Source of the DNA: Nanobdellota archaeon
GTDB lineage: Archaea > Nanobdellota > Nanobdellia > Pacearchaeales > GW2011-AR1
Length of the DNA: 64,000 nt
Assembly: GCA_038045765.1 (NCBI GenBank)
Contig: JBBSXN010000005.1
Location: 30,905 to 94,904 of the forward strand
Direction: 5' to 3'
The notes beneath the pieces were generated by a model that saw nothing but the letters and a program-made list of their open reading frames with translations, had not been told where the DNA came from and did no database searches. Made by a program: the position numbers and the translations under genes. This document shows, in pieces, positions 1 through 64,000 of the stretch (its first letter is position 1; each line of letters begins with the position of its first letter).

Positions 1-236
1 CCTTCATTAATCATTTCTCTAACTTCTGCAATTTTTTTCTCTCTATTTGAACTGTCATCTCTGAATTTAGTAAGAATAGAATCTTCTACAAAATAGAATG
101 CACTATCTGGAGTTATTCCTGCACTTTCTGATAATTCAGGATTATCAGTAGATTCTTGAGCAACAACAAAAGAAGATGATAGCAATACTGCTGATAATAT
201 TAATGCAAGAAATACCCAACTGTCTCTTTTATGCAT
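1..236 (-). CDS. secreted protein, 5' portion only (gene continues past left edge), DUF5667-like N-terminus
   Basis: Own translation of the minus strand from ATG 236-234: MHKRDSWVFLALILSAVLLSSSFVVAQESTDNPELSESAGITPDSAFYFVEDSIL... Signal peptide plus an 'ITPDSxFYF' motif recalled from DUF5667 proteins. Absent from the ORF track because it is truncated. Confidence 0.4.
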   Translation of the reverse strand, partial: MHKRDSWVFLALILSAVLLSSSFVVAQESTDNPELSESAGITPDSAFYFVEDSILTKFRDDSSNREKKIAEVREMINE

Positions 237-274
237 GTTTATTATTAGATATTAGTTAGTATTTAATTGTTTTT

Positions 275-284
275 ATCTTGACAT
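275..284 (+). promoter_or_regulatory. ATCTTGACAT box upstream of the TATA element of gene 327
   Basis: TTTTATCTTGACAT is identical over 14 nt to 22142-22155. It lies 43 nt upstream of ATG 327 and upstream of AAGGTTTATAAC (294-305). Confidence 0.3.
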
Positions 285-326
285 AATTAGGCTAAGGTTT
301 ATAACGCCTATAAATTCCAAGAATTT

Positions 327-686
327 ATGGATGATAATGATAGTTATTTGATAGCTGGAACTTTTGGAGCTTTAGCTATGGGTCTTACTTTTTATCAGGT
401 TCATATGAAACCTATGATTAGATTTCAAAGACAATCTGGATTGAGTTTAAAGAAATTGAATTTAACTCATGCTATGAAATTAGACAGACTGATTAATGTT
501 CTTAATGTAAGTGGTATTAGTGAAGGTAAAAAAGAAGAGTTAGAAGAAACTGTTAGTAGATTACCTCTTCGAGTCCAGACTGCTTTTAAGGAATTTAAAG
601 CATGTTATCAACATCGTGAAGAAGTTGCTAAAGCATTATATAGAAGACCTGAAGTAAGAGAGTATCTTAATGAAAGGGAAGATTAA
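327..686 (+). CDS. hypothetical small membrane protein
   Basis: 119-aa ORF with one N-terminal hydrophobic helix (LIAGTFGALAMGLTFY). TATA-like TTTATAA at 298-304 sits about 23 nt before the ATG. No family recognised. Confidence 0.4.
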   Translation: MDDNDSYLIAGTFGALAMGLTFYQVHMKPMIRFQRQSGLSLKKLNLTHAMKLDRLINVLNVSGISEGKKEELEETVSRLPLRVQTAFKEFKACYQHREEVAKALYRRPEVREYLNERED

Positions 687-1411
687 TCTTCCTGTTCGAT
701 TCTAGGGGCTAAGATGAATGAAAGCATGACATTTCCTGTTGGGAAGTCTATTCTTGCAGGTTTGCTATCTGAAAATGAAATTGTTACTCTGCTTGATATT
801 TTTGAGCCTTTAATAAATTTGTTTAGATATTCTAGAGAATATCTTGCTTTTGAAGTGTCTGAGTAAATTTCTACTTCTTCAGAAGAAAATTCTGCTTTTG
901 CTGAGTTTAATCCATGTGCTTCCAATGTGAATCTATTAGGCTCTGAGAAGAAAGTACAGGCATCTGAAACTACTAAGCAATCTTCAACTGCTTCTGTAAA
1001 TGCTTCTGAGTCCATTTTTATAACTGATTTGAATTCGAGATTAAGAAGTTCTTTTTCTTCTGCATCTATGTCTAATAAAGCTAATGTGAAGTCTCTCTTT
1101 ATTCTGTCGTGTATTCCTAATTTAAGAAAATTTTCTGCCTTTTGAATAGTTAATGAACTTCCTGGCTTACATCTTCTTAAAACTGCTTTAAGATTATCAA
1201 GATTAAGACCTAGAGAGTGCTCTTGAGAAACGTCAAATTGAATGAATAAATCTGAAGGTATTCTAAAGTGAACCATAGCTACATTTGCAGGGTCAATTGC
1301 TGTTAATTGAAGGCCTGTGGAATTAACCTTTAATCTTACCTCTGTAACGAGTTCAGATATGATGCTTATAAGGTCTGAGAATAATTTTGGATTTTCAAGT
1401 TTTAGTTGCAT
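683..1411 (-). CDS. pcn: DNA polymerase sliding clamp PCNA
   Basis: 242 aa, the two-domain PCNA size. N-terminus MQLKLENPKLFSDLISIISELVTEVRLKVNSTGLQLTAIDPANVAMVHF fits the archaeal PCNA pattern. Acidic C-terminal end. Confidence 0.85.
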   Translation of the reverse strand: MQLKLENPKLFSDLISIISELVTEVRLKVNSTGLQLTAIDPANVAMVHFRIPSDLFIQFDVSQEHSLGLNLDNLKAVLRRCKPGSSLTIQKAENFLKLGIHDRIKRDFTLALLDIDAEEKELLNLEFKSVIKMDSEAFTEAVEDCLVVSDACTFFSEPNRFTLEAHGLNSAKAEFSSEEVEIYSDTSKARYSLEYLNKFIKGSKISSRVTISFSDSKPARIDFPTGNVMLSFILAPRIEQED

Positions 1412-1503
1412 TTATCTATCCATTATATTGAGCTTTTAAGTTTTATTATAGTGAAAAGATACAATCAAAAGCACGATGTAAATGATACTCGTGCTTTGGA
1501 TGC

Positions 1504-1524
1504 TCAAGGAACATGGTTCCTTGA
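1504..1524. promoter_or_regulatory. perfect 9-bp inverted repeat TCAAGGAAC-ATG-GTTCCTTGA in the PCNA/primase divergent spacer
   Basis: Read directly. The right arm continues into CCTTGACAT (1519-1527), related to the ATCTTGACA boxes. A second hairpin GCACGA-N12-TCGTGC lies just upstream (about 1471-1494). Confidence 0.35.
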
Positions 1525-1563
1525 CATAATAAATGCTATAAAGTGAGAAAGATGGTAATTTTA

Positions 1564-3165
1564 ATGGAAGATAAGTCTAATTTGAAAGAGGATAGAATAA
1601 GAGCGATTACTAAATTATATTATTCAAATCCTAAAGTTCAGCAAGTTTTACTTGAATTTGCTCAAAATAGAGAAACTGTTCCAAGATATTTTGAGGGATT
1701 TGGAAAAAGACCCGATACATTGCAATATATATCAGATATTATGAATTTGGTAAATAAGGGCGCTACTAGCTTTCATGCATCTGAAGAAATATGGAATGAT
1801 CCTCTCTTACTTAATACTGATTTAAGTGAAAAAGAATATAATGAAATAAGGAAAGGTTGGGATTTACTTATTGATATAGATTCACAATGGTTAGATTTCT
1901 CAAAGATTGCTGCAAGACTTTTAATTGAACAACTTGAAAATTATGGTATAAAAAATTATGGTATTAAATTTTCTGGAAGCAAAGGCTTTCATATAATCAT
2001 TGGAAATAAAGCCTTTCCTAAAGAGTATGAAGGAGAGAAAATGAAAGAAAAATTCCCACAGTGGCCTAGGGCAATTTGTGAATATTTAATGAGTCAAATA
2101 TTACCTAAATTTAATAAAGAAAATAGGAGTATCACAGATATAGCTGCTTTAGAATTAAGAACAAATAAAGATAGAAAAGAACTTATGGATGTCGTCTGTC
2201 CAGAATGTGGTAAACCTGTTGTAAAAGATAAAATGATAACTTTCAAGTGTGATTACTGCTCAAATGAAATAAGACTGAAGTATAGTATAATCGCAAAAAA
2301 AAGAATTATGAGGTGCGAAAGGTGTGTCGGTGAATTGACTAAAATACATGAAGAAGAATTTTTAGAATGTAAAAATTGTGGAATTTCTAATATTTCAAAA
2401 ATGAAAGATAATAACTTTGGAATAACTAAACATACTAAAGATGCTTTGGTAGAGAATGTTTCAGAAATGAATGAGAATATTCATAATTCAGGAGGGTTTG
2501 ATTTAGTTCTTGTAGCTCCGAGACATTTATTCAGAATGCCTTATTCTTTGCATGAGAAGACTTCTCTTGCGTCAGTTGTATTAACTAAAGAAGAACTGAG
2601 TAGTTTTAACCCGAAAGATGCAGATCCTATGAAGATAAATATAAGAAATTTTCTTCCAAGTAATTTCGAAAATGAAGCTGGAAGGCTTTTGAAAGATGCC
2701 TTACACTGGAAAAAAGCTAAAGATGCCGAAGAAGAAAAATCAAATAATAATAGATTTCAGGGAAAGAGTTTTGAAAAAGATAAAAAAGACAAAGAGTATG
2801 AAGAATTTAAGTTTGAGAATGTAAATGAAAAAGATTTCCCAGAGCCTATTAAAAAACTGCTAAAAGGATTGGAAGATGGTAAAAAAAGAGGATTATTTAT
2901 TTTAATAACTTTCTTGAGATGTATTAATTATACTCCTGAACAAATTAATGAATTGTGTAGGGAATGGAATAAGAGGAATCCTATTCCATTAAAAGAAGGA
3001 TACATAAGAAGTCAGATTGAGTGGCATTTGAAACAAAAGAGAAAAATACTTCCCCCTAATTATGCTAATGATAGTTTCTACAAAGATTTAATGCTTCTTG
3101 ATAAAAAACCAGAGACAAAGAATCCTTTGGTTGATATGATTAGGAATGTGAGGAATAAGAGATAA
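1564..3165 (+). CDS. priS: archaeo-eukaryotic DNA primase catalytic subunit with double Zn-ribbon insert and PriL/PriX-like C-terminal helical domain (fused form)
   Basis: AEP motifs DLLIDIDS (DxD), SGSKGFHII and APRHLFRMPYSLH. Four CxxC pairs (CPEC, CDYC, CERC, CKNC; nt about 2196-2385). C-terminal KKRGLFILITFLRCINYTPEQINELCREW resembles the PriL-CTD 'R..F.L..FL...G....I' helix. Start moved to ATG 1564, 21 nt after CTATAAAG (1536-1543). The ORF-track start at 1543 is GTG; ATG 1552 is an alternative. Confidence 0.75.
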   Translation: MEDKSNLKEDRIRAITKLYYSNPKVQQVLLEFAQNRETVPRYFEGFGKRPDTLQYISDIMNLVNKGATSFHASEEIWNDPLLLNTDLSEKEYNEIRKGWDLLIDIDSQWLDFSKIAARLLIEQLENYGIKNYGIKFSGSKGFHIIIGNKAFPKEYEGEKMKEKFPQWPRAICEYLMSQILPKFNKENRSITDIAALELRTNKDRKELMDVVCPECGKPVVKDKMITFKCDYCSNEIRLKYSIIAKKRIMRCERCVGELTKIHEEEFLECKNCGISNISKMKDNNFGITKHTKDALVENVSEMNENIHNSGGFDLVLVAPRHLFRMPYSLHEKTSLASVVLTKEELSSFNPKDADPMKINIRNFLPSNFENEAGRLLKDALHWKKAKDAEEEKSNNNRFQGKSFEKDKKDKEYEEFKFENVNEKDFPEPIKKLLKGLEDGKKRGLFILITFLRCINYTPEQINELCREWNKRNPIPLKEGYIRSQIEWHLKQKRKILPPNYANDSFYKDLMLLDKKPETKNPLVDMIRNVRNKR

Positions 3166-3201
3166 AGAAAAGTATAAAAGTTGAATGTATTGTTATTTTT
3201 A

Positions 3202-4533
3202 ATGAAGTTTATTAAATGGGCTACGCGTCCAAGTGCAGTTCAAAGAGAGACTCCAGTTGCATTCTATATGACTCTGAATGGTTTAAAACAGTTCTATGTA
3301 ATCCCTGTTGACCTGGAAAAATCAGATTATTATGTTGAAAAAGAATCTTACTTTAAGCTTTTAGATAAAATCATGTCTGAAGTTATGGTTAATCCTGAAA
3401 AGCATCTAGTAGATTATAATAAGGCTGGTGAAATATTTATAGAAAAAGCTAAAAATGTTTTTAAAAATTTAAATTCTTCACCGAAAGACTTATTGAAAGC
3501 TTACGAAGAATATTTTAACTATGTTACCGAATATAGTGTGTATTTCATAGCTACTTTTGCTGCTGAAGAAATTATCGTCCCGAGGCTTGAGGCTTTATTC
3601 AAAGATAAAATGGTCCTCATCACTTCTCCTGGTAAGCCCCTTACTTATCAGAAAATGCAAAGGGCATTATTTGAAAAGAGTTTAGAAGAAGTAAAAAAGG
3701 AATATGGGTGGATGAATCTCTATAATTATCAAGAAGAGGAGTATGATTTAAATTACTTTAAAGAATTAAAGAAGAACTTATCTAAAGAAAAAGTTGATAA
3801 AGTTTTTGAAGAAATAGAAAAGAATAAAGAGGATTTTAACAATTTTTTAAGTACTGTTAATGATAAAAAAATCAAAGAGCAAGTTCATCTTATGCATGAA
3901 TATGCATTTATTAAAACAGATAGAGTAGATTATTGGAGAAGAGCACAATCTTATGTTGTGCATTTCTTTAGGAAATTAGCTAAAGAAAATAATCTTAATA
4001 TAAAAGAAACTACAAATCTGACTTTAGAAGAAATAAGTGATATTATCTTAAAAAAAATAATTCCGGATAAAAAAAGTCTTAAGTTGAGGGCAGAAAAAAG
4101 ATTTGTTATGAGCATGCAGAAAAATAAAGTTGCTTTAATATATGATGAAAAAGAAATTGATAAAATAAAGAAAATGGTTGAAGATAAAATTGTTAATCAA
4201 ACAGAGTTTAAGGGTGTAACTGCGTGTGGAGGATATGCTAGAGGACCTGCGAAAATAATTACTGATAAATCTAAGCTTAATAAGATAAGAAAAGGAGATA
4301 TCTTAATAAGTATCTGGACCACGCCAGATTATTTGACTGCTATGCATCTTGCTGAAGGCATAATAACTGAAGAGGGTGGCTTAACGAGTCACGCAGCCGT
4401 TACCTCTAGAGAACTAAAAAAACCATGTATTATGAATATTAAGAATGCCAGTAAGATAATAAAAGATGGTGATTTAGTTGAAGTTGATGCTGATAAAGGG
4501 ATAGTTAGGATATTAAAGGAAAGAGATAAATGA
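3202..4533 (+). CDS. PEP-utilising-enzyme mobile (swivel phosphohistidine) domain protein, no ATP-grasp domain (paralog 1)
   Basis: The C-terminal ~105 aa read GGYARGPAKII...GDILISIWTTPDY...EEGGLTSHAAVTSRELKKPCI...GDLVEVDADKGIVRIL, which is the PPDK/PEPS swivel His domain. The N-terminal ~330 aa are helical and lack a GGK ATP-grasp motif. Start moved to ATG 3202 (AGTATAAAAG at 3171-3180). Confidence 0.7.
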   Translation: MKFIKWATRPSAVQRETPVAFYMTLNGLKQFYVIPVDLEKSDYYVEKESYFKLLDKIMSEVMVNPEKHLVDYNKAGEIFIEKAKNVFKNLNSSPKDLLKAYEEYFNYVTEYSVYFIATFAAEEIIVPRLEALFKDKMVLITSPGKPLTYQKMQRALFEKSLEEVKKEYGWMNLYNYQEEEYDLNYFKELKKNLSKEKVDKVFEEIEKNKEDFNNFLSTVNDKKIKEQVHLMHEYAFIKTDRVDYWRRAQSYVVHFFRKLAKENNLNIKETTNLTLEEISDIILKKIIPDKKSLKLRAEKRFVMSMQKNKVALIYDEKEIDKIKKMVEDKIVNQTEFKGVTACGGYARGPAKIITDKSKLNKIRKGDILISIWTTPDYLTAMHLAEGIITEEGGLTSHAAVTSRELKKPCIMNIKNASKIIKDGDLVEVDADKGIVRILKERDK

Positions 4534-6047
4534 AAAAGCTTACAAAAGCAGAAATTAATTTAAAAGAATGGGAGTTTGAATTTCTCCAGAGAAATAAAAA
4601 TTGTATTTTAATGGCTGATTTGCATTGTAGAGGGCTTTATAATAACTTCAAGACAGAAATTAAATTAGATGTAGAACCGTATGATTATATATTTACTAAT
4701 TTTGATAAAGGATATGTAAAAAAGGCTAAGAAAGCTAAAGTGCTTAATCTTTTAAGAAAAGCCAGTGAAGATCATCTATATTTAGAATATGTTTTTAAAA
4801 ATAGTCTATTGAAAATGCAGAATCTGGATAAAGTAATGAATGAGCTTAATTCAAAAATAAAAATGCCTATGAATGATGGTGAACTGACTGATTTATGGGA
4901 AAAATTTGAACAAGGTTATCTAGAAGCAATGCCTTGGTTTTATATTCCATGGTATCTGTCAGAAGAGAATATCTTGACAGATAAAGTAAAGAATAAGTTA
5001 AATAAATATAAAAAAGAGATAGAAAAAATAACGGATTTTGACGAAGCTCTTAGAATTCTTATATTTCCTATAAAAAAAGCTGCTTTTCAAGAAGAACAGG
5101 AATTATTTTTTGAATTACTAAAAATAGCTGAAAAAGATGTGAGTTTTGAAAAAGATAAAGAGTTTAAAGAAAAAATGCAGATTTATCTTAAGAGATTTTC
5201 CTTTTTTCCAACTTTCTATTTTCTACCTATTAGCCCTACAAATGAAAAGATTTTGATAAAAAATATCAAAGAGGCTATGAAAAATAATTTCAAAGTTGAT
5301 TTTGAAATTAAAATTAAGATGCAGATGGAAAATGCCAGAAAATTAAAAAAATTAATGCAGATTATTAATAATGATATAGCCTTGATTAAGGATATTGAAC
5401 TTGCTAGGGAGTTGGGTTGGGTTTTGACAGCGAGTGTTGATGAAGCCCATAGGGCTGGCTCTAAATTTGCTCCTTTTCTTAAAAAAATAGAAGGGAGTAT
5501 TGGAATAAAAAGTGGAAATATTATATTTATGACTTCTAATGAAATAAAATTAGGTCTAAGCAAAAAAGGAGTAGAAAAAATTGATTTTGAAAAAAGAAAA
5601 ATTGGTCAGATATTTGCTTGTTTAAATGGAGAGATATTTGCCGAATTTGGTGAGAAGGGCATTGAATTAAGTAAATGGATTGAGGAATCAAATCAAAAAC
5701 AAAATGTTAATATTTCTGAATTTAAAGGACAGTCTGCCTCAAAAGGATTTGTTCGTGGTAAAATAAAACTTGCTCTTCTCCCAAAAGACTCGTATCGATT
5801 AAAAGAAGGCGAGATTTTGGTTTGTTCTATGACTAGCCCCGATTATGTTCGGGCTATGAAAAGAGCGGCTGCAATAATCACAGATGAAGGAGGTCTTCTT
5901 TCACACGCAGCGATCATGTCTCGTGAATTTGGTAAACCCTGTATTATTGGAACTAAAATTGCAACTAAAGTTCTTAAAGATGGTGATTTAGTTGAAGTTG
6001 ATGCTGATAAAGGAATTGTAAGAATACTCCAAAAGAATAAAGATTAA
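4530..6047 (+). CDS. PEP-utilising-enzyme mobile (swivel phosphohistidine) domain protein (paralog 2, tandem)
   Basis: ATGA overlap with paralog 1. Motifs GQSASKGFVRGKIKL...GEILVCSMTSPDY...DEGGLLSHAAIMSREFGKPCI...GDLVEVDADKGIVRIL. The 38-nt block 5976-6013 is identical to 4462-4499. Confidence 0.7.
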   Translation: MKKLTKAEINLKEWEFEFLQRNKNCILMADLHCRGLYNNFKTEIKLDVEPYDYIFTNFDKGYVKKAKKAKVLNLLRKASEDHLYLEYVFKNSLLKMQNLDKVMNELNSKIKMPMNDGELTDLWEKFEQGYLEAMPWFYIPWYLSEENILTDKVKNKLNKYKKEIEKITDFDEALRILIFPIKKAAFQEEQELFFELLKIAEKDVSFEKDKEFKEKMQIYLKRFSFFPTFYFLPISPTNEKILIKNIKEAMKNNFKVDFEIKIKMQMENARKLKKLMQIINNDIALIKDIELARELGWVLTASVDEAHRAGSKFAPFLKKIEGSIGIKSGNIIFMTSNEIKLGLSKKGVEKIDFEKRKIGQIFACLNGEIFAEFGEKGIELSKWIEESNQKQNVNISEFKGQSASKGFVRGKIKLALLPKDSYRLKEGEILVCSMTSPDYVRAMKRAAAIITDEGGLLSHAAIMSREFGKPCIIGTKIATKVLKDGDLVEVDADKGIVRILQKNKD

Positions 6048-6072
6048 TAAACTTGATAAAACAAATTAAATA

Positions 6073-7110
6073 ATGGCTGAAAATAAAAGGGGAAGTTTTT
6101 CTGCAGATTATATTAGACATAGTAAGGCAGGGTATCCCACATATGCAGGCATAATGATGAGTGATGATCCTACTGCTCCTTTTAATCCTGAGAGGCAAGT
6201 GGAAAGAGATTTAACTCCTGATGGAATTAAAATAGCTCAAGCATCTGCTAGAAAATATTTTGATAATCTGGATCCTAAAAAAGATAAGTTGTATATGCTT
6301 GCAAGTAATGAAGTTAGAGCTTTAGAAACTGCGAAAGTTTACAAAGATGAGGCTATTAGCCGAGGATTTACAATCATCTCTGTGCCTAAACAGGAGAATG
6401 ATATAGGTTATAGGATTACGGGAGGAGGTGTAAGGACTTCGAGCAAATTATCTATAAATTCAAAGAACTTAGTAGCAGATAATGTTTTCATGCCTGCTGA
6501 TAAAAGATTCAAAGTCAATTCTGATAAACTTGCTCCTGAAGTAAGAGCAAAATATCAACAAGCTTTAGCCATAGTTGATAGAGATAATAAGGGAAGTTAT
6601 GGTGCTAACTTGGTCGCTTATGGAGATGAAGTTAAGAAATTATTCCCTGAAGTTAGAACTTCTGAACAAATAGAAAAAGAAAAACTTGGTGTTTTAATAA
6701 ACACATTTGGAAATTATTCTAAAAGACATCAAGAGAGTGGAGCTGCAGATCATATTAAAGTTTTAGCATTTGGACATCAGGACCAGATGGTTGGATTCTT
6801 AAATAGGAATTTTGGTAAGGCTGAACTAGATAATTGTGAAGCTGTGAGTTTTAACTTTGATAATGCTGATAGAAAAGTAGAAGTATCCTATAGAGGGGAT
6901 AAGAAGAAATTGGAAGAGAGATTTTTGATTTTGGGTGCTTTAGGCTCGCTTATGTTCTCATTGATTGGAAGTTTATATCCGAGTTTGACTGGTTTTGCTA
7001 TTGCCCGGGAAAAATTGTTTGAAGTAGGTAGCTTTAGTGAGCTCTGGTTTGTAGTAGGGATGATATTATTTCTAAGTCTCACGATTAGACAGATAAAATA
7101 TAGTAAATAA
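6073..7110 (+). CDS. histidine-phosphatase-superfamily protein with C-terminal double TM anchor
   Basis: Motifs YIRHSKAGY (RHG-type), LTPDGIKIAQASARKYF, LASNEVRALETAKVY (compare SSPxxRAxQTA) and LAFGHQDQMVGFL (second His). The last ~60 aa form two hydrophobic helices. Confidence 0.5.
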   Translation: MAENKRGSFSADYIRHSKAGYPTYAGIMMSDDPTAPFNPERQVERDLTPDGIKIAQASARKYFDNLDPKKDKLYMLASNEVRALETAKVYKDEAISRGFTIISVPKQENDIGYRITGGGVRTSSKLSINSKNLVADNVFMPADKRFKVNSDKLAPEVRAKYQQALAIVDRDNKGSYGANLVAYGDEVKKLFPEVRTSEQIEKEKLGVLINTFGNYSKRHQESGAADHIKVLAFGHQDQMVGFLNRNFGKAELDNCEAVSFNFDNADRKVEVSYRGDKKKLEERFLILGALGSLMFSLIGSLYPSLTGFAIAREKLFEVGSFSELWFVVGMILFLSLTIRQIKYSK

Positions 7111-7156
7111 AAATCTTCTCGGGAAGATTTTTAAAGAAGTAAAGCATCTGAAAAGT

Positions 7157-9064
7157 ATGAAAAGAGGATTTCTCCTGATTGGTATTTTTGTCTCATTTAT
7201 GTTATTGATCATGGGAGTTCATGCGCAAGCTAATAATTCTGGAAATTCTGGAGGAGTTATAGCGAGTGGAAGTGGTGTTAATGTAAATAGTGCTGCCGAT
7301 AAAGCATACGCTTGTTTGAAGGAACAGATAGATGATAAAAGAGAATTATCGCTTGAAGAGGCAATATTTAGTGCTCTGGCTATTGGAAATTATGGAAATG
7401 TCTCTAAAGTTATTGATAATGGAAAGAGTGCTAGTGAAAACTGCTGGCCTAAGAATGGATGTAAATTAAAAGAAACTGCGCAAGTTGCTTTGGCTTATCA
7501 ATCAATGGGAAAGAACACTGATGGTATAAAGAGCTGGTTGCTTTCCAAGTCAAAAAATGCTATTGATTTAGCATGGTATCTTGAAGTTGGAATTGAAAAT
7601 CAAAAAGCTAGTGAATGTACTTTGAAATATGATGCTGGAAATTATAAAATAAATATTGATGCTGACCAGAAAATAACGGGAAGTTCTGGTCCGTGTTTAA
7701 GTGTAAGTAGTTCTGGATATTTACTTAAAGTAAGGAATACTTGTTTAGATAGAACGTTTGAAGTTAGTTGTAAAGAAAGTTTTATTTCAACTTTAATTTA
7801 TCAAAGAGATTTAGGAAATGGTGCTGATTGCCTTGATGAAAATAACTTGACTTGTTTTGTATTGCCTGATACACATTCTGCTTCTTCTCTTGGAACTACA
7901 AGTGAAAAAGTTGATGCGCAATGCTTTACAACTGGAACTAATTGTGACTTTGAGGGAACTTTATGGACTACCCTTGCTTTAAATAAATTAAATGCTAGAA
8001 ATAATGCTACTAGGACTCTTCCTTATTTAACAGCTTTAATTAATGATTATAAAAGATATATGCCTGAAGCTTTTCTTCTAATATTGACTGGAAATGATGA
8101 TTATTATAATATATTAATACAAAATAGAAAGCAGGGACTTTATTGGGAAGCTGATAATAGTTTGAATAATAGATTTTATGATACTAGTGTGGGGATGCTT
8201 GGAATTGGAAGTAGTTCTTCAAAATCTGAGATTGCTTCAACCCAAGGTTATCTTGCTGGAATTCAGACTAAAGAGGGTTGTTGGAATAATAATAATGTAA
8301 GAGATACTGCATTTATACTTTATAGCGGTTGGCCTAAAAATACTATAAAATCTGGGGGAAGTGGGGGAAGCGATGCTCTTTGTCAAGAAGCTGGATTTTC
8401 ATGTGAGAGAATTGGAGATTGTCAAAATGCTGGTGGAAATGTATTAGATAATTTCCAGTGTGTTGGCGTTGGAAAGTGTTGTTCAATTAAAATAGAAAAA
8501 GCGAGTTGCAGTTCACAAAATGGAAATGTCTGCACTTTAAGTCAGGAATGTAATGGGAAGAATGTTGAAAGCAAAGAAGGTGCTTGCTGTGTTGGAAGTT
8601 GTGTTGCAATAACAAGTAATGTATGTGAATTGGCTACTGATGCTTTATGTAAGAGCGAGTGTGGAGATGGAGAGGTAGCTACGAGTGATAGTTGTGGAAG
8701 CTCGGGAGGGGTGTGCTGTGTTGTATTCAAAGAAAGTAGCGGAAGTAATTGGTGGATATGGGTTCTTGTAGTATTAGTCTTGTTAGTTATATTAGGAATT
8801 GTCTTTAAAGATAAATTAAGATTGTTCTTGTTTAAATTTAAAAATGATGTAAAGAGTGAAAGTGTTAGTCGACCTGGGCCAAGTAATAATGCTGGTAGGC
8901 CTGCAGGTCCTGGACCAAGACCTCTAACTGGACCAAGATTTGGTTCTCCTCCAAGAAGCATGCCTCCACAGAGAGCACCAGTCAGACCATTACAAAGATT
9001 AGGAAATACTGTTGATAAAGAAATGAGTGAAACACTTAGAAAATTGAAAGAAATGAGTGAATAG
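7157..9064 (+). CDS. surface protein: signal peptide, alpha/alpha-toroid (prenyltransferase/terpene-cyclase-like repeat) ectodomain, three Cys-rich knots, TM helix, Pro/Arg-rich cytoplasmic tail
   Basis: Signal MKRGFLLIGIFVSFMLLIMGVHAQA. Repeat-like GYLAGIQTKEGCWNNNNVRDTAFILYSGWP. Three C-x4-G-x-C...CC modules at nt 8381-8725. TM WWIWVLVVLVLLVILGIVF. Tail SRPGPSNNAGRPAGPGPRPLTGPRFGSPPRSMPPQRAPVRP. Confidence 0.5.
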   Translation: MKRGFLLIGIFVSFMLLIMGVHAQANNSGNSGGVIASGSGVNVNSAADKAYACLKEQIDDKRELSLEEAIFSALAIGNYGNVSKVIDNGKSASENCWPKNGCKLKETAQVALAYQSMGKNTDGIKSWLLSKSKNAIDLAWYLEVGIENQKASECTLKYDAGNYKINIDADQKITGSSGPCLSVSSSGYLLKVRNTCLDRTFEVSCKESFISTLIYQRDLGNGADCLDENNLTCFVLPDTHSASSLGTTSEKVDAQCFTTGTNCDFEGTLWTTLALNKLNARNNATRTLPYLTALINDYKRYMPEAFLLILTGNDDYYNILIQNRKQGLYWEADNSLNNRFYDTSVGMLGIGSSSSKSEIASTQGYLAGIQTKEGCWNNNNVRDTAFILYSGWPKNTIKSGGSGGSDALCQEAGFSCERIGDCQNAGGNVLDNFQCVGVGKCCSIKIEKASCSSQNGNVCTLSQECNGKNVESKEGACCVGSCVAITSNVCELATDALCKSECGDGEVATSDSCGSSGGVCCVVFKESSGSNWWIWVLVVLVLLVILGIVFKDKLRLFLFKFKNDVKSESVSRPGPSNNAGRPAGPGPRPLTGPRFGSPPRSMPPQRAPVRPLQRLGNTVDKEMSETLRKLKEMSE

Positions 9065-9110
9065 ACTCAAGAAAGATTATATTTATATAAGTAATTTGTT
9101 TAGAGAAAAT

Positions 9111-10385
9111 ATGAAAAAAATAGGTATTTTTGCTTTTCTTTTTTTGATTCTATCAATATCATTTGTCAGTGCTATTAGTACCACATTAAAAGAGAATTAT
9201 GATAAGAAAGAAAATATTATTATTGAAGTGAAAGGAAATATATTGAGTCCTATAAATGTGGAAGATATTGAATTTAAGAGAAAAAATGTTGGAGTTCCTT
9301 TAGATTATGGTGTATTGAATTTAGAAGATAAACACTTTATCTGGGCAATTGCACCTGATAAAAACGAGACATATACGCTATTGATAAATAACTTAGAAAC
9401 TACGGTTAATGGACAGAATAGTATGATAAATTATACTCAGAATTTTAATGTTCTTGAAAATCTAACTGATTATAGCATTAAACCTGGAATTATTACTGCT
9501 AAAGGAGATTTTGAAGTTGAGATAAATTCTTATCTAGATAATGAGATAAGCATATTAGTTAATTTCCCTTACGAAAATAATCTTATAATTAAACCAGGTA
9601 ATAATAAGTTTACTTTTTTAACTAATACAATTAAAGAAGATTTGTTTACTTCTATAAGGATCGGTAAATATAGCGTTCCATTAAACTTAGACATTGATGA
9701 TAAAAATACTATTACTAAAAAGAAAGGTATTTATTTTGAGCCAGTTAGTATAAAAAGAGATGTTTCTCTTGGAGATAGGCCGGTTTACTTGATCAAAGTT
9801 AGAAATACTGATGATAAAGCTTATCAAAATATTAAAATAAAATATGATAAGGAAATATTTTTTATTACTCCTGATCAATCATTTAACCTTGATAAACAAG
9901 GGATATTTAATTTCAATCTAACATTCAAAAAAGCCGTTGACAAAAATATAAAAAACCAAGTTGAAATTATATTTGATAATTCTAGTGTTATTTTGCCTGT
10001 TGAAATAACACTAAGTGAAAATGTAATTCCTATAAACACTAATAATAGTGAAGGATTTCAGTATTTCTGTTCTGAACTGGCAGGAGTTAAATGTATATCT
10101 GGAGAAAGTTGTTCTGGAGAAGAAAAAGAAGGATTAGATGGACTTTGTTGTTTAGGGGTATGTCAAGCAGTAGCTGTTGAAGAGGAAGGCAATACTTCTG
10201 AGATAATAGGGTATGTATTGGCATTAGGAATATTTTTGATATTAGGATATCTTATTTATAGATTTAAAAAAGCTAAGAAAGAAGGTAATGATGAAATTAC
10301 TGAAAAACTTGGTCCAAGTAGATTATCGAAAATGAAAGCTGCAGGCATTGTAGAAGAAAAAACTCCTAGAAAAGATCTACCTTAA
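9111..10385 (+). CDS. surface protein with Ig-like regions, one Cys-rich knot, TM anchor and short cytoplasmic tail
   Basis: Start moved to ATG 9111 (MKKIGIFAFLFLILSISFVSA; ATTTATATAA at 9081-9090). Knot CSELAGVKCISGESCSGEEKEGLDGLCCLGVC at nt 10068-10166. TM IIGYVLALGIFLILGYLIY. Confidence 0.45.
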   Translation: MKKIGIFAFLFLILSISFVSAISTTLKENYDKKENIIIEVKGNILSPINVEDIEFKRKNVGVPLDYGVLNLEDKHFIWAIAPDKNETYTLLINNLETTVNGQNSMINYTQNFNVLENLTDYSIKPGIITAKGDFEVEINSYLDNEISILVNFPYENNLIIKPGNNKFTFLTNTIKEDLFTSIRIGKYSVPLNLDIDDKNTITKKKGIYFEPVSIKRDVSLGDRPVYLIKVRNTDDKAYQNIKIKYDKEIFFITPDQSFNLDKQGIFNFNLTFKKAVDKNIKNQVEIIFDNSSVILPVEITLSENVIPINTNNSEGFQYFCSELAGVKCISGESCSGEEKEGLDGLCCLGVCQAVAVEEEGNTSEIIGYVLALGIFLILGYLIYRFKKAKKEGNDEITEKLGPSRLSKMKAAGIVEEKTPRKDLP

Positions 10386-10387
10386 TT

Positions 10388-10900
10388 TTATTTCTTTTTC
10401 TTCTTTGATTTAGGCTTCTTTGATTCTTTTTTCTGTTCTTTACTCTGATCAATTACTTGGTTAGTATTAGGATTCTGTTTGAATAAATGAGGCGCCACTT
10501 CATATAGTTTCTTCATAAGAAAATCTTTCTCTGAAAGAGCATTCTTAGCTATGGCATCATATTGATGCATTCTGTGCATAAGTTGATTAGTCATCTGATT
10601 TAAATCTTGATTTGAAATATTTATCTTTTCAGGATAGCTTATTTCTATGTTCGCAGGCATATAAACGAATAAGAAGCTAAATAGATGGTTCAAAGAAGGA
10701 AGCTCTAACTCAACTTCTACGAATGAAGTGAATAAGTCTTGTGAGTCTTTTACTGGTACTGGTTCATGAATATTATAAGATACAACTTTTAGCTCTTTTT
10801 CTGCCTTCATTTTATCTACTATAATTTTTAATGCATCAGTTACATTTTCTGCAGGTCTTCCTAAGACTTCTAAGATAGTATGAACTTTCAAAGCTTCCAT
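10388..10900 (-). CDS. hypothetical cytoplasmic protein with poly-Lys C-terminal tail
   Basis: 170-aa ORF with no signal peptide. Ends KEQKKESKKPKSKKKKK. Family not recognised. Confidence 0.4.
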   Translation of the reverse strand: MEALKVHTILEVLGRPAENVTDALKIIVDKMKAEKELKVVSYNIHEPVPVKDSQDLFTSFVEVELELPSLNHLFSFLFVYMPANIEISYPEKINISNQDLNQMTNQLMHRMHQYDAIAKNALSEKDFLMKKLYEVAPHLFKQNPNTNQVIDQSKEQKKESKKPKSKKKKK

Positions 10901-10924
10901 TTTCTAAACTGGAATTATTAGTTT

Positions 10925-11575
10925 TTAAAGCTTCCTTAGGATGATGAGTATAATTAGTATTAAAGATAAAAATGCGAAGAAATATGATAAATATAACCTT
11001 ATTTTTGCATCTTTAGATAGGATAGTTTGATTTTCTTTATTATTGAGAAATATCTTATCGTTGGTTATAATCTGGGAGAGATTATCTTGATTTTGTTTGG
11101 AAGAGATTATTTTTTCAGACTGACAGATATTATCCTTGCCTTTTGATGATTCTGAGAGTATAAATGAATCTGGACATTTGCTAAAAGTTAGATTATTATT
11201 CTTTGAGTCTGATAATTCAGGAGTTTGAATTATGGTGTTGTTTTTCTGTTTTAGATAAATTATGACTTTTGAATTATCAAGCCATTGCTTTTGAAAATTT
11301 ATTACTAAATAACCTTCTATCGTTCCATTTAAATTAAAAATATCACCATCTTCGTTTTCAAGATAAAATCCATCTAAGTTAGATAGATTTTCTGAATATA
11401 ATTCAATCCATTCATTTCCAGCATCTGAATCAGCAGGATTTAACTCGATCTCATTTATTGAAATTGATGAAGATAAATGGACTTGAAGAATTATAATGAT
11501 TAGACTAATAACCGTAAGACTTATGAAATGCGAGATTTCCTTCTTTATCGAATAGATATAAAGTGTCTCGGTCAT
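10925..11575 (-). CDS. membrane-anchored lamin-tail-domain (LTD) protein
   Basis: ISINEIELNPADSDAGNEWIELYSENLSNLDGFYLENEDGD is the classic LTD motif. N-terminal anchor LTVISLIIIILQV and C-terminal TM FFAFLSLILIILIIL. First ATG after the upstream gene's domain end is at 11575, still 71 nt inside the upstream gene. The ORF-track start at 11632 is unlikely. Confidence 0.5.
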   Translation of the reverse strand: MTETLYIYSIKKEISHFISLTVISLIIIILQVHLSSSISINEIELNPADSDAGNEWIELYSENLSNLDGFYLENEDGDIFNLNGTIEGYLVINFQKQWLDNSKVIIYLKQKNNTIIQTPELSDSKNNNLTFSKCPDSFILSESSKGKDNICQSEKIISSKQNQDNLSQIITNDKIFLNNKENQTILSKDAKIRLYLSYFFAFLSLILIILIILRKL

Positions 11576-12251
11576 TATTCCAAATATCTGTCTTTTCATT
11601 CCAGAAGATATCTGTTGAGTTATCATTTCCAATTGATGAGTGTAGGGATAGCCTATTTTTGATAATTGTGTTAAATTTATATTGTTTTCTACTCTCGTCT
11701 TTTATAATCCAACCAGACAAATCAACAGAAGCGCATGAATTTTCTATTTTCAAGATTTCTTCTTTAGGATATATTTCTATAGAGATACAATATTTATATT
11801 TAGATTCTTTCCATATCCCTAATTGATTTTCTACTGCTTTTTCTTCTGCTTTATCAAAATCTTTTAATTCTGAGTCGTCAACAAGAAATTTTGAAGCTAG
11901 ACCTAAGTTTATGAGTTCTAGATTAACATAAAGATTATCTTGGGTGTATAATCTTCCTAGAGTTCTTCCATACTTTTCTAGTTTTATTTTATCTAAATAT
12001 AATGATTTATTTATGAAAGATGAAAGGTAGTCTTTTGAAACCTTAGAAGATTCTGAGTCTTTTTCTGGTGAATTTATATTTGCTAATCTAACTGTCTCCC
12101 CTTCTGAAGTTACCAAAGTATCTCCATCTATAACTCTCGCAACTGTGATTGATGTAATTTCATATTTGTCTGATTGCGAGAATAAAAATACTGTATTTGA
12201 AAGAAGAAGAGTTAATAAAAATGCTAATATTATTGCGTGTTTTTTGTGCAT
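11505..12251 (-). CDS. secreted staphylococcal-nuclease (SNase/thermonuclease) - LTD fusion
   Basis: Signal MHKKHAIILAFLLTLLLSNTVFLFS. SNase motifs VIDGDTLVT..GETVRLANINSPE...EKYGRTLGRLY. C-terminal LTD-like SVDLSGWIIKDES...DTLYLFDKEGNL. Confidence 0.7.
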   Translation of the reverse strand: MHKKHAIILAFLLTLLLSNTVFLFSQSDKYEITSITVARVIDGDTLVTSEGETVRLANINSPEKDSESSKVSKDYLSSFINKSLYLDKIKLEKYGRTLGRLYTQDNLYVNLELINLGLASKFLVDDSELKDFDKAEEKAVENQLGIWKESKYKYCISIEIYPKEEILKIENSCASVDLSGWIIKDESRKQYKFNTIIKNRLSLHSSIGNDNSTDIFWNEKTDIWNNDRDTLYLFDKEGNLAFHKSYGY

Positions 12252-12252
12252 T

Positions 12253-12741
12253 TTATAATTTTATTATTAATGGACTGCAATTTAAACTATCTATGTATTT
12301 TTTCAATGAAGCATTATTTATTTCGAGTGTAGATGTATTGATGTTTGGATGAAAACCGGATGATTTTGCCAGCCAAATGTCTTCATCAATAACTAAATTG
12401 ATATTTTTTGCATAAATCATTGTGAATATAGAAACTGAACCAGGTTTAACATTTAATTGTGCTTTTAATTCTTCAGGTGAAGCGAATTTTAATTTATTTA
12501 TATTAAACTTGTCTTTTATGGTATTCATATCTAATCTTTTGAATGCGTTCATGCATATTAGATAAAAATTATCATTTTCATCTTTTAGAAAAAGGCATTT
12601 AGTGTGCATTGCAGGAATACTCTCCTTTAGAGATTTTGATTCTTCTACTCTGAAAACTGGCTGATGTTTGTGCTCTTTGTAGATTATTTTATGCTCTTGT
12701 AAATATTTCTCAAGATTTTTATCCATTGTAATGTCTAACAA
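12253..12741 (-). CDS. YbaK/ProX-type aminoacyl-tRNA editing domain protein
   Basis: 162 aa. HTKCLFLKDENDNFYLI and KPGSVSIF motifs are typical of prolyl-tRNA-synthetase-associated (YbaK/EbsC) domains. Confidence 0.65.
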   Translation of the reverse strand: MLDITMDKNLEKYLQEHKIIYKEHKHQPVFRVEESKSLKESIPAMHTKCLFLKDENDNFYLICMNAFKRLDMNTIKDKFNINKLKFASPEELKAQLNVKPGSVSIFTMIYAKNINLVIDEDIWLAKSSGFHPNINTSTLEINNASLKKYIDSLNCSPLIIKL

Positions 12742-12774
12742 ATGATTTATATAAGTATTTTGATTATTATATAT

Positions 12775-13008
12775 ATGAAAGTTACAGTCTATGGGACTAA
12801 AACTTGTATTTGGTGTGTTAAAACAAGGGAATTCTTAAAAGAACATAAGATTAAATTCAATGATATCGATATTGAAAAGAGTAAAAAGGCTGAAAAAATC
12901 ATGATAAAGATATCTGGACAGGAGGGATTTCCAGTTATCGATATTGGTGGAAAGATAGTTTTGGGGTATGATAAGGACAAGTTAAGAAGATTATTGGCTA
13001 AAAAATAG
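12775..13008 (+). CDS. glutaredoxin/NrdH-like small redoxin
   Basis: MKVTVYGTKTCIWCVKTREFLKEHKIKF...GFPVIDIGGKIVLGYD has a CxxC (CIWC) in a Grx fold pattern. Start moved to ATG 12775. Confidence 0.65.
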   Translation: MKVTVYGTKTCIWCVKTREFLKEHKIKFNDIDIEKSKKAEKIMIKISGQEGFPVIDIGGKIVLGYDKDKLRRLLAKK

Positions 13009-13038
13009 ATTTAAATAATATATTAATTCTGAATTCTG

Positions 13039-14004
13039 ATGAAAGATAAAAATGAAAAATATGATTTTATAATAATTGGTGCTGGAGTAGCTGGCTTGGC
13101 TGCTGCTATGTATGGTGCAAGACTTGGATTAAAAACATTATGTTTAGGTTATACTCATAGTAGTGAGTTATCCATTGGTGGAGTCATTACAACAACTAAT
13201 ATTGTTGAAAACTATCCAGGTTTCATTAAATTAAGTGGGAGTGAACTTGCTGAAGCAATTGAGAAACATGCTAAAAGCTATGAGCTTGTAACTATTCTTG
13301 AAGAGAAAGTTATAGATGTAGAAAAAATAAAGAAAGATTTTTCTGTAAAAACTGAAAATAATGAATATATTGGTAAAACAATTCTATTTGCAACTGGGAC
13401 AAAATGGAGGAAACTGGAAGTTCCTGGAAGTAATGAGTTTGAAAATAAAGGAGTTGCTTATTGTGCTTTGTGTGATGCTCCTTTATTCAAAAACAAGATA
13501 GTGGGCCTTGTTGGAGGGAGCGATAGTGCTGCTAAAGATGCTTTAGTTCTAGCAGAACATGCAAAAAAAGTTTATATTATTTATAGAGGTCAGGAGATAA
13601 GGCCAGAGCCAATTAATCTAAAGAGAGTTTATGATAAAGTTAAAATTGGAAAGATTGAGATAATTAATAATGCTAATGTTAAAGAAATTAAAGGCAGTAA
13701 ATTTATTGAAAAAGTTATATTAGATAGAGAATTTAATGGAAGTAAAGAACTTGCCTTGCAGGGATTATTCATTGCTATTGGACATATCGCTCTTACTGAT
13801 TTAGCTAAGAATTTAGGTGTAAATCTCGATAAGAAAGGTGAGATAATACTAGACCATAAGACTTCTGAGACTAATTTACCTGGAGTATTTGGTGCAGGAG
13901 ACTGTGCTGATAAACCATTTAAACAGGCTATAACTGGTGTAGCTGAAGGTTGCACTGCCGCTTATTCTGCTTATGAGTATGTCAATAATCATCTTAAAGG
14001 ATGA
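13039..14004 (+). CDS. trxB: thioredoxin-disulfide reductase
   Basis: FAD motif DFIIIGAGVAGLAAAMYGAR. Redox-active CALCDA. NAD(P)H motif GGSDSAAKDA. C-terminal GVFGAGDCAD. 321 aa. Confidence 0.85.
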   Translation: MKDKNEKYDFIIIGAGVAGLAAAMYGARLGLKTLCLGYTHSSELSIGGVITTTNIVENYPGFIKLSGSELAEAIEKHAKSYELVTILEEKVIDVEKIKKDFSVKTENNEYIGKTILFATGTKWRKLEVPGSNEFENKGVAYCALCDAPLFKNKIVGLVGGSDSAAKDALVLAEHAKKVYIIYRGQEIRPEPINLKRVYDKVKIGKIEIINNANVKEIKGSKFIEKVILDREFNGSKELALQGLFIAIGHIALTDLAKNLGVNLDKKGEIILDHKTSETNLPGVFGAGDCADKPFKQAITGVAEGCTAAYSAYEYVNNHLKG

Positions 14005-14005
14005 T

Positions 14006-14023
14006 TCTTGAGCATGCTCAAGA
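14006..14023 (+). terminator. perfect 18-bp palindrome TCTTGAGCATGCTCAAGA right after the trxB stop, followed by TTTAT
   Basis: Read directly. Stop TGA at 14002-14004. The arms contain the TCAAGA/TCTTGA core shared with other repeats in the pilus block. Confidence 0.45.
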
Positions 14024-14030
14024 TTTATAG

Positions 14031-14040
14031 AATCTTGACA
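14031..14040 (+). promoter_or_regulatory. AATCTTGACA box upstream of the pilin operon
   Basis: Lies 59 nt upstream of ATG 14099 and upstream of the TATA-like AAGTTTTTAAAG. Confidence 0.3.
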
Positions 14041-14098
14041 CATTAACAAAAACAATTTAACCAATTAAGTTTTTAAAGAATGAAATGTTTCATGCTGG

Positions 14099-14542
14099 AT
14101 GAATAAAAAGGGGTTGTCACCTGCGATTGCTACTGCATTACTTATTTCATTAGCATTGGTGCTTGCTGCTTTGATATTCATATGGGCTAGTAGTTTATTG
14201 AAAGAAAAAAACCAGAAGTTTGGTGAACCTATAGAAAATGCTTGTGAAGATATTAATTTCGCTGCAGAAGCTTATGGTGGACAATTACACATAGTTAACA
14301 GAGGCAAAGTTCCTATACAGAGTTTTGAAATAAAGAAGAAAACTGCTGGAAGTGTTGAAAGCTTGGGAATCATCGAAGGTACGAAAACACTAATAGAAGG
14401 CGAATCAGATGCATTCACATTGGATAGTGTTTCAGCAGGAGATGAGATTCTAGCAACTCCGATTATCTATGGTAAGCAAAAAGGGCAGAGAGCACCTCAT
14501 GTTTGTGATAAAGCTGAATTGAATATTAAAGTTGAAGCTTAA
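14099..14542 (+). CDS. archaeal type IV pilin (class III signal peptide)
   Basis: MNKKG|LSPAIATALLISLALVLAALIF: a short basic leader, Gly, then a hydrophobic helix, as in archaeal DUF361-type pilin N-termini. Small beta-rich C-domain with a Cys pair. Confidence 0.65.
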   Translation: MNKKGLSPAIATALLISLALVLAALIFIWASSLLKEKNQKFGEPIENACEDINFAAEAYGGQLHIVNRGKVPIQSFEIKKKTAGSVESLGIIEGTKTLIEGESDAFTLDSVSAGDEILATPIIYGKQKGQRAPHVCDKAELNIKVEA

Positions 14543-14549
14543 AATAAAT

Positions 14550-15056
14550 ATGATAAATAAAAAAGGTATTTCTAATGTAATTGCGAGTGTTGTTTTAGTA
14601 GCACTTACAATCGTTGCTTTAGTGATTATCGCACAGTTTGTTGTGCCTTTTGTTAAAAATAATTTACAAAAAAGTGGAGAGTGTTTAGATTATCAAAGAT
14701 ATTTTGTGTTAGATAATAGCTTTGGATATAATTGTAAGAAAAATGGAATAGGTTATGTTATCTCTGTTAAAGCCGAAGGGCAAAAAGATCTTGAGGATAA
14801 AGTTAGTGGGTTGAAATTAGTTTTATATAATGGAGCGATTACCACTCCTTTAGAAGTAAAAGATGGGAAAACTAGAGAGGCAACATTCTTTATGATAGAC
14901 CCTGGAAATTTTAAGGTTCCTAAGACTGGAGAGATACGGAGTTATGCATATAATGTTAGTCAGACTTTTGATAGAGTAGAAATATATACATTACTTAAAT
15001 CTGGAAGGACCTGTGAAACTCCGAATGATCAGGGAAGTTTAGGAGCGTGTAGATAA
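14550..15056 (+). CDS. archaeal type IV pilin (class III signal peptide)
   Basis: Start moved to ATG 14550: MINKKG|ISNVIASVVLVALTIVALVII. Cys pair in the globular part. Confidence 0.65.
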   Translation: MINKKGISNVIASVVLVALTIVALVIIAQFVVPFVKNNLQKSGECLDYQRYFVLDNSFGYNCKKNGIGYVISVKAEGQKDLEDKVSGLKLVLYNGAITTPLEVKDGKTREATFFMIDPGNFKVPKTGEIRSYAYNVSQTFDRVEIYTLLKSGRTCETPNDQGSLGACR

Positions 15057-15593
15057 ATGGCTAGTAGAAAGAAAGGACAGATTTGGATTGAAACGGTACT
15101 TTATACTTTGATAGGATTGGCTTTGATAGGTATGATTCTTGCTTTTACTCTTCCCAAGATTACTAAAACGCAAGAAAAAATACTTATTGAACAGACTATC
15201 AGCTCTCTTAAAACATTAGATCAGACAATAAGTAGTGTTGTCTCAAGTGGCCCGGATAATATTAGAAGCTATGAATTAAGCTTTAAAGAAGGAGAATTAT
15301 TTATAGATGGGAGAAATGATAAAATTTATTTCCAGATAGATGATTTAAAGGATTATTATTCACAGCCAGATGTTTCTATTGAAGATGGAAGAGTTAAAAT
15401 ATTATCTTTTGGTAAAGAGGGTGCTTCAAGTGTTAAGCTTGAATTAAATTATACTAATTATGCTAATATTACTTACAACGGTGCTGATGTTGAACAAAAA
15501 ATAACAAAATCAGCAGTATCTTATAAATTTTTCTTAAGTAACTTAGGAAGTCAGAATGGTAATCCGATAAAAATTGATATAAAATTGGGGTAG
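15057..15593 (+). CDS. pilin/pseudopilin-like protein with Glu at +5
   Basis: MASRKKG|QIWIETVLYTLIGLALIGMILAF has Glu at +5 after the predicted cleavage Gly. ATG immediately follows the upstream TAA. Confidence 0.6.
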   Translation: MASRKKGQIWIETVLYTLIGLALIGMILAFTLPKITKTQEKILIEQTISSLKTLDQTISSVVSSGPDNIRSYELSFKEGELFIDGRNDKIYFQIDDLKDYYSQPDVSIEDGRVKILSFGKEGASSVKLELNYTNYANITYNGADVEQKITKSAVSYKFFLSNLGSQNGNPIKIDIKLG

Positions 15594-15630
15594 AGAGAAG
15601 TTTTATATATTGCTAGTGTTTTTAACTAAA

Positions 15631-17154
15631 ATGTCGCAGATTAATCTGAATCCAATAATTCCAGTTCTACCTAAAAATGAAGATAAGACTAAAATTGATG
15701 TTAGGTATATGCTTATGCCTCCTTATGCTTCTGCACATATATATTGGAATAAAGAAATAAATGAACTTGCATATGACCTTGAAGAACCTGTTTTAGATGA
15801 AAATGAAAAAAATATTCTATCTGAATTGGAGAAAGCAATGTATGAACTGATAAATGTTAATGTTGCTGTTGAAAAATCAGTAGAAGCGACTACCATTTAT
15901 GTTGATAAAACTGCAAGGCTGCTCATAGAAGAGTTGAATATTAAAATATCTGATGATTCATATAATAAGCTTTTTTATTATTTATTTAGAGATTTTATTG
16001 GGTTGAATATGGTTGATCCATTACTGAGAGATTATTTTATAGAAGATATAGAATGTAATGGAGTTAATAGCCCCGTTTATGTTATCCATAGAAGCTATAG
16101 AAACCTTAGAACTAATCTGGTCTTTAAAGATATTGATGAATTAGCTAGTTTTGTTGAAAAATTGGCTCAGAGAACTGGAAGATATATTTCATATGCTCAG
16201 CCCTTGCTTGATGGAAGTTTACCCGATGGAAGTAGAGTTAATGCAAGTTATACTAAAGACGTAACTAGTAAGGGTCCAACTTTCACAATAAGAAAATTCA
16301 CTAAAACTCCTTGGACACCCATCCAATTAATTACATATAATACATTAAGTCCGGAGATGTTAGCTTATTTTTGGATATTAATGCAGTATAAATCAAATAT
16401 ATTAGTTGCTGGAGGAACTGGCTCTGGTAAAACCACTCTTCTTAATGCGTTAGCCTTTTTCATACCTCCTGAAGCGAGAGTAGTAAGTATTGAAGATACT
16501 AGGGAAATAAATTTACCTAGGGAGAATTGGCTTCCTGCAGTTGCAAGACCAAGCATTGGAATTGGGAAAGTGGGTGAAGTTGATTTATTTGATTTACTTA
16601 AAAGTTCATTTAGACAGATGCCTGATTATTTGATAGTTGGAGAAGTTAGAGGTAAAGAAGCCTCTGTTCTTTTCCAAGGAATGGCTTCTGGACACCCTTC
16701 TTTGAGTACAATGCACGCGGATTCTGTTGATACTTTAATTAGAAGATTACAAACTCCACCAATAGAACTTTCTCCGAGTTTAGTTAACTCTTTAGATTGC
16801 GTAGTTATTATGTCTCATGTTGTTGTTAACAAACAAGAGACTAGAAGATTGAGAGAAGTTGTAGAAATTGTAAATGTTAATAATGATGGCACTGCTTTGA
16901 TTAATACTCCTATGAAATGGGATCCGATAAGTGATAAATTCTTCTTTAAAAAACAGAGCAAGATATTTGAGAAAATATCTGCTAAAAATGGAATAAGTCT
17001 TGAAAAACTACAAAAAGAATTTGATACTAGAACCAAACTTATATATGAACTCTATAAACGAAAGATTTTTGAGTTTAATGAGGTGGGTAAGATTGTAAAT
17101 GAGTACTATAAGAATCCAATAGAGATTCTTAGTAGGTTTAAAATACAAGAGTAG
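15631..17154 (+). CDS. type IV filament assembly ATPase (FlaI/PilB/TadA/VirB11 superfamily)
   Basis: Walker A LVAGGTGSGKTTLLNAL, SIEDTREINL, Walker B/Asp box DYLIVGEVRGKEA, His box GHPSLSTMHADS. Start moved to ATG 15631. Confidence 0.85.
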   Translation: MSQINLNPIIPVLPKNEDKTKIDVRYMLMPPYASAHIYWNKEINELAYDLEEPVLDENEKNILSELEKAMYELINVNVAVEKSVEATTIYVDKTARLLIEELNIKISDDSYNKLFYYLFRDFIGLNMVDPLLRDYFIEDIECNGVNSPVYVIHRSYRNLRTNLVFKDIDELASFVEKLAQRTGRYISYAQPLLDGSLPDGSRVNASYTKDVTSKGPTFTIRKFTKTPWTPIQLITYNTLSPEMLAYFWILMQYKSNILVAGGTGSGKTTLLNALAFFIPPEARVVSIEDTREINLPRENWLPAVARPSIGIGKVGEVDLFDLLKSSFRQMPDYLIVGEVRGKEASVLFQGMASGHPSLSTMHADSVDTLIRRLQTPPIELSPSLVNSLDCVVIMSHVVVNKQETRRLREVVEIVNVNNDGTALINTPMKWDPISDKFFFKKQSKIFEKISAKNGISLEKLQKEFDTRTKLIYELYKRKIFEFNEVGKIVNEYYKNPIEILSRFKIQE

Positions 17155-17196
17155 TATTAATGAAAGGTATTTAAAGAATATATCCTTTTTTTTATT

Positions 17197-17358
17197 ATGA
17201 ATAAAGATTACATAAACTCTGTCGCCCATTTACTTAGTGTTATGAAAGAAGATGCTGAAAAATTGGAAGAAGCGGTAGGGAAAAAAGATGCTGAGAAGGT
17301 AGCTAGCTTAAAACAGGAGATTCTTAACTTATATTCACAAATTAACTCTTTAATATGA
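17197..17358 (+). CDS. unannotated 53-aa helical micro-ORF between ATPase and platform genes
   Basis: Own translation: MNKDYINSVAHLLSVMKEDAEKLEEAVGKKDAEKVASLKQEILNLYSQINSLI. Its stop overlaps the next start (ATGA at 17355-17358). Below the ORF-track size cutoff. Confidence 0.3.
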   Translation: MNKDYINSVAHLLSVMKEDAEKLEEAVGKKDAEKVASLKQEILNLYSQINSLI

Positions 17359-18623
17359 TCGAAGAACTAATAAAAAATATAGATACTGAAATTGACATTC
17401 TTAGGGAGATATCTACATATAATCAAAGAATTGAAAATACCAATTCATCTGAAAGAAGGCTTTTATTTGAAGTAAATGAATCTTTAGTTAATAGAATGAG
17501 GATAGTCAACTCTGCTATCCCGAATATATTAAAGAATATCTCTGTTGCTAAAAAATTAAATGAAAAAGAAATTAATACTAATCTTGAAAAAATTAATATT
17601 AAAATTAATGGTGGTGGTGAAAAATCTGTTGTTTTAAATAAAGGAGATAAAGAAAAGTTTCTTAACGAGCTAAGTATTTCTGAAAAATATATATCTAACT
17701 TAAGACATATAGTTAAAAAAGAAGTGGAAGATACTGCTGGTTTCCAAAAATCTAGAGGCTATATCAAGTTTGCAAATAAAATATTTTTTAACTATGTTAG
17801 AAAAATGACTAAAGATGGTGGATTTAAAGATCTTAATAGATTTCTTAGAAAAGCTAATATAGAGATTCTTTTGGAAAGCTATATATCTCTTATATTTCTT
17901 ACAACATTAATAGCAAGCGTATTCTCAATTATAGGTGGTGCCGTATTCTTTTACATGTATACTGGAGCAATTACTCAGAGAATAATTATAAGTCTTGCAA
18001 TTATTTTTTTAATTCCAGTCGCGACTTACTTCATTCTTTATTTTTATCCTTCTACTGAAAAAGATTCTCTGGAAGGGAAGATAGATCAAGAATTGCCCTT
18101 TGCAGTTATTCATATGAGTGCGATATCTGGCTCTGGAATAGAACCTAGTAGTATTTTTAAGATAATTGGCCTTAGTAAAGAATATCCTAATCTGGCAAAG
18201 GAGATAAGAAAAATATTAAATCAAATAAATATTTATGGATATGACTTAGTTACTGCTTTAAATAACGTATCAAGAAATACTCCTAGTGCTAAGTTGGCAG
18301 AATTACTTCTTGGACTTTCAACAAATATAAGTTCTGGCGGAGCGTTACAAACCTTCTTTGAGAAAAGAGCTGAAACATTATTATTAACTTATAGACTTGA
18401 AAGAGAAAAATTTACTAAAACGGCTGAAACATTTATGGATATTTATATTACAGTAGTAATTGCTGCACCTATGATTCTTCTTTTGATATTCATATTATTA
18501 TCTGTTGGTGACTTTAATATAGGAATAAGTCCTCAGCTTGGAACAGTAGTATTAATATTACTAGTAGGGTTAGTCAATTTGGTATTTTTAGGTATAATCC
18601 ACCTAAAACAACCCGCATACTAA
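17355..18623 (+). CDS. type IV filament platform protein, T2SS-F domain (TadC/FlaJ-like) with extra N-terminal cytoplasmic domain
   Basis: ELPFAVIHMSAISGSGIEPSSIFKII...YGYDLVTALNNVS...LSTNISSGGALQTFFEKRAE is the T2SF/FlaJ pattern. TM helices flank it. The N-terminal ~170 aa are soluble. Confidence 0.75.
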   Translation: MIEELIKNIDTEIDILREISTYNQRIENTNSSERRLLFEVNESLVNRMRIVNSAIPNILKNISVAKKLNEKEINTNLEKINIKINGGGEKSVVLNKGDKEKFLNELSISEKYISNLRHIVKKEVEDTAGFQKSRGYIKFANKIFFNYVRKMTKDGGFKDLNRFLRKANIEILLESYISLIFLTTLIASVFSIIGGAVFFYMYTGAITQRIIISLAIIFLIPVATYFILYFYPSTEKDSLEGKIDQELPFAVIHMSAISGSGIEPSSIFKIIGLSKEYPNLAKEIRKILNQINIYGYDLVTALNNVSRNTPSAKLAELLLGLSTNISSGGALQTFFEKRAETLLLTYRLEREKFTKTAETFMDIYITVVIAAPMILLLIFILLSVGDFNIGISPQLGTVVLILLVGLVNLVFLGIIHLKQPAY

Positions 18624-18624
18624 A

Positions 18625-19488
18625 ATGGAACTTCAAAAAATGCATTGGATTGGAATTATCTTTGGAGGAATATTAGTCTTAGTTAGCTTAATATTCTTTT
18701 ACACTGAGGTAGAAAAAAATCTATTTATTTTCTTAATTGGGCTAGGTATCGCAACTATGGCTTTTCCTTTCATAGTTGGAGTTGTAAATGAAGGTAAGAA
18801 AGAACAAGAATTAAATGAGATGTTTCTTGAATTCTCAAGAAACCTTGCTGAAAGTGTAAATATTGGTACTCCGGTAAGCAAGAGCATTATTAATATGGCT
18901 AGAAAGAAATATGGTGCACTTACTCCTCATATTGAAAAACTTGGAAATCAAATAGGCCTTGGAATCCCGGTGCATAGAGCTTTTGAAAATTTTGCTCGAG
19001 ACATTAATAATCCAGTTATAAGTAGAGCAGTTACTTTAATAAGTGAAGCAGAAAGAGCTGGAGGCGAAATAGATTATATTCTTGACTCGGTGGCTGAATC
19101 TATTTCTCAAATTGAAAAACTTAAAATTGAAAGAAAAACGGCTGTTTCAAGTTTAGTAGTCCAAGGATATATTATTTACTTTATATTTATTGGAATTATG
19201 TTGATGATGGAGTTCCAGATATTGCCTCTTGCCGCACAGGTAAGCTCATTGAAAGGACTTTCAACTAACTCACTTACTCTAGCAGAAGGAGCTTTACAAA
19301 CTCCAGTTTTCTCTAAAGATAATCTCGCTAGTTTGTTCTTATCTTTGCTTCTTGCTCAAGGATTTTTCTGTGGTTTTGCAATTGGAAAATTAACGGAAGG
19401 AAATTTGAAAGCTGGAATAAAACACTCATTTATAATGATGATATCTGCGTTCCTTATAACTAGCGGAATACATCTATTCAAAGTCTAA
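18625..19488 (+). CDS. second T2SS-F-domain platform protein (TadB-like)
   Basis: FLEFSRNLAESVNIGTPVSKSI...LGIPVHRAFENFARDINNPVISRAVTLISEAERAGGEI. N- and C-terminal TM helices. ATG follows 1 nt after the upstream TAA. Confidence 0.7.
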   Translation: MELQKMHWIGIIFGGILVLVSLIFFYTEVEKNLFIFLIGLGIATMAFPFIVGVVNEGKKEQELNEMFLEFSRNLAESVNIGTPVSKSIINMARKKYGALTPHIEKLGNQIGLGIPVHRAFENFARDINNPVISRAVTLISEAERAGGEIDYILDSVAESISQIEKLKIERKTAVSSLVVQGYIIYFIFIGIMLMMEFQILPLAAQVSSLKGLSTNSLTLAEGALQTPVFSKDNLASLFLSLLLAQGFFCGFAIGKLTEGNLKAGIKHSFIMMISAFLITSGIHLFKV

Positions 19489-19498
19489 TCTTTTAATG

Positions 19499-19550
19499 TC
19501 AAGATTCTTAAGTGTCGAATCTTGAGCACAGAAAATCAGTAGATTTTCTG
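19499..19550. terminator. double hairpin between convergent genes
   Basis: TCAAGATTC-N9-GAATCTTGA (19499-19525) and CAGAAAATC-AGTA-GATTTTCTG (19529-19550). Both are perfect 9-bp stems, read directly. Confidence 0.45.
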
Positions 19551-19551
19551 G

Positions 19552-20364
19552 TCAGGAAACTAACGGATAGTTTCCTGCATCCAAAAAACTATTCGTTTTT
19601 TTGATAAGGTAAAAAATCTCATTTTTTGTTTTAAATGACTCGTAGCTATAATTTAAACGTTTTAACAGTTGCTCTATCCATCCTCTTTGAGGATGGTTCA
19701 TGGGTTTTCCTGAGAGAGTTTTTGTTGAAAAACTCACTAATAGATATTTGCATTGGATGAATTTTATAATCTTCTCTGCAAGTTTATGCCCTCTCTCTTC
19801 AAGAACATCGAAAACCTTCAGTATTAGACATAAATCTACTTTAGGAAGGGGAGAATTGAGATTTCTTAAGTCGTATAAAAAAGCTTCTCCAGAAATATTA
19901 TTCATATTAAAGTATTCTTTAACTAAATCTAAATCATTTTGATTTATATCCGTTGCATAGTATTTTATTCCTTTGCTAGCAATGGCAATTGGATTAAGAC
20001 CGCAACCTAAATCTAAGATAGATTTAACATGTAATGAGGCAATTTTATCTTTTAAAAAAGAATAATCTGAAATCCTTTCTTCTGCTGATGAATGTGTCTT
20101 TAGCAAGTCTTCTATCTTTCCAGATTCTAATAACTCTTGCTGAAGACTAGAGGTATTTTGGAATCTTCCAGACATCTTTCTTAAATTGCCTCTAACTTCC
20201 TTTATAATTAGCTTTTTTTCTTTTTCAGATAAATCTTTCTTACTTACTTTATTCTTATCAAAATATGAAATTATTGCTTCTTGTACAATTGAATTTGCTA
20301 AACCGGACAATTCTTTCTTTTCTTTTACTGAAAAGCATAAAGATTTTATTAATTCTTCTTCCAT
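19552..20364 (-). CDS. FmrO/ArmA/RmtB-family 16S rRNA (guanine-N7) methyltransferase homolog
   Basis: LLKTHSSAEER, SILDLGCGLNPIAI, YYATDIN, LLVSFSTKTLSGKPMNHPQRGW and EIFYLIKK parallel remembered ArmA/RmtB motifs (LLKIHSSTNER; LDIACGLNPLAL; VSFPTRSLGGRGKGM; ELIYLIKK). 270 aa, the family-typical length. Confidence 0.6.
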   Translation of the reverse strand: MEEELIKSLCFSVKEKKELSGLANSIVQEAIISYFDKNKVSKKDLSEKEKKLIIKEVRGNLRKMSGRFQNTSSLQQELLESGKIEDLLKTHSSAEERISDYSFLKDKIASLHVKSILDLGCGLNPIAIASKGIKYYATDINQNDLDLVKEYFNMNNISGEAFLYDLRNLNSPLPKVDLCLILKVFDVLEERGHKLAEKIIKFIQCKYLLVSFSTKTLSGKPMNHPQRGWIEQLLKRLNYSYESFKTKNEIFYLIKKTNSFLDAGNYPLVS

Positions 20365-20431
20365 ATTGCAGAGTTAGATTATTATTTATGGGGAACAGAA
20401 GCTATATAAATTTAGTTGGGGGTTATATTAA

Positions 20432-21148
20432 ATGGAAAAGAGAGGAATCAGTAATGTAGAGATGGTATTAGCTTTTTTGATATTTATAGGGGCAGTTTTA
20501 TTCGCAATTTATTTCTTTGCTGGACAATTTAGCCAACGTGAAAAGTCAGAGAGTATCGATTATATCTATAATGTTATAATAGACAATGCTAAAGATGAAT
20601 TTAAGACTTATTCTATAAAAGTTAACCGAACTTCTTTACCTAGCCAAGTAGAAATAATTGCTATTGATCTAGATGTTGATTTTAATCTTGATGAAAACGT
20701 TGCTGCTTATGATTTTTCTGAAAATAAATTATCTTTAAAACTGATTAGTAATATTATTTATCTAAATATTAGTGATAGTGAAGATATAATTAATTTAAGA
20801 ATAAGTAAAAGTATATTGAATAATTACACACAGTTTTCTGATTCTCCTGTGCATAATCCTTCTAATTATGAAATTGCGAGTAGTAATAGAAATACTTTAA
20901 CTTCGGAAAAAATGTTGCGTGATTTAATTAGGGAATATAATTTAGATTATAATAGATTAAAGAGTAGACTGGGTGTGAGTAGGGGATTTGAGTTTGGCTT
21001 CGGAGTAAAGTTTTCAGAAACAGAATTTATTGAAACTAATAAAGAAATACCAAAACAAGTACAATTGTTTACTAAAAATGAAAGAAAAGAAATATTAAAA
21101 GAAGATGGAAGAATTGTTTTCTCAGACTTTAAGGTGAGTGTATGGTAA
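20432..21148 (+). CDS. pilin-like protein (class III signal peptide, Glu +5)
   Basis: MEKRG|ISNVEMVLAFLIFIGAVLFAIYFF. 238 aa. TATA-like GCTATATAAATT ends about 22 nt before the ATG. Confidence 0.5.
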   Translation: MEKRGISNVEMVLAFLIFIGAVLFAIYFFAGQFSQREKSESIDYIYNVIIDNAKDEFKTYSIKVNRTSLPSQVEIIAIDLDVDFNLDENVAAYDFSENKLSLKLISNIIYLNISDSEDIINLRISKSILNNYTQFSDSPVHNPSNYEIASSNRNTLTSEKMLRDLIREYNLDYNRLKSRLGVSRGFEFGFGVKFSETEFIETNKEIPKQVQLFTKNERKEILKEDGRIVFSDFKVSVW

Positions 21149-21182
21149 ATAAAATGAAATTTAGTAAAACTTCAAGGACTAA

Positions 21183-21219
21183 AATCCTTGAAAGCCGTCA
21201 AGATTTAAAAAATCTTGAG
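21183..21219. promoter_or_regulatory. triple AATCTTGA-type repeat in the spacer before pilin-like gene 21244
   Basis: AATCCTTGA (21183-21191), TCAAGATTT (21198-21206) and AATCTTGAG (21211-21219), read directly. They lie inside the spurious N-terminal extension of ORF 21142. Confidence 0.35.
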
Positions 21220-21243
21220 GTTTCAAATATCCATTCAAGAAGA

Positions 21244-21660
21244 ATGGATAAGAGAGGATTTTTGAGAATATTAGAAGCTATTTTGGCGGTTTTGATAATA
21301 CTTGGGGCTTTGCTTTTTGTAGTAATGAAAAATAATGCTCAAGATGCTGAAAACTCGGGAGATTCTCTTTGCAAAGAGGCAGAAGGAATATTAGAAGAAA
21401 TAAGCAAGAACAATAGTTTAAGAGAAAGTGTGCTTGATAGAGATGACTTAGCGATACATAATTTCTTAAGAATTAGAATAAATAATCCTTTAATTGATTA
21501 TAGAGTTAAAATATGTAATCCTGATGAATTATGCTCTTTGAGTGAAGGAGGTCTTGACAAAATAGATGTATGTGCTTCTGAAAGGTTGATAACAACAACA
21601 CCTTCAAGAACTGAATTCCAGCCAAAGAAGCTTAAAGTTTTCTTATTTAGACTACGGTAA
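21244..21660 (+). CDS. pilin-like protein (class III signal peptide)
   Basis: Start moved to ATG 21244: MDKRG|FLRILEAILAVLIILGALLFVV. Two Cys in the globular part. Confidence 0.5.
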   Translation: MDKRGFLRILEAILAVLIILGALLFVVMKNNAQDAENSGDSLCKEAEGILEEISKNNSLRESVLDRDDLAIHNFLRIRINNPLIDYRVKICNPDELCSLSEGGLDKIDVCASERLITTTPSRTEFQPKKLKVFLFRLR

Positions 21661-21725
21661 ATCTAATTGGCACATTTATTAAAAATGTAGATAATATTTA
21701 TATAGTTTGTATTTCTATTTTAAAT

Positions 21726-22139
21726 ATGAAGATTGAGGTGAATTTAAAGAAAAGATATTTTATTTTTATATTAGCATCTGCTTTATTGCTTGGTAGCATG
21801 ATTGCAGTTTATGCTTATGGAACAAATAATCCATCTATCTTCGGCCATAGTGCTGGTGAAGTTGCTGGAGGAGGTATTCCTTCTGGAGCAATAGTTATGT
21901 TTGATGTTGCTTGTCCTACTGGTTGGACTCGTTTTGCTGGTTTGGATGGAAAAGTTGCAAAAGGATCTGCAACATATGGCGGTATTGGTGGGTCTGATAC
22001 TCATACTCATACTCATCAGGATAGTTTTGCAACTAATCTTGACGGAGGGAGTTGGAGAACGGCTATCAGCACCTTAACTATTGATCCTTCTTCTAGTTGG
22101 CCTCCTTATGTTGAAGTTGTTTGGTGCAAGAAAAATTAA
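21726..22139 (+). CDS. N-terminally anchored protein with phage-tail-collar-like domain
   Basis: Anchor YFIFILASALLLGSMIAVYAY. Then GGIPSGAIVMFDVACPTGWTRFAGLDGKVAKGSATYGGIGGSDTHTHTH...SWPPYVEVVWCKK resembles the collar/MdpB pattern (G.I..f....P.GW..cdG...G....gGs.tHtl...PpY..l.f.ik). Confidence 0.35.
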   Translation: MKIEVNLKKRYFIFILASALLLGSMIAVYAYGTNNPSIFGHSAGEVAGGGIPSGAIVMFDVACPTGWTRFAGLDGKVAKGSATYGGIGGSDTHTHTHQDSFATNLDGGSWRTAISTLTIDPSSSWPPYVEVVWCKKN

Positions 22140-22145
22140 ATTTTT

Positions 22146-22155
22146 ATCTTGACAT
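22146..22155 (+). promoter_or_regulatory. ATCTTGACAT box upstream of the first giant surface gene
   Basis: Lies 64 nt upstream of ATG 22219 and upstream of AATATTTATAAAG. The 14-nt TTTTATCTTGACAT is identical to 271-284. Confidence 0.3.
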
Positions 22156-22218
22156 TCTGTTGTGGCGAGATAATTTACATCTATAAATATTTATAAAGTT
22201 GTATCTGCATTCTGAAAT

Positions 22219-25212
22219 ATGAATAAGGTGATGTTTTTTCTTTTTGGATTTTTTTCATTCGTATTAATTATGAATTTAGTTTCAGCTGAGACTATCGTAT
22301 TTGATTATAGTAGTGCGAGTTCTTCTACTGGTGTAGTTAATAATGGAAATGGGCAATATAGTTGGACAGTACCTGCAGGTGTAACTGAGATAAGTGTTAA
22401 GATTTGGGGGGGAGGAGGAGGGGGAAGTGGAGGAGATAATTATGAAGATGGAAGCGGAGGAGGAGGAGGAGGATTAATTGTGACTACCGTTCCAGCGATT
22501 TCTGGACAAATATATGAAATTAAAGTAGGTAATTCTGGTGGAATTAATATTGATGGTGAAGAATCGTATCTGAGAAGAGGATTTAGTGTTGACATATCTG
22601 CTCAAGGTGGTGGGGGAGCTAGAATTGGTTTGAATGGGCGCGGGGCAGGAGGAAGTATATTTTCTTCCGTAGGTAATACTGGATTTACCAATTATTCTGG
22701 CGGGGATGGAGGTTTAGCTGGAGGTGCTAGTCCTTCTGGTTGTGGGGGAGGGGGAAGTGGAGGAGGGGGAAGTGGAGGATCTTCAGGTTTTGCAGATACT
22801 TGTCCTGGTAATAATGGTGCTGGTTCCGCAGTATTTGGTGGAGGTAATGGTGGGAACCATGGGTCTCCTGGATCTCTGCCTGGAGGAGGAGGAGCTGGAA
22901 GTTTACAATCTCAACCAGTAGTTTATAGAACGCCTGCTACTGCGGGCGCTCCAGGAAGAATTATTTTAACTTATACAATTAATTCAATAGTAAATCCTAT
23001 CTGTGGAAGTAATGGATGTGAGGTGGGAGAAACTCCTGCTAATTGTCCTTTAGATTGTTCATCTACTTCTTCCGAGATTAATACTTGTTCTTCACCTAAC
23101 CAGATTATCTTCTCTTTATATCAAAATAATAATTCTCATGTTGCTTTATGGAATAATGAAAGTTATAACTATAAAATATGTTATAATCAGATATTTGGTA
23201 GAGATTATGCTATGAGTAATATGCGTGTGTGTAACGGTAAAAATAGTGTTTTGAATATTAGTTCTATCGATAATGCTCATGCTGAAAAACCTTATGGATT
23301 AAATTATCCTGTTGGAATCTGTTATGGTGAAATGGCCTGTTCAGTTAGAACTGCAAGGTGCAACCCTGGTGGTGAAAAAATAGTTGTTAGATTATCTGGA
23401 GAAACAAACGCACATATATCTAATTCTAGTTTCCCTTCATATGATAATTTATTGTGCTGTTCTGAAAAACCTCTTGGATTTAATAGATTGGGTTGGAAAG
23501 ATTCTAGTGAGGTAAATTTTATTTCCAATGCTAAAAATGGAGACTCTATTTTCTTATATGCTGTAACTAATTTTACGATTGGTACAAATGTAAATTTTGA
23601 GATCTATGAAGATGATCTTGGTCCTGACGATCCTATAAGGACTGGAAGCAATAATCTTTCTGGAATTGTTGACGCTAATGGAATAGCTAAAGCCTCTTGG
23701 ACTATAACTCAAGCAGATATCGATGCTGGTGATGGTCTTGGTGAAGGTGATTTTGTAGAATTTTATTCATTTGCTAATGTTAATGGTTTCTATAATAAAA
23801 TTTCTGATGAATTAATTACTAATAAAAATAGAGATACAGTTATACCAGCGAATTGTAATATAGATATAGTTAGTGGACCTGGTAAATTAAATCATCGTGG
23901 AATTTATTTTGCAAATAAGAGCATTGAATTCAATCAAACCAGAATTAGTGAAAGTAATATAAATGTTCAGTGGGTAATTGAAGGGGAGAATGAAGCTACA
24001 ATTAGTAAAACTGAAAAGAGCTTTTTAATGAACTTTTCTAGAGCTGGGCAGAAGACAATTACTCTTAACGCTAATATTCCTGGATGTGCTGAACAAAACA
24101 GACAAGTTTCAATATTAGTTACTGATGGTCCTGGATTATTTACTTTTATTAATGCTCCATTCAATATGCAGGTGTTCAAGTTTATTGACGATAATATTAA
24201 TGTTTACTATAGTGGAAATGAAAGTTATGTTGTTAATAGTACTGGAAATGTATGTCCTACCTCGCCTACAGTTACTTGTTTAGCAGGTAATTGTCCTTTA
24301 ACAACTTCTAATGTACCTGTTGGATGTTCGGGTAATAATGTTGTTGTAACTGCTAATCCTTCTATTGATAAATTCGCTAATATTAATTTTACTTGGAGTA
24401 AAATTAAGAGAGTTGGCGAAGATATATTGACTAGAGGACATGGCATTGTAAATGCTAGCGGATATACTAATTATAATAGAGCTAATGATAGATCTAAGGC
24501 AATTGGAGACAAGCAGATAAAACTTATTGCTAATTATACTGTTGGTACGGTTAGTTTGCAGAATACTTTCTTGAGGAACTTTACACTTGGAACATGCATA
24601 AATAATGGCTATCAGAGATTGAATATTGATAGTTTGGGAAGAGTAAAAAATATTACTAATACAAGGGAAAGTGGAATTGCTTGTGGAAATTCTGGAGATG
24701 GAATCTGTTGTCCTGTTGGAGAAATTTGTGGGGCTAATGGGTGTGAAAGAACAGAGAATCCTATAACCACTTGTTCAAATTATACTCTAAGGGATTATTG
24801 CTTATCTGATCCATATAGTGCTAAAGAATTTGAATATTCTTCATTTGTTCAGAGAAATGGTTTGAGTCCAGAGTGTAATGTTAATTATAATTGTGTATGG
24901 AATCAAACTGCTTGTAACTTTAATATAACTCAAGTAGATAATTTAGGTAACTTTGGTGGAAGTTGTTTAGAAAGTGCTATTCCAGTTGTTGATAGTAGTT
25001 GTGATAATGGTGAACTGACTAAGTTAATTAATATAACTTCTACTAGTTCAGGACAACTAGCATGTTTGACTTGCCAGAGCGGTGTGTTTGAAGTTCCATG
25101 TGGAAGGCCTAGTATTGAATTGCCTTTCTTTGGAATTCAACAGATAGTGTTATCGTTAATTTCTATAATTGGAGTTTACTTATTTATGTTTAGAAGAAAG
25201 AAAGTCAATTAG
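22219..25212 (+). CDS. 997-aa surface protein: glycine-rich domain, threefold 'NAH' repeat, Ig-like region, shared Cys-rich C-terminal module with TM anchor
   Basis: Signal FFLFGFFSFVLIMNLVSAE. YSWTVPAGVTEISVKIWGGGGGGSGG...GRIILTY is the 'glycine-rich domain' pattern. Three repeats of L..x.N[AS]H...Y...[IL]C[YC] (nt 23080-23460). The C-terminal ~450 aa are paralogous to the end of 32073-36011. Confidence 0.6.
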   Translation: MNKVMFFLFGFFSFVLIMNLVSAETIVFDYSSASSSTGVVNNGNGQYSWTVPAGVTEISVKIWGGGGGGSGGDNYEDGSGGGGGGLIVTTVPAISGQIYEIKVGNSGGINIDGEESYLRRGFSVDISAQGGGGARIGLNGRGAGGSIFSSVGNTGFTNYSGGDGGLAGGASPSGCGGGGSGGGGSGGSSGFADTCPGNNGAGSAVFGGGNGGNHGSPGSLPGGGGAGSLQSQPVVYRTPATAGAPGRIILTYTINSIVNPICGSNGCEVGETPANCPLDCSSTSSEINTCSSPNQIIFSLYQNNNSHVALWNNESYNYKICYNQIFGRDYAMSNMRVCNGKNSVLNISSIDNAHAEKPYGLNYPVGICYGEMACSVRTARCNPGGEKIVVRLSGETNAHISNSSFPSYDNLLCCSEKPLGFNRLGWKDSSEVNFISNAKNGDSIFLYAVTNFTIGTNVNFEIYEDDLGPDDPIRTGSNNLSGIVDANGIAKASWTITQADIDAGDGLGEGDFVEFYSFANVNGFYNKISDELITNKNRDTVIPANCNIDIVSGPGKLNHRGIYFANKSIEFNQTRISESNINVQWVIEGENEATISKTEKSFLMNFSRAGQKTITLNANIPGCAEQNRQVSILVTDGPGLFTFINAPFNMQVFKFIDDNINVYYSGNESYVVNSTGNVCPTSPTVTCLAGNCPLTTSNVPVGCSGNNVVVTANPSIDKFANINFTWSKIKRVGEDILTRGHGIVNASGYTNYNRANDRSKAIGDKQIKLIANYTVGTVSLQNTFLRNFTLGTCINNGYQRLNIDSLGRVKNITNTRESGIACGNSGDGICCPVGEICGANGCERTENPITTCSNYTLRDYCLSDPYSAKEFEYSSFVQRNGLSPECNVNYNCVWNQTACNFNITQVDNLGNFGGSCLESAIPVVDSSCDNGELTKLINITSTSSGQLACLTCQSGVFEVPCGRPSIELPFFGIQQIVLSLISIIGVYLFMFRRKKVN
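23854..25212 (+). repeat. copy A of the 1.36-kb shared C-terminal module
   Basis: Aligns with 34647-36011. Blocks 24031-24145 and 34821-34935 are identical (115 nt). Blocks 24871-25168 and 35667-35964 differ at a single position (298 nt). The segments between them are divergent. Confidence 0.9.
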
Positions 25213-25265
25213 TTGTTACTTTATAATAGGAACAAATAGAAACATTTAAATAGTTCTTTTTATGT

Positions 25266-25544
25266 ATGAAAATAATGGAAATGAGAAGTTATGTTCCTAG
25301 AAATCTTTCAAGATATGTAGCTCCTGCTTTAGTAGCTGGTGGTTTACTTTTAGTTAGCGGATGTGCGACAACTGGAAATAATCAAAAAAATAATTTAGAT
25401 AATAAGGTAGTTTATGGTCAAAAATATAACAGTTATAAAGGTGAAGATATAAAGAAAGATAATAATAGTGGTTGGAATGGTGCTAGTAATTTTGTAGGAG
25501 ACCTTATTTTTGAAGGTTTACTTCGTGCTCTTTTCCGTCAATAA
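25266..25544 (+). CDS. small secreted protein with lipobox-like signal (LLVSGC)
   Basis: MKIMEMRSYVPRNLSRYVAPALVAGGLLLVSGCATTGNN has a positive n-region, an h-region and [LV][AS][GA]C. 92 aa. Confidence 0.4.
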   Translation: MKIMEMRSYVPRNLSRYVAPALVAGGLLLVSGCATTGNNQKNNLDNKVVYGQKYNSYKGEDIKKDNNSGWNGASNFVGDLIFEGLLRALFRQ

Positions 25545-25608
25545 TAGTTTTATTATATTTACAGAAAATTGTTAAAGTATTTAAAGGAATTATCTCTATT
25601 TTATTAGC

Positions 25609-28600
25609 ATGAGAGTTGATAAAAAAAGGGTAATAATTTATATTATATTTACATCAATTATTCTGTCTTCATTATTTTTCTTATTTCCTTCTTCTGTTGA
25701 AGCACAGGGTGCTTGCTCTCTAGGGTGTGCTTTAGGACAAATATGCCGTTCAAATATATGCACAGATATTTGTAATGATGGTACTCCAGTAGGAACTTGC
25801 TCTTTTAGAAAACCTTTATTTTGTAACCCTGATCAAAGATTAATTAATAATATAGCGCAGTGTGGTTGTCCTATAGGAAAGGTTCCTTTGCCTTCAGGAT
25901 ATTGTGGTATAAGGATAAATGAGACTTCTTTTCTTTCAGAGCATTTTGAAGCTGGAAGAGTTGAAAATCTTGATATTTTGCCTCTTCGTGCTGGTCTTCC
26001 TAATCTTGCTTCAGATGCAAGTATAAATGTAGTTGGATTTATCTGTCCTAATCCAGGAGTTAGATTGACTTCTCCTCCTAACCCTAGCGATCTTAATAAT
26101 GTTGTTATTGATTTTACCAGTTACTATGGTGTTAATGGTGAAAAAATATTGAATGATTTTATGTCTGCTCCAATCCGTCTAGATAAGTGGCTTATCAGTT
26201 CGCCTGGTAATATTTTAGATGGGAGAGAATTTATCTATCCTAGACAAAGTGAAGTATGTTATATTCCTAATAATGTTACAAGCCCATATATACAACTTGA
26301 CTTGGGTAGTATAAAATCTTTTAGTGAAGTGACTCTTTCTCTTAGTTATCCATTTATAACTGATTATCAGATTCTTTATTCAAGAGATAATACTAATTGG
26401 AATGTTGCATATACTGGACATGATGAATTAAGTTTAAAAAATACATATACTGATTACTGGAGCTTTGGAACTTATGGGTCAAATGATTTGGGGTACACTA
26501 AAGTACATAGAGACTTAAAAACTAGGGGAGCAATATCTTTCCAAACTGAGATTGGAGGTATAAATTATCAAACTCATCAATTTAGTCATAGTTTTAATCC
26601 TGTTTCTGGACGTTATGTTAGATTTGTTCCTAAAAATTGGTTTGAAAGAGCAGGAGTATATGAAATAGAAATACGCAATCCTGATTCACAATTGCAGTTG
26701 AAAACTAAATGGGATAATGCTATTCAGAAAACTAGATATTTACCTAATGGTTCATATGAATCTCCTGTACTTTTTGCTAATGTCTCTCCTGCAGATCTTT
26801 CTTATCAAAAAATATCTTGGAATTTAGGAAGTAATCAGTTTGCTGATAAAAATATATTAAGAAATGCTGGTCTTGATGTTCCTGAATATGGTTTTATACA
26901 ATTTGATACTGGGAATGTTAATGATTTTTATACATCTACACGTCTTAGTAATGACTTAAGTGATAGAAGCTATGGTTATCCTGGAAACGCTGGTAATGGA
27001 AATATTGGAGGTTCTCCAAATGCTGGTGCAGTGCCTTTAACATTAGCAAATAGACCTAATGATATTTGGGGTGGTAGCATAGCTAATAATGCTCAGTTAA
27101 CTAATCAGGGAATAGGTAATAGCGCCCTTTCTCTGGATGGTGTTGATGATTATGCATTTGCTACTGCTGATCCTTTACTTAGATTAGAAGATAATTTTAC
27201 AATAAGTGCTTGGGTGAAACCTGAAAATGGAGGACCTGTGTTATCTAAAGGTACTGGAAATGGTGTTACGACAGATTATTCTTTTGCAGTTACTACCTTT
27301 GGAATGCAAGGTCAAATAGGCTTCTTTGTAAGAGGACAATTATATCAAACTCCTGCTGATTTATCTATTGATAGTAATTGGCATCATGTTATTGTAACTT
27401 ATGAAAAACCTGGGACATTAAAATTTTATTTAGATAATGCTCTTGTTTATACTGATAATACTGTAAATGGGAATTACGCCGCTGTGCCTTATAACAATCC
27501 GTATTCTGAATATTATAGTGAGACTCTAACTTGGGAAGATTCATTTCTTGTTGGTGCTCATGGAAGATCTGGTGTGACTCCATTTAAAGGTAAGATTGAT
27601 GAGATTATGATCTACGATAGATCTCTTTCTCTTTCAGAGATACAACAAATTAGAAGCTTACAAGTGCCTAAATTAAATGTTGCTGGTGCAGTTGGGAATT
27701 TGCCAGACAATTTGAACAAACTTCTTCTTGCTTACTGGGATTTTTCAGGTTCAGTTATTCCTAGCACTTATAAACCGTACCAGTATTGGACTTCGTATAC
27801 AACAAGTAGATGGAATAATGGAAATAAAATACCTAATAGAGTCGCTCCGCAATATTCTCAAATTTTAAGTGGTAGTTATCCGGAAGCAGGACATGCTAAT
27901 GTTGCTTATGGCGGTCCAAAATGTGCATTCGATGATAAATGGGCTGGACAGCTAACTAGTAGCGGTGGTGTTCCTAATTTACCTTGTGTCTATCATCCTG
28001 CAGAAGCTGCTTTTCAAAAACCTGGCTATGAAGGTACTGTTTCCTGGGCTTTGGATACAAGTAGTCATAGACTAGATTTAGGAGTTGCTTTTGGTGCAAA
28101 TACTACTAGTGATTCTGTTAAAGGGAGAGCTTTAATTCTGGATGGAGTTGATGATTATCTTTCAAGACCTTTTCCACCACTTTTTCTTACTCAAAGTGGA
28201 GAAGTTAATCATCTTAATATCGGAACTGGAGATTTCTCAGGTTCAGTTTGGATTAAAGATCCATCTGTCCAATGGTCAGGAGTATTTTCCAAAGGTAGAG
28301 GTAATCCAGGGTTTGATGGTCTTCTTTCTGGTGCTTATGATTTATTTGTTAGTCGTAATGGCGATTCTGCAGGAGTTGCTTTTAGAATTATTGACGCAAA
28401 TAGAAATGTCCGAATTGTTGAAACAAGTTATAGTGGTGCTAGTCAGTGGCATCATATCTCTTTCACTCTTAATAGGGCTAGTCAAGAAATGAAAATATAT
28501 GTAGATGGAAATCTTGCAAGCACATATACGGGAGGTATTTCTACTGCTTCAATGGTTAATAATTATCCTTTTGTTATTGGCGCTCAGCAATTTATGCAAG

Positions 28601-30840
28601 AAGATCTTCCAATGCATACAAATTATGCTGGTAAAATTGATGAGCTTAGATTATATGGAAGAATGTTAAGTGTGAGCGAGATTCAACAGCTTGCAAATGA
28701 AAGAACCTCTCCTGTGCAGGCAGGCACAGATATTGGTCTTAAGGGATTTTGGAAATTTGATGAATCAGATTATGTTTACTTTCCTAAAGATATAAGTGTT
28801 GCACATGGAATTAGATTTGTCTTGCCTGCTGGATCTAGTTTTGATAGAGTTGCTATAAGTGAACTTCAAGATAGAATCTCTTATATTGATCTTAGAGGTA
28901 TTATTACTCTTGCTAAGGAACCTACTGGAAACTATAATACTGTAACTGTTTTTGATTTACCACAAAGACAAACTGCTGAAGCAGGAGGCGAATGGTACAC
29001 TATTTTATTATATACTAGAGTTGTTCCAGGATTACACGAAAGAACTCCATTAGTTTGGGAAATTGGATTATTAGAAACTGCTAATGCTGGTTCTTTACCT
29101 CCAGTTAATTTTGGAGATTTACACGCTAAATTTCAGTTTAGATCTGGAGATAGTGAAAGTGCTGTCTTGAGTGCTCCGTGGACTGGATCTGATGGGACTA
29201 GTGCAACATTTTATGATTCCTCTGGTCAGGCAATTAATTCTATTCATAATGGTAATTCTTATTATCAGTATAGATTTATAGCTTCTACAGAAGATAATAG
29301 ATATACTCCTGTTGTTGATAATGTTACAGTCACTTATGCTGGGAAGATAAATTTAGCCCCTAGGGCTTATATAAAAAATCCTGGGAAAATTTTTACATTT
29401 GAGAATACTGAATTTGATGCATCATTAAGTAGAGATGATGCATTTATTGAAAGATACGACTGGGATTTCGGAGATGGAACAGTTGCTTCTGGAGGAAATG
29501 AAGTTAAAAGAACCAATCATCAATATTCATCTCCTGGAGAATATACTGTTCATCTTACAGTTTATGATTCTGCTGGATTTTCTGGAGAAACTTATCTTAC
29601 TGTTAATGTTGATCCCTTTGACTGCATGACTCCAGATACAGTTGGAAATGCAGATACTGAAATTTTTGGAGCTATATCTGGTTCAAATGTAGAAGAAATG
29701 GTAGGTAATGCTCTTATTGAATATGCTGAAAAACACGATATGGTTAGTATAGCCTCTATTGACACTTCTGAAGAATATATGGATGCTGCACTTGAATATC
29801 TTGAAGAGCATATGAGTTATCTTACTCCTAGACGACAATGTTTTGAAACTCATGGAGGATTACCTCGCTGGCCGGTCTCACTTGATAGAATTACGGACGT
29901 TACACCTCAATGTGGATGTCCTGAAGGAGCTGATTTCTGTGGTAATTGTCAAGACTTCTCTATTGCTTATACTACTCTAGTAAGGGCGATGGGTGTAAAT
30001 AGTAAATGTGTGTATAGTGCAATTACTGAATCAATATTACCATTTCAAACTAAAGGTACTCATGCATATAATGTTATTTTGTATAAGGGTAAATATAGAA
30101 TGGTAGAACCTCAAGGGAATAGTTTAACTTCCAAATTTAGAATAAACAGCTTAGAATGGTCTAATGGGGAATTGCCTTATTATTTGACGGGCTCTATCTC
30201 TAATGATCAAATAGGTAGACAGGAAGATGGTGCTTTGCCTATAACAACAAGACAAACAATACTTGCTTCTAAGATTAAAAACTATCCAGGATCTACGGGA
30301 CTTCCAGATTCTGGAAGAAGATGTGTACCTGCAGGATATTTGAATCTTAGCACTGAAACTCAAAGATTAAATTTTGTTGCTCAGCAAATGTATTTGTTAA
30401 CTTATGTTTATAATTCTGCAGAATATGAAGCAGCTCCTGATAAATGCACTTATTCTGTTAATTTTAATTTAAGAAAGATATTGGGCAGGGCACCTACAAC
30501 TAGTGAAATTGGAAGATTTGAAACTTGTACAAGCACAGGAAATGGGATAAAATGGAATGAATATAATAGGTATATGAGTGAAATTGATTTTAAGAATACA
30601 TTTAAACAATCTTTTACTTTATTTGCTACTGGTGCTAATGGTGATTTTATGGCTATAAATGAAAATATATTTTTAGAAAAACTTTACGCGTATTTAATGG
30701 GTTTTCCAATTACTGATACTGTTAATCAGAATAAAGAAGATCTTGCTAGAGGATGGCATAGAGATACTAAGTATTCTTTCTATAGATCTTTCTATTCAGG
30801 TTATGATCCTTTGGAGGTGTTTGAAGATGTTTGTCCGTAA
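25609..30840 (+). CDS. 1743-aa secreted multidomain protein: Cys-rich N-module, discoidin (F5/8C)-like, 2x LamG, PKD, C-terminal transglutaminase-like core
   Basis: Signal IIFTSIILSSLFFLFPSSVEAQ. YIQLDLGSIKSF...YQILYSRDNTNW...GRYVRFVP..YEIEI (discoidin, about 26170-26680). LSLDGVDDYAF...WHHVIVTY...GKIDEIMIYDRSLS (about 27100-27660) and LILDGVDDYLS...WHHISFTL...GKIDELRLYGRMLS (about 28110-28700) are LamG. YDWDFGDGT...GEYTVHLTVYDSAG (PKD, about 29380-29615). GNCQDFSIAYTTLVRAMGV...THAYNVILYKGKYRMVEPQ (transglutaminase-like Cys/His core, about 29900-30120). No C-terminal TM. Confidence 0.7.
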   Translation: MRVDKKRVIIYIIFTSIILSSLFFLFPSSVEAQGACSLGCALGQICRSNICTDICNDGTPVGTCSFRKPLFCNPDQRLINNIAQCGCPIGKVPLPSGYCGIRINETSFLSEHFEAGRVENLDILPLRAGLPNLASDASINVVGFICPNPGVRLTSPPNPSDLNNVVIDFTSYYGVNGEKILNDFMSAPIRLDKWLISSPGNILDGREFIYPRQSEVCYIPNNVTSPYIQLDLGSIKSFSEVTLSLSYPFITDYQILYSRDNTNWNVAYTGHDELSLKNTYTDYWSFGTYGSNDLGYTKVHRDLKTRGAISFQTEIGGINYQTHQFSHSFNPVSGRYVRFVPKNWFERAGVYEIEIRNPDSQLQLKTKWDNAIQKTRYLPNGSYESPVLFANVSPADLSYQKISWNLGSNQFADKNILRNAGLDVPEYGFIQFDTGNVNDFYTSTRLSNDLSDRSYGYPGNAGNGNIGGSPNAGAVPLTLANRPNDIWGGSIANNAQLTNQGIGNSALSLDGVDDYAFATADPLLRLEDNFTISAWVKPENGGPVLSKGTGNGVTTDYSFAVTTFGMQGQIGFFVRGQLYQTPADLSIDSNWHHVIVTYEKPGTLKFYLDNALVYTDNTVNGNYAAVPYNNPYSEYYSETLTWEDSFLVGAHGRSGVTPFKGKIDEIMIYDRSLSLSEIQQIRSLQVPKLNVAGAVGNLPDNLNKLLLAYWDFSGSVIPSTYKPYQYWTSYTTSRWNNGNKIPNRVAPQYSQILSGSYPEAGHANVAYGGPKCAFDDKWAGQLTSSGGVPNLPCVYHPAEAAFQKPGYEGTVSWALDTSSHRLDLGVAFGANTTSDSVKGRALILDGVDDYLSRPFPPLFLTQSGEVNHLNIGTGDFSGSVWIKDPSVQWSGVFSKGRGNPGFDGLLSGAYDLFVSRNGDSAGVAFRIIDANRNVRIVETSYSGASQWHHISFTLNRASQEMKIYVDGNLASTYTGGISTASMVNNYPFVIGAQQFMQEDLPMHTNYAGKIDELRLYGRMLSVSEIQQLANERTSPVQAGTDIGLKGFWKFDESDYVYFPKDISVAHGIRFVLPAGSSFDRVAISELQDRISYIDLRGIITLAKEPTGNYNTVTVFDLPQRQTAEAGGEWYTILLYTRVVPGLHERTPLVWEIGLLETANAGSLPPVNFGDLHAKFQFRSGDSESAVLSAPWTGSDGTSATFYDSSGQAINSIHNGNSYYQYRFIASTEDNRYTPVVDNVTVTYAGKINLAPRAYIKNPGKIFTFENTEFDASLSRDDAFIERYDWDFGDGTVASGGNEVKRTNHQYSSPGEYTVHLTVYDSAGFSGETYLTVNVDPFDCMTPDTVGNADTEIFGAISGSNVEEMVGNALIEYAEKHDMVSIASIDTSEEYMDAALEYLEEHMSYLTPRRQCFETHGGLPRWPVSLDRITDVTPQCGCPEGADFCGNCQDFSIAYTTLVRAMGVNSKCVYSAITESILPFQTKGTHAYNVILYKGKYRMVEPQGNSLTSKFRINSLEWSNGELPYYLTGSISNDQIGRQEDGALPITTRQTILASKIKNYPGSTGLPDSGRRCVPAGYLNLSTETQRLNFVAQQMYLLTYVYNSAEYEAAPDKCTYSVNFNLRKILGRAPTTSEIGRFETCTSTGNGIKWNEYNRYMSEIDFKNTFKQSFTLFATGANGDFMAINENIFLEKLYAYLMGFPITDTVNQNKEDLARGWHRDTKYSFYRSFYSGYDPLEVFEDVCP

Positions 30841-32086
30841 TTTTATTTTAACTTTTATTTTTGCTTTGGCGTTTATGAGTTTCTCTACTTCAGCCGTTTC
30901 ATATTATAATGGAAATGTGAGTGTAGAACAGATTATAGGATATACTCTCATTAATGATACTCAATCTGCACAAGTAGTTATGTCATATGCTTTAAAAAAT
31001 TCAGGTAGCTCTTCTACACAAATAACTATATCATTTCCAGGTTTTCCAGATGATGCGAAATATAATGTTTCTGAAACAAGAGGAAGAGATTTGAGAATTA
31101 ATCTTCCTGTTGGTGTTACAAATGTTCTTGTGTCTTTCAATCAGGATTTTGACTCTTCTTCAAAACTATCTTTAAGTCCTGGATATCGTTTGGATGATAA
31201 ATTACCTGTAAATAAAGTTTTACAACAGCAATATACTTTTGAATTAAAATCTAATGAAATTTCTTTGCTTTCGAGTGAACCTGAGATTGCTGCTGTTGGG
31301 GGAAAGATATATAATTTTATTGCGAGCAATTCCTATACTCAAAAACTAAGAATAGAAATAGTTAGTAAAAATTTACAAGCTTATGCTTATAGAACGGTTA
31401 GTGCATATAGTCAAGTTGGAGATATAATTAATCTTGCTACTACTGTAATTAATACTGGTAGCGCTCCTTTAGATGGTTTAAGTTTAGAAGATAGTATCTT
31501 TGCAACTTATTTTGAGCCAGTTTCTTCAGGATTCACTTCTTATGCTCCTCAAGAAGCAAGTGAACCTTTGTATATCTACTCTGCTTCATTGCCTACTCTC
31601 TCTCCTGGAGAAAATCATACTATTAATTATTCTGTTAAAGTTATAAGAATGGGAAGTCTTCCATTTACTGGCGCTAGAATATTGTATAAAGGAAATTTCT
31701 TAACTTCTACAGATGCTAGCGAACCAATAATATTCCCATTACAAGTTGCTCAGCAAATAAATCCTGTTAATGTAAGTAATGCTCAAGCTAGTGTGAAAGA
31801 AGAAATTTTACCTCCGAGGGAAGATTTTCTAAATGATACAATTCCTCCTGGAGAACAACCACCAATATTCAGACCTGAAGAAAAGGAAATGTTCTTTCAA
31901 CAAGTGGAAAAAGAAAATAAGAGTGAAAATATATTCATGATAATTATAATTTTATTTATGGTATTATTACTTTCTCTAGGATATTTTGCTTGGCATAGGT
32001 ATAAAGAGATTATAATGGAAAGTTTTTCAGATTTGGATTTATCATCACTAAAATTCTGGGAGAAAAATCAAAATGAAAAAGAATAA
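30827..32086 (+). CDS. 419-aa anchored surface protein (DUF11/CARDB-like region), translationally coupled to the 1743-aa gene
   Basis: Start moved to ATG 30827 (MFVRNFILTFIFALAFMSFSTSAVS), overlapping the upstream stop by 14 nt. GDIINLATTVINTGSAPLDGLSLEDS is DUF11/CARDB-like. C-terminal TM IFMIIIILFMVLLLSLGYFAW plus a tail. Confidence 0.5.
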   Translation: MFVRNFILTFIFALAFMSFSTSAVSYYNGNVSVEQIIGYTLINDTQSAQVVMSYALKNSGSSSTQITISFPGFPDDAKYNVSETRGRDLRINLPVGVTNVLVSFNQDFDSSSKLSLSPGYRLDDKLPVNKVLQQQYTFELKSNEISLLSSEPEIAAVGGKIYNFIASNSYTQKLRIEIVSKNLQAYAYRTVSAYSQVGDIINLATTVINTGSAPLDGLSLEDSIFATYFEPVSSGFTSYAPQEASEPLYIYSASLPTLSPGENHTINYSVKVIRMGSLPFTGARILYKGNFLTSTDASEPIIFPLQVAQQINPVNVSNAQASVKEEILPPREDFLNDTIPPGEQPPIFRPEEKEMFFQQVEKENKSENIFMIIIILFMVLLLSLGYFAWHRYKEIIMESFSDLDLSSLKFWEKNQNEKE

Positions 32087-35000
32087 TTTATATAATCAGA
32101 TAATTGCCTTTCTTTTTATTTTTCTTTTATTAAGTTCTAATGTTTATGCAAGTGTTTTCCAAGGTTCATCTGATAATGACAATGGGGGTATGAATGAGGC
32201 TGGAGGAGATAATCTTCCACCAGATACTAGCGATTCTAGTTCTGAACCTGTTTACGCTCAGCCAGATCCTGTTATAGAAGCGATTGCTATTGCTGCCCAG
32301 GCTGCTGGAGATTCTCATGTTAGTGCGGAAACTGTGGAAGCGGCTACTGCTGCTGTGGAAGCAGCTATTGCAGAAGCAGTTAGTTCTGGAGCATCTGAAC
32401 AAGTTGCTCAAGAAGCGGCTATCGCTGCTGCTAGAGTAATTATTGAAGGAGGTAGTAGTGTTGAGGCTGCACAAGTTGCAAGTGCGATAATTACAAGCGA
32501 TACTTCTGTTGCTGATAATGATAATCGTCCTACAGCAGATACTAATCAACAAGGGCGTGCTGAAGCAACATCTACTGCAAATCAGGTACAAGTAAATACA
32601 GATAAAAGTGATTCTGAACAGGCTAAACAAGCTACAAAAGGAATTAAAGAAAGAACAAATCAAGAGATTAGAAATAAATTAGCAGAAGGAGATCCAGATG
32701 CTAAAAAAACTTTAATACAAAGAGCAGTAGAATTTTTTAAAAATATTCCTAAGAGAGTTGCTCAAGCTGCTAGAGATGCCGTTATGCTACCAGTTAATAT
32801 TGTCAATGCAATTCGTGCAGGTGATTGGGGGGAAGTTGCTAGATTAGTAACTACTACTGCTGTTACTGTTGCTGGGCTTTTGCTTGGCGCTCCTCCAGGT
32901 CTTACAACGGCTGTTAATGAACTAATAAATCGAGTTGTGGATCAAAATAGAAATTTCAATAATATATTTCCCAACGGAGTTCCCCCATTAGATGTAAGTA
33001 CATTAAGTCCTGCTGCTGCTGAAGCCCTTGCTAATAAACTGAGGTCTGATGGTAATACTGTTCAAGTTCATACTGAAACTATTATCAATAATCGTGGTGA
33101 AACTCAAATAGTTGTTACAAGTATTCAAATTATTGGTGCTGGGGAAGGTGAAAGTAGAAGCACTCAAGTAAATATTAATGGTATAACTCATACAGTTACT
33201 ATTTCTGGTGATGGGACTGGAGTGAGTGTAAGTGCTCCTAGCCAACATCCCGAAGTGAATTTTCTTCAACCTGGTTGGGATTTTGGTGCATTCTCTCCAT
33301 TGATTGCTCCTGTTTGCGGTGATGGAAATATTGTTTTACCTGAGCAGTGTGAGATTGCTGATATTTCAGAAATATTAAGTAATCCTAGTTGTCCTAACCC
33401 TCTTACTTGTTCTGGTCGTTTAACTGCAGTGGTGCCTCCATTCGCAGCATGTATTGATACATGTCAGTGTCTTTATGATGTTCCTTCTGTTGACGATTGG
33501 CAATATATTGTGGATAGTTGTGGAGCAGAGTGCAATGCTACTAATACTATTAATTGTCTTGCAGGAGAAGTCTGTAGTAATGGTGAATGTACTACTAGTA
33601 ACTTCTGTGGAAATGGAGTTGTTGATATTGTACAAGGAGAAGAATGTGATACTGGATTGGGAGCCGTTCTTTCTTGTGCCATAGGTGAAATTTGTAATAG
33701 CTGTCAATGTATTTCTGTAACTACTAATTGTAATGATGGAATGCAGCAAGTAGGTGAAGTTTGTGATACTGGAATTCCTAGTCAGAGAATTAGATTTACT
33801 CCTCCCGTTGCTGGTAATATTGGAATCTGTAGAGCTGCTTGTGAAGATTGTATTTGTTCTGGTGGAACAAGTAATTATGGTCATATTGGGACTCCGACTT
33901 CTGGACAGATAGGTGTTGGTCCTGCACTTGGTGGTGAAGCTTGTCAAGCTAAAAATTTAGATGGAAATTATGATTTGGCTAGGGATGAAGATTGCGATGG
34001 TGGAATTGATGAAGGATGTGCGTGTGCTGTTGGAGATACTAGGGCTTGTGGAGAAAGAGGTGGTGCTTGTGGAATTGGTGGAACTCAAACATGCGTCTTA
34101 GATGCAACTTTAGGAGAAGGAAGATGGGGTGTTTGCACAGGAACTTACCAGCCTCAAAATGAAATTTGTAATGGTATAGATGATGATTGCGATTTAGAAG
34201 TAGATGAATGTGGTTGTCAAAACTTTTTCTATTTCAATAGAGCATTTTGGGAAAGTTATGATGGGCTTAGTTTTAGTCCAGTTTCTACCGTGTCAGTAAA
34301 TAATACTGTCTATTTGACTGTTGATACTAATTTAACTTATGGTGCGCCTGTTAATTTAACTATATATGAATCTGATTGTTCTAGCGGGAATTTATTTGCT
34401 ACGAGCTGTTCTCAAAAAGTAGCTGGATTGAATACTACTATAACCAACAGTTTAACAAAAATAGGAAAGATTGACTGGAATGTTAGTGATCAGGTTATTG
34501 CTTCTACAAGCGGTGCTGCTCCTGGAGGGATAGCTGATGGATTGTTGAATAGAACTTTCTTCTTTATTGCTAATACTAGTGGTCAGACAATAACTAGTAG
34601 TATGTTATTTGTTGATTTGATTAATATTATAACTCCTCCTGGAAGTTGCAATATAGATATCGTTACTGGTGTTGGTAAGTTAAATCATCGTGGAATTTAT
34701 TTCGCAAATAAGAGTATTGAATTCAATCAGAGTAGAGTTGGAGAAAATGTAAATGTTCAGTGGGTAATTGAAGGAGAAAATGAACCTATTGTAAATAAAA
34801 ATGAAAAGAGTTTTGTAATGAACTTTTCTAGAGCTGGGCAGAAGACAATTACTCTTAACGCTAATATTCCTGGATGTGCTGAACAAAACAGACAAGTTTC
34901 AATATTAGTTACTGATGGTCCTGGATTATTTACTTATATTAATGCACCATTCCATAAGCAAGTGTTCAAGTTTGCTACTGATACTATTAGTGTTAATTAT

Positions 35001-36011
35001 AGGGGTAATGAAAGTTATGTTATACAAAGTTCTGGAAGTAGTTGCCCTACTACTTTGCCTACGGTTACTTGTCTAGCTGGAAATTGTCCTAGTTCTACTT
35101 CTAATGTACCTGTAAGTTGTTCTGGTAATGGAATTACTTTAACTAATACATTAACTGGCGATAAATTTACAAATATTAATTTTAGCTGGAGTAGAAAAAT
35201 TAATGGGAATGAAAGAGTATTCAATTATGGAAATGGAAGTGCAAATGCAAGTGGGAGTATAAATTATAACCGAGCTAATGATAAATCAAATGCAATTGGT
35301 GATAAGCAGATAAAACTTATTGCTAATTATACTGTTGGTGTAATTAGTTTACAGAATACTTTCTTGAGGAACTTTACACTTGGAACTTGTATTGCGAACG
35401 GTTATCAGAGATTAAATGTCGATAGTTTGGGAAGAGTAAAAAATATTACTAATACGAGAGAAAGTGGAATTGCTTGTGGTAATTCTGGAGGAGATGGATT
35501 CTGCTGTCCTGTTGGAGAAATTTGTGGAACTAATGGATGTATACAAATAGAAAACCCTATAACCACATGTTCGAATTATACTTTAAGAGATGATTGCTTA
35601 TCTGATCCATATAGTGCTAAAGAATTTGAATATTCTTCATTTGCTCAAAGAAACGGTTTAAGTCCAGAGTGTAATGTTAATTACAATTGTGTATGGAATC
35701 AAACTGCTTGTAACTTTAATATAACTCAAGTAGATAATTTAGGTAACTTTGGTGGAAGTTGTTTAGAAAGTGCTATTCCAGTTGTTGATAGTAGTTGTGA
35801 TAATGGTGAACTGACTAAGTTAATTAATATAACTTCTACTAGTTCAGGACAACTAGCATGTTTGACTTGCCAGAGCGGTGTGTTTGAAGTTCCATGTGGA
35901 AGGCCTAGTATTGAATTGCCTTTCTTTGGAATTCAACAGATAGTGTTATCGTTAATTTCTATAACTGGGTTGTATTTGTTCCTATTTAGACGAAGGGTGT
36001 TTAGAAAATAA
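32073..36011 (+). CDS. 1312-aa surface protein: Ala-rich helical N-region, Myxococcus-type Cys-rich repeats, MopE-like metal-binding motifs, shared C-terminal module with TM anchor
   Basis: Signal IIAFLFIFLLLSSNVYAS. Ala-rich EAIAIAAQAAG...AAVEAAIAEAV (about 32265-32520). CGDGNIVLPEQCE, CGNGVVDIVQGEECDTG and CNDGMQQVGEVCDTG (about 33300-33900). DEDCDGGIDEGC and EICNGIDDDCDLEVDEC (about 33975-34212). The start overlaps the upstream gene by 14 nt. Confidence 0.6.
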   Translation: MKKNNLYNQIIAFLFIFLLLSSNVYASVFQGSSDNDNGGMNEAGGDNLPPDTSDSSSEPVYAQPDPVIEAIAIAAQAAGDSHVSAETVEAATAAVEAAIAEAVSSGASEQVAQEAAIAAARVIIEGGSSVEAAQVASAIITSDTSVADNDNRPTADTNQQGRAEATSTANQVQVNTDKSDSEQAKQATKGIKERTNQEIRNKLAEGDPDAKKTLIQRAVEFFKNIPKRVAQAARDAVMLPVNIVNAIRAGDWGEVARLVTTTAVTVAGLLLGAPPGLTTAVNELINRVVDQNRNFNNIFPNGVPPLDVSTLSPAAAEALANKLRSDGNTVQVHTETIINNRGETQIVVTSIQIIGAGEGESRSTQVNINGITHTVTISGDGTGVSVSAPSQHPEVNFLQPGWDFGAFSPLIAPVCGDGNIVLPEQCEIADISEILSNPSCPNPLTCSGRLTAVVPPFAACIDTCQCLYDVPSVDDWQYIVDSCGAECNATNTINCLAGEVCSNGECTTSNFCGNGVVDIVQGEECDTGLGAVLSCAIGEICNSCQCISVTTNCNDGMQQVGEVCDTGIPSQRIRFTPPVAGNIGICRAACEDCICSGGTSNYGHIGTPTSGQIGVGPALGGEACQAKNLDGNYDLARDEDCDGGIDEGCACAVGDTRACGERGGACGIGGTQTCVLDATLGEGRWGVCTGTYQPQNEICNGIDDDCDLEVDECGCQNFFYFNRAFWESYDGLSFSPVSTVSVNNTVYLTVDTNLTYGAPVNLTIYESDCSSGNLFATSCSQKVAGLNTTITNSLTKIGKIDWNVSDQVIASTSGAAPGGIADGLLNRTFFFIANTSGQTITSSMLFVDLINIITPPGSCNIDIVTGVGKLNHRGIYFANKSIEFNQSRVGENVNVQWVIEGENEPIVNKNEKSFVMNFSRAGQKTITLNANIPGCAEQNRQVSILVTDGPGLFTYINAPFHKQVFKFATDTISVNYRGNESYVIQSSGSSCPTTLPTVTCLAGNCPSSTSNVPVSCSGNGITLTNTLTGDKFTNINFSWSRKINGNERVFNYGNGSANASGSINYNRANDKSNAIGDKQIKLIANYTVGVISLQNTFLRNFTLGTCIANGYQRLNVDSLGRVKNITNTRESGIACGNSGGDGFCCPVGEICGTNGCIQIENPITTCSNYTLRDDCLSDPYSAKEFEYSSFAQRNGLSPECNVNYNCVWNQTACNFNITQVDNLGNFGGSCLESAIPVVDSSCDNGELTKLINITSTSSGQLACLTCQSGVFEVPCGRPSIELPFFGIQQIVLSLISITGLYLFLFRRRVFRK
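34647..36011 (+). repeat. copy B of the 1.36-kb shared C-terminal module
   Basis: See copy A (23854-25212). The mosaic of identical and divergent blocks was read directly from both copies. Confidence 0.9.
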
Positions 36012-36059
36012 GAGGATTAATGGCGCTATGTTTTTAAACCAGAAAAGGTATTAGAGAAT

Positions 36060-38729
36060 ATGAAAAATAGGATGATTTTTTTAGTATTAATTTCAATTAT
36101 ATTTGTTAGTGCTTTCTCTAGTGCAAGTTATAAATATGTTAGTGAAGATATTGTAAAGTCTTATTCGGGTGGAGAGAATGTGAGGGGTAATGTTATTTTA
36201 AGTTTTAATAATGAAAATGCTAACTCTCTGATTACCAGTAGTTATGCTGGTAGCATTAAATTAATTGATTTAATAAGATCTAATGGGTATACTATTGGAG
36301 ATTATAATTGCGATAGTGCAAATTGTGGTAAAAATTATCGTGCTACTGGAGATACTAATCAATTAGATATTAGTTCTGAAAGTCAGGCTAGTAGAATTGG
36401 AATATATTTTGAAGGTAGAGAAGTTTATGTTAGAAGTGCAGATTTTTCTATAACTAGTAATGTCGGTCTTGCTTGCTCAAAACAGATAACAATCGATGTT
36501 GGAGAAAATAATCAGTTCTTGATTCAAAATAACCTGTTTAATAGAGAAGCTATATGTAGTGATGAAAAAGAATATGGATGTTTTGATAGAAATTTAGCTA
36601 GTGGTTCATATTCTAAATTACTTATTACCCAAGAAGGAGTATGCGAGAGAGTTAATTTGAGAGATGCGCCTGCGTATGAATTTGGAGCAATGATTGAAAA
36701 TACTACTAATGGTGTTAAAGGTGATTTGAAGATGGAACTTTTTAATAATGAAAGTGCATTTGTTGGTGAGTGTAATTTACCAGCATTAGACGTTGCTGTT
36801 GGTGAGAAAAAATGTATAATTGAAAAACCAATTCTAACTAATGGAAAATATTATGCTTGTATCTCTTTGAAGGGTGGAAATGCTAAATATCAAATTAAAG
36901 CCGAAACATCTGGACAAGTATGTGGAACTGGAGATATTCTTGGTGTGCAAGAAGGTGACTTCGATTATGAAATATTTGCAAAACCATTACCTTATGATTT
37001 TATTAGAAATTTAAGTATTGCGAATGCTTTTTCAAGAAGTACTGGGGATCAGATTGAAGATTACTTAGATGATTATATCTCTGAGAATTATGAAAGAAAT
37101 TGCACTTCCGGATGCATAGTTCCAGTTGCTTTCTATGGAGTTAATCAACATCTAGATTTCAATAATATATCTATTGAATATGATGCTAGTCCTGGAAATG
37201 TCGTAACTAGAAATATATTGAAAGAAATAACTCAGACTGATTCTAAAATATCTAGTGGGAATTTGAGTCTTGAATTAAGTTATGCCAAATTTAAAACACC
37301 TAGTAAGACAGTAAATAATAAAACTAGTTTTAACTTATTTATTACTGGAAAACCTTTGTTTACTACTCCTTTAAATTTAGACTTAACACCTGGTTTTGAT
37401 TTTAATGTAAATCCTAAATTTGCATTTATAGGTCTTCCGACAAGTTTTGTTGCATTGACTAGTGAGAATATTACTTCGGGAGTTTGGAAGTTTGGTGATG
37501 GAGAACAAAAAACGGCTAGTGGTAAAGTTGTTGAACATATATATGGTTCTCCAGGAAATTATAATCTAGATGTAAGCTTAACAAATACTCGAGGATTTAC
37601 TGCTAGAAAAACTTTCTCGATTAGTGTTGGAAATGCTAGTGAATCTGCAGGAATACTTCTTAATTTGAGTAAAATTAAGATAAATAAGATGAATAGCTAC
37701 ACTAAACAACAACCTATCTGGATACAGAATTATATTAATAAAAAATTAAATGTAAGTGAAGCTGAAAAAGAGATTATTGTTCTTGATGGTCGATTAAGAA
37801 ATGCAAGAAATGAGTCAGATTATATCAATATAGTTGAAGGTTTAATTGGATTAAACCTAGTTGATGGATTTAAGGTTGGTAAAAAGGGAGTTTTACCGTT
37901 TAGTCTAGGATTTTCAAGTATCGACGTCTCTTATATTGAGAATATATCTAACTATAAAGTCCCTGAAGACAAGAGAGAATTATTAAAAGAAAATATTATA
38001 TTTCTAAATGGGGAGAATTATGATTCTCAAATTAGTTTTGAAGAGGTCGTTTTAGTTTCTGGTTCAAGTGAAGAGGGCCTGTATACTAAAATTAATATAA
38101 ATCCTGGTGTAAAAATTGCTAGTAAAGGTAAAGATTATCTTATCATTGACTATCCTTTAGAGCAAATAACTTTCTCCAAAGATTACAAAGCAGAAAGCAT
38201 TTCAGGAGATTATCAGTCTGGTACATATATTCCTCTTGCTGGGGAGAATATAGAATTTATACTTCCTGGGAAAGTTAGTTTTATTGATCTTGGTGCTTAT
38301 ATATCTCCAATTGTATCTGAAGTAGGAGAATATGAGGAAGATATTTTTATAGCTAAAAAATATCCTACTAGTTGGGTAGTTATTGGTTTGATTACGATAT
38401 TTATTATCACATTTATTTTGTATATTGCCTTACAGGAATGGTATAAAAAACATTATGAATCTTATTTATTCCCTAATAAAGATGATTTATACAACCTTAT
38501 AAATTTCATATATAATTCTAGGAATAGTAGATTAAATGATGATGTTATTAAGAAGAAACTTAATGCTAATAAATGGAATGGTGAACAGATAAGCTATGCT
38601 TTCAAAAAGATTGATAGAAAGAGAACTGGAATGTTTGAAATCCCTCTATTTAGAGGTAGAGAACAAGAGAAGATAAGGGAGGAAATAGCTAAAAGACAAC
38701 CTGGTTTTAGAGATGGGAAGATTTATTAA
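36060..38729 (+). CDS. 889-aa type-I membrane surface protein with PKD domain and ~110-aa cytoplasmic tail domain
   Basis: Signal MIFLVLISIIFVSAFSSAS. GVWKFGDGEQKTASGKVVEHIYGSPGNYNLDVSLTNTRG (PKD). TM WVVIGLITIFIITFILYIAL followed by QEWYKKHYESYLFPNKDDLYNLINFIYNSRN... Confidence 0.6.
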   Translation: MKNRMIFLVLISIIFVSAFSSASYKYVSEDIVKSYSGGENVRGNVILSFNNENANSLITSSYAGSIKLIDLIRSNGYTIGDYNCDSANCGKNYRATGDTNQLDISSESQASRIGIYFEGREVYVRSADFSITSNVGLACSKQITIDVGENNQFLIQNNLFNREAICSDEKEYGCFDRNLASGSYSKLLITQEGVCERVNLRDAPAYEFGAMIENTTNGVKGDLKMELFNNESAFVGECNLPALDVAVGEKKCIIEKPILTNGKYYACISLKGGNAKYQIKAETSGQVCGTGDILGVQEGDFDYEIFAKPLPYDFIRNLSIANAFSRSTGDQIEDYLDDYISENYERNCTSGCIVPVAFYGVNQHLDFNNISIEYDASPGNVVTRNILKEITQTDSKISSGNLSLELSYAKFKTPSKTVNNKTSFNLFITGKPLFTTPLNLDLTPGFDFNVNPKFAFIGLPTSFVALTSENITSGVWKFGDGEQKTASGKVVEHIYGSPGNYNLDVSLTNTRGFTARKTFSISVGNASESAGILLNLSKIKINKMNSYTKQQPIWIQNYINKKLNVSEAEKEIIVLDGRLRNARNESDYINIVEGLIGLNLVDGFKVGKKGVLPFSLGFSSIDVSYIENISNYKVPEDKRELLKENIIFLNGENYDSQISFEEVVLVSGSSEEGLYTKININPGVKIASKGKDYLIIDYPLEQITFSKDYKAESISGDYQSGTYIPLAGENIEFILPGKVSFIDLGAYISPIVSEVGEYEEDIFIAKKYPTSWVVIGLITIFIITFILYIALQEWYKKHYESYLFPNKDDLYNLINFIYNSRNSRLNDDVIKKKLNANKWNGEQISYAFKKIDRKRTGMFEIPLFRGREQEKIREEIAKRQPGFRDGKIY

Positions 38730-38750
38730 AAGCTATTAATTTAAAAAAAC

Positions 38751-39389
38751 ATGTTAAGAATACTGAAGAATTTTTCTGTAAGAATGTTGGGTGCTATTTT
38801 TGGGAAAAAGAGAAATGTAAAGATTGGTTTCTATGGTCCTCCAAATGCTGGAAAAACTAGCTTAGCAAATAGAATATGTAAGGACTGGACTGGTGAAGAG
38901 ATTGGAATGGTCAGTAAAGTCCCTCATGAAACAAGGCATGTTCAATTTAAAGAAAAAGTCGAAATTAATCATAAAGGCAAAACCATGATTTTCAAAATGG
39001 TTGATACTCCTGGAATTGCTACCAAAATTGACTATGAAGACTTTCTTAAGTTTGGAGTTAAAAAATCTGATGCTAAGAAGAGGGCTAAGGAAGCTACACA
39101 AGGAATAATTGAATCTATTCAATGGTTAGACGACATGGAAGCAGTTGTTGTTGTCTTGGATGCTTCTTTGAATCCTTATTCTCAAGTTAATATTACTATA
39201 ATTGGTAACCTCGTTGCTAGAAAGATACCTATCTTGATAGTTGCTAACAAGATTGATTTAAAGAAAGCAGATATAAAAAAGATTGAAGCTGCTTTTCCAG
39301 AATATGAAACTGTAGGTATTTCAGCTAAAGATGGGATAAATATGGATGAATTTTATGAAGCTTTATTTAGATTAGCTAATAAGACATAA
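38751..39389 (+). CDS. small GTPase (Ras/Arf-like, archaeal)
   Basis: G1 GPPNAGKTS, G3 DTPG, G4 NKID, G5 SAK. 212 aa. Confidence 0.75.
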   Translation: MLRILKNFSVRMLGAIFGKKRNVKIGFYGPPNAGKTSLANRICKDWTGEEIGMVSKVPHETRHVQFKEKVEINHKGKTMIFKMVDTPGIATKIDYEDFLKFGVKKSDAKKRAKEATQGIIESIQWLDDMEAVVVVLDASLNPYSQVNITIIGNLVARKIPILIVANKIDLKKADIKKIEAAFPEYETVGISAKDGINMDEFYEALFRLANKT

Positions 39390-39391
39390 AA

Positions 39392-39781
39392 ATGAAAAAC
39401 AAAAAAATAAGAGGTTTGAGCTTGCACGTAATTCCTTTCTCGGAAGTCAAAGACATGGGTATAAGTGAAAGAGTAAAGAAAATACTGACTCTTATTTTAA
39501 GTAATAAAATAGTTATCTTGCATGGTAGATTGAGAGCAGAGGAAGAAGCAAGGTTAATTGAAGATACTATGGCTATGGTCGATCATATTAAAAATTTTAA
39601 AGGTATTGAACTTGCCGTTATTGAACCAGATATGAGGAAAGAATCAATATTTGGAAAGCTAAGATATAGCATTGCTAAAAGTCTTGTAGGAGACAGTAGT
39701 GCAATCACATTAATAGGTCCTGCTTCTGTTGTTAAAGAAATAAGAAGAGATCCTAAGAAACTTGAATTGATGTTGAGCTAA
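39392..39781 (+). CDS. DUF2073-like archaeal protein
   Basis: VILHGRLRAEEEARLIEDTMAMVDHIKNFKGIELAVIEP fits my recollection of DUF2073. Its position directly after the GTPase matches the conserved archaeal neighbourhood. Confidence 0.55.
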   Translation: MKNKKIRGLSLHVIPFSEVKDMGISERVKKILTLILSNKIVILHGRLRAEEEARLIEDTMAMVDHIKNFKGIELAVIEPDMRKESIFGKLRYSIAKSLVGDSSAITLIGPASVVKEIRRDPKKLELMLS

Positions 39782-39801
39782 CTTCAATCTAATTTGAAGT
39801 T
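39780..39801 (+). terminator. hairpin AACTTCAA-TCTAAT-TTGAAGTT overlapping the stop codon
   Basis: Perfect 8-bp stem read directly. Stop TAA at 39779-39781. Confidence 0.35.
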
Positions 39802-39839
39802 AAAAATAGGTTTATTAATGTTAAATGTATTTGTTAGTT

Positions 39840-40124
39840 ATGAAAAAGCAATATTGGTTTGTTCTTGCTTTTATTTTAATTGTAGTATTAAGTTTATTGA
39901 TAGTTAAGTACTATAATATTAAAGAGAATGCTAAGATAATAAAAAAGTGTACTTATCAGAGTGAAACAGTATATTATAAAATTACTAATTGTTGCGATAA
40001 TTATAACTCCCTATATAGTATATGGGGGAATTTGATATGTTCTCCCGATGGTGGTTTGACAGGTAAAGGTGATGGAAGATGCTTAGGTGAGATATCTAAT
40101 TGTACTACTATCTTTGAAAAGTAA
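39840..40124 (+). CDS. small anchored/secreted Cys-rich protein
   Basis: Start moved to ATG 39840: MKKQYWFVLAFILIVVLSLLIV, then 7 Cys in about 70 aa (CTYQ..NCCDNY..LICSPDGG..GRCLGEISNC). Confidence 0.4.
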   Translation: MKKQYWFVLAFILIVVLSLLIVKYYNIKENAKIIKKCTYQSETVYYKITNCCDNYNSLYSIWGNLICSPDGGLTGKGDGRCLGEISNCTTIFEK

Positions 40125-40170
40125 ATCTTATCATCTAAATCTTTATAATCCCTTTCAGATTATTAGTATT

Positions 40171-40563
40171 ATGGCATATAAGTGCGTGCATTGTAATAAG
40201 GTGTATAAAGATGGTTCTAGAGAAGTATTACAAGGGTGTACTGGATGCCATGGTAAATTCTTTTTTTATGTAAGGGAAGATAAACTAAAAGATATAATTG
40301 AGAATAAACCTGAAGGATTTGATTTAAGTGAAATTGAAAAGAGTCAAATTGAGGAAGATGTGAGAGAGATTGCTGGAATAACTGATGACGAAGAGCCAGT
40401 TTTCCTTGATTTTGAAAGCATAAGGATAGTCAAACCAGGTAAGTATCTCATTGATTTAGGTAAATTATTTGAGAAAAATAAACCTAGAATCTACCAGCTT
40501 GAAGATGGTAAATATATAGTAGATTTAGCTGGTAAAAACTTATTGGATAAGAAGAGAGAATAA
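40171..40563 (+). CDS. Zn-ribbon protein, DUF2072-like
   Basis: Start moved to ATG 40171: MAYKCVHCNKVYKDGSREVLQGCTGCHGKFFFYV (CxxC...CxxC). The acidic middle and the size fit the archaeal DUF2072 family as I recall it. Confidence 0.55.
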   Translation: MAYKCVHCNKVYKDGSREVLQGCTGCHGKFFFYVREDKLKDIIENKPEGFDLSEIEKSQIEEDVREIAGITDDEEPVFLDFESIRIVKPGKYLIDLGKLFEKNKPRIYQLEDGKYIVDLAGKNLLDKKRE

Positions 40564-40595
40564 ACAATTAAAAAGCCAGAATACATTAGTGTTTA

Positions 40596-41849
40596 ATGAA
40601 AGATGTTATTGATTCTAGCAATTTATCTCCTCCAGAAGATAAATTAAAAATTATTAAAAAAGAAGTTAATGATTTACTAATTATTATAAAAAATGTTTTG
40701 AGAAAAGAAAAAATAAAAGCAGAGATATTTGTCGGGGGAAGTTATGCTAAACAGACTTTAATGAGAAAAGATAATTATGATATAGATGTGTATGTAAGAT
40801 TTGATAAAAAATATGAAAAGATATCTGACTTGCTTGAAAGAGTAATAAAAAAGTCTAAATTAAACTTTGTCAAAGTACATGGAAGCAGAGATTACTTTCA
40901 AATACAGAAAGATAATGGGTTATTATTTGAGATTATACCTGTAAGGAAAATAAGTAAGCCTAATGAAGCTGAAAACGTAACTGATTTGAGCTATTTGCAT
41001 GTTAATTATGTGAAGAAAAATATTAATGAAAAAATAAAGAGAGAGATTTTGATTATGAAGGCTTTTTGTGTTGCTAATAACTGCTATGGTGCTGAATCTT
41101 ATGTTAGAGGATTTTCAGGTTATGCTATTGAGTGCTTATTGATACATTATAAAGGTTTTAATAAAACTTTGAAGGAATTGTGTAAATCTGAAGATAAGTT
41201 GTATCTTGATGGTAAAAAACATTACAAAAATAAGAATGATATTTCTATTCAAATGAATGAAAGTAAGCAAAGATCTCCGGTAGTGTTAGTTGATCCTACA
41301 TTTAAGGAAAGAAATGTATTAAGCGCTTTATCTGAAGAAACTTTTAGAAAATTCCAGAAAGTTGCTAGTAATTATCTTAAAAATCCAAGTGCTAAATATT
41401 TTGAGATTAAGATTTTAGATTTAGGTAAATTGGAGGGTAAAGCTGATAAAAATAAAGGTCAGTTATTGAAGATAAAATTGGAAACACATAAACAAGCAGG
41501 AGATATTGCTGGAGCTAAGTTGGTCAAAGCCAGCAATTATATTGAAGATAATCTAAAGAAATTCTTTGACATATTAAATAAAGAATTTCAGTACGATGAA
41601 GCTCAAAATGCTGAATTATACTTAATCGTTAAACCGAAAAAAGAAGTGGTCCTTACTGGACCTCCAATTGAGATGACAAAACATGCTTCAGTATTCAAAA
41701 AAGCACATAAAAAAACATATGCACATAAAGGGAGATTATACACTAAGCTGGAAGTTCCTCAGAATGCCTTGCATTACACCTCTCACTTTTTAGATAAAAA
41801 TAAACATCATTTTACTGGAATGGATGTTGTTAAATTGGAAGTTAATTAA
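40596..41849 (+). CDS. cca: archaeal class-I CCA-adding tRNA nucleotidyltransferase
   Basis: FVGGSYAKQTLMRKDNYDIDVYVRF (the GS...DxD nucleotidyltransferase motif of archaeal CCA enzymes), YAIECLLIHY, 417 aa. Confidence 0.8.
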   Translation: MKDVIDSSNLSPPEDKLKIIKKEVNDLLIIIKNVLRKEKIKAEIFVGGSYAKQTLMRKDNYDIDVYVRFDKKYEKISDLLERVIKKSKLNFVKVHGSRDYFQIQKDNGLLFEIIPVRKISKPNEAENVTDLSYLHVNYVKKNINEKIKREILIMKAFCVANNCYGAESYVRGFSGYAIECLLIHYKGFNKTLKELCKSEDKLYLDGKKHYKNKNDISIQMNESKQRSPVVLVDPTFKERNVLSALSEETFRKFQKVASNYLKNPSAKYFEIKILDLGKLEGKADKNKGQLLKIKLETHKQAGDIAGAKLVKASNYIEDNLKKFFDILNKEFQYDEAQNAELYLIVKPKKEVVLTGPPIEMTKHASVFKKAHKKTYAHKGRLYTKLEVPQNALHYTSHFLDKNKHHFTGMDVVKLEVN

Positions 41850-42622
41850 TTCCTCATACTTCTTTCTACAATATCATGCAATGAATCTGTGAAGAACTCT
41901 GAGTTCAACCAAACAGACATTTCTTCTTCTGCGTTTTCAGGTGTTATCATCAACATAGCTTGTTTTCTGTCTGATATGAACATTCTTGTGTTTGAGTCTA
42001 CGTACTTTGCTTTTAGACCGTGTTTGATGTTCAATTTCTTTACTTTTTCAGGATCGCCTGATAGAGCAATTTTAACTTTAACATTATTCTTTGCTAACTT
42101 TTCAAGTGAAGGTATCAAAACTCTTGATTTATCTTCAAAGTCCATAGCTGAAGTACAGATAAGAACTTCTTTTTCTGAATTTTCTACTAGTTCACGTAAT
42201 TTTGCAATTATGTTAGAACGGCCTTTAAGAGAACCAGTAATATCATGTGCTCTTACTGGTGAAATGCCTGTAGAGTGTAATTGTTCAAGTTCAGTGTATT
42301 CGTTAGTTGTTTTCAATGCTACTAATGATTTAACTTTGTCCTGAGCTTCTTGCATTGTTTCATTCTTCATTTTTTCAATAACTTCAGTAGGTTTTACTGC
42401 AATGTATTTAACTGGTTTTCCAATCTTAGTAATAGCAAATCCTCTCTTCTCCAAACTTTCCAAAACATCGTATGTTCTTGATCTTGGTACAGAAGATAAT
42501 TCAGCTACTTCACCTGCAGAAGCTATGCCTTTTGAAAGCAAAGCTAACCAGACTTTTGTCTCGTATATATTAAGATTAAAGTATTCCTTTATTCTCTTAA
42601 CTAATTCTTGTTTTATTATCAT
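41846..42622 (-). CDS. TrmB-family transcriptional regulator
   Basis: N-terminal wHTH YETKVWLALLSKGIASAGEVAELSSVPRSRTYDVLESLEKRGF. 258 aa with a C-terminal effector-type domain. Confidence 0.75.
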   Translation of the reverse strand: MIIKQELVKRIKEYFNLNIYETKVWLALLSKGIASAGEVAELSSVPRSRTYDVLESLEKRGFAITKIGKPVKYIAVKPTEVIEKMKNETMQEAQDKVKSLVALKTTNEYTELEQLHSTGISPVRAHDITGSLKGRSNIIAKLRELVENSEKEVLICTSAMDFEDKSRVLIPSLEKLAKNNVKVKIALSGDPEKVKKLNIKHGLKAKYVDSNTRMFISDRKQAMLMITPENAEEEMSVWLNSEFFTDSLHDIVERSMRN

Positions 42623-42697
42623 GTTTAAGTGATAAAAATAGGGTATTTAAATGTTTCTCTTGTTGTAACTATGTAATAAGAACAATAGCAGTAATTG

Positions 42698-43621
42698 CTA
42701 GTTAATCAAATAAACAATTCCCAGTGCTATGAAACATCCTGCTGAGATAAATGGCATGGCTGGGTAGAACTTGCCTTTTTCTGAATAGTGGAATAATATG
42801 GCAAGTGCTACGGTTGCTCCTAAAGATATTATTATTGCTGAAAGCAAGCCGAATACATTCAATACTGCTCCTGCAAGTATAATTGGGAATATAACATCTC
42901 CTCCGCCCAGTATTGCTACGCTCATTTTTATCTTCTTGTTCTTTAATTTTGATTTCTTTGCTTTTTCTAAAGCAATTTTATCTTTTGGTAAAAGATATGG
43001 GATGAAGAAACCTGAAAATACCTTTACTTGATTTATCTGATATTTAGCCATTTTCTGCATAAACTTTGCGTGCCAGACTGCATACATGTCATATATTGAA
43101 ATTAAAATAAGTAATGAGACTGTTGTCCAAATATTTAGAAGAGGAACAAATATGGCTGCTATTCCTGGATAAATAAGAAGTTCAGTTATATTATGTAAGA
43201 GAATATCTCTTTGAAAGACTTTTAGATAAGCCAAAGGAATAGCTATAATTACTGAAATTATTAGAGCATAGTTTGTAAATCCTAAAAGGCCTGCATTTAA
43301 AGTCAAAATTAAAGCAATTATTATTACTAAAAAGAACCAGAATCTTAATATTAATTCTGCTTTAAAATTCATTAGAATAAGCATTATTACTATTGCAAAG
43401 AAAAAGGCAATTACTATTGAAAGAATATTTGCTTTAGGATTTGTGTCTTGTGGTGGTTCTAAGCCAAGAGGTAAATTGTATGATGTTTGATTTACCGCGG
43501 TTCCATTTATTTCTATCTGTGTGACTTCTGGTGAATAAACTCCTACAACAAAAAGACCTATGAATTGTGCAACTAAAAACATACCAAGCAGAATAAGAGT
43601 TATTTTAATAGAGTGCTTCAC
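42698..43621 (-). CDS. presenilin/signal-peptide-peptidase homolog (GxGD intramembrane aspartyl protease, A22 family)
   Basis: ISIYDMYAVW (YD), ILGGGDVIFPI (GxGD), YPAMPFISAG (PAL-like). About 9 hydrophobic helices. GTG start at 43621; an internal ATG alternative exists. Confidence 0.7.
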   Translation of the reverse strand: MKHSIKITLILLGMFLVAQFIGLFVVGVYSPEVTQIEINGTAVNQTSYNLPLGLEPPQDTNPKANILSIVIAFFFAIVIMLILMNFKAELILRFWFFLVIIIALILTLNAGLLGFTNYALIISVIIAIPLAYLKVFQRDILLHNITELLIYPGIAAIFVPLLNIWTTVSLLILISIYDMYAVWHAKFMQKMAKYQINQVKVFSGFFIPYLLPKDKIALEKAKKSKLKNKKIKMSVAILGGGDVIFPIILAGAVLNVFGLLSAIIISLGATVALAILFHYSEKGKFYPAMPFISAGCFIALGIVYLIN

Positions 43622-43711
43622 TCAAGAACCTCTCCGGGTTCTTCTGAACTCCAGGTTTTAGATATAGACATATAGCACTATATATATCTAAGTTTAAAAG
43701 GGTATTGATAA

Positions 43712-45040
43712 TTATAGTTTTTTGACTGTGCCTTTGTCTGCATCGACTTCTATTAAATCTCCATCTTTCAAAACCTTTGTTGCAAATTTTGTTCCAATTA
43801 TGCAGGGCTTCTTCATTTCTCTGCTGATTATGGCTGCATGACAAGTTATTCCGCCTTCATCTGTAACAAAAGCTGATGCTTTTTTCATTATTGCGATCAT
43901 GTTAGGAGTAGTCATGCTTGTTACTAGAATGTCTCCTAAATTGATCTTCTTGAAATCATCTGCACTAATTATGACCTTTACAGTTCCTTTAACATAACCC
44001 TTACAGGCAGATTGGCCTTTTAGTTCGGATATACTAGAGAGATCTTGAGTAAGAAAATCTCTAATTTCTTTAGATTTATTTCCTGAAAAACATAAAAGTT
44101 TTGCATTATCAATTACGATAGCAAAGTCCTTTATTCTTGAGCCTATCTCTGCTTTTGAAGGGATTCCTTTTAATATCTCCTCAGGCATACAATATAGTAG
44201 TTCTTCATAAGTTAATGAATTGTTTTTTGCAATCTTTTTCATTTCTGGAATGTACATGCAAAAAGCTCTGTTTAATACGTCTGTTCTTTGAGTTCGGAAG
44301 TAAATTATATATTGCATTAAGTCTACATAGATATCATCCTTACCGAGAAGATTTTTTGCTTTTTTAATAGCTTTTTTCACTTCTTCCTTTTCTTTTTTAT
44401 ATTTATCTAAAAACTCATCTTTATTCATCTTACTAAGTTTTTCTTTTGCTTGTTCAATTGTATAATAATTTTCTGACCCGTATCTTGAATTTAGCCAGAT
44501 GTATTTTTTTACGTGAGCCTTCAAATCTCCATCAGTATTGCAATTTGCTAATTCATACTCTTCATTCTTATAATAATTGTCTTCTAAAGGTACATTTAAC
44601 TCCTGCATTAGTTCTTCTGTTTCACTTTTTGATAGCTTGTTTGATAACAATCTTATCATCTTTTCAGTTATCGGTTTTTCTAAATTGTAAATTACCTGTA
44701 ATGAAGGGGCAACATAAGATTCAAACTTATCTTTGAAAGTTTGAAAATCATCTTTCTCTGAATTTAGAAGAATTTTCTCTTTTTCTAAAAATAATGCCTT
44801 GCATTTAATAAAGTTCTTTTCTATCTTCCAATAGTCAAATGCTAGTTTGCCTACATTCTGTAAGTCTGAAGTAGAGTAAAGCCACTCGCCATCTGATAAA
44901 ATTAAATCTTTAAAATGAAAATCTGTTCCTAAAAATGGTCTAAATGATGCCTTTCTGATATAGCTACCAATAATCAATCCTGCTAACAGAGTGTTGTAAG
45001 GTCTCTTAACAGTTTTTGTATATTGTTCTTTCTTAAGCAT
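43712..45040 (-). CDS. PEP-utilising-enzyme mobile (swivel phosphohistidine) domain protein (paralog 3)
   Basis: GQSACKGYVKGTVKVI...GDILVTSMTTPNM...DEGGITCHAAIISREMKKPCI...GDLIEVDADKGTVKKL. N-terminal ~330 aa helical region as in paralogs 1 and 2. Confidence 0.7.
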   Translation of the reverse strand: MLKKEQYTKTVKRPYNTLLAGLIIGSYIRKASFRPFLGTDFHFKDLILSDGEWLYSTSDLQNVGKLAFDYWKIEKNFIKCKALFLEKEKILLNSEKDDFQTFKDKFESYVAPSLQVIYNLEKPITEKMIRLLSNKLSKSETEELMQELNVPLEDNYYKNEEYELANCNTDGDLKAHVKKYIWLNSRYGSENYYTIEQAKEKLSKMNKDEFLDKYKKEKEEVKKAIKKAKNLLGKDDIYVDLMQYIIYFRTQRTDVLNRAFCMYIPEMKKIAKNNSLTYEELLYCMPEEILKGIPSKAEIGSRIKDFAIVIDNAKLLCFSGNKSKEIRDFLTQDLSSISELKGQSACKGYVKGTVKVIISADDFKKINLGDILVTSMTTPNMIAIMKKASAFVTDEGGITCHAAIISREMKKPCIIGTKFATKVLKDGDLIEVDADKGTVKKL

Positions 45041-45070
45041 AGAAATTAGTATAATATAAGAATATAAACT

Positions 45071-46951
45071 TTACTTCAGTCTAATTGTTTCGAGATTCCT
45101 TGGGACAACTGTTTCAATTCTATTCATTTTGTAAAGTGAGGATGCTAGATCTAGTGAACGTGAGATTTCTCCGTGGTTGATGATGATTTTCTTTGGCTTT
45201 GGAACCATTCTACTAATATATTGAAGAAGTTCGTGTCTTCCAGAGTGAGATGAGAATCCTTCTATTGCTTCTACCTGCATAGCAATATTTACTTTTTCTC
45301 CATCTACGTATACTTCTGTTGCTCCTTCTTTAACCTGTCTTCCTAAAGAGCCTAGACCTTGATAACATCCAAATACAATTAGATTGTTTGGATTACTTGC
45401 CATGTTTTTGAAATATTCTACTGATGCTCCTCCTACTAACATACCTGAAGTTGCAATTACTAAGCAGGGTCCTCCTTCTAAAACTTCTTTTCTTTCTGTT
45501 GGGCTACCTACTCTTTTGAAGATCTCTGAGACAAATGGATTATTATCTTGGAATATTTGATTTCTTACTGATGCTGATAAAAAGTCAGGATAAGCAGTGT
45601 GAATAGCGCAAATATCCCAAAGCATTCCGTCTAAATAAACTGGAATATTTGGTAAAGTGCCTGTTCTTATGGCTTCTTCTACTCTTAAGATGGTTTCTTG
45701 GGCGTGCCCTAGGCCTAGTTCGGGAAGAAGTATTTTACCATTTCTCGCTATTGTTTTCCTTACTAATTCTAAAAACTTACCTTCAGATTCTTCGCTTGGA
45801 GGAATGATATTATCTTTTCCGCCGTATGTAGATTCCATTTGTAAAGTTTCTACTCTTGGAAAATGATTATTTGCAGGATCTAAAAGTCTAGTTTTTCTAT
45901 AATTTGTATCTCCAGAATATACAAAATTGTGTAAACCGTTTCCTATGTTAAGGTGAACTTGTGCTGAGCCTAATACATGTCCTGCATTGTATAGAGTTAT
46001 TCTAATATCTGGAGTTATATCAGTTACTTCTCCGTAATCTAAGGTTATTGAGTGTCTTACCATTTCTTTTATGTCTTCTGCGCGATATAATGGTGAGGCT
46101 GCTTGTTTGTATGCAACACCTACAAAATCAAGAGCTACTAATGCCGCTATATCTCTTGTTGGCGGAGTTAAATAAATAGGTCCTTTGTAACCCATTTTAT
46201 ATAAATAAGGAATTAAGCCGCAATGATCGCTGTGTGCGTGTGAAAGAATTATTGCGTCAACACTGTTTAAGTCCCCTATCTCGCAAACATCAAGATAGGG
46301 GAATCTTTCCTGTCCTTCTGAATAAGCAGGGTTTATTCCACAGTCTAAAAGAACTTTTGATTTTGGAGTGTGTAACATAAGACAGGAACGACCGACTTGT
46401 CTTCCACCTCCAAGATAAGTAAGTCTTACCCACATATCCATTTTTTCTGAGCTCCAATCTGTGAATATTTTTTTACCTATATCATTTAAGAATTTTCTTC
46501 TGTAATTGTTATTTGCATATAAAACTGAACGAATCTTTTCAGTTATCTTGCTTGGAATTGCTGGACTTCTTTGAACTGATGGTGTCCAAAAAGTAGATCT
46601 CTTTATATCTGAAAGAATTGAGCCTTGTTTTCCTATTACTAGCCCTGGCTTCTTTGCTTCAATAACTACGACTGAACGCTGTACGTCGAAGATAATATTT
46701 GTTATTTCTGCTTCTTCTGGGACTAATGCTCTAATAGATTTGTCAGTGTCTTCTTCAGAAGCTAAAATTGCTTGTTCCGCTCTTAGTTCTATTCTCTTTT
46801 TTACTTTATCAACTGTTCTTTTTATATCTGCATCTCCAGATTTGAAAAATTCTTTATCTGATGTGTAAAGAACTATGTTTGCACCTTCAAATGATGCGTC
46901 ACTTACAACTTTTGGTAAGTCTTCCTTTATGCTTTTTAAGATGTCTGCCAT
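45071..46951 (-). CDS. archaeal CPSF1-type beta-CASP ribonuclease (KH + metallo-beta-lactamase + beta-CASP)
   Basis: KH motif PGLVIGKQGS. MBL HxHxDH motif ILSHAHSDHCG. 626 aa, the typical aCPSF1 length. Confidence 0.85.
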   Translation of the reverse strand: MADILKSIKEDLPKVVSDASFEGANIVLYTSDKEFFKSGDADIKRTVDKVKKRIELRAEQAILASEEDTDKSIRALVPEEAEITNIIFDVQRSVVVIEAKKPGLVIGKQGSILSDIKRSTFWTPSVQRSPAIPSKITEKIRSVLYANNNYRRKFLNDIGKKIFTDWSSEKMDMWVRLTYLGGGRQVGRSCLMLHTPKSKVLLDCGINPAYSEGQERFPYLDVCEIGDLNSVDAIILSHAHSDHCGLIPYLYKMGYKGPIYLTPPTRDIAALVALDFVGVAYKQAASPLYRAEDIKEMVRHSITLDYGEVTDITPDIRITLYNAGHVLGSAQVHLNIGNGLHNFVYSGDTNYRKTRLLDPANNHFPRVETLQMESTYGGKDNIIPPSEESEGKFLELVRKTIARNGKILLPELGLGHAQETILRVEEAIRTGTLPNIPVYLDGMLWDICAIHTAYPDFLSASVRNQIFQDNNPFVSEIFKRVGSPTERKEVLEGGPCLVIATSGMLVGGASVEYFKNMASNPNNLIVFGCYQGLGSLGRQVKEGATEVYVDGEKVNIAMQVEAIEGFSSHSGRHELLQYISRMVPKPKKIIINHGEISRSLDLASSLYKMNRIETVVPRNLETIRLK

Positions 46952-46964
46952 TTTTGAAAATTAA

Positions 46965-47684
46965 TTATTTGTATTCTGGATATATTCCTTCCGAAACAAC
47001 CTGCTTAATGCCCTCTTTGGTAATTGTGAATATGTCTATTCCATTTCCAGAACCAGAATCTCTTTGTGTTGAAGATTTTATTGCTTCCTTAGCTAAGTCA
47101 ATTGCTTCCTTTACAGTTATGTCTTTTTTATATTGTCTTTCTAAAAGACCTAAAATGTAAGGCATTCCTGATGAAAAGTTTGCGTCATATTCTTCTACTT
47201 CGTAAACTCCTCCTGCTGGTTCTATTGTATATAGGGAAGCTTTTCCATCTTCATCTACTCCTGCTGCAAGCATTCCAACTACTCCTGGAATCATGCTAGG
47301 AGTTCTTATATGTCTATAAAGCATCATTCCTAAAAGATTAGCTGCTTCTTTTACGCTCGGTCTTGATCTTGTTTTTAATTCCTTTAAACGCAGTTCAGCT
47401 GAAATTACTTTTTGATGTAAGTCAATATCTGCAGAAAGCCCTGTACCTGCTGTTGCAAAATACTCATTTACTTTAACAATTTTTTTAGAATTTTTACTCA
47501 TTACTATTGATCCTGCTGTTGCTCTTCTATCTGCTCCAAGAACTACTCCGTCTTTGCATTTAATGCCAACTAGACTAGTATTTGATTTTATTACATTCAT
47601 TCCAAGTTCATTGGTAATGTTATTCATATTATTATTCATGTTGTTCATATTATACATAAGACTAGAACCTCTGACTTTATTCAT
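46965..47684 (-). CDS. psmB: proteasome subunit beta
   Basis: Asn/Met-rich propeptide, then TSLVGIKCKDGVVLGADRRATAGS (Thr1 Ntn-hydrolase core). Confidence 0.85.
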   Translation of the reverse strand: MNKVRGSSLMYNMNNMNNNMNNITNELGMNVIKSNTSLVGIKCKDGVVLGADRRATAGSIVMSKNSKKIVKVNEYFATAGTGLSADIDLHQKVISAELRLKELKTRSRPSVKEAANLLGMMLYRHIRTPSMIPGVVGMLAAGVDEDGKASLYTIEPAGGVYEVEEYDANFSSGMPYILGLLERQYKKDITVKEAIDLAKEAIKSSTQRDSGSGNGIDIFTITKEGIKQVVSEGIYPEYK

Positions 47685-47723
47685 ATAAATTACTGGTATT
47701 TAAGGCTTTTGGTGATTTAGATT

Positions 47724-49787
47724 TTATAAAATTAAACTAGATGAATCAATTATGGAACTGTTTACCTCTTTCTTTATCTTTATTACATGATCTACGAAAC
47801 CTTCGATTATTTGTTCGTGGCTGACAAGGATTAATTGTTTGACTTTTAATTGTTCAAAGATTTCTCTTATTCTTTCTATTTGAGTTGCAGAAAAACCTTC
47901 AGTAGGCTCATCTAAGATTATTATGTCTTTAGTCTTTATACTGCTGAATACTGAATTAATTGTCTGATTTAATGCTAGTCTATATGCTAAGGCTACTGCT
48001 GTTCTTTCTCCACCAGAAAGATATGAATAATCCATTTCTATTCCATTTTGAATTATTAAAGGGGTGAAGTTTTCGTCTAAATGAACTTCGAAAGATTCGG
48101 AAGTGATCATTGCAAACCAGCTTCTGAATAGCCTGGAGAATTCCTGTCTAAGTTTCATCATAACTTGTCTTTCTATATGATTTATAAGACTTAGAAATTG
48201 ATTTGAAAGCCAATCATGCAAGTCTATTAAAGAAGAGAGTGATGTTTTCAATTTTTCTTTTGACTCTATTTCTTCTTTCAATTTAGCTATTTCTATATGA
48301 GTCAATTGGAGTTCCTTCTTTAGTTCTGCTCTAGAAATCTCTACATCTTTCTCATCTGCAAATGCTTGCTTCAATTCGAGGTTTTTTCTCTTGAAAATTA
48401 GATCATTAGGAGAAGATTTGAAAATCTGCTCTTTTAATTCCGTAATATGATTTATTAATAGTTCTATGTCCTTTACTGTTTTCTCCTTTGATTTTCTCAT
48501 TTCTGTAAGCTTTAGCTTGGCTTTCTCAAGATAAGTTGCTTTTGACCTTAATATTTCCAAGTAGGATCTCTGAGATTCTAACTTTTGAACTAATGCCTTT
48601 GAAAGATACATTTTATTTAAGATTGCGGTGTTTTCGTCCTTGAGAAGAGCCTCTTTCTTTTTTGCCTCACTTATCTTGTTTTCAGTTTCATTCAATATAA
48701 TGTGCTTATGATTCTGAGAGACATCTTGAAGACAAGTTGGACAAATATCAATTGAAAATATACTTTCTTTTTTCTTTGAAACTTCATCTTTCATAGCTAG
48801 AAGAGACTTTAGAGAGCTTTCATTATTTATGTATAAAAGGTTTAATTCTTCAAGTATTTTTTTCTGATTAATTATTTCCTGATTAATTGAATTATATATC
48901 TCTTCATCGAACTTTTCTTTAAACTCTTCAATTGCTCTTTTTATCTCTAATTCCTCCATCTCCAATCCTCTTAGGAGGTCATGCTTTGATGTTGAGAAAA
49001 CTTTTGCTTTTTCAAGCTCAGTTTCAAGCTTTTCCCTTTCTTTTATATATCCTGTTAGGACAATTATCTCTCCTTCTATTGATTTTCTAAAGGAAATCTT
49101 TTCTTTTAGAAGACTTTCCACATTAACTATTTTAGTTTCAAGAACGGTTATCTTTGACTCTGAATTTATCAAATTGAGTTTATCCGTCTCTAAGTCTTTA
49201 AGAGTTATTTGAATTTCCTTTACCTTGTCTTTTATTCTAATTAAAATAAGGGCTAAATTTGACCTTATTGTCTTGTATTTATCTATGCCGAAAACGTGCC
49301 TTAAGATAGAGAACCTTGTCTCTGCATCCTCTAAAATTATATTCTTCATCTGTTCTTGGGGAGTGTAAAGAGTGTATTTGTAAAGAAGGTTGTTTTTCTT
49401 TACGAACTCAGAAGGATAACCTATTAATTCCAGAATTTTTGTCTTTAGTTCAGTTGTTGAGCATTCTTTCTTCTCACCATTTATAGTAATTGCTGAATAG
49501 TCGTTAGTTATAGATTTCGAGTCTTTCTTTAAACGCCTTTCTATGATTATCGCATTACCATCTATTTCTAACTCTAAGCTAACTTCACCTTCTTCAGTAT
49601 TGTTTCTTAGTAATGCGGAGCCCCTCTGACCTGCCTGAAGACCGAATAAAGCATATTCAATAGCTAAAAGGATAGTGGTTTTTCCAGAGCCTACATTGCC
49701 TGAAAGAAGTAGAGAACCTGCTGGAAATTCTATCTCCTGTTCTTCATAACTTCTAAGATTTTTAATTTTTAATTTTTTGAATTGCAT
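47724..49787 (-). CDS. rad50: Rad50 ATPase (short coiled-coil form)
   Basis: Walker A GNVGSGKTT, zinc hook CPTC mid-protein in heptad-rich sequence, signature LSGGERTAVALAYRLAL, Walker B IIILDEPT. 687 aa. Confidence 0.85.
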   Translation of the reverse strand: MQFKKLKIKNLRSYEEQEIEFPAGSLLLSGNVGSGKTTILLAIEYALFGLQAGQRGSALLRNNTEEGEVSLELEIDGNAIIIERRLKKDSKSITNDYSAITINGEKKECSTTELKTKILELIGYPSEFVKKNNLLYKYTLYTPQEQMKNIILEDAETRFSILRHVFGIDKYKTIRSNLALILIRIKDKVKEIQITLKDLETDKLNLINSESKITVLETKIVNVESLLKEKISFRKSIEGEIIVLTGYIKEREKLETELEKAKVFSTSKHDLLRGLEMEELEIKRAIEEFKEKFDEEIYNSINQEIINQKKILEELNLLYINNESSLKSLLAMKDEVSKKKESIFSIDICPTCLQDVSQNHKHIILNETENKISEAKKKEALLKDENTAILNKMYLSKALVQKLESQRSYLEILRSKATYLEKAKLKLTEMRKSKEKTVKDIELLINHITELKEQIFKSSPNDLIFKRKNLELKQAFADEKDVEISRAELKKELQLTHIEIAKLKEEIESKEKLKTSLSSLIDLHDWLSNQFLSLINHIERQVMMKLRQEFSRLFRSWFAMITSESFEVHLDENFTPLIIQNGIEMDYSYLSGGERTAVALAYRLALNQTINSVFSSIKTKDIIILDEPTEGFSATQIERIREIFEQLKVKQLILVSHEQIIEGFVDHVIKIKKEVNSSIIDSSSLIL

Positions 49788-49788
49788 T

Positions 49789-50937
49789 TTATATCTCTAT
49801 TACCTTCTTTATTTCCTCATATAATCTCTCTTCAAATACTGCTGACTTTTCTTCTTCCATCTGCTCTATTTGTAGAGTACGAAGAAGATTATTTATTGAA
49901 GGATTGAACTTACTCTGATTTTTTGAAGTAAATTGATCTATAATTAAAGATTCAAGTTGATTAGCTTCTGCTTCTTCAAATACAATTTCTGAGTCTGGAT
50001 GCCTTAATTTAGTTGTGCTTTTGAGAAAAGAAAAAGCTCCTTTCTTCCTTGCAAAATTTTCTATTTTGTTGAAATCTACATCTGAAATTCTACCTTTCTC
50101 CAATATTCCAGATAAGTTTAGAATTATGATTCTTTCTAATAAATCTTGTTGATCTAGAAAAGAGATTATTTGTTGTGTTGAATTTAAAGCATCATTTATT
50201 TCGAGATTGAATGCTGATACTTTCTTTAAAGCAATTATTTCTCTCTTTATCTTACCATTGTTGAATATGCAGAAAGAACCTGATTGAAGCTCTTCTAATT
50301 CTGATATATTATTTGGGAAGATTGGACCCGAATAAGCTCTATTTTCCTTTGTGTAGAATATATGTAAGTGAGATAACGCTAGATAATCTATTTTTGGCAA
50401 CATATTTTCCTCTACGGCTGGAATTGGCAGTGTTCCTACTGCATCTCTTATTGCTGTATGTAACATAAGAATTTTAAAAAGCCCTGGAGAGTCTTGTAGT
50501 TTCATTCTTGCTATATCTTGAACTTCCATGCCTGACTTTCTTCCCGGATAGCCGTAAATTGCTACGTTTTTGTAAATTGTAGGTTGAAGATAAATAATAT
50601 TATTTTTCTCTTCAAATATTGAAACATTTTTGCAGAATCCTGAAGTTTCTAAAACGTCTAAAAAAGTCTTTCCAGAAGCAGAATAATCGTGGCTTCCAGC
50701 TATAAGAAAGACTGGAATCTTTGCTTCTTTTAACTTTCTAAATTCATTGAATGCTTCTTTCAGAGAATCTATTGGTGGATAAGCAGAATCAAATAAGTCT
50801 CCAGTTATAAGAATAAATTCTACTTTTTCTCTTAAACAGTAATTAATTGCTTGTTGAAAATATTGGAAATTTAAAGCTCTAAGCTCTGGCTGTCTCCATC
50901 CTCCTAAATGGCAATCACCTAAATGTGCAAACTTCAT
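49789..50937 (-). CDS. mre11: Mre11 nuclease
   Basis: Phosphoesterase motifs LGDCHLG, GDLFDS, AGSHD, MLHTAI and LSHLH. Immediately upstream of rad50. Confidence 0.85.
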   Translation of the reverse strand: MKFAHLGDCHLGGWRQPELRALNFQYFQQAINYCLREKVEFILITGDLFDSAYPPIDSLKEAFNEFRKLKEAKIPVFLIAGSHDYSASGKTFLDVLETSGFCKNVSIFEEKNNIIYLQPTIYKNVAIYGYPGRKSGMEVQDIARMKLQDSPGLFKILMLHTAIRDAVGTLPIPAVEENMLPKIDYLALSHLHIFYTKENRAYSGPIFPNNISELEELQSGSFCIFNNGKIKREIIALKKVSAFNLEINDALNSTQQIISFLDQQDLLERIIILNLSGILEKGRISDVDFNKIENFARKKGAFSFLKSTTKLRHPDSEIVFEEAEANQLESLIIDQFTSKNQSKFNPSINNLLRTLQIEQMEEEKSAVFEERLYEEIKKVIEI

Positions 50938-50993
50938 AAAATAATCTGAAACGGGAGTTATAAATAGATTATTGTAGTGTGAAATGGACTAAA

Positions 50994-51545
50994 TTAACTA
51001 CAAGTTATTGTCTGGACAATTGTGGCTTTTTCACAAATAGTTAACTTATTTGATGTGCCCACTGCTGGTTGGATTTCTATTCCGTAATTTCCTGAGTGAT
51101 TAAGTATACCTGGATGATAAATTCTAGTTGTTGAAGCTCCTGGTGCTAGGCCTGTGAAAGCAGAGGTTACTGTGCCAGGCGTTGTTGGAGCTTGCAAGCC
51201 TGCTGATAGATAGAAACTAGATGCGTTTGCTCCTCGTGCTCTTGGATCATTAATTAAATCTTTTACCTCTCGGTTTTCTCCACCAACTCTTATGTATGCT
51301 GCATTTAATGTAAAAAGGCCATTATTTTTTAGAGTTAAAGAAAGATTTGAAGGCCTTCCAGTAGAAGAATTTTGACATGAATAACTTTCTATTATTATTG
51401 AAGTATCATCTGGACAGGTGGCTTTATCTTTTGGAACATAAACTTGTAAATAAACAAAAACTATAGATCCTATTCCTATTGCAATTATAACTAATAGAAC
51501 ATAGCTTACCATCTCACTTAACCCTTTTTTATTTATTCTATTCAT
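50994..51545 (-). CDS. archaeal type IV pilin-like protein (class III signal peptide)
   Basis: MNRINKKG|LSEMVSYVLLVIIAIGIGSIVFVYL. Cys pairs in the globular part. Confidence 0.55.
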   Translation of the reverse strand: MNRINKKGLSEMVSYVLLVIIAIGIGSIVFVYLQVYVPKDKATCPDDTSIIIESYSCQNSSTGRPSNLSLTLKNNGLFTLNAAYIRVGGENREVKDLINDPRARGANASSFYLSAGLQAPTTPGTVTSAFTGLAPGASTTRIYHPGILNHSGNYGIEIQPAVGTSNKLTICEKATIVQTITCS

Positions 51546-51546
51546 T

Positions 51547-52077
51547 TTATCTTGATATTACGAATTGCTCGTTTTTAATCTTCTTCTTTACAACGAGATA
51601 AAGATTTTGGCCTTTTTGCACTTCAAAATCTCTTACCACTTCTTTATCTTTGTCTTTTGAATTCATTTTCACTCTTACTTTTCTTTTTTGACTTGTATCT
51701 GAAAATTGTGAATCTTCAGTTGTAAATGGAATGGAGTTTGATACTGCTCTTCCTAATTCATAATTGTAAGAAATCTCTTGTAGATGATTTGCCGAATCTG
51801 GATTTCCATATACTATACTTATATCGCTGTCAGGATTTATTTTTGAATAATACTCTGTTAAATTAGATAATTCTTCTGTAATGTCTTCTTGAGTTTTTTC
51901 ATTGAAAACTCCATTATCTATCACCTGGCTAGCTTCATAATAAACTTCATTTGATAAATCATAAGCAATTGTTTCATGAGGTTCAACTGATGAACTTGTG
52001 AATGTCTGAGACAAAGCAAGAATTATTCCTGCAATTATTAAAGCAGCTATAAGAAAAAACTGGGCCTTTTTGTTCAT
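51547..52077 (-). CDS. N-terminally anchored pilin-like/accessory protein
   Basis: MNKKAQFFLIAALIIAGIILAL has a basic leader plus a hydrophobic helix, with Ala instead of Gly at the putative cleavage site. 1-nt spacer to the downstream pilin. Confidence 0.35.
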   Translation of the reverse strand: MNKKAQFFLIAALIIAGIILALSQTFTSSSVEPHETIAYDLSNEVYYEASQVIDNGVFNEKTQEDITEELSNLTEYYSKINPDSDISIVYGNPDSANHLQEISYNYELGRAVSNSIPFTTEDSQFSDTSQKRKVRVKMNSKDKDKEVVRDFEVQKGQNLYLVVKKKIKNEQFVISR

Positions 52078-52120
52078 GATGAATTAAGATAAAAGATGTT
52101 TTTATATGTTATTGGAAGAG

Positions 52121-52876
52121 CTACTTCTTAGATATCTTCCAGAGAGTGTTAAAATAATGCATAAAACTGCTACTTACTTCTTTGCTTTCTATTAAAAAGA
52201 CATAGGGTTCAACTGCAAAAATTATAATGGCTACTTTATTTCTATAAATAACAATTTCCATGTTAGTTATAAGATTTTGTGGTAAAAATCTTAATTCTTT
52301 AGCCCAGCTATTAGGCTCAATGATTGATTCTCTTACGTCATGATTAGCCAACATTTTAACTCTTATTTTCTTTTCAGCTCTTTTTTTGTGATGAATATGA
52401 AAAAAATCTTTCAACTTTTCAACATCGTGAAAACCATATCCTGCCCCCATAACATAATAAGTTTCTCCTTTTTTCAGCTCTTCTCTCAAATTATTAAAAA
52501 TATTTGTAACTCCTTTATACCCGAAGTAAATTGCTGCTTCTGGTTGTTTTCCTGCATTCTCTAATTCCTTTTCTAGTTTTGGAAGAAGCTCTTCCATGAC
52601 TTTCTTCTTTTCTTCCAATTCTCTCTCTTTTTCTTCAATATATCTTATTATGTTTCTAGGTTCCATCGCCCTATAGTTCTTGACTTTTCCTTTCATAATG
52701 AATCCTACAAGTCCTTTCTTCTCCAATCTATCAAGAATTTTATATACTTTGGAAGAAGAAACACTTGCTTCTTTTGCAAGCTTTCCTGTCTTGCATAATC
52801 CTAGCCTGGTAAGTGCAAGGTATACTTTACTCTCTCCAACAGTCAAACCAATCTCTTCAAGTGCTTTGATTTCCAT
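52121..52876 (-). CDS. TrmB-family transcriptional regulator
   Basis: LEEIGLTVGESKVYLALTRLGLCKTGKLAKEASVSSSKVYKILDRLEKKGLV forms a wHTH. 251 aa. Confidence 0.7.
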   Translation of the reverse strand: MEIKALEEIGLTVGESKVYLALTRLGLCKTGKLAKEASVSSSKVYKILDRLEKKGLVGFIMKGKVKNYRAMEPRNIIRYIEEKERELEEKKKVMEELLPKLEKELENAGKQPEAAIYFGYKGVTNIFNNLREELKKGETYYVMGAGYGFHDVEKLKDFFHIHHKKRAEKKIRVKMLANHDVRESIIEPNSWAKELRFLPQNLITNMEIVIYRNKVAIIIFAVEPYVFLIESKEVSSSFMHYFNTLWKISKK

Positions 52877-52963
52877 AAATTTACCTCTTTTTCTAACTAT
52901 ATATAACTTACGACCCCCTTAGGTAACAATAATATTCAAATATGCCCTTTTTTGGCTATTTTT

Positions 52964-53605
52964 ATGACAAAGATAAAAAGAATATTGAAGTTAGTATCTT
53001 TAGCAGGAGCATTATTAGTTTCTAACGTTAATAGCAATGCTCAATCAGTGAAAGGTTCTTTGGAAGTTCTTGCAGGAGACAAAGCTGTAACTACAGATTT
53101 AAAGGTAGATACTAAACTATCAGATGAATTCAGTTTATTTGCTAGAAATAGAGTTGAAAATCCTTACCAAAAATTATCCGTTCCCCTAACATTAATAGAT
53201 TTGAAGTATAATGCTGGAAGCGGATTTTCTCCCCTAGTTGAAGGTTTATTTACTCAGAAGGATGGTGCAATCCCTAGAGTCGGTTTTACTTATCAAACTA
53301 AAGTCGGTGCATTTAATTTAGCTTATTTGAATATTTTTGATTTAAAGGATAATCCTTCCGTTGATTTACACCCTATAATTTCTTATTCGTATAGATTAAA
53401 TGGTAGATTGAATGCATTTACTCAATTAGAAGTATTATCCAACTTAAGTCTGCAAAAAGGAAATCATAATTTTACAAGCGAGAGAGCGAGGTTAGGTCTT
53501 GAATATAAAGGATTTAAATTTGGAGTTGGAGCTGATTTAAAGCAGACTGGCGATAAATTCAAACCAAGCCATAATTATGGAGTATTCATTTCAAAGAATT
53601 TCTAA
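52964..53605 (+). CDS. bacterial-OMP-like beta-barrel candidate with Sec signal peptide
   Basis: Start moved to ATG 52964: MTKIKRILKLVSLAGALLVSNVNSNAQS. Amphipathic alternating segments (RVGFTYQTKVGAFNLAYLNIF, ARLGLEYKGFKFGVGADLK). Ends NYGVFISKNF with a C-terminal Phe. Confidence 0.4.
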   Translation: MTKIKRILKLVSLAGALLVSNVNSNAQSVKGSLEVLAGDKAVTTDLKVDTKLSDEFSLFARNRVENPYQKLSVPLTLIDLKYNAGSGFSPLVEGLFTQKDGAIPRVGFTYQTKVGAFNLAYLNIFDLKDNPSVDLHPIISYSYRLNGRLNAFTQLEVLSNLSLQKGNHNFTSERARLGLEYKGFKFGVGADLKQTGDKFKPSHNYGVFISKNF

Positions 53606-53608
53606 ATT

Positions 53609-54187
53609 ATGAAAAATAGAATTGATTTGCTTGAAAAGATAATGCGAGATTTAAGAATTGAAGAGATACAGTATAAACCTGACTGCGATATGTCTAAAGT
53701 AAAAAATCTTGAAGAACAAGCAGATATATATGATCGTTTTGCAAGAAAAAAATTAAAAAGAGAATATTTAGATCTTGATTTACTTAAACAATCTGTAGCT
53801 GATGCTGTGGATATTGCTTTAAGACAAACTACATTCTTATTCAATGGAGAGCTTAATTGCGCTGTTAGTAGAATAAAGAATTTAACAAATGCTATTAATA
53901 ATACTAGTCTTGTAGATATGAATAAAAAATTAAAGTCTGATGGTAGGTATAAAGTTGAAGAATTTGGTAAAGTCATCAGAGAGTGTGCTGTAGAAAATTC
54001 TAGATTTGTTCAAGTTGATGTAGGAGATGTTAATGTCTCATATTCTAATGGAATAGATGCTGGTTGTAAATCTAATCAGTTAATTTACTTTAGAGATTTA
54101 CGTGCCGTGTATAAATCTTTAGGAAAAGGATTTACTAGTATCAGACCTTCATTAACTGTTGAATTTGATTTTAGTAAATTAGATTAA
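53609..54187 (+). CDS. hypothetical protein
   Basis: 192-aa ORF starting 3 nt after the upstream stop. No motif recognised. Confidence 0.4.
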   Translation: MKNRIDLLEKIMRDLRIEEIQYKPDCDMSKVKNLEEQADIYDRFARKKLKREYLDLDLLKQSVADAVDIALRQTTFLFNGELNCAVSRIKNLTNAINNTSLVDMNKKLKSDGRYKVEEFGKVIRECAVENSRFVQVDVGDVNVSYSNGIDAGCKSNQLIYFRDLRAVYKSLGKGFTSIRPSLTVEFDFSKLD

Positions 54188-54190
54188 AAA

Positions 54191-54452
54191 ATGTAGATGG
54201 GGAGATTGCCTGGTTTTCATATGGCAGTTGATCTCGAGTCATTCTCGGCTTTGCAACCCTGTAAGCACCATACTTCCTGCTTAGGGCTGCTCCGATCAAG
54301 GCCTGACCCATTTCACAAGAGTACGATCGAACAGGACAAAGCGTCAACGTTTGATACGAGACTGCAATATGTCTGCCTCACGCACTCCTTTAAGCTCCGC
54401 CATAAAGCCCGTTTGCGGATTGCATGGGGCTAGCATGCAAGCTCTTCTACAT
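54191..54452 (-). ncRNA. signal recognition particle RNA (7S/SRP RNA), ~262 nt
   Basis: GC-rich island in AT-rich DNA. The minus strand reads ...GGGUCAGGCCUUGAUCGGAGCAGCCCUAAGCAGG..., matching the helix-8 core (UCAGGNCC-loop-GGNAGCAGCC-AAGGCAG). Terminal helix AUGUAGA/UCUACAU. Alu-type hairpin loops AGCCC and GGGCU are complementary. TATA lies ~20 nt upstream and T5 follows the 3' end. Confidence 0.75.
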
Positions 54453-54471
54453 TTTAGACGAGATTAGAAGG

Positions 54472-54479
54472 TTTATAAG
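54472..54479 (-). promoter_or_regulatory. TATA box of the SRP RNA gene
   Basis: Minus strand CTTATAAA, with 19 nt between TTATAAA and the first nucleotide of the terminal helix. Confidence 0.4.
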
Positions 54480-54481
54480 CG

Positions 54482-54501
54482 TTTTGCCAACCTTGGCAAA
54501 A
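54482..54501 (-). terminator. 20-bp perfect palindrome TTTTGCCAACCTTGGCAAAA after the pyruvyl-transferase-like gene
   Basis: Read directly. Lies 8 nt downstream of the stop at 54510-54512 (minus strand). The stem is flanked by T/A runs. Confidence 0.4.
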
Positions 54502-54509
54502 TGAGGAAT

Positions 54510-55307
54510 TCATTCAAACTTATCATACGGAAATGAATCTAACAATGCTTTGTAGTTGAAATCTTTTATTTTTTCCTTTCCTTTCATTTTCAAAGCTTGT
54601 TCTATTGTTGATGCGTAGTCATTTAATGAACGATTTGTGCTTGCATAATAGTCATTGTATTTGAATGTGCCTTCATTCTTGAAGCTTGGTAGATTAGAAC
54701 TGTGAAGCCAACGTGCAGGAATTCCAAATGCTTCTGCTACTATTAATCCGTGTAATGAGCTGGAAATTATTAATTTACATTTTAATATGGATTTTATTAC
54801 TTTTTTCCAGTCTCCTGAAGGAGAGATTAAGTTAGGATTGTCTAAAAATAATGGCAAGTCTTTTACGTGTGGAATGATACCATATTCTTTTTTAGGGTTT
54901 GGCTTTAATTTTGGGAATAGATTTGGAAGAAGTAATGCAGGGTCTCCGTAAACTTCTGGGCAATCTATATTCATCTTCTGTTCGAGGTATCTTCTTGTTA
55001 ACGGACCTCTTACTGCTCTTATGTCTAAATCTTTCAAAGGATTGAAAAAAAGAGATAATCTCTTTTGTTTTTGCCAGCGAGGGTTTATGCCCGTACCCCA
55101 GATAATGTCTTGAGATTTAGCATAGTGAAATATAGAGCCAAGTGCAAGTAGCTTTCCAGATATATTTTTATCATTTGCGAGATTTATTGTTTTAATTTCT
55201 CTTTTGAGCAATTTTTCTACAATTACTCTAGATAACTGATCTCCGAAGTTAGAGAAACGAGTTTCATAATATCCTAATATCATTTTAGTAATATTCTTCG
55301 GAATCAT
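54510..55307 (-). CDS. polysaccharide pyruvyl transferase family protein (tentative)
   Basis: KCKLIISSSLHGLIVAEAFGIPARWL resembles the C-terminal 'RLHg.I.a...g.P' motif of CsaB/WcaK-type pyruvyl transferases. 265 aa. Confidence 0.5.
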   Translation of the reverse strand: MIPKNITKMILGYYETRFSNFGDQLSRVIVEKLLKREIKTINLANDKNISGKLLALGSIFHYAKSQDIIWGTGINPRWQKQKRLSLFFNPLKDLDIRAVRGPLTRRYLEQKMNIDCPEVYGDPALLLPNLFPKLKPNPKKEYGIIPHVKDLPLFLDNPNLISPSGDWKKVIKSILKCKLIISSSLHGLIVAEAFGIPARWLHSSNLPSFKNEGTFKYNDYYASTNRSLNDYASTIEQALKMKGKEKIKDFNYKALLDSFPYDKFE

Positions 55308-55455
55308 CCTGAACTATCTGCCTTTTTATTCTTCTTAAATCAGAAGTTATATTTCTTCTTTGTTTTGGTTTTTTAGAAAGAAAAACTATTAGCACTATGA
55401 AGAAAACTAATAAAAGTAAAGTTGTTGAAGTCAAAAGAACGCTTATTAATTCCAT
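55285..55455 (-). CDS. unannotated 56-aa single-TM micro-ORF
   Basis: Own translation: MELISVLLTSTTLLLLVFFIVLIVFLSKKPKQRRNITSDLRRIKRQIVQDDSEEYY. Overlaps the start of the downstream gene by 23 nt. Confidence 0.3.
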   Translation of the reverse strand: MELISVLLTSTTLLLLVFFIVLIVFLSKKPKQRRNITSDLRRIKRQIVQDDSEEYY

Positions 55456-55497
55456 GTTTCTTCTGACAATTTAAGGTATATAAAATTAATTGTATTA

Positions 55498-57147
55498 TTA
55501 CATTTCATCTACTGGTGTTATTCCTATTAGATTCAAAGAAGTATTAAGAGTAATTTGAAAAGATTTTATCAAAGAAAGTCTAAAGGATTCTTCTTCCGAA
55601 CCTATAACCTGACATGAATGATAAAACTCATTAAAACATTGTGCTAATTCATAAGAGTATTCTGCTATTGTGTGTGGTGAATAATCTCTTGCTGATTTTT
55701 CCACTACTTCTGGAAATGAATTTATTTTCTTTGCAAGTAAAAATTCTTTCTCAGCTATTGATTTAGGAAAGGATAATTTGCCTGTTTTTTTCTTGACTTT
55801 GCTTAAAATTGATGAGGCTCTTGCGTAAGTGTATAATATATAGGGTCCAGATTTACCTTCAAAACTTAATGCCGTTTTCCAGTCAAATATTATGTCGTGC
55901 AATCTGTTATTCTGTAAATCATGATAAATAATTGATGCTAGTGCTACCTGCTTAGCAATTTTGTCTTTATTCTTCAAAGAAGGATTCTTTTCGTTAATTA
56001 TTTTTTTTATCTCCTCTTCTGCCTTTTCAAGAAGAGATTCAAATAATATTATATTGCCGGTTCTTGTAGACATTTGTGAATCTTCAAAACGTAACCTTCC
56101 AAATTTTACATGTTCTAATTTATTTCTATTTATTCCTAATCTCTCTGCAGCCTCGAAAACTTGTTCAAAATGCAGTGATTGTGCATTGTCTACCACATAA
56201 AGAATCTTATCAGGTTTTGACTTCATTCTCTCTACAATTGCTGCTAAATCTCTTGAAGCGTATGTAGATGCTTCATCAGATTTTTGTAGTATCAATGGGG
56301 GTCTTTCTCCAGGTTGTTTAATCACTAAAGCACCTTCGCTTTCTTCTGCAATATGTCTTTGCTTTAAATCAGCCACTAATGTCTTTACAGAATCTTTGAA
56401 ATAGCTTTCTCCTTTAATTTCATCAAATTTAATACCAAGTATCTTATAGGTTTTATCAAACTCCTTTAGTGATATCTCTCTAAATAACTTCCAGAGTTTG
56501 AGATTTTCTTTATCTCCTAATTCAAGTTTTTTAAATTCATTTCGGGCATTTTCCTCTAATTCTGGATTCTTTTCTGCTTCAGTGTGAAACTTAATGTATA
56601 GTTCATTTAATGATTCTATATTATTTATATTTAATTTTCCTCTGAATTTTTTATATGCTACGAGAAGCTTTCCAAATTGAGTACCCCAATCTCCTAGATG
56701 ATTTATACTCCTCACTTTGTATCCTGAAAATTCTAAAGTGTTGTAGATTGCATGCCCTATTAGGGTTGAACGAAGATTGTGTATTCCGAAGTGTTTCGCG
56801 ACATTAGGATGAGAGTAATCAATCAAAATCTTGCCCTTTAGTTTAGATTTTCCAAAATCTTTTTTTCCAGATTCTTTTAAAGCTGTTTTCACAAAATTAG
56901 ATTTGTTTACAAAGAAATTAACATAGGGTCCTTTTGCCTCTATTTTTTCAAATTCAGAAGATTTTATTCTTTTTGATAGGTCTTCTGCTATATGTATCGG
57001 AGATTTCTTCAATTCTTTTGCTAATGTAAAACAAGGGAAAGCATAATCTCCGAGTTCTGGTGAGGGAGGAATTTCTATTAACTTTTCTATATCTTCTTTA
57101 TTTAAGCTGATATTTTTAGATAGTAATTGTGCTATTTCAGATTTCAT
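55498..57147 (-). CDS. argS: arginine--tRNA ligase
   Basis: SHPNVAKHFGIHNLRSTLIG (HIGH-type ArgRS signature). 549 aa. DALR-type C-terminus ending ...DEM. Confidence 0.9.
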   Translation of the reverse strand: MKSEIAQLLSKNISLNKEDIEKLIEIPPSPELGDYAFPCFTLAKELKKSPIHIAEDLSKRIKSSEFEKIEAKGPYVNFFVNKSNFVKTALKESGKKDFGKSKLKGKILIDYSHPNVAKHFGIHNLRSTLIGHAIYNTLEFSGYKVRSINHLGDWGTQFGKLLVAYKKFRGKLNINNIESLNELYIKFHTEAEKNPELEENARNEFKKLELGDKENLKLWKLFREISLKEFDKTYKILGIKFDEIKGESYFKDSVKTLVADLKQRHIAEESEGALVIKQPGERPPLILQKSDEASTYASRDLAAIVERMKSKPDKILYVVDNAQSLHFEQVFEAAERLGINRNKLEHVKFGRLRFEDSQMSTRTGNIILFESLLEKAEEEIKKIINEKNPSLKNKDKIAKQVALASIIYHDLQNNRLHDIIFDWKTALSFEGKSGPYILYTYARASSILSKVKKKTGKLSFPKSIAEKEFLLAKKINSFPEVVEKSARDYSPHTIAEYSYELAQCFNEFYHSCQVIGSEEESFRLSLIKSFQITLNTSLNLIGITPVDEM

Positions 57148-57177
57148 GATAATAGATTAGAAAGATAATTAATAAAA

Positions 57178-57465
57178 CTATTCTTTGAGCTGGTGGCCGC
57201 ACTCTGTACAAAACTTCTCATTTTCATCTATAGGTTTTTTGCATCCTGGGCAATTAGTTAGTGGAACAACCATCTTTCCTCCACATTGAGGACAGAACTT
57301 TTGATCTGGGTCTCCACCTCGACCACATTTACTGCATTTTGGAGGAACTTTCTTTCTTTCTACAATTGTTTTATAACCTGCCTTACCACCAGATACTATT
57401 TTCGAAAAGGCATCTTGGATAGAGTCGGTATTTTGAAATTTTCTTAAGTCTAAATTGCTTCCCAT
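57178..57465 (-). CDS. double zinc-ribbon protein
   Basis: CSKCG...CPQCG...CPGC...CTECG: four CxxC pairs in the C-terminal 55 aa. Confidence 0.5.
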   Translation of the reverse strand: MGSNLDLRKFQNTDSIQDAFSKIVSGGKAGYKTIVERKKVPPKCSKCGRGGDPDQKFCPQCGGKMVVPLTNCPGCKKPIDENEKFCTECGHQLKE

Positions 57466-57512
57466 TTTATCTCTTTTTTATGAAAAACAGATAGAAACTA
57501 GTTTTATAAATA

Positions 57513-57836
57513 TTATTGTTGTTTTGAACTATTTAACGGATATTTATTTCTAATCATCTCTAACTTATTTATAAATGCCTTTTCTAAATTAATATTTGTT
57601 TGGTTTGATAATTTTAGTATTAAATATAATATGTCTCCTAGTTCTTCATCCATATTTATATTTGAGTTTGAAGTATGTTGTCCTCCATAATTCTTCATTT
57701 TCAGAACATTTCTTGCAATCTCTCCTAGCTCTTCAATTATATGTAATACTGTATCTGTCTCAGTAGTTTGCCAATTTCTCTCTTTGACAAAGATATCGAT
57801 CATCTCTTGAGCTTGTTTTATAGTAACATTTTCCAT
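57513..57836 (-). CDS. MazG-type nucleoside triphosphate pyrophosphohydrolase
   Basis: EELGEIARNV and EELGDILYLILKLSN are the paired EExx(E/D) helices of the MazG fold. 107 aa. Confidence 0.75.
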   Translation of the reverse strand: MENVTIKQAQEMIDIFVKERNWQTTETDTVLHIIEELGEIARNVLKMKNYGGQHTSNSNINMDEELGDILYLILKLSNQTNINLEKAFINKLEMIRNKYPLNSSKQQ

Positions 57837-57880
57837 ATAGTTCCTACATTTTTCTTCTTTTTAATGTTTGTTAATATCGA

Positions 57881-57952
57881 AGCCTCTACCGGGGATTGAA
57901 CCCGGGACCCCAAGTTTACGAAACTTGTACTCTACCGCTGAGCTATAGAGGC
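57881..57952 (-). tRNA. tRNA-Thr (anticodon CGU)
   Basis: Minus strand GCCUCUA-UA-GCUC-AGCGGUA-GAGU-A-CAAGU-UUCGUAA-ACUUG-GGGUC-CCGGG-UUCAAUC-CCCGG-UAGAGGC-U. A full cloverleaf was folded by hand. CCA is not encoded. Confidence 0.9.
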
Positions 57953-57957
57953 AAATT

Positions 57958-57971
57958 AGAACCAAGGTTCT
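57958..57971. promoter_or_regulatory. palindrome AGAACC-AA-GGTTCT 5 nt upstream of the tRNA 5' end
   Basis: Read directly. A related AAGAACC-N6-GGTTCTT sits at 43624-43643. Confidence 0.3.
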
Positions 57972-58226
57972 AAGACTCCTTGTTTTAAGACTTCTTTTAA
58001 TTCCTATAAATAATTGAGTTTTTAAGGTTTTTAGATAAATAATAACTAATCCTATTTCCACATTCTAGATAATTAAAAATAAAAGTTAATTATTGTAATT
58101 ATATTTTATATTCGATGAAATTGAATTTTTTTTTAACATAGATTGTATTAATTGATTAAAATTTATGCTGGCTTGAATTTGGAAAAGGTTTATATACTAA
58201 TAGTTAGTAGTTAATTTTGTAAAAAG

Positions 58227-60197
58227 ATGGTTTCAAAAAAAGAGAGTTTAATTTTATTCGGCTTTGCTTTAGTTTTGACGGTGTTGTTATCAATAAGTTT
58301 TGTCGCTTCAACCGTTGTTTTAGTTAATCCATTAAATAATACTCTTGGACAAAATATTTCAAAAACTAACATTTTCTTCAACGTTACTGCTATTAACTCT
58401 TCACTGGGTATTGCGAATCCTCTAAACGTTACATTCTATGCTAGTCCTAATGGTAATGGCACTTGGTTGCTTATAGGAAATCATACTGCTGGATGCGTTC
58501 CAGTTGTTGCGACTGCCGCTTATAACATGTCTTGTGGGATATTATTGAATATAACTAACAGTCAAATTACAGATGGAAACTATACTATTAATGCTACTGT
58601 GTCTAATGCGACAGGTAATATGAGTGGGACCATGGGTGTTAATTTGACTATGAGTGTAACTATTGATGGTACTGCTCCTGCAGTTGTTGCTAACTTGACT
58701 CCTAGAACAGGGTATAATTTATCTAATGCAACTACTGGTGCATATACTATTAATGTTTCAATAATTGATGCTTTATCTAATTTGGGCTCAGTTTACTTTA
58801 ATATAACTAATGCTTCTAGTACTCAAGTTGCTTATTTAACTGCAACAAATGCCAGCGCTGGAGCGGCTTATAATAATAGGTATTTCAATGCTACTTGGAA
58901 CGTTACTGCATTTAATGATGGTTTGTATAATATAACAATATTAGCTAATGATACTTTAGGTAATATGAATTCTTCTGTTAGATTACAAATTAGATTAGAT
59001 TCTGTTAATCCTAATGCTGTAGCTGCTAACATTACATCTGTGGGTACTGGGCATAATATAACTGGTACTTATGTGTTTAATTTCTCAGTATCTGATTTGA
59101 ATAGTAGTATCGGAAGTGTTACTCTCGGTATAGTCAATGGTACTAATTCAACTAATGTTTCTGCTACCTTTTTGGCTGATAATCGTTGGTCTGCTTCTGT
59201 AAATACTGCATCTTATGCTGATGGAAGTTATAATATTACGATTGTTGTAAATGATACTGCTGGAAATCAAAATAGCACTAATGTCCTTGATCTTAGATTT
59301 GATAATACTGCCCCTTCAGTTTCTTTGTCTTGTACTCCTAATCCTGTTGAACAGGGAGATACTATAACTTGTACATGTTCTTCTAGTGATGCACATTCTG
59401 GAATAAGAAGCACTGGTTCTGCAAGTACTACTGATACTGCTAGTAGTGGACCACACACATCTACTTGTTCAGCCACAAACATGGCTAACTTAACTGGAAG
59501 TACTACTTATGATTATACTGTTTCAGGTGGAAGCACAGGATCTGGCTCTTCCGGAAGTGGAAGTGGATCTAGTGGAACTACAACTGGTGCTTCGACTGGA
59601 AAAGTTCAAAGAACTTTTGAATCTATAAGTGCTGGAGATTCTAAGACTATCTCAGGGTTAGATTCTAGTTTTGGTTTAAAGAGTTTAGAAATAACTGTAA
59701 ATAATAAAGTTCAAGATGTTAAAGTTACCATTAATAAGTTTAATGATAAACCTAGTGGTGCAGTTAGTAAGGGTGGAAAAGTTTACAAATATTTAGAAAT
59801 AAGTGCTACAAATGTTGATGGAAAGATTAGTAGTGCAACTATAACTACATTAGTTAGTAAGAAATGGGTTACAGATAATCAATTGAGTAAAGATAAAGTT
59901 GCTTTATTTAGACTAGTGAATAGTGCTTGGGTAGAATTGCCTACAACGATCACTGAAGAAGGAGATAATTATGTATTAGCTTCTATTTCTCCTGGATTTA
60001 GCTTCTTTAGTATAGCTGAGAAGGTTACTCCTGCTAAAGATGCTGAAGCTGTTGCTAAAGATACTGCTCCTGCTGGAACGCCTGAAGTCGTTAAGTCGAG
60101 TAATTCAATGAAATGGATAATTGGAATAGTAGTATTGCTAGTAATTGTATTGGTTGTCTTTTTAGTTAAAAAAAAAGTGACTTCGGGGAAAAAGTAA
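58227..60197 (+). CDS. S-layer/surface glycoprotein candidate: three Ig-like repeats, Ser/Gly linker, PGF-pre-PGF-type domain, TM anchor
   Basis: Signal LILFGFALVLTVLLSISFVAS. More than 30 N-x-S/T sequons in the first ~420 aa (my count). Repeats G.YNITI..ND..GN.NS x3. VYKYLEISATN...VALFRLVNSAWVELPT...YVLASISPGFSFFSIAEK matches the PGF-pre-PGF pattern. C-terminal TM plus KKKV. Confidence 0.65.
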   Translation: MVSKKESLILFGFALVLTVLLSISFVASTVVLVNPLNNTLGQNISKTNIFFNVTAINSSLGIANPLNVTFYASPNGNGTWLLIGNHTAGCVPVVATAAYNMSCGILLNITNSQITDGNYTINATVSNATGNMSGTMGVNLTMSVTIDGTAPAVVANLTPRTGYNLSNATTGAYTINVSIIDALSNLGSVYFNITNASSTQVAYLTATNASAGAAYNNRYFNATWNVTAFNDGLYNITILANDTLGNMNSSVRLQIRLDSVNPNAVAANITSVGTGHNITGTYVFNFSVSDLNSSIGSVTLGIVNGTNSTNVSATFLADNRWSASVNTASYADGSYNITIVVNDTAGNQNSTNVLDLRFDNTAPSVSLSCTPNPVEQGDTITCTCSSSDAHSGIRSTGSASTTDTASSGPHTSTCSATNMANLTGSTTYDYTVSGGSTGSGSSGSGSGSSGTTTGASTGKVQRTFESISAGDSKTISGLDSSFGLKSLEITVNNKVQDVKVTINKFNDKPSGAVSKGGKVYKYLEISATNVDGKISSATITTLVSKKWVTDNQLSKDKVALFRLVNSAWVELPTTITEEGDNYVLASISPGFSFFSIAEKVTPAKDAEAVAKDTAPAGTPEVVKSSNSMKWIIGIVVLLVIVLVVFLVKKKVTSGKK

Positions 60198-60251
60198 AGT
60201 ATAATCCTTCTGGAAGTAAAAGTATAAAAGTCCATTAGTTCTTATTTTGTT

Positions 60252-60461
60252 ATGGATAATATAAGTTATTGGAAAAACCCCCTAGATTTTTTTAAAAAGG
60301 CCGGACCTGGTGCTTTATTTCTCATTATTGCTTTAGCTTTGATGTTTATAGGGGCTCTAGTTCCTGCATTAAGCTTGTTATATAAGTCAGGATTAGTAAT
60401 ATTTGGATTTCTTTTTTTAGTTGTGGTTATCTGGATAGTCTTTAGTTGGTTTCATTTATAG
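60252..60461 (+). CDS. small membrane protein (2 TM)
   Basis: 69 aa with two hydrophobic helices. Confidence 0.4.
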   Translation: MDNISYWKNPLDFFKKAGPGALFLIIALALMFIGALVPALSLLYKSGLVIFGFLFLVVVIWIVFSWFHL

Positions 60462-60503
60462 TATGGAAAGGCTTAAATAAGATATATTTCTAAATAAAGT
60501 TGC

Positions 60504-60938
60504 ATGATTAAGAAAGGAGATAAAGTCAAAGTAGATTATGAGGGAAGATTTGAGTCTGGAGAAGTTTTCGACTCTTCAAGTCATGGAGACCATAATCATC
60601 CACTTGAGTTTACAATTGAGGAAGGACAGATGATTCCTGGCTTTGAAAAAAATATTATTGGAATGAAAAAAGGCGAGGAAAAAGAATTTGTAATTGAAGC
60701 TAAAGAAGGTTATGGTGAAATAAATTCTCATTTAATCAATAATGTTCCTAGAAATGCCTTGCCTCAAGACCAAGAACCTAAAGAAAATATGCAACTAATG
60801 GTAGGAACACCTGATGGAAGACAATTTCCTGCTAGAATAACTAAAGTTACTAATGATTTTGTTACTATTGATTTAAATCATCCTCTTGCTGGTAAAAAAC
60901 TAATATTCAAAGTTAAGATTCTTGAAATTTCTAACTGA
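60504..60938 (+). CDS. FKBP-type peptidyl-prolyl cis-trans isomerase (SlyD-like, with insert-in-flap)
   Basis: GDKVKVDYEGRFESGEVFDSS, IPGFEKNIIGMKKGEEKEF, DLNHPLAGKKLIFKVKILEI. Confidence 0.8.
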   Translation: MIKKGDKVKVDYEGRFESGEVFDSSSHGDHNHPLEFTIEEGQMIPGFEKNIIGMKKGEEKEFVIEAKEGYGEINSHLINNVPRNALPQDQEPKENMQLMVGTPDGRQFPARITKVTNDFVTIDLNHPLAGKKLIFKVKILEISN

Positions 60939-60940
60939 GG

Positions 60941-61207
60941 TTATTCTTCTAAAGACTTTATCATAATCCAAATTATGATGACGCTGAAAATGGTTACTGT
61001 TAATGAAGTCAAAACACTTAATACGTTTAAACTTTGAACTGATATAATTGATTGGATAAAGCTTTTTGTCGCATTAAATACTGTTTCTCTCCAGGAAAAT
61101 GCTATTGTGAAAGCTAAAGTTAATATGACTAAGTATTTTATCTGGTGTATAAAATCTTTTTTAAATGAATCTCCGCCGAATAAAAATCTTTTAATATGTT
61201 CTTTCAT
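60941..61207 (-). CDS. small membrane protein
   Basis: 88 aa with two hydrophobic helices. 4-nt overlap with the upstream gene. Confidence 0.4.
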   Translation of the reverse strand: MKEHIKRFLFGGDSFKKDFIHQIKYLVILTLAFTIAFSWRETVFNATKSFIQSIISVQSLNVLSVLTSLTVTIFSVIIIWIMIKSLEE

Positions 61208-61932
61208 CTTTTATCATCGATCCAATGACCTATGCCTGCTCCGATTCCAAAGAAAATTAACATTAAAACTAGGGTTATTGGTAATCCAATTGTAATTGCA
61301 AAGAAGAATGTAGAGATAAAATTGGAAATATGTACTGAAACATATTCTCTAAATGAATCGCATCCTCCACCACCCCATGATTGCAGAAAATTACTTTCTT
61401 CACAACTTGTATCAAAAAGAGAAGGCACCACGACTAATGCAATAAGAACTGCTATTCCTATAAATCCTCCCTTTAACCAGTGTCTTAAATTTCTATGAGG
61501 TTTTATTTCGTGTCTGTGATATTTATGAATGTGCATACCTATAAAATTTATTATAATTGGTATGAATAGAAAACCTGAGAAATTTGATGTACCTGCTAAA
61601 ATCATCATGAAAATTGCGCTGATATTCGTGTTTTGATAAATGGCGTTTTCTTTTGCAAATTCATTTAATATAAGAATTGATGAAAAAGTTATAAATATGT
61701 TTATTATAAACCAGATAATTACTAGATAACTACCTGTAACAAGAAAGCTGTTTTGTTTCTTATTCTTAATCTTATCTCTTTCTAAGATAAATGCTAATAT
61801 TATGAAAATTAGCGCACATAAATCTGAAACTGAATTAAGTAACGTACCTTTCCATATATCTAAGACTATCTTAGTTATGAAAACAAGAGCAATTATGCCT
61901 GCAGAAGTATAGTATATTTTTCTAGCTTCCAT
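61204..61932 (-). CDS. polytopic membrane protein
   Basis: 242 aa with at least 6 hydrophobic helices. No motif recognised. Confidence 0.45.
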   Translation of the reverse strand: MEARKIYYTSAGIIALVFITKIVLDIWKGTLLNSVSDLCALIFIILAFILERDKIKNKKQNSFLVTGSYLVIIWFIINIFITFSSILILNEFAKENAIYQNTNISAIFMMILAGTSNFSGFLFIPIIINFIGMHIHKYHRHEIKPHRNLRHWLKGGFIGIAVLIALVVVPSLFDTSCEESNFLQSWGGGGCDSFREYVSVHISNFISTFFFAITIGLPITLVLMLIFFGIGAGIGHWIDDKR

Positions 61933-61960
61933 CTTTTTATTATTAAAGAGAGGTGATTTA

Positions 61961-61984
61961 AATAGTTATTGGGCAATAACTATT
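61961..61984. promoter_or_regulatory. perfect 10-bp inverted repeat AATAGTTATT-GGGC-AATAACTATT in a divergent promoter region
   Basis: Read directly. Lies between 61932 (minus-strand gene) and 62030 (plus-strand gene encoding an HTH-containing protein). Confidence 0.4.
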
Positions 61985-62029
61985 TGGTTTTACCAGTATC
62001 TTTTTATAGCTTGATTTAACCTAAATAAT

Positions 62030-62641
62030 ATGGGTAGAAAAAGAAAAGAAACAGATGAAAAAGGACCTGGAATAGCTGATAGAGAATTTGAAAATCTGAG
62101 GGCTCCTGAGGACGTTCATATGGATGTACTTGATTTTCTTATTCCTAATGTGGAAGGAGGTAATCGGTTGTATTCTGCTGCTCAGGGTTTAAAGATTGAA
62201 GCAGTTCATCAATTTGGGAGATACACTGGAAAAGAATTAGTCGCGAAAGGGGCTAAAAGAGAAGATATAGGTAATTTGGAAAAGGCCTTAGAACCTTTGG
62301 GAATAAGACTTAAAGATTCTGATAGTGGTAAAGTAAAAGGGTATAAAAGATTAGAACATAATAATAGAAAGACTTATGCTTTAGTAAATTATAAGGTTAA
62401 ATTAGAGGGGGCAGATAAAGTCTGGGTGAATGATGTTTATGTGTCTGTTCCTAAAACTGGAAGACATGTTTTGACTCAAGACCAACTCTATAAAATGTTT
62501 GAAGGGTATAAGAAAAATCCTGACTTTGATGCCTTGGCTAGCAAAGTTGGAGTAAGTCGTTTTACAGTTATTGTTTACTTAAACAAATCAGGAATATTGA
62601 GAAGAGCAGAAGACTTGAGGGCTGAAGGTTTGTTAAAATAG
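62030..62641 (+). CDS. putative DNA-binding protein (HhH-like middle region, C-terminal HTH)
   Basis: C-terminal ALASKVGVSRFTVIVYLNKSGI is HTH-like. Basic N-terminus MGRKRKE. No family recognised. Confidence 0.4.
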   Translation: MGRKRKETDEKGPGIADREFENLRAPEDVHMDVLDFLIPNVEGGNRLYSAAQGLKIEAVHQFGRYTGKELVAKGAKREDIGNLEKALEPLGIRLKDSDSGKVKGYKRLEHNNRKTYALVNYKVKLEGADKVWVNDVYVSVPKTGRHVLTQDQLYKMFEGYKKNPDFDALASKVGVSRFTVIVYLNKSGILRRAEDLRAEGLLK

Positions 62642-62675
62642 GTTAATTTTCCCTTGTAAATATCTAAAACGACGG

Positions 62676-62924
62676 TTAATGAAGCTTGTGCGAACCTTTT
62701 TTTGACTTTTTAATATCGAGTGTGGTTGAATTATCTTTAAACTTACTCCAAAGAGCAAAACCTAAATAAACCAACCATAGAATTACTCCAATAATACCAA
62801 AAATAAAGTATAAAAATATACCTATTGCATAACCTTCTGTAGTTCCATCTATAATGAATAAGACTAATCCTATGGCTGTGATTGTATATATTACATTAAA
62901 CCAAAACATTTTTGAATATTTCAT
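62676..62924 (-). CDS. small membrane protein (2 TM)
   Basis: 82 aa with two hydrophobic helices and a basic tail. Confidence 0.4.
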   Translation of the reverse strand: MKYSKMFWFNVIYTITAIGLVLFIIDGTTEGYAIGIFLYFIFGIIGVILWLVYLGFALWSKFKDNSTTLDIKKSKKGSHKLH

Positions 62925-62972
62925 TTTTAGCTTAATTAAATTAATCTTTTTACATTAATATACTTTCCTATC

Positions 62973-62994
62973 GGGCGCGGAAGGCGCTTCGCGC
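62973..62994. other. isolated GC-rich hairpin GGCGCGGAAG-GCG-CTTCGCGCC (one bulge)
   Basis: Read directly. It is the only GC-rich element in an AT-rich 94-nt spacer between two minus-strand genes. Confidence 0.35.
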
Positions 62995-63018
62995 CTATTT
63001 ACTATTGTGGCTATTTTC

Positions 63019-63213
63019 TTAGTAATACTGCCCAAACAACTGTAGAACTCCGAATAGAATAAGATAGATGCCTACTCCCCAACGTAGAAGACTTGGCCAG
63101 ACTAGAACTAGAATACCTAGAATTATTGCAAGTACAGCCGAGATTGTTATTGAAATTAAGGCCATATTGTGTCTAGTTCTATGGGGTATATATAATGATG
63201 TAGTTTGGAGCAA
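63019..63213 (-). CDS. DUF3096-like small membrane protein
   Basis: AVLAIILGILVLVWPSLLRWGVGIYLILFGVLQLF fits my recollection of DUF3096. Confidence 0.5.
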   Translation of the reverse strand: MLQTTSLYIPHRTRHNMALISITISAVLAIILGILVLVWPSLLRWGVGIYLILFGVLQLFGQYY

Positions 63214-63224
63214 TACAACAAGTC

Positions 63225-63473
63225 CTATTGTTCATCTTTATGATATAAGTCTAAAACTATAATAGTCTCTTCTTCTGTGTCATATGCATATGAAAGCCTA
63301 AACGGTGGAAGATACACTTCTCGCGTACCCTTTCGATCGTGTTTCATCGGTTTTCCTATTTCGGGATTCTCTTGTATTTTAAGAATTAATTTTGCTACTC
63401 TTTCTCTGATAAGGCCATCTTTCACTTTTGCGATAGTTCTTTTGAACTGTTCATCAAAGTCTATTTTTACCAT
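63225..63473 (-). CDS. RelE/ParE-family type II toxin
   Basis: 82 aa. FKRTIAKVKD...IQENPEIGKPMKHDRKGTREVYLPPFRLSYAYD...IIVLDLYHKDE shows the RelE/StbE pattern. 7-nt overlap with the upstream antitoxin. Confidence 0.6.
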   Translation of the reverse strand: MVKIDFDEQFKRTIAKVKDGLIRERVAKLILKIQENPEIGKPMKHDRKGTREVYLPPFRLSYAYDTEEETIIVLDLYHKDEQ

Positions 63474-63736
63474 TTCTTCATTTCTTTGAGAAACTCATTC
63501 ACTTCCATTCTTTTAAACTCACCACGATCATGTCTTTTCCAGGCTTCTTCTGTTCTTCTTGCAAATTCTAGATCTTCCTTAAAATTAATATCTGCATCAG
63601 CTTCTCTTTTAATAATTAAAGTATTACCTTCTTCGATGAATATGATTGAATCTCCTTCTTTGTATTTACCTCTTAAACGTACTGGAATTACTACCTGTCC
63701 CTTCGAGCTTATTTTTCCTACTTCAAATTGTACCAT
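63467..63736 (-). CDS. AbrB/SpoVT-family antitoxin
   Basis: Start moved to ATG 63736: MVQFEVGKISSKGQVVIPVRLRGKYKEGDSIIF (looped-hinge-helix motif). Confidence 0.65.
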   Translation of the reverse strand: MVQFEVGKISSKGQVVIPVRLRGKYKEGDSIIFIEEGNTLIIKREADADINFKEDLEFARRTEEAWKRHDRGEFKRMEVNEFLKEMKKW

Positions 63737-63883
63737 GATAAGTAAGGTGCACCTTACTTTATATATTTTTCTATGCATGAAGATTTAAGCTGAATATCTT
63801 GCTCTTTTTCATGTGTATGAATTTTAGTAAGACGAATGTTTCGGTCTCTAAAGATTTATATAGTTATTTAATCTTATTTTGAT

Positions 63884-64000
63884 ATGAAAATATTAAAAGA
63901 GAAGTCTCGTGAGTACAAAGGTCAAGCTTATTATAAGTATAAAGTTAACATTCCTGAAATGGTACTGTCCAGTTCATCTTTAGAAGTAGGTGATGAATTA
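63884..64000 (+). CDS. AbrB-like protein, 5' part only (runs off right edge)
   Basis: Own translation from ATG 63884: MKILKEKSREYKGQAYYKYKVNIPEMVLSSSSLEVGDEL. The 'v.iP..v....l..GDel' pattern suggests SpoVT/AbrB. Confidence 0.35.
   Translation, partial: MKILKEKSREYKGQAYYKYKVNIPEMVLSSSSLEVGDEL

Follow-up and report, generated by a model that had tools for sequence, protein, structure and literature searches.

What do two proteins that end in a swivelling phosphohistidine domain do when neither carries a domain to charge it, and why should a histidine phosphatase be encoded next to them? This question is raised by three consecutive genes (P1, P2 and P3) of a tiny groundwater archaeon, which we analyzed within a 64-kb stretch of a ~469-kb contig (hereafter the window). 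A sequence-only reading of this DNA had proposed an orphan phosphotransfer module whose phosphate donor is supplied in trans. The relevant features are as follows.

P1: 3202..4533, plus strand; 443 aa; predicted headless (H-type) dikinase subunit with a helical, substrate-binding-like N-domain at aa 1 to ~330
P1 swivel phosphohistidine domain: aa 363-433; catalytic His397 at nt 4390-4392
38-nt block, copy 1: 4462..4499, plus strand; end of P1, encoding KDGDLVEVDADKG
P2: 4530..6047, plus strand; 505 aa; predicted headless (H-type) dikinase subunit with a helical N-domain at aa 1 to ~390
P2 swivel domain: aa 425-495; catalytic His459 at nt 5904-5906
38-nt block, copy 2: 5976..6013, plus strand; end of P2
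P3: 6073..7110, plus strand; 345 aa; predicted divergent branch-1 histidine phosphatase
P3 catalytic-core candidates, from alignment: R15, H16, R82 and H235; H16 at nt 6118-6120
P3 hydrophobic tail, from hydropathy: aa 283-342, nt 6919-7098
Third headless swivel paralog: 43712..45040, minus strand; 442 aa, motif GGITCHAA

Domain architecture of the headless subunits

The open reading frames of P1 and P2 overlap by the ATGA at 4530, and P3 begins 25 nt past the P2 stop codon, just as the sequence-only reading had described. An alternative start codon for P1 exists (TTG at 3181), and the gene callers used for its relatives take the ATG. Each of the two paralogs closes with a swivel domain that constitutes its sole Pfam match (PF00391; E = 5.5e-23 for P1 and 1.2e-26 for P2), and the expected motifs are present as GGLTSHAA and TTPDY in P1 and as GGLLSHAA and TSPDY in P2. 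His397 of P1 is invariant among 46 homologs, and His459 of P2 is likewise invariant in the family alignments. The two proteins are homologous over their full length (433 columns; hhalign probability 100, E = 1e-76). Neither matches the Pfam models for the ATP-grasp domain (PF01326) or the PEP/pyruvate barrel (PF02896), and an ATP-grasp HMM built in this analysis also failed to match P1 or P2. The N-terminal regions do not conceal a divergent ATP-grasp or PEP-binding domain, whose presence was one of the findings that would have overturned the original proposal.

The N-domains are matched by no Pfam or NCBIfam model, and alignment to the PRK08296-type NCBIfam models is limited to the C-terminal ~120 aa, which cover the swivel domain and the residues leading into it. 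Structure prediction is more informative. In the AF2 model of P2 (pLDDT 94), everything preceding the swivel domain is all-helical, and the best Foldseek matches are to rifampin phosphotransferase (RPH; 5fbt, 5fbu and 5hv1; PMC4844700), with an E value of 1e-14 over ~600 alignment columns (TMq ~0.5) that span the rifampin-binding and swivel domains. Thus, the suggestion that these proteins correspond to the substrate-binding and swivel part of RPH-like enzymes holds for P2 through this structural comparison and for P1 through its full-length profile homology to P2, and the N-domains of both are predicted homologs of the rifampin-binding domain. P1 and P2 differ from RPH in lacking the ATP-grasp domain and in having a sequence identity of only ~14%, although the three-domain order of RPH recurs in P2 homologs of ~820 aa. 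Assignment as rifampin phosphotransferases (NF041857) was rejected because the ATP-grasp domain is absent and because the family model, whose cut-off is 999, gives 58-61 bits and aligns with the C-terminal part alone. Similarly, although archaeal PEP synthase provides the closest sequence match to the swivel domain (8a8e, E = 4e-26), P1 and P2 cannot be classed as PEP synthase or PPDK because they lack both ATP-grasp and TIM barrel domains, and the likeness is limited to ~110-180 residues of the swivel region.

The third paralog shares 35% identity with P1 across 275 aa (BLASTP E = 3e-44), matches PF00391 (E = 9.8e-26), and was also recovered with HMMs built in this analysis. A gene for a TrmB-type regulator, identified by a TrmB profile match (41846-42622, minus strand), is located two genes from it. 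The genes directly downstream of P3 (7157-9064 and 9057-10385) were left out of the module because their synteny is limited to the archaeal clade and the bacterial clusters lack them.

The module turns out not to be unprecedented, and its division of labor does not represent a new class of phosphorelay. The same split has been published for the two-component small-molecule dikinases PpsAB (phenylphosphate synthase), CreHI (4-methylbenzyl phosphate synthase) and HpeHI (hydroxyphenylethanone kinase) (PMC12167813), in which a rifampin-binding-like helical domain and a C-terminal swivel histidine domain share one subunit while the ATP-grasp is a protein of its own. The motif surrounding the catalytic histidine (GGxT/S-S/C-HAA) is shared as well, and in the Hpe pathway a phosphatase is also encoded with the kinase. 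P1 and P2 are accordingly best read as the H-type subunits of dikinases of this two-component kind. Several differences set them apart from the characterized examples: their lengths are 443-505 aa rather than ~600-640 aa, their family includes arrays with as many as nine paralogs as well as multi-swivel megaproteins, their clusters have no aromatic-catabolism genes alongside, the phosphatase that partners them belongs to the His_Phos_1 type and not HAD, and they occur in CPR bacteria and DPANN archaea.

P3 and its conserved association with swivel modules

The motifs reported earlier for P3 (RHS, LTPDG, RALETA and GHQ) are all present. P3 itself has no Pfam match, falling below the gathering threshold of PF00300, and both single-sequence and profile searches against PDB sequences gave nothing meaningful. 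Its membership in the histidine phosphatase superfamily, which agrees with the initial annotation, was consequently drawn from three other sources. The AF2 model (pLDDT 82) finds, among 50 Foldseek matches listed from the PDB, exclusively histidine phosphatases and mutases (E values down to 2.4e-7, probability 1.0), with TM-scores that are modest at 0.33-0.57. PF00300 matches, albeit weakly, in 8 of 16 P3 homologs (best E = 4.8e-4), and an exhaustive search with a P3 profile places true PF00300 proteins in its weak tail (29-57 bits). At E<=1e-30 the search gathers 74 clusters, which makes this a small family. All 16 homologs share H16, R82 and H235, conservation of R15 is >=90%, and the motifs read RHS, RA.ETA and FGH. 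Judged from its predicted fold and these sequence features, P3 is a divergent branch-1 histidine phosphatase whose catalytic core appears intact.

As in other branch-1 members of PF00300 (dPGM, PhoE, SixA and phosphoserine phosphatase), P3 has the characteristic fold, an N-terminal RH, an arginine in RA..TA and a second histidine in GH. It departs from them by carrying RHS instead of RHG, by an insertion of ~120 aa (aa ~100-222) that is modeled as several helices and that we read as a putative cap, and by a hydrophobic C-terminal anchor in the clade to which the window belongs. The two C-terminal transmembrane helices proposed previously are supported by two hydrophobic segments (aa 283-303 and 315-342; KD19 up to 1.9, versus a maximum of 0.34 elsewhere in P3), but this tail is restricted to the five closest archaeal homologs. 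The homologs beyond these five (n=11, from a word-indexed search) are 284-292 aa in length and end without it.

P3 is a conserved genetic partner of swivel modules. We counted neighbors at 23 P3 genome loci, from Patescibacteria genomes, and found a swivel gene on the same strand less than 200 nt from P3 in 19 of them. The adjacency first noticed in the window is thus maintained across genomes. An ATP-grasp domain, stand-alone or fused, is encoded within 10 kb in 13 of the 23 loci and belongs to the gene immediately adjoining P3 in 7 of these 13. Within the archaeal clade the synteny of P1, P2 and P3 is kept down to 62-66% identity, and outside this clade the P3 family was found in Patescibacteria-type genomes only. 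Modules of the CPR/DPANN subfamily occur in arrays of 1-9 per locus, with nine headless paralogs at one archaeal locus (L037), and in Patescibacteria they are also joined into multi-swivel megaproteins of up to >2249 aa.

The module that adjoins P3 follows no strict rule. In bacteria it is usually one with a short N-domain of ~250 aa (cluster 0 in 8 loci), whereas in archaeal loci it is of the P2 or P1 type. Regardless of whether a cluster has one swivel module or seven, P3 is present once. This single copy, often beside an ATP-grasp gene, would fit a target common to all modules, such as phosphohistidine, no less well than it would fit a variety of products. Other phosphatases occur in similar clusters, including a His_Phos_1 protein (L003), two small phosphatases (L039) and LMWPc proteins (L009 and L038). 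The 292-aa His_Phos_1 protein of L003 is not a P3 ortholog, given that BLASTP was not significant and the P3 HMM did not match, and we treat it as an analogous replacement. PADLOC models match none of P1, P2 and P3, and a defense-system reading is therefore without support. No carboxylase, oxygenase or other enzyme using a phosphorylated intermediate is encoded in the cluster.

Phosphate source, phosphatase target and competing explanations

In the mechanism known for this enzyme family, the swivel histidine is charged by the ATP-grasp subunit, through pyrophosphorylation or phosphorylation, with release of AMP and Pi. The swivel domain then hands the phosphate on to a small molecule that carries a hydroxyl group and is bound by the helical domain. 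The comparative data support a donor that acts in trans, as was originally surmised. Six homologs are ATP-grasp–P2 fusions of ~820 aa (P0059 is one such protein) with the order ATP-grasp, P2 N-domain and swivel, and stand-alone PPDK_N genes (311-332 aa) reside inside the homologous clusters L005, L011, L016, L022, L023 and L038. Neither tblastn with the N-termini of the fused homologs nor a relaxed HMM search located an ATP-grasp gene in the 64-kb window, and the archaeal relatives L001, L010 and L037 likewise show none over flanks of 8-10 kb. Because the domain is neither fused nor encoded within the 64 kb, it would have to act from elsewhere in the genome.

We consider it probable, with moderate confidence, that P1, P2 and the third paralog are H-type split-dikinase subunits of the rifampin-phosphotransferase family that operate with an ATP-grasp protein in trans, and that P3 dephosphorylates the product or an intermediate. 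Each subunit would join a helical small-molecule-binding domain to a swivelling phosphohistidine carrier, an ATP-grasp subunit encoded elsewhere in the genome would charge P1 and P2, and P3 would act on the phosphorylated small molecule or a downstream intermediate and take the phosphate off again, making it a temporary handle or trap. In this scheme we infer which way phosphate flows, that charging in this archaeon depends on ATP, and what P3 acts on.

The target of P3 could be a protein instead. SixA, a member of the histidine phosphatase superfamily, dephosphorylates phosphohistidine proteins, and P3 might similarly, as the sequence-only reading suggested, reset the swivel histidines of P1 and P2 and thereby gate the flow of phosphate. 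Such a role would suit the occurrence of one P3 per cluster next to an ATP-grasp-bearing gene, an arrangement that suggests a target common to all modules. Nevertheless, we regard this role as unlikely. SixA is a minimal, open enzyme of half the size of P3 and lacks a cap, whereas P3 has the ~120-aa insertion, and in this superfamily a cap typically defines the pocket for a small molecule. Moreover, Foldseek ranks small-molecule phosphatases and mutases at the top for P3 rather than SixA, and the characterized Hpe two-component dikinase pathway aims its phosphatase at a metabolite. Specifically, HpeD acts on a downstream phospho-intermediate (PMC9618137), and because of this precedent and the putative cap we favor dephosphorylation of a product or intermediate over a histidine reset. 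By analogy, then, the phosphorylated small molecule or a downstream intermediate is the most likely target of P3.

Two further explanations address the missing ATP-grasp gene. The DPANN modules might dispense with ATP altogether, with the swivel histidine shuttling phosphate from phosphorylated to unphosphorylated small molecules and back, and P3 acting as a sink or a phosphohistidine donor. This possibility, which we judge to be quite doubtful, accords with the lack of an ATP-grasp gene both in the window and around the archaeal arrays, even the one with nine headless paralogs, and with the observation that HpeH alone transfers phosphate from a phosphorylated product to a second substrate (PMC12167813). 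Yet the searches covered flanks of 8-10 kb (64 kb for the window) and the partners of a split enzyme need not adjoin, and bacterial relatives usually carry an ATP-grasp gene in the cluster while close P2 homologs are fused to one. Alternatively, the three genes could be the stranded, partnerless and functionless remnant of a cluster transferred from Patescibacteria, where the P3 family is found outside the archaeal clade, a view that also suits the lack of a neighboring ATP-grasp gene. We hold this to be highly improbable, since all three open reading frames are intact with conserved catalytic residues, archaeal synteny persists at 62-66% identity, dN/dS values for P1, P2 and P3 of 0.06-0.22 indicate purifying selection, and P3 has acquired a hydrophobic tail that is conserved and particular to its lineage. 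A split dikinase with its donor encoded elsewhere and a phosphatase for its product or intermediate thus remains our preferred explanation.

Module expansion and strain-level variation

What is new relative to the published dikinases is a CPR/DPANN subfamily arranged in arrays of 1-9 modules with a dedicated phosphatase partner, along with archaeal loci that have no ATP-grasp gene nearby, including none in the 64-kb window. Our literature search found no prior description of this gene cluster in CPR or DPANN. Because the genomes of these organisms are minimal and reliant on host metabolites, the way they use gene space is informative, and the module family has expanded to three copies in the window, nine in a Woesearchaeota locus, and megaproteins in Patescibacteria. 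Current family libraries recognize neither the module N-domains nor P3, and labels such as “PEP-utilizing enzyme” and “PEP synthase” are misleading for genes of the P1/P2 type. If the modules phosphorylate scavenged small molecules, then these organisms would possess a major metabolic or detoxifying capacity that has yet to be described, and the modules would provide a natural case of one charging enzyme serving many carriers. A bolder extension, to which we give a rather low likelihood, is a modular PTS-like system in which one ATP-grasp charger serves 1-9 interchangeable, substrate-specific carriers per locus together with a fixed histidine phosphatase, while DPANN modules perhaps lack an ATP-grasp protein of their own and use another donor or metabolite-to-metabolite exchange. 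If this were true, strain-level swapping of P2 alleles would amount to a rapid retuning of substrate range.

The 38-nt block near the ends of P1 and P2 is exactly identical in its two copies, as noted at the outset, and the peptide it encodes is conserved across the family. The nucleotide identity is specific to the strain of the window, in that the P2 copy of the sister strain (L001) differs at ~9 positions. General gene conversion between the two tails was rejected because the number of identical codons over the full aligned tail (27) equals that expected from codon usage (27.6). The run of 12 identical codons alone stands out as improbable (P ~6e-4). Relative to the sister strain, the segment 4647-6030, which contains the second copy of the block, has been exchanged by recombination.

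Architecture of the tandem swivel proteins

The swivel genes P1 and P2 overlap by ATGA and are followed by the histidine phosphatase gene P3. A third gene of the same headless kind, that is, a swivel protein without an ATP-grasp (PPDK_N) or PEP/pyruvate TIM-barrel domain, lies elsewhere in the window.

Swivel genes, phosphatase gene and nearby regulator in the window
3202-4533: P1, 443 aa
4530-6047: P2, 505 aa
6073-7110: P3, 345 aa, starting 25 nt past P2
41846-42622, minus strand: TrmB-family regulator, two genes from the third headless paralog
43712-45040, minus strand: third headless swivel paralog, 442 aa

As proposed from the sequence alone, P1 and P2 each end in a PEP-utilising mobile domain: PF00391 is the sole Pfam match of either protein and is C-terminal, with the catalytic-His motif reading GGLTSHAA in P1 and GGLLSHAA in P2. 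The same Pfam search yielded no match to PPDK_N or to the PEP/pyruvate barrel. NCBIfam models for PEP synthase, PPDK, rifampin phosphotransferase (RPH), PigC and PRK08296 aligned with only the C-terminal 100-250 residues, far under their cut-offs, and PDB sequence searches likewise returned C-terminal-only matches.

The helical N-regions were resolved by structure prediction. An AlphaFold2 model of P2 built from an alignment of 102 homologs (pLDDT 94, pTM 0.91) is almost entirely helical from residue 1 to ~390 and then enters the swivel domain. When this model was compared with the PDB using Foldseek, as the sequence-only reading had recommended for the N-regions, the top matches to its helical and swivel domains were the RPH-Lm structures 5fbt, 5fbu, 5hv1 and 5fbs (E 1e-13 to 1e-14, TMq ~0.5 over ~590-610 columns); each match ranking after these covers the swivel domain alone. 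The profiles of the P1 family (46 sequences) and the P2 family can be aligned across 433 columns (probability 100%, E 1e-76), pairing P1 12-443 with P2 25-505. Thus, both proteins consist of a rifampin-binding-like helical domain and a swivel domain, and neither N-region conceals an ATP-grasp, as judged from the fold for P2 and from the alignment to P2 for P1.

This design is that of the split dikinases PpsAB, CreHI and HpeHI, in which the H/A subunit carries swivel and rifampin-binding-like domains, the I/B subunit is the ATP-grasp, and the conserved His is essential (PMC12167813). HpeH alone moves phosphate from the phosphorylated product onto another substrate (PMC12167813). The headless proteins therefore belong to a kind already published and are not an unprecedented module. 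The phosphotransfer-module reading is supported in part: in its domain assignments, the absence of a hidden ATP-grasp, the phosphatase family, the conserved adjacency and, by comparison with relatives, the donor in trans. Our literature search found no account of a CPR/DPANN subfamily (in ultra-small bacteria and archaea) with N-domains that neither Pfam nor NCBIfam recognizes, of its arrays and multi-swivel megaproteins, or of its dedicated His_Phos_1-type partner.

The phosphatase and its place beside swivel genes

Direct searches with P3 against Pfam, NCBIfam and PDB sequences gave no family match, but several other lines of evidence place it in the histidine-phosphatase superfamily, as first suggested by its RHS, LTPDG, RALETA and GHQ motifs, all of which are present. 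Among 16 homologs, H16, S17, R82, T86, A87 and H235 are conserved and R15 is present in 90% or more, reproducing the RH / RA..TA / GH pattern of branch-1 histidine phosphatases; 8 of the 16 match PF00300 weakly. An AF2 model (pLDDT 82) matches solely histidine acid phosphatases, phosphoglycerate mutases, phosphoserine phosphatase, TIGAR and similar proteins (Foldseek against the PDB, E down to 2.4e-7, probability 1.0, TM 0.33-0.57). By an exhaustive profile search the family is small (137 clusters at E<=1e-3, 74 at E<=1e-30), and its weak tail includes proteins over the PF00300 threshold. Hydropathy likewise bears out the two C-terminal hydrophobic segments, a tail restricted to P3's five closest archaeal homologs.

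The P3 profile retrieved 26 loci from species-representative genomes, mostly under Patescibacteria/CPR names and several with another or no phylum label, and their six-frame ORFs were screened with our own HMMs for the helical domains, swivel domain, ATP-grasp and P3. The predicted adjacency is kept: of the 23 loci with a P3 homolog of 200 aa or more, a swivel gene lies within 200 nt in 19, the gap being mostly below 35 nt or the genes overlapping, and the swivel genes share P3's strand in every one of these except L012. The usual bacterial neighbor is a module whose N-domain is short (~250 aa). Other phosphatases also recur at swivel clusters, which suggests that the conserved partner is the phosphatase function rather than one given protein.

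LMWPc or non-P3-orthologous His_Phos_1 phosphatases in or beside swivel clusters
L009 117-551 (minus strand)
L038 8066-8506 (minus strand)
L003 12564-13442
L039 11612-12211 and 13377-13961 (minus strand)

Toxin-antitoxin genes (HicAB, ParE/YafQ, AbiEii) between bacterial swivel-cluster genes
L005 9499-9976 and 11878-12138
L039 8654-8905 and 12688-13302

Sources of ATP-grasp and a proposed reaction scheme

Across the family, the ATP-grasp is fused, stand-alone or missing. Six homologs (819-838 aa) carry PPDK_N directly ahead of a P2-like unit, and others are tandem fusions of headless units, such as P0006, which is P2-like and then P1-like. A 319-aa stand-alone PPDK_N sits between headless genes in L005, and L038 combines six swivel genes with a stand-alone PPDK_N and an LMWPc phosphatase. 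In Patescibacteria, megaproteins of 1399 to >2249 aa occur.

Patescibacteria megaproteins
L003 4745-9985
L039 1-6405
L025 12987-17513
L028 2212-6411

Those of L003, L025 and L028 are single chains in which one ATP-grasp, at the N-terminus, precedes at least three helical-plus-swivel modules (three were counted in each); the L039 protein (>2249 aa), cut off by the locus edge, shares its locus with three headless genes and two small His_Phos_1 genes. After the L003 chain (1746 aa, three swivel domains) come genes for a P2-like protein (509 aa), a headless protein (344 aa) and a His_Phos_1 protein.

Neither tblastn nor a relaxed HMM search found an ATP-grasp in the 64-kb window, and none lies within 8-10 kb at the archaeal loci L001, L010 and L037. 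The Woesearchaeota locus L037 packs nine headless swivel paralogs into ~15 kb (4333-19583) with neither ATP-grasp nor P3. An EamA+flavokinase fusion gene lies mid-array, and two TrmB-family genes flank the array; TrmB-family neighbors of headless paralogs may hint at sugar-related regulation.

We propose that the swivel residues His397 (P1) and His459 (P2) would be charged in trans by an ATP-grasp subunit encoded elsewhere, and that the charged swivel would then phosphorylate a hydroxyl-bearing small molecule. That archaeal arrays all occur without a nearby ATP-grasp also leaves room for the modules to form an ATP-independent transphosphorylation system.

P3, under the trans-charging scheme, would act on the phosphorylated small molecule or on an intermediate downstream of it. 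We favor such a target over His~P because P3 carries a ~120-aa insertion, because small-molecule enzymes are among its structural neighbors, and because the Hpe pathway offers a precedent, its HAD phosphatase HpeD dephosphorylating a downstream intermediate (PMC9618137). The same observations weigh against P3 resetting the His~P of the swivel modules, an idea kept alive by the genomic arrangement: clusters have a single P3, whereas swivel domains number 1-7, and P3 often sits beside an ATP-grasp gene, which is found within 10 kb in 13 of the 23 loci and is adjacent in 7 of those 13.

Strain variation and genomic setting

The 38-nt block reported to be shared by P1 and P2 is exact (4462-4499 equals 5976-6013). 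It encodes KDGDLVEVDA, a peptide conserved family-wide. The aligned tails share 27 identical codons, against 27.6 expected from codon usage, and the probability of a run of 12 is ~6e-4. Compared with the sister strain L001, the window differs at 218 positions across 13.5 kb, of which ~175 fall within 4647-6030, inside P2 (L001 10118-11501). dS is 0.36 for P2 (dN/dS 0.22), 0.016 for P1 and 0.029 for P3. This packing of differences and the high dS of P2 relative to P1 and P3 indicate, on nucleotide comparison, replacement of the P2 allele by recombination at P2 alone. Because the P2 copy of the block in L001 carries ~9 differences, the 38-nt identity is strain-specific; it probably reflects a short conversion tract or marks the border of a recombined segment.

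Genes flanking P1-P3 in the window
683-1411, minus strand: archaeal PCNA, upstream of P1-P3
1543-3165: primase, directly upstream of P1
7157-9064 and 9057-10385: two large proteins without family matches, downstream of P3
10925-11632, minus strand: ORF overlapping the next
11505-12251, minus strand: ORF whose N-terminus is hydrophobic; the corresponding L001 gene (16976-17722) is called SNase + lamin-tail domain

The PCNA-primase interval differs in structure between the two strains (window 1448-2496, L001 5451-7967): L001 has an extra 497-aa ORF between the genes, and identity falls to just 86% over the 5' part of the primase gene. Downstream, 7157-9064 and 9057-10385 keep their synteny with P3 in every archaeal relative; bacterial clusters lack them. 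The 7157-9064 protein begins with a signal-peptide-like hydrophobic stretch, contains Cys-rich repeats, and carries a hydrophobic helix at its C-terminus together with a Pro-rich tail; both products are probably cell-surface proteins.

Metagenomes of Hainich groundwater collected on 0.1-µm filters contain proteins that match those of the window exactly or almost exactly; NCBI labels them 'Nanoarchaeota archaeon', which makes the organism a DPANN archaeon. The window has a G+C content of ~30%. GC skew and AT skew both flip sign near 42 kb, positive before and negative from 42 to 58 kb, coinciding with a switch of coding strand.

Follow-up and report, generated by a model that had tools for sequence, protein, structure and literature searches.

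The Epd pilus of Methanococcus maripaludis has a single ATPase, two platform paralogues and a KGQ cleavage site (PMC4371748). Pilus loci of archaea in which large Cys-rich accessory proteins, C-terminally anchored or secreted, accompany the pilus genes have already been described by Makarova et al., who also predicted that DUF2341 is an archaeal pilus adhesin domain (PMC4858521). That DPANN archaea contact their hosts via pili and large LamG/PKD adhesins is likewise a published idea (PMC6642349, PMC6142677, PMC4858521). Here we compare these systems with a locus from a DPANN archaeon of the Pacearchaeota/Woesearchaeota type (~31% GC). The stretch of DNA analysed, 64,000 nucleotides in length and termed the window in the following, carries archaeal markers, i.e. 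aCPSF1, PriS, the archaeal proteasome, the CCA enzyme and the archaeal SRP RNA, and the records of its relatives are named Pacearchaeota, Woesearchaeota or Nanoarchaeota. On balance we lean towards an Epd/Tad-like adhesion pilus that is encoded beside a hypervariable slot of head-stalk-anchor adhesins. The pilus part comprises the following genes (the slash marks the processing site):

14099-14542, + strand: pilin 1 (pil1), 147 aa, class III signal KKG/LSPAIA
14532-15056, + strand: pilin 2 (pil2), reading frame from TTG 14532, likely start ATG 14550, class III signal KKG/ISNVIA
15057-15593, + strand: pilin 3 (pil3), 178 aa, KKG/QIWIE, an Epd-like KGQ site
15610-17154, + strand: PilB/GspE2-type assembly ATPase, likely start ATG 15631, T2SSE 2e-32
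17197-17358, + strand: conserved cytoplasmic 53-aa micro-ORF, overlapping the first platform gene by 4 nt
17355-18623, + strand: platform half 1, 422 aa, single T2SSF domain (1.3e-14), no promoter of its own
18625-19488, + strand: platform half 2, 287 aa, single T2SSF domain (5.4e-16)
19552-20364, - strand: FmrO-like methyltransferase (FmrO 7.5e-16), antisense inside the conserved block
20432-21148, + strand: minor pilin-like protein 4 (pil4), KRG/ISNVE
21244-21660, + strand: minor pilin-like protein 5 (pil5), KRG/FLRILE, likely start ATG 21244, co-transcribed with pil4

An earlier sequence-only reading had named pilins, a FlaI/PilB-type ATPase and two platform genes, all of which are confirmed by class III-type signals on five proteins (KKG/LS, KKG/IS, KKG/QIWIE, KRG/ISNVE and KRG/FLRILE) and by the T2SSE (2e-32) and T2SSF (1e-14 and 5e-16) matches. 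Pil1 passes TIGR02537 (30.9 bits, cutoff 20) and weakly matches UpsA in NCBIfam; Pilin_N of Pfam yields no above-threshold match for pil1 or pil2, the pil2 match (E = 5e-4) being under the gathering score. The alignment of pil5 homologues begins at residue 35. The ATPase resembles A. fulgidus GspE2 (PDB 2OAP, 388 bits) more than FlaI (279 bits), and its score with the FlaI equivalog model (395 bits) is below the cutoff of 550; neither archaellin nor FlaC-H genes are found at the pilus locus, in line with the former statement that archaellum accessory genes are absent. Judged by its genes, the locus is a non-archaellar type IV pilus locus. No prepilin peptidase gene is found in the window. Pil3 is kept in 74 loci, the two-gene platform split in 96, and the antisense methyltransferase is found at an unchanged position in 84. 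The micro-ORF, already noticed in the sequence-only reading, is real, as it has tblastn matches in 38 loci and its own TATA box.

TATA boxes at -27 to -29 precede pil1, the ATPase gene, the 53-aa ORF, pil4, arvA and the genes of the 137-, 997-, 1743- and 889-aa proteins in the window, and they recur in 53-96% of relatives, as compared to a background of 7%: the box of pil1 (-27) in 95%, that of the 53-aa ORF (-27) in 89% and that of pil4 (-29/-27) in 96%. A TATA box of their own was not found for pil2, pil3, the platform genes, pil5 (present in just 6% of relatives) and the genes of the 419- and 1312-aa proteins; pil2, lacking its own box, is thus probably co-transcribed with pil1. As positioned TATA boxes mark separate promoters, the region is not one operon, and the boxes indicate at least eight separate leaderless transcription units. 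That all genes from 14099 to 38729 except the methyltransferase lie on the + strand is correct, but it is not specific to the pilus/adhesin region, since the same-strand run extends from 12742 to 41849, where it stops at a GC skew flip. The pilus locus may be regarded as Epd/Tad-like, with three prepilins, one GspE2/PilB-type ATPase, the 53-aa ORF and a half-size platform pair. Pil4 and pil5 form a separate unit, and the pilus genes span four leaderless transcription units.

Downstream of pil5 lies the slot with its repeats, followed by a conserved block of genes:

21726-22139, + strand: 137-aa protein with an N-terminal anchor; its C-terminal HxH domain belongs to a large, phage fibre/baseplate-like family
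22219-25212, + strand: 997-aa Cys-rich head-stalk-anchor protein, Gly_rich_2 head, C-terminal TM
25266-25544, + strand: 92-aa lipoprotein-like ORF (LLVSGC), first cassette gene
25609-30840, + strand: secreted 1743-aa protein, discoidin, two LamG, PKD and a transglutaminase-like core, no anchor
30827-32086, + strand: anchored partner of 419 aa, its gene overlapping both neighbours by 14 nt (translational coupling)
32073-36011, + strand: 1312-aa protein with an Ala-rich N-terminus and CG[DN]G Cys repeats, the second of two Cys-rich anchored proteins
36060-38729, + strand: type I membrane protein of 889 aa with a beta-sandwich/PKD ectodomain, a helical domain, a TM at 768-786 and a cytoplasmic tail
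23853-25198, + strand: first copy of the direct repeat, in the 3' part of the gene for the 997-aa protein
34646-35994, + strand: second copy of the direct repeat, in the 3' part of the gene for the 1312-aa protein
38722-38729, + strand: arvA TATA box TTTATTAA, lying in the final codons and stop codon of the gene for the 889-aa protein
38751-40563, + strand: arvA/arvB/arvC-like genes (GTPase, OapB, OapC), a DUF6970 ORF between arvB and arvC

The ORFs, signal peptides and anchors are located where the sequence-only reading had put them, although it overlooked the 92-aa ORF, which is conserved in two close relatives (92 aa in L086, 78 aa in L085). All five large proteins carry Sec-type signal peptides and four have C-terminal TM segments; these four do not all end in the anchor, as had been claimed, as the 889-aa protein runs ~100 cytoplasmic residues further. 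Profiles back the glycine-rich, discoidin, two LamG and PKD modules: the 997-aa protein matches Gly_rich_2 (1.9e-12), followed by a conserved module (~285-415) and a PKD-like middle, the 1743-aa protein matches F5_F8_type_C (3.5e-10), Laminin_G_3 (7e-36, two stretches) and PKD (1e-15), and the 889-aa protein matches PKD (1.4e-09). The transglutaminase-like assignment holds in part, as the C1447/H1485/E1500 motif is present but Transglut_core scores 20.9 bits, i.e. below the gathering score of 23. The Myxococcus-type Cys repeat is visible as a CG[DN]G..E.C motif but has no NCBIfam match, and the MopE-like module (E = 0.0019) fails the cutoff. Likewise, the label Cys-rich is appropriate for the 997-aa (36 Cys) and 1312-aa (60 Cys) proteins but not for the other large ones. 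The reported 14-nt overlap of the 1743-aa gene with its anchored partner (30827-30840) is accompanied by a second one at 32073-32086, shared with the 1312-aa gene; the 419-aa protein has orthologues of 411 and 420 aa in L083 and L086, but matches no family and no PDB entry. Further anchored surface proteins of similar type are encoded at 7157-9064, 9057-10385 and 58227-60197 of the window, far from the pilus genes, and genes of this type are therefore common in the genome.

The 137-aa protein had been termed phage-tail-collar-like. It has no direct match in Pfam, NCBIfam, PHROGs, PDB or Foldseek, and the resemblance is indirect, as T4 Gp10_C covers the corresponding stretch in a homologue (P0072). 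Its domain is matched by 1228 representatives, and the family often accompanies DUF2341 (8 of 38 members); one member, P0064, combines a class III signal, DUF2341, repeats of this domain and LamG, i.e. a pilin-like adhesin architecture. These features, the position of pil4 and pil5 immediately before the slot in ~80 loci and the PilY1-type tip display established in bacteria (cited in PMC4858521) would fit the integrated organelle proposed in the sequence-only reading, in which the pilus displays adhesin/enzyme heads, e.g. via minor pilins. Nevertheless, we regard such an organelle as improbable. None of the large proteins nor the 137-aa protein has a class III signal; the C-terminal TM in four of the five and the N-terminal anchor of the 137-aa protein fix them in the cell membrane, and as their anchors place them in the cell's own membrane the four large proteins cannot be filament heads. 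Moreover, the promoters are separate, in one subclade housekeeping genes (archease and RtcB) separate the pilin genes from the surface genes, and most relatives lack three of the five large proteins.

The comparison of ~160 related loci (80 centred on the pilus and 80 on the 889-aa protein family) reveals a conserved order of trxR, the pilus genes, the antisense methyltransferase, the pair of minor pilin-like genes, a single Cys-rich anchored protein and a single PKD protein (the 889-aa family), followed by arvABC and the CCA enzyme. Linkage of pilus and adhesin genes in relatives thus holds for two families: a Cys-rich anchored protein of the 997/1312-aa type follows the pilus genes in 30 of 43 pilus-centred loci and the 889-aa family in 28 of 43, and pilus genes lie upstream in 27 of 30 loci centred on the latter. 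It does not hold for the 137-, 92-, 1743- and 419-aa genes and the second Cys-rich copy, which are confined to a small subclade. As the flanking housekeeping genes, i.e. trxR upstream and arvABC/CCA downstream, are as conserved in position as the surface genes, synteny is not specific evidence of joint function; it reflects descent, and history alone may account for the linkage. In L075 the pilus genes and arvABC are retained but both surface genes are missing at the site, and L002 and L071 are rearranged downstream of the pilin genes. The exposed parts evolve fast, with median identities of 30-41% for the pilins, 30% for the Cys-rich protein and 34% for the 889-aa family, whereas the ATPase reaches 73%, arvA 79% and trxR 71%.

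The slot measures 17.1 kb in the window and 2.7-5.2 kb in relatives. From the gene comparison, the 137-, 92-, 1743-, 419- and 1312-aa genes are a lineage-specific expansion, which is shared only by L085, L086 and L087, all close relatives, and in part by L046; the 1743-aa gene occurs in this subclade and L046 only. The C-terminal 590 aa of the 1312-aa protein are paralogous to the 997-aa protein (69% identity, the last ~120 aa near-identical), and the repeat copies (1357-bp alignment, 86% identity, mosaic with blocks of 99-100% identity) bracket a ~9.4-kb stretch holding the cassette. The expansion arose through duplication of the Cys-rich gene (the 1.36-kb direct repeat), and a cassette lies between the copies. 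One relative is represented by contigs with and without the cassette; in it the equivalent repeat (1287 bp, 99.1%) is the exact junction of the cassette-minus contig L084, which equals L085 joined to L083 across this repeat; this contig may be an assembly collapse rather than a true variant. The slot of L085 contains an IS240 transposase fragment, L127 has three Cys-rich genes in tandem, the orthologues of the 997-aa protein differ in their heads between loci, and the GC3 of the slot genes is native.

The AF2 model of the 889-aa protein (pLDDT 82.9) gives only generic Ig/PKD matches in Foldseek. Its family occurs as a single copy in nearly all members of the clade (88 loci), and its Ig-like/PKD beta-sandwiches with a C-terminal TM follow the pattern proposed for S-layer-type proteins of Nanobdella (10.1101/2023.10.27.564410). 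Analogous C-terminally anchored proteins of pilus loci were termed 'S-layer-like' by Makarova et al. (PMC4858521), and the equally syntenic housekeeping flanks and the own promoter for each gene also suit a reading in which the Cys-rich and 889-aa proteins are ordinary S-layer-like or stalk parts of the envelope, adjacent to the pilus by descent, with adhesion limited to the cassette. We consider this a possible though clearly less probable explanation, since a strongly conserved cytoplasmic tail of ~100 aa is unexpected in S-layer proteins, and head swapping, copy-number change and recombination of the Cys-rich genes are adhesin-like rather than lattice-like. Additionally, L075 apparently lacks both genes at the site, although they could be elsewhere in its genome.

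The tail is the best conserved part of the 889-aa protein (55% pairwise identity versus 25-36% for the ectodomain) and matches no known domain. The neighbouring arv genes match MMR_HSR1 (2.8e-15), OapB (1.4e-15) and OapC (2e-21), and ArvA is an Arf-like protein required for vesicle formation in Haloferax (PMC10927574). In 69 of 70 loci the arvA start lies <200 nt beyond the stop codon of the 889-aa gene, and this includes L081, where the 889-aa homologue is 29% identical and a pilin-like gene lies ~9.5 kb upstream with unrelated genes between. One could thus imagine that the 889-aa protein is a partner of ArvABC rather than of the pilus, e.g. a receptor or cargo protein whose tail recruits ArvA. 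This appears very unlikely to us: arvA has its own TATA box in most relatives (at -29 in 88%; the box embedded in the 889-aa gene lies at -29/-30 from the ATG in 75 of 95 and is read in two different frames), so the two genes are not an obligate operon, L075 has arvABC without the 889-aa gene, the adjacency is no better than that of CCA or trxR, and the tail has no recognisable domain while the role of Arv in DPANN archaea is putative. The arvABC-like genes are the conserved downstream boundary of the slot, outside the pilus/adhesin set.

Returning to an adhesion pilus beside a variable adhesin slot, gene content, topology, promoters and evolutionary dynamics can be read from the DNA, and from these we infer function; adhesion is suggested by domain types (LamG, discoidin, PKD, Ig-like) that enzymes and S-layer proteins have as well. 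The slot of most relatives holds a Cys-rich head-stalk-anchor protein with a swappable N-terminal head (Gly-rich, LamG or none) and, as second usual gene, one for a PKD/Ig-like type I membrane protein whose cytoplasmic tail is conserved. In the lineage of the window it grew from 3-5 kb to 17 kb, gaining a small anchored protein that has a phage-fibre-like domain and a second copy of the Cys-rich gene, the cassette between the copies contributing the lipoprotein-like ORF, the secreted multi-lectin/PKD/transglutaminase-like protein and its coupled 419-aa anchor. We propose that the pilus makes the long-range contact, upon which separately transcribed adhesin-like proteins in the cell's own membrane would grip glycan or protein ligands of a host or substrate at close range, while the 419-aa partner would hold the secreted lectin/protease-like protein at the surface. 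The slot would diversify as heads are exchanged, genes are duplicated or converted, and the 1.3-kb repeats recombine with each other, pilus and adhesins being parallel parts of an attachment repertoire rather than one physical organelle.

The Epd pilus of Methanococcus maripaludis and bacterial Tad systems likewise have one PilB-type ATPase beside two PilC/TadB-TadC-like platform paralogues and a number of pilins with class III signals, among them one that is processed at a KGQ site, and lack a retraction ATPase and archaellum accessory genes, as does the window locus. In contrast to them, the window has no EppA-type or other prepilin peptidase, and its locus adds the conserved 53-aa ORF and the internal antisense FmrO-like methyltransferase; the likeness is one of gene content and the KGQ site, and orthology to EpdJ, EpdK and EpdL is putative. 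The ArvABC (OapABC) vesiculating GTPase operon of Haloferax volcanii has the same order of a GTPase gene and OapB- and OapC-domain genes (PMC10927574), whereas in the window clade a tailed type I membrane protein gene precedes arvA and carries its TATA box; this likeness concerns a mere neighbour of the pilus and adhesins. A functional analogy exists with the PilY1/minor-pilin tip adhesins of bacterial type IVa pili, where minor pilins and a large adhesin are likewise encoded next to the pilus genes, and with episymbiotic Saccharibacteria, which require a type IV pilus for host contact (PMC9894109). Unlike in these bacteria, the machinery of the window is archaeal and its large proteins are anchored in the cell's own membrane and lack pilin-type signals, which makes tip display unlikely. 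The SPEARE proteins described in Nanohaloarchaeota by Hamm et al. (2019), DPANN surface proteins of very large size, combine LamG and further adhesion domains with a protease-type domain, a TM close to the C-terminus and an intracellular part that is their best conserved region, and a role in host attachment was proposed (PMC6642349). The window spreads such functions over separate proteins of 419-1743 aa without restriction-endonuclease, serine-protease or toxin domains, and the likeness seen is one of architecture. The loci of Makarova, Koonin and Albers (2016) also have a pilus core followed by a big C-terminally anchored and a big signal-peptide protein, many conserved cysteines and fast-evolving components, and the domain family of the 137-aa protein provides a link to their DUF2341 (PMC4858521). 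Their survey, which predates most DPANN genomes, does not contain the block of pilus, Cys-rich, 889-aa and arvABC genes, the 17-kb expansion or the repeat-bracketed cassette (PMC4858521). Taken together, pilus and slot are a lineage-specific enlargement of a known type of archaeal pilus neighbourhood rather than a new organelle.

Our analysis best supports an Epd/Tad-like adhesion pilus locus that lies beside a hypervariable slot, i.e. the stretch between the minor pilin genes and arvABC, which encodes independently transcribed adhesin-like proteins. All ORFs listed in the sequence-only reading were found when the window was checked, and five small proteins carry a class III-type signal ([KR]G followed by a hydrophobic helix). 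Among the pilin and minor pilin-like genes (pil1-pil5), pil1 passes the archaellin/pilin N-terminal model TIGR02537 (30.9 bits, cutoff 20). The proposed FlaI/PilB-type ATPase and two T2SS-F platform genes are borne out by profile matches (T2SSE, 2e-32; one T2SSF each, 1e-14 and 5e-16); the platform genes are consecutive, and 96 loci share the arrangement of two single-T2SSF genes. The best PDB match of the ATPase is A. fulgidus GspE2 (388 bits vs. 279 bits for FlaI), its score on the FlaI equivalog model (395 bits) stays below the cutoff of 550, and neither archaellins (PF01917, Arch_flagellin) nor archaellum accessory genes (FlaF/G/H/J/X, FlaC/D/E) are matched in the region. Thus, the view that this is an adhesion-type filament and not an archaellum stands, and class III pilins, a PilB/GspE ATPase and a T2SSF platform together identify a non-archaellar archaeal type IV pilus. 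Two platform paralogues with a single ATPase define the Epd/Tad-like subtype (PMC4371748); the locus shares this composition with the Methanococcus Epd pilus and the bacterial Tad pilus, and pil3 has the KGQ cleavage site of the former (PMC4371748). A prepilin peptidase (PibD/EppA/FlaK, Peptidase_A24) was not found among the window ORFs scanned, and its gene may lie outside the 64 kb; a 6-TM protein encoded at 61204-61932 has no Pfam match.

Three further elements accompany the pilus genes:

17197-17358: helical micro-ORF of 53 aa, found in 38 loci, with its own TATA box, overlapping platform 1 by 4 nt
19552-20364, - strand: FmrO-like (rRNA-type) methyltransferase, antisense, between the platform and minor pilin genes
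14019-14037, 19500-19524 and 21199-21217: palindrome CAAGATT-N5/N11-AATCTTG

The 53-aa ORF is a real, conserved gene, and the methyltransferase occupies the same position in 84 related loci. The three copies of the palindrome (0.07 expected in the window) are all intergenic and within the pilus locus. At equivalent places of relatives, including the closest ones, the palindrome is absent, which rules out a conserved operator for a pilus regulator; it could be a lineage-specific hairpin, an operator or a tiny mobile repeat.

The run of + strand genes, originally described as extending from 14099 to 38729, is present but wider (12742-41849). A single operon is contradicted by TATA boxes before nine genes of the region and before arvA, conserved in 53-96% of relatives as compared to a background of 7%. 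In the window, a TATA-like hexamer beginning 27-29 nt before the start ATG marks trxR, pil1, the ATPase gene (ATG at 15631), the 53-aa ORF and pil4, and, on the slot side, p137, p997, p1743, p889 (surface-protein genes named by their length in aa) and arvA; none precedes pil2, pil3, platform 2, pil5, p419 or p1312, and for platform 1 the window shows an isolated hexamer at -26, with a box in only 4% of relatives. Among relatives, a box at -33 to -25 is found for pil1 (95%), pil4 (96%), the 53-aa ORF (89%), arvA (88%), p889 (59%) and the ATPase gene (53%), as against only 4-16% for internal genes, and the Cys-rich gene has one in 81% when a narrower motif set is used (-32 to -24, background 3.2%). 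This pattern of predicted boxes points to leaderless mRNAs and, within the region, to no fewer than eight separate putative transcription units.

For the five large proteins of the slot (p997, p1743, p419, p1312 and p889) sizes, Sec signals and membrane anchors are as initially stated. As to their domains, Gly_rich_2, discoidin, two LamG and PKD are recovered by profiles, whereas the transglutaminase-like and MopE modules fall below threshold: p1743 reaches 20.9 bits on Transglut_core (Pfam gathering score 23), with putative catalytic residues C1447 and H1485 and, as third residue, Glu1500 where Asp is expected, and p1312 matches PF11617 (MopE) with E = 0.0019, below the cutoff. The Myxococcus Cys-rich repeat (TIGR02232) is without an NCBIfam match in p1312 at E <= 0.05; the motif CG[DN]G-x-E-x-C is seen three times in this protein, and the Cys-rich orthologue of one related locus, L044, passes PF11617 (8e-11). 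PDB sequence searches with p997, p1312, p419 and p1743 returned nothing besides PKD and LamG domains. The C-termini of the two Cys-rich proteins, p997 (24900-25212) and p1312 (35700-36011), are near-identical (...CLTCQSGVFEVPCGRPSIELPFFG-TM-RR, also written ...PCGRPSIELPFFG-TM-RR) and resemble a CGP/PGF-type sorting signal; none of the anchored proteins matches an NCBIfam CTERM model for archaeosortase-type signals (PGF-CTERM etc.). A conserved lipoprotein-like ORF of 92 aa (p92, 25266-25544) had been overlooked. The assignment of p137 as a phage tail collar protein (PF07484) finds no match in Pfam, NCBIfam, PHROGs or the PDB, and its AF2 model (pLDDT 73.7) has no Foldseek match. An exhaustive search places the C-terminal domain of p137 in a family of 1228 cluster representatives; the domain is frequently repeated 3-6 times in tandem within huge proteins that also contain DUF2341 and LamG. 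In one homologue, the copy of the domain matches T4 baseplate Gp10_C above threshold, and homologues give an indirect link to YmaF as well. Thus, "phage fibre/baseplate-like" is a fair description of p137, whereas "collar" is not shown.

The slot of this genome is strongly expanded, as the stretch from pil5 to arvA comprises 17.1 kb vs. 2.7-5.2 kb in relatives, the extra material being p137, the Gly-rich head of p997, p92, p1743, p419 and p1312. p997 and p1312 are paralogous, with 69% identity over 590 aa and near-identical C-terminal 120 aa, and at the DNA level they form a 1357-bp direct repeat of 86% identity with blocks that are 99-100% identical, which suggests that gene conversion may act between the copies. 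The repeats enclose the cassette p92-p1743-p419 and the N-terminal part of p1312. The expanded architecture recurs in the related loci L086 (GCA_030648375.1), L085/L083 (JGI Ga0233424_10000558) and L087, and partly in L046. L084, a second contig of the JGI population, follows L085 at 99.9% identity as far as the first repeat and L083 at 99.99% identity from the second repeat onwards, omitting the cassette exactly across a 1287-bp repeat of 99.1% identity, which reflects either recombinational deletion or assembler collapse. In L085, the interval between the first Cys-rich gene and the gene for a 1734-aa protein also contains a fragment of an IS240-family DDE transposase and a DUF2080 ORF (13388-14007), which characterises the slot as a hot spot for insertions. 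L127 has three Cys-rich genes in tandem, and Cys-rich orthologues combine a conserved C-terminal stalk and anchor with an N-terminal head that is Gly_rich_2, LamG or missing. That the high-GC battery came from a virus or another foreign source is ruled out by its native GC3 (0.155-0.17), which shows that the slot genes are native to the genome; the excess lies in GC2 and thus reflects amino-acid composition.

To assess synteny, all window proteins were mapped onto two sets of 80 loci each, one built around the ATPase and the other around the conserved p889 tail; the p889-centred loci come from a metagenome scan with a tail-only alignment, the full p889 alignment having no conserved stretch. 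The common order is trxR, pil1-pil2-pil3, ATPase, 53-aa ORF, platform 1, platform 2, antisense methyltransferase and pil4-pil5, followed by one Cys-rich signal-plus-anchor protein, a p889 homologue, arvA-arvB-arvC and CCA. The Cys-rich type is present in 30/43 and p889 in 28/43 of the pilus-centred loci with at least 7 kb downstream, 27 of the 30 p889-centred loci that extend at least 5 kb upstream include pilus genes there, and arvA starts within 200 nt downstream of p889 in 69/70 loci. On these counts the proposed linkage of pilus and surface genes holds among relatives for the Cys-rich and p889 families, whereas the other slot genes are mostly lineage-specific. Exceptions are L002 and L071, which are rearranged, and L075, which retains the pilus genes and arvABC with neither surface gene; in the subclade L053-L079, pil5 and the Cys-rich gene are separated by inserted archease and RtcB genes. 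The RtcB ORFs of L074, L076 and L078 (745-969 aa) probably contain an intein, since they are about twice the normal length. Housekeeping neighbours are equally fixed in position, and synteny at this phylogenetic depth is largely inheritance and no proof of shared function. Median identity is low for the predicted exposed components (pilins 30-41%, Cys-rich protein 30%, p889 34%) and high for cytoplasmic ones (ATPase 73%, arvA 79%), i.e. the former evolve much faster, in agreement with the surface-protein diversification reported for Nanoarchaeota (PMC6142677).

A single physical organelle of filament and adhesin/enzyme heads, as first proposed, is unlikely: the large proteins show no pilin signal, sit in the membrane by their own anchors, are preceded by separate promoters and, for the most part, are confined to this lineage. 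Most slot proteins would rather be anchored in the membrane of their own cell, and the secreted lectin/protease-like p1743 is probably tethered by its translationally coupled partner p419. From domain types and evolutionary behaviour we infer that the slot proteins may function in adhesion. The main alternative regards p889 and the Cys-rich protein as ordinary envelope (S-layer-like) proteins. S-layer proteins build a regular surface lattice and are among the most highly expressed proteins. The predicted architecture of Ig/PKD domains and a C-terminal TM helix would be compatible with such a role, and in Nanobdella, proteins of comparable build (Ig-fold, anchored at the C-terminus) are candidates for the S-layer (10.1101/2023.10.27.564410).

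The confidently predicted structure of p889 (pLDDT 82.9) strings together beta-sandwiches including PKD, a helical domain and a further beta domain, followed by a TM helix and a cytoplasmic tail that is also helical, and in Foldseek it gives only generic bead matches to PKD, Ig and alpha-2-macroglobulin-like domains. The tail is the best-conserved part (mean pairwise identity 55% vs. 25-36% in the ectodomain); it has no family match, and a homologue search with it yielded only truncated fragments from short contigs. Downstream of p889 follow:

38722-40563: arvA-, arvB- and arvC-like genes with the arvA TATA box, directly after p889
39825-40124: secreted Cys-rich DUF6970 ORF of 99 aa (1.2e-16), between arvB and arvC

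The arvABC-like genes show the GTPase-OapB-OapC order (MMR_HSR1 2.8e-15, OapB 1.4e-15, OapC 2e-21). The DUF6970 ORF shares 38 nt with arvC as annotated from a GTG start, and the true arvC start is probably further downstream. The arvA TATA box TTTATTAA is found at -29/-30 in 75/95 relatives, inside the last codons and stop of the p889 gene, ruling out p889 as first gene of an arvA operon; as it is read as ...GKIY-stop in the clade of the window and as ...RFIKR... in others, i.e. kept despite two reading frames, it is conserved at the DNA level. ArvABC is the vesiculating GTPase operon of Haloferax (PMC10927574), and a link between the p889 tail and ArvABC vesiculation, based on adjacency, is speculative. 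Very improbable in our view is the wider scenario in which p889 would be a contact receptor whose tail recruits the Arf-like ArvA, coupling attachment to local vesicle or bridge formation, with repeat recombination switching the cassette and host specificity.

The window (GC ~31%) encodes aCPSF1, an archaeal proteasome beta subunit, a PriS-like primase, an archaeal CCA-adding enzyme, Rad50/Mre11 and an archaeal SRP RNA, and, in public genomes, the 80 pilus-ATPase loci nearest to that of the window (68-81% identity) all come from MAGs labelled Pacearchaeota, Woesearchaeota, Nanoarchaeota, Nanoarchaeia, Parvarchaeum or plain "archaeon"; thus, the organism is a DPANN archaeon. An exact search for the window ATPase among public assemblies gave no match. 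Outside the pilus locus and slot lie:

54190-54453, - strand: SRP RNA, 89.4 bits on Archaea_SRP
3181-4533, 4530-6047 and 43712-45040 (the third on the - strand): three paralogous proteins of 442-505 aa with a PEP-utilising-enzyme mobile domain
7157-9064, 9057-10385 and 58227-60197: further signal-plus-anchor surface proteins
50994-51545 and 51547-52077, - strand: two more pilin-like genes

Since the Archaea_SRP score is just below the Rfam gathering score of 96.5, a default Rfam run gives only a borderline Bacteria_small_SRP match (54246-54343), which is misleading for domain assignment; a bacterial origin is ruled out by the Archaea_SRP match and the archaeal neighbours. In the three paralogues, the only match is to the phosphohistidine domain of PEP synthase/PPDK and covers the C-terminal ~100 aa, the N-terminal parts being without assignment. 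Of the outside surface proteins, one (635 aa) contains 30 Cys and has a cytoplasmic tail rich in Pro, another has 442 aa, and the third contains Big_13 Ig-like domains; together with the extra pilin-like genes they show that such genes are common in this genome. At ~41850, directly after the origin-associated oapABC and CCA genes, gene orientation switches from + to - and the GC skew changes sign, which may mark a replication-related boundary.

Pacearchaeota and Woesearchaeota are abundant and uncultured. For this clade, a block of Epd-like pilus, variable-head anchored protein, tailed PKD protein and arvABC is now defined, and its slot emerges as a hot spot of duplication, swapping and possibly deletion of adhesin-like genes. 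Both supply specific candidates for raising antibodies, for heterologous expression and metaproteomics, and for testing host-range evolution by population genomics.

Archaeal pilus loci commonly contain large C-terminally anchored "S-layer-like" proteins, secreted "adhesin-like" Cys-rich proteins and DUF2341 adhesins (Makarova et al., PMC4858521), and pili together with large LamG/PKD surface proteins were proposed as host-attachment factors of DPANN archaea (Hamm et al., PMC6642349; Jarett et al.). p889 resembles the SPEARE proteins (PMC6642349) in pairing a conserved intracellular region with a variable adhesion ectodomain. As pilus loci with large accessory proteins and giant DPANN LamG/PKD adhesins have thus already been described or proposed, the feature is real, but not a new kind of machine; the block shared across the clade, the slot with its swapped heads and the cassette between repeats appear to be undescribed, yet variations on a known theme.

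Follow-up and report, generated by a model that had tools for sequence, protein, structure and literature searches.

A type IV pilus locus of Pacearchaeota-type archaea with a platform encoded by two genes and a conserved 53-aa helical protein

Within a 64,000-nucleotide stretch of the genome of a Nanobdellota archaeon (JBBSXN010000005.1:30905-94904, here called the window; the contig is abbreviated C5), positions 14,099 to 21,660 encode an apparent filament machine. The question raised by this locus is whether it was put together from bacterial and archaeal parts or belongs to a known archaeal kind. The initial annotation had described it as hybrid-looking, with a platform split in the manner of Tad/Epd-type systems and pilins bearing a bacterial-style glutamate at position +5 after the predicted cleavage site. 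It is very probable, as set out below, that the locus encodes an archaeal type IV pilus (T4P) that Pacearchaeales-type DPANN archaea have conserved and inherited vertically. Its gene set is standard for a small Pacearchaeota-type (DPANN) archaeon and typical of a kind already known, and its one fresh detail is a conserved 53-aa helical protein that is probably made together with the first platform protein.

Gene set and conservation of the locus

The components by which an archaeal T4P is recognized are present, including a FlaI/PilB-type ATPase with Walker A, Asp box, Walker B, and His box, a polytopic T2SSF platform (FlaJ/TadC/PilC) encoded here by two genes, predicted class III signal peptides (K/R-G followed by a hydrophobic helix) in five prepilins, and an A24 prepilin peptidase (PibD/FlaK/EppA type) that is encoded in the genome beyond the window. 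The gene order Trx-A-B-C-ATPase-micro-P1-P2-MTase-D-E (A to E, pilins; micro, the 53-aa protein; P1 and P2, platform genes; MTase, a methyltransferase gene on the minus strand) is found in approximately 80 species-level genomes of Pacearchaeota, Woesearchaeota, and Nanoarchaeota. This conservation is vertical and spans the whole archaeal class. MTase (19552-20364, minus strand; Pfam FmrO, E 7.5e-16) encodes an Rmt/FmrO-like SAM methyltransferase that reaches 108 bits with the NCBIfam Rmt family model (cut-off 250). It is a conserved neighbour, found at this place in the majority of the 80 loci, and nothing in evidence ties it to the pilus machine.

Cluster-2 DPANN archaea, including Pacearchaeota, are reported to carry two conserved T4P-like loci (Hamm et al. 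2024, PMC11291902), and a pair of such loci occurs in the present genome too. The loci are given there in outline with a focus on large coiled-coil proteins, and the text consulted makes no mention of the micro-protein, the platform split, or the P1 N-domain.

An archaellum was considered and rejected. A search for archaellins (PF01917) at E <= 0.1 came up empty over the whole assembly and did detect them in archaeal control genomes. No convincing FlaH was found genome-wide, and none stands beside the FlaI/FlaJ-type genes; the KaiC-family matches are weak, and every one of them falls outside the window, far from the locus, in agreement with the initial annotation, which had listed no FlaH/KaiC-like gene in the window. 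In addition, the ATPase scores 395 bits with the NCBIfam FlaI model, below its cut-off of 550.

The initial annotation had also reported the lack of a prepilin peptidase, which is correct for the window and incorrect for the genome. A single PF01478 match (C5:138344-138679; 56 bits, cut-off 26.5) was detected in the 880-kb assembly, in an A24 peptidase gene (C5:138317-139174) located 43 kb beyond the window and adjoining a second pilus-like locus. Both catalytic Asp motifs (QDLK and GGGDAK) are present, and the match to the FlaK model is weak (51 bits against a cut-off of 330). Since the genome is approximately 86% complete, the count of one applies to its assembled part, and a second peptidase may exist.

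Affinities of the ATPase and the split platform

The secretion ATPase (15631-17154, plus strand; Pfam T2SSE, E 2e-32) is of the FlaI/afGspE type. Its ORF is open from TTG 15610, and ATG 15631 is probably the true start because a TATA-like box stands at -29 of it. The coordinates and ORFs given in the initial annotation were confirmed. When read in alignment to 2OAP and 4II7, the motifs are intact: Walker A GGTGSGKTT, Asp box SIEDTRE, Walker B DYLIVGEVRG, and His box GHPSLSTMHA. Among PDB sequences, Archaeoglobus fulgidus GspE (afGspE, 2OAP) scores 388 bits, FlaI 279, and bacterial CpaF 160; the alignment to afGspE runs end to end with 39.5% identity over 481 aa, and identity to CpaF is 33%. 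The NCBIfam TadA model gives 147 bits (cut-off 373), the model of the bindosome ATPase BasE gives 229 (cut-off 1000), which is also below the FlaI-family score, and the Pfam match to PilB3_C has an E value of 0.006 only.

In a maximum likelihood tree, the ATPases of these loci group with afGspE and FlaI and are split from CpaF at 100/100 support. AfGspE pairs with FlaI (96/87), and the DPANN ATPases are sister to this pair; because the outside references number only three, sit on very long branches, and include none of EpdL, PilB3, AapE, and UpsE, no placement among the archaeal clades is drawn from it. By these scores and this split, the ATPase is archaeal, not bacterial. Its archaeal grouping and the same gene order in about 80 DPANN genomes largely refute the view that the locus is a hybrid or horizontally acquired Tad-like machine, in which a bacterial-type TadB/TadC platform and Glu+5 pilins were joined to archaeal parts. 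Such an origin now appears extremely improbable.

The platform had been one reason to suspect a hybrid. The initial annotation was right that it is encoded by two separate genes, P1 (17355-18623, plus strand; 422 aa) and P2 (18625-19488, plus strand; 287 aa), with one Pfam T2SSF domain each (E 1e-14 and 5e-16, respectively), and platform fission has been tied to the clade of Epd-like and Tad systems (Denise et al. 2019, PMC6668835). Yet a two-gene platform does not discriminate Tad because archaeal systems share this feature: a pair of tadC-like genes is a common feature of archaeal clades 1, 2, and 4B (Makarova et al. 2016, PMC4858521), and Epd-like pili have two homologous one-domain platform genes (PMC6668835). 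Both halves match archaeal ArlJ/UpsF/BasF models only. P1 residues 168-420 correspond to positions 5-248 of the 555-position ArlJ/FlaJ model (the N-half), and P2 residues 2-273 correspond to positions 265-536 (the C-half), the P2 start lying 1 nt past the P1 stop. P2 directly follows P1 in nearly all relatives, and the platform is split in every one of approximately 100 loci examined across the class. The split goes back to an old fission of the platform gene, with the two halves colinear with FlaJ. In Tad operons, tadB is located ahead of tadC. The C-half has its counterpart in TadB and the N-half in TadC (PMC6668835), whereas here the N-half gene comes before the C-half gene.

The bacterial Tad (Flp) pilus, or T4cP, resembles the present machine in having two one-domain platform proteins, and its ATPase is a distant homologue, the one encoded here not being of the CpaF/TadA type. 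The locus contains no Flp-type pilin and, the organism being an archaeon, presumably no secretin belongs to it. Moreover, an archaeal system gave rise to Tad (PMC6668835).

P1 also carries an extra cytoplasmic N-terminal domain of about 170 aa, as had been noted in the initial annotation; in the ArlJ/FlaJ alignment, residues 1-167 lie N-terminal to the beginning of FlaJ, which confirms it. This domain is lineage-specific, with no Pfam or PDB relative found. Its AlphaFold2 model (pLDDT 85) shows two hairpins, one helical and one beta, together with a long helix. More than 2000 full-length P1 homologues of approximately 430 aa were detected.

Pilins and the closest known systems

Five prepilins are encoded, and the class III motif of each is kept in 60-67 relatives (in the motifs below, a slash marks the predicted cleavage site). 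Pilin A (14099-14542, plus strand; 147 aa; KKG/LSPAIATALL) reaches 30.9 bits with TIGR02537 (cut-off 20) and also matches UpsA (E 3e-7) and, faintly, BasC. Its motif, KRG/LSPVIATVLL in relatives, is kept in 62/62 of them, and it is likely a major-type (PilA/UpsA-like) pilin. Pilin B (14550-15056, plus strand; 168 aa; KKG/ISNVIASVVL), a second PilA-type pilin, scores 21.5 bits with the same model and keeps its motif in 60 of 63 relatives; Pilin_N matches both A and B weakly. Neither has a glutamate in this region.

The other three pilins have no Pfam family match. Pilin C (15057-15593, plus strand; 178 aa; KKG/QIWIETVLYTL) bears Gln+1 and Glu+5, and each of Q+1, W+3, E+5, and Y+9 is found in 57 of 62 relatives, in which the motif recurs. 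Pilin D (20432-21148, plus strand; 238 aa; KRG/ISNVE) has Glu+5, which is shared by 60 of 66 relatives (His+3 by 55/66) along with the motif. Both are likely minor pilins. Pilin E (21142-21660, plus strand; alternative start ATG 21244; KRG/FLRILEA) has Glu+6, present in 61/67 relatives. Its relatives begin with MVNKRG, and a comparison with one of the related loci (L009) and with the second locus of the same genome established that the leader is longer here owing to an in-frame insertion of 102 nt (21154-21255).

The N-termini therefore read as the initial annotation gave them, with Glu+5 in the genes at 15057 and 20432, Glu+6 in that at 21244, and none in those at 14099 and 14550. Judged by its recurrence in relatives, the glutamate of pilins C, D, and E is far beyond chance. 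Its retention in C and D had counted toward a hybrid origin. However, Glu+5 is not exclusively "bacterial-style", as the Epd pilins of Methanococcus bear Gln+1 and Glu+5 (PMC3875500), the very pair seen in pilin C.

The Epd pilus of Methanococcus maripaludis, an adhesive archaeal pilus, is also like the present machine in its two one-domain platform genes (PMC6668835). It could be supposed that the locus shares an ancestral platform fission with Methanococcus Epd and bacterial Tad, and lies in or sister to that clade rather than in euryarchaeal clade 2. The one-domain genes and the Gln+1/Glu+5 signature of pilin C would fit, and it has been argued that the platform split just once, in the common ancestor of Epd and Tad (Denise et al., PMC6668835). 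On the other hand, the ATPase is far nearer to afGspE than to CpaF, the sole Epd/Tad-side reference compared. Pilin D has Glu+5 only, and the likely major pilins A and B, PilA-type proteins of 147-168 aa, have neither residue. No pilin of the locus matches DUF361/PF04021, and pilins A-E (138-238 aa) include none with a Flp-like layout or of the size of a Flp major pilin; a short pilin of 66 aa is present only in the second locus of the genome. The one A24 peptidase found also differs in its weak resemblance to FlaK, and paired tadC-like genes are reported from clade 2 too (PMC4858521). A strictly Epd-like ancestry is thus rather unlikely.

The likeness to the adhesion pili of euryarchaeal clade 2 (Haloferax volcanii PilB3-PilC3 with PilA pilins, and A. 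fulgidus GspE; PMC4858521) comprises the end-to-end similarity of the ATPase, the PilA-type pilins A and B with the G/LSPVIATVLL motif, and the two tadC-like genes of many clade 2 loci. Unlike those systems, as compared outside a full reference tree, the present locus has a micro-protein and a P1 N-domain that have not been described there, and pilins C, D, and E fall into no family. The locus can be presented as a lineage-wide standard machine, which removes the false lead of a hybrid.

The 53-aa protein and the working of the machine

The micro-protein gene (17197-17358, plus strand; 53 aa) lies between the ATPase gene and P1, and its TGA (17356-17358) overlaps the ATG of P1 (17355-17357) in an ATGA junction, as the initial annotation had reported. 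Its absence from relatives had been named there as a finding that would count against it; the ORF is in fact present in 76 of 80 related loci, 63 of which have an ATGA-type junction, and its family comprises 1107 database clusters, 293 of them at E <= 1e-10. In an alignment of 77 loci, the length is fixed at 53-55 aa without internal gaps. Substitutions are of the coding type, with codon-position entropies of 1.03/0.66/1.51 (second positions vary least) and pN of 0.34 versus pS of 0.76. AlphaFold2 predicts an antiparallel helical hairpin (helices 3-28 and 32-52) with a pLDDT of 96. By this pattern of conservation, the micro-ORF is a real gene, and we infer that its product is a cytoplasmic accessory subunit.

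A TATA-like box, TATTTAAA (17168-17175, plus strand), begins 29 nt ahead of the micro-ORF ATG and is the predicted promoter of a leaderless micro-P1-P2 transcript. A box is found at -29 of the micro-ORF in 44 of 77 related loci and at -30 in 6 more, and genome-wide it stands exactly at -29 in 129 of 682 long ORFs. The position of the micro-ORF ATG at this fixed spacing suggests that it is the leaderless first cistron. Boxes at -29 also precede pilin A, ATG 15631 of the ATPase, and pilin D; pilin A likely opens a leaderless unit A-B-C, and pilin D likely opens a unit D-E. P1 would probably be translated by termination-reinitiation at the ATGA overlap.

These features could also mean that the micro-ORF is a mere translational leader cistron, which passes ribosomes from the leaderless 5' end to P1 and yields a functionless peptide. 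In favour of this, the box is spaced for the ATG of the micro-ORF and not for that of P1, the ATGA overlap recurs in 63 loci, and no purine-rich ribosome-binding sequence is visible 5' of P1. It is nevertheless very unlikely in view of the conserved, gap-free peptide in 77 species, its substitution pattern, the extent of its family, and its confident fold prediction. In several other families, moreover, the small ORF sits within the operon, where it overlaps the stop of the ATPase gene as well as the start of P1, and is therefore not a 5' leader there.

The occurrence of the micro-protein goes with that of the long N-terminal extension of P1. Across the class, a small helical ORF lies between the ATPase and P1 in 13 of 15 loci with a long P1 (395-474 aa; L107 and L111 lack it) and in 0 of 4 with a short P1 (338-347 aa, without the N-terminal hairpin). 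The Fisher test (p = 0.004) overstates independence because the four short-P1 loci come from two families only. No natural fusion of the micro-protein was found among the best 150 family members. Small cytoplasmic alpha-helical or coiled-coil proteins of obscure role (arCOG05610, arCOG07479, and arCOG07564) have been reported in other archaeal T4P operons (Makarova et al. 2016, PMC4858521). Compared by description, they resemble the DPANN micro-protein in their small helical make-up and T4P operon setting, whereas the latter is constant in length (53 aa), heads a predicted leaderless unit, and is ATGA-coupled to a platform gene.

From this co-occurrence and the matching helix lengths, the micro-protein may pack against the N-terminal helical hairpin of P1, and the two could form a helical-bundle adaptor linking the platform to the ATPase. 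It can tentatively be suggested, as a possibility short of an even chance, that the micro-protein and the P1 N-domain constitute an undescribed cytoplasmic module of DPANN pili with a role like that of FlaH/FlaX or PilM/N, and that DPANN archaea keep a FlaJ-colinear stage of platform fission, independent of or ancestral to that of Epd and Tad.

As for the machine as a whole, homology suggests that the five prepilins, PilA-type A and B and the probable minor pilins C, D, and E (Glu+5/+6), would be inserted in the membrane and cleaved after the K/R-G motif by the sole A24 aspartic peptidase found. A hexameric afGspE/FlaI-type ATPase would then drive a heteromeric P1 + P2 platform, by which the pilins would be lifted into the filament. 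Pili are leading candidates for host attachment by host-dependent DPANN archaea, and we know of no Pacearchaeota-type pilus that has been studied experimentally. By analogy, the filament would most likely serve in attachment to a host cell or surface, together with giant surface proteins encoded just 3' of the locus.

These neighbours could instead mean that the machine is a short pseudopilus, or akin to a bindosome, and serves to display or secrete the giant surface proteins and not to adhere. In many relatives, too, the gene of a giant surface protein comes after the locus, and the BasE score of the ATPase and the faint BasC match of pilin A are in line with such a role. However, the BasE score is far under its cut-off, the -29 rule assigns the surface-protein genes promoters of their own, and the sequence offers no feature by which a pseudopilus could be told from a long pilus. 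This reading is distinctly unlikely, and an adhesive pilus is preferred.

Gene calling often misses the micro-protein. When 5.8 billion predicted proteins were searched with a word-indexed profile, only 57 called homologues of it were retrieved, versus the more than 2000 of P1, and some homologues are labelled "hypothetical protein" in public records. It should be included whenever these pili are reconstituted, modelled structurally, or searched for by proteomics. In addition, the rigid 29-nt spacing between TATA box and ATG offers a simple rule by which true first cistrons, micro-ORFs among them, can be spotted in these genomes.

Gene order and affinity of the pilus locus

The five pilin-like genes of the locus at 14099-21660, designated A to E, lie on the forward strand at 14099, 14550, 15057, 20432, and 21142/21244 (alternative starts of E), respectively. 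Between C and D, on the same strand, are a secretion ATPase gene (likely start ATG 15631), a 53-aa open reading frame (micro-ORF, 17197-17358), and two genes for polytopic membrane proteins, P1 (17355-18623) and P2 (18625-19488), with the P1 stop and the P2 start one base apart. An Rmt/FmrO-like methyltransferase gene (19552-20364, reverse strand) is located antisense between P2 and D, here and in most of 80 related loci; its product is a 16S rRNA methyltransferase homologue whose score with the Rmt family model, 108 bits, falls short of the cut-off of 250. A thioredoxin-reductase-like gene (13039-14004) is found directly 5′ of A, likewise in most related loci. The assembly comprises 880 kb in 7 contigs, with ~31% G+C and a completeness estimate of ~86%, and the window corresponds to C5:30905-94904. 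MAG records related to it are labelled Pacearchaeota, Woesearchaeota, or Nanoarchaeota.

Nearly all of the 80 loci, which come from species-representative DPANN genomes, show the order TrxR-A-B-C-ATPase-micro-P1-P2-MTase (reverse strand)-D-E, often with a giant surface protein gene next after E. The locus is the ordinary pilus operon found throughout the Pacearchaeales-type DPANN lineage and, by analogy, would work as an archaeal adhesion-type type IV pilus. The initial annotation described the sequence accurately throughout and interpreted the locus as a hybrid filament machine. The interpretation is supported in part, as a filament machine with a split platform, but the hybrid reading is not borne out, because the ATPase is archaeal, the platform proteins match archaeal models, and split platforms as well as Gln+1/Glu+5 pilins are known in archaea; in addition, the gene order shared by the 80 loci largely speaks against it.

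The ATPase aligns end to end with GspE of Archaeoglobus fulgidus (afGspE, PDB 2OAP; 388 bits, 39.5% identity over 481 residues), compared with 279 bits for Sulfolobus FlaI and 160 bits for Caulobacter CpaF, and scores 395 bits with the FlaI family model and 147 bits with the TadA model. In a maximum likelihood tree with few references and very long branches, of which only the deepest, fully supported split is relied on, 25 locus ATPases group with afGspE and FlaI, apart from CpaF and the ATPase of a second pilus-like locus of this genome (support 100/100). An archaellum was considered and rejected, with no archaellin match and no convincing FlaH in the genome; as noted initially, no KaiC-like gene is present within the window. 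In three loci from other families of the class (L093:1018-3990, L102:8-2926, and L111:23-3025), the orthologous ATPase gene has 972-1000 codons, versus ~520 in most relatives; an intein or some other large insertion probably accounts for the extra length.

P1 and P2 each contain a single T2SSF domain. When compared with the ArlJ/FlaJ model (555 positions), residues 168-420 of P1 correspond to positions 5-248 and residues 2-273 of P2 to positions 265-536; since these matches are colinear, the two proteins together represent one FlaJ. Both halves match archaeal models only (ArlJ, UpsF, and BasF). P1 has >2000 full-length homologues (~430 aa, ~50% identity), and its full-length profile gave no match to PDB sequences. 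Among 19 loci fetched from other families of the class (class-wide loci), the platform is split in 17, and the contigs of the remaining two stop short of any readable second platform gene. The split had been taken as a sign of hybridity; however, two tadC-like genes are already established in archaea, with descriptions for clade 1, clade 4B, and numerous clade 2 loci (Makarova et al. 2016, PMC4858521), and the platforms of Epd-like and Tad systems have been shown to descend from a two-domain archaeal gene that underwent fission (Denise et al. 2019, PMC6668835).

In one genome (G133), a 634-aa open frame on a 3-kb contig resembled a fused platform but was rejected as such; P1 there runs into a PLD-like domain, probably as a result of chimerism or gene breakage. 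In another family, a 3-kb contig carries a P1-like frame (L092:163-2016) preceded by a micro-ORF, with which it shares an ATGA overlap. The T2SSF domain of this frame is cut off partway and gives way to a phospholipase D-like domain, so that either chimeric assembly or disruption of the gene is probable.

The N-termini of the pilins agree with the first reading, and across the homologues of C, D, and E the acidic residue is almost invariant. With the slash marking the predicted cleavage site, pilins A and B have the classical archaeal G/LSPVIATVLL without Glu, while Glu+5 occurs in C (G/QVWIETV.Y, 57 of 62 homologues) and D (G/xSHIE, 60 of 66) and Glu+6 in E (G/xxRIVEA, 61 of 67). Families C, D, and E showed no consistent Pfam family when members were scanned singly. 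Glu+5 had been regarded as bacterial-style, but the Gln+1/Glu+5 pair of pilin C is also present in the Epd pilins of Methanococcus maripaludis (PMC3875500). Epd systems resemble the locus in the split platform and in this pilin, and euryarchaeal clade 2 type IV pili are closest in the ATPase, as compared with afGspE, FlaI, and CpaF, and in the PilA-type pilins.

A 53-aa gene ahead of the platform

The micro-ORF is a real gene, as is evident from its conserved position, gap-free alignment, codon pattern, wide family, and predicted fold. It ends in an ATGA overlap with P1 (17355-17358), as the initial annotation stated, and an ORF of 53-55 codons occupies the same place in 76 of the 80 loci, 63 of which have an ATGA-type junction with P1. 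Its 77 sequences align without internal gaps and display an amphipathic heptad pattern; variability by codon position is 1.03, 0.66, and 1.51 bits, and median pN is 0.34 versus a pS of 0.76. Among 1.84 billion cluster representatives, its profile detected 1107 clusters at E ≤ 0.001 (293 at E ≤ 1e-10); the best 150 of them are all free-standing proteins of 48-98 aa, with no natural micro-P1 fusion among these 150. The structure predicted by AlphaFold2 is a hairpin of two antiparallel helices (3-28 and 32-52; pLDDT 96).

In a word-indexed search of 5.8 billion proteins, 57 called homologues of the micro-protein were found versus >2000 for P1, a gap that may partly reflect the limits of such searches with short queries. 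The named ones among the 57 are "hypothetical", and none of the 57 has a Pfam domain. A PDB fold search with the model returned nothing significant and no specific relative (best E 0.57, generic helical hairpins only). Since small helical cytoplasmic proteins with no assigned function have been recorded in other archaeal type IV pilus loci (Makarova et al. 2016, PMC4858521), the micro-protein is a fresh example of a known accessory sort and not a new kind of thing. The present analysis adds the evidence for a real 53-aa gene, its predicted leaderless first-cistron position and predicted fold, and its co-occurrence with the N-terminal extension of P1.

With regard to transcription, 129 of the 682 ORFs of ≥150 aa genome-wide have a TATA-like octamer whose first base is exactly 29 nt from the ATG on the 5′ side, against a background of ~2-3 per position, and this fixed spacing suggests mostly leaderless transcripts. 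The box of the micro-ORF, TATTTAAA, is at 17168-17175, exactly at -29; a -29 box precedes the micro-ORF in 44 of 77 related loci (6 more at -30), and none was found before P1 or P2. By the -29 rule, units are predicted to start at A, the ATPase, the micro-ORF, and D, and the ATPase box (15602-15609) points to ATG 15631, not TTG 15610, as the probable start. Given the box at -29, the micro-ORF would be the first cistron of a predicted leaderless micro-P1-P2 mRNA, with P1 putatively translated by reinitiation at the ATGA.

The N-terminal extension of P1

The extra N-domain noticed initially comprises ~167 residues ahead of the FlaJ-equivalent part of P1. Its model (pLDDT 85) opens with two helices paired as a hairpin (2-26 and 31-53), followed by a beta-hairpin (77-95) and a long helix (96-153) that leads into the first membrane segment. 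Pfam scans of single members gave no consistent family, and a PDB fold search with the model gave nothing significant (best E 0.04, generic coiled-coil matches only). In a sample of 300 further genomes of the phylum, the complete domain was detected in 13 of the 14 same-family genomes, the one same-order genome, and one genome of another family; in the rest of the class, recognition is limited to its C-terminal helix.

The extension and the micro-protein tend to occur together. Of 15 class-wide loci in which P1 is long (395-474 aa), 13 also encode a small, charged, helical protein (54-108 aa) in an ORF that follows the ATPase gene, precedes P1, and often overlaps both; four of these 13 ORFs are recognised by the micro-protein profile (E 7e-8 to 7e-3). 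In contrast, none of the four loci with a short P1 (338-347 aa, without the N-terminal hairpin) has such an ORF, and their ATPase gene is immediately followed by P1. The p value of Fisher's exact test is 0.004, with the short-P1 loci representing only two families and two long-P1 loci having no ORF. Based on this co-occurrence and the similar helix lengths of both hairpins, it is proposed that the micro-protein and the P1 N-terminal hairpin may associate as a helical bundle at the platform's cytoplasmic side, close to the ATPase. An origin of the micro-protein as a duplicate of the P1 hairpin was rejected (hhalign probability 0.2%).

Prepilin peptidase and second pilus-like locus

The initial annotation reported no A24 prepilin peptidase, which is correct for the window but not for the genome. 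The sole A24 peptidase of the assembly was found by genome-wide search on the same contig (C5:138317-139174), 43 kb beyond the window end; it has 285 aa, a PF01478 score of 56 bits, and both Asp motifs, and is encoded just downstream of the second type IV pilus-like locus. This locus and the peptidase together span C5:126359-139174 (~95455-108270 in window coordinates, outside the window). The second locus encodes a 756-aa T2SSE ATPase, at least eight pilin-like genes, including a Flp-sized short pilin of 66 aa (C5:131013-131213), and, on the minus strand, an unsplit, very divergent platform protein of 714 aa (T2SSF E 0.0045). Its ATPase falls on the CpaF side in the small maximum likelihood tree, where long-branch attraction is possible. 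Two pilus-like loci per genome are described for cluster-2 DPANN, including Pacearchaeota, in an account by Hamm et al. (2024, PMC11291902), and the present genome likewise has two.

The leader of pilin E contains a 102-nt in-frame insertion (21154-21255) between MVNK and RG, at a site where its nearest relatives read MVNKQG/W. At both ends, the insert shares 95-97% identity with the leader of the second locus's short pilin (C5:131013-131063), and the sequence between these ends forms a palindrome containing ATCTTGA cores; these features suggest recombination between the two pilus loci. As a consequence, either the leader of pilin E is 39 residues long or its start has shifted to 21244.
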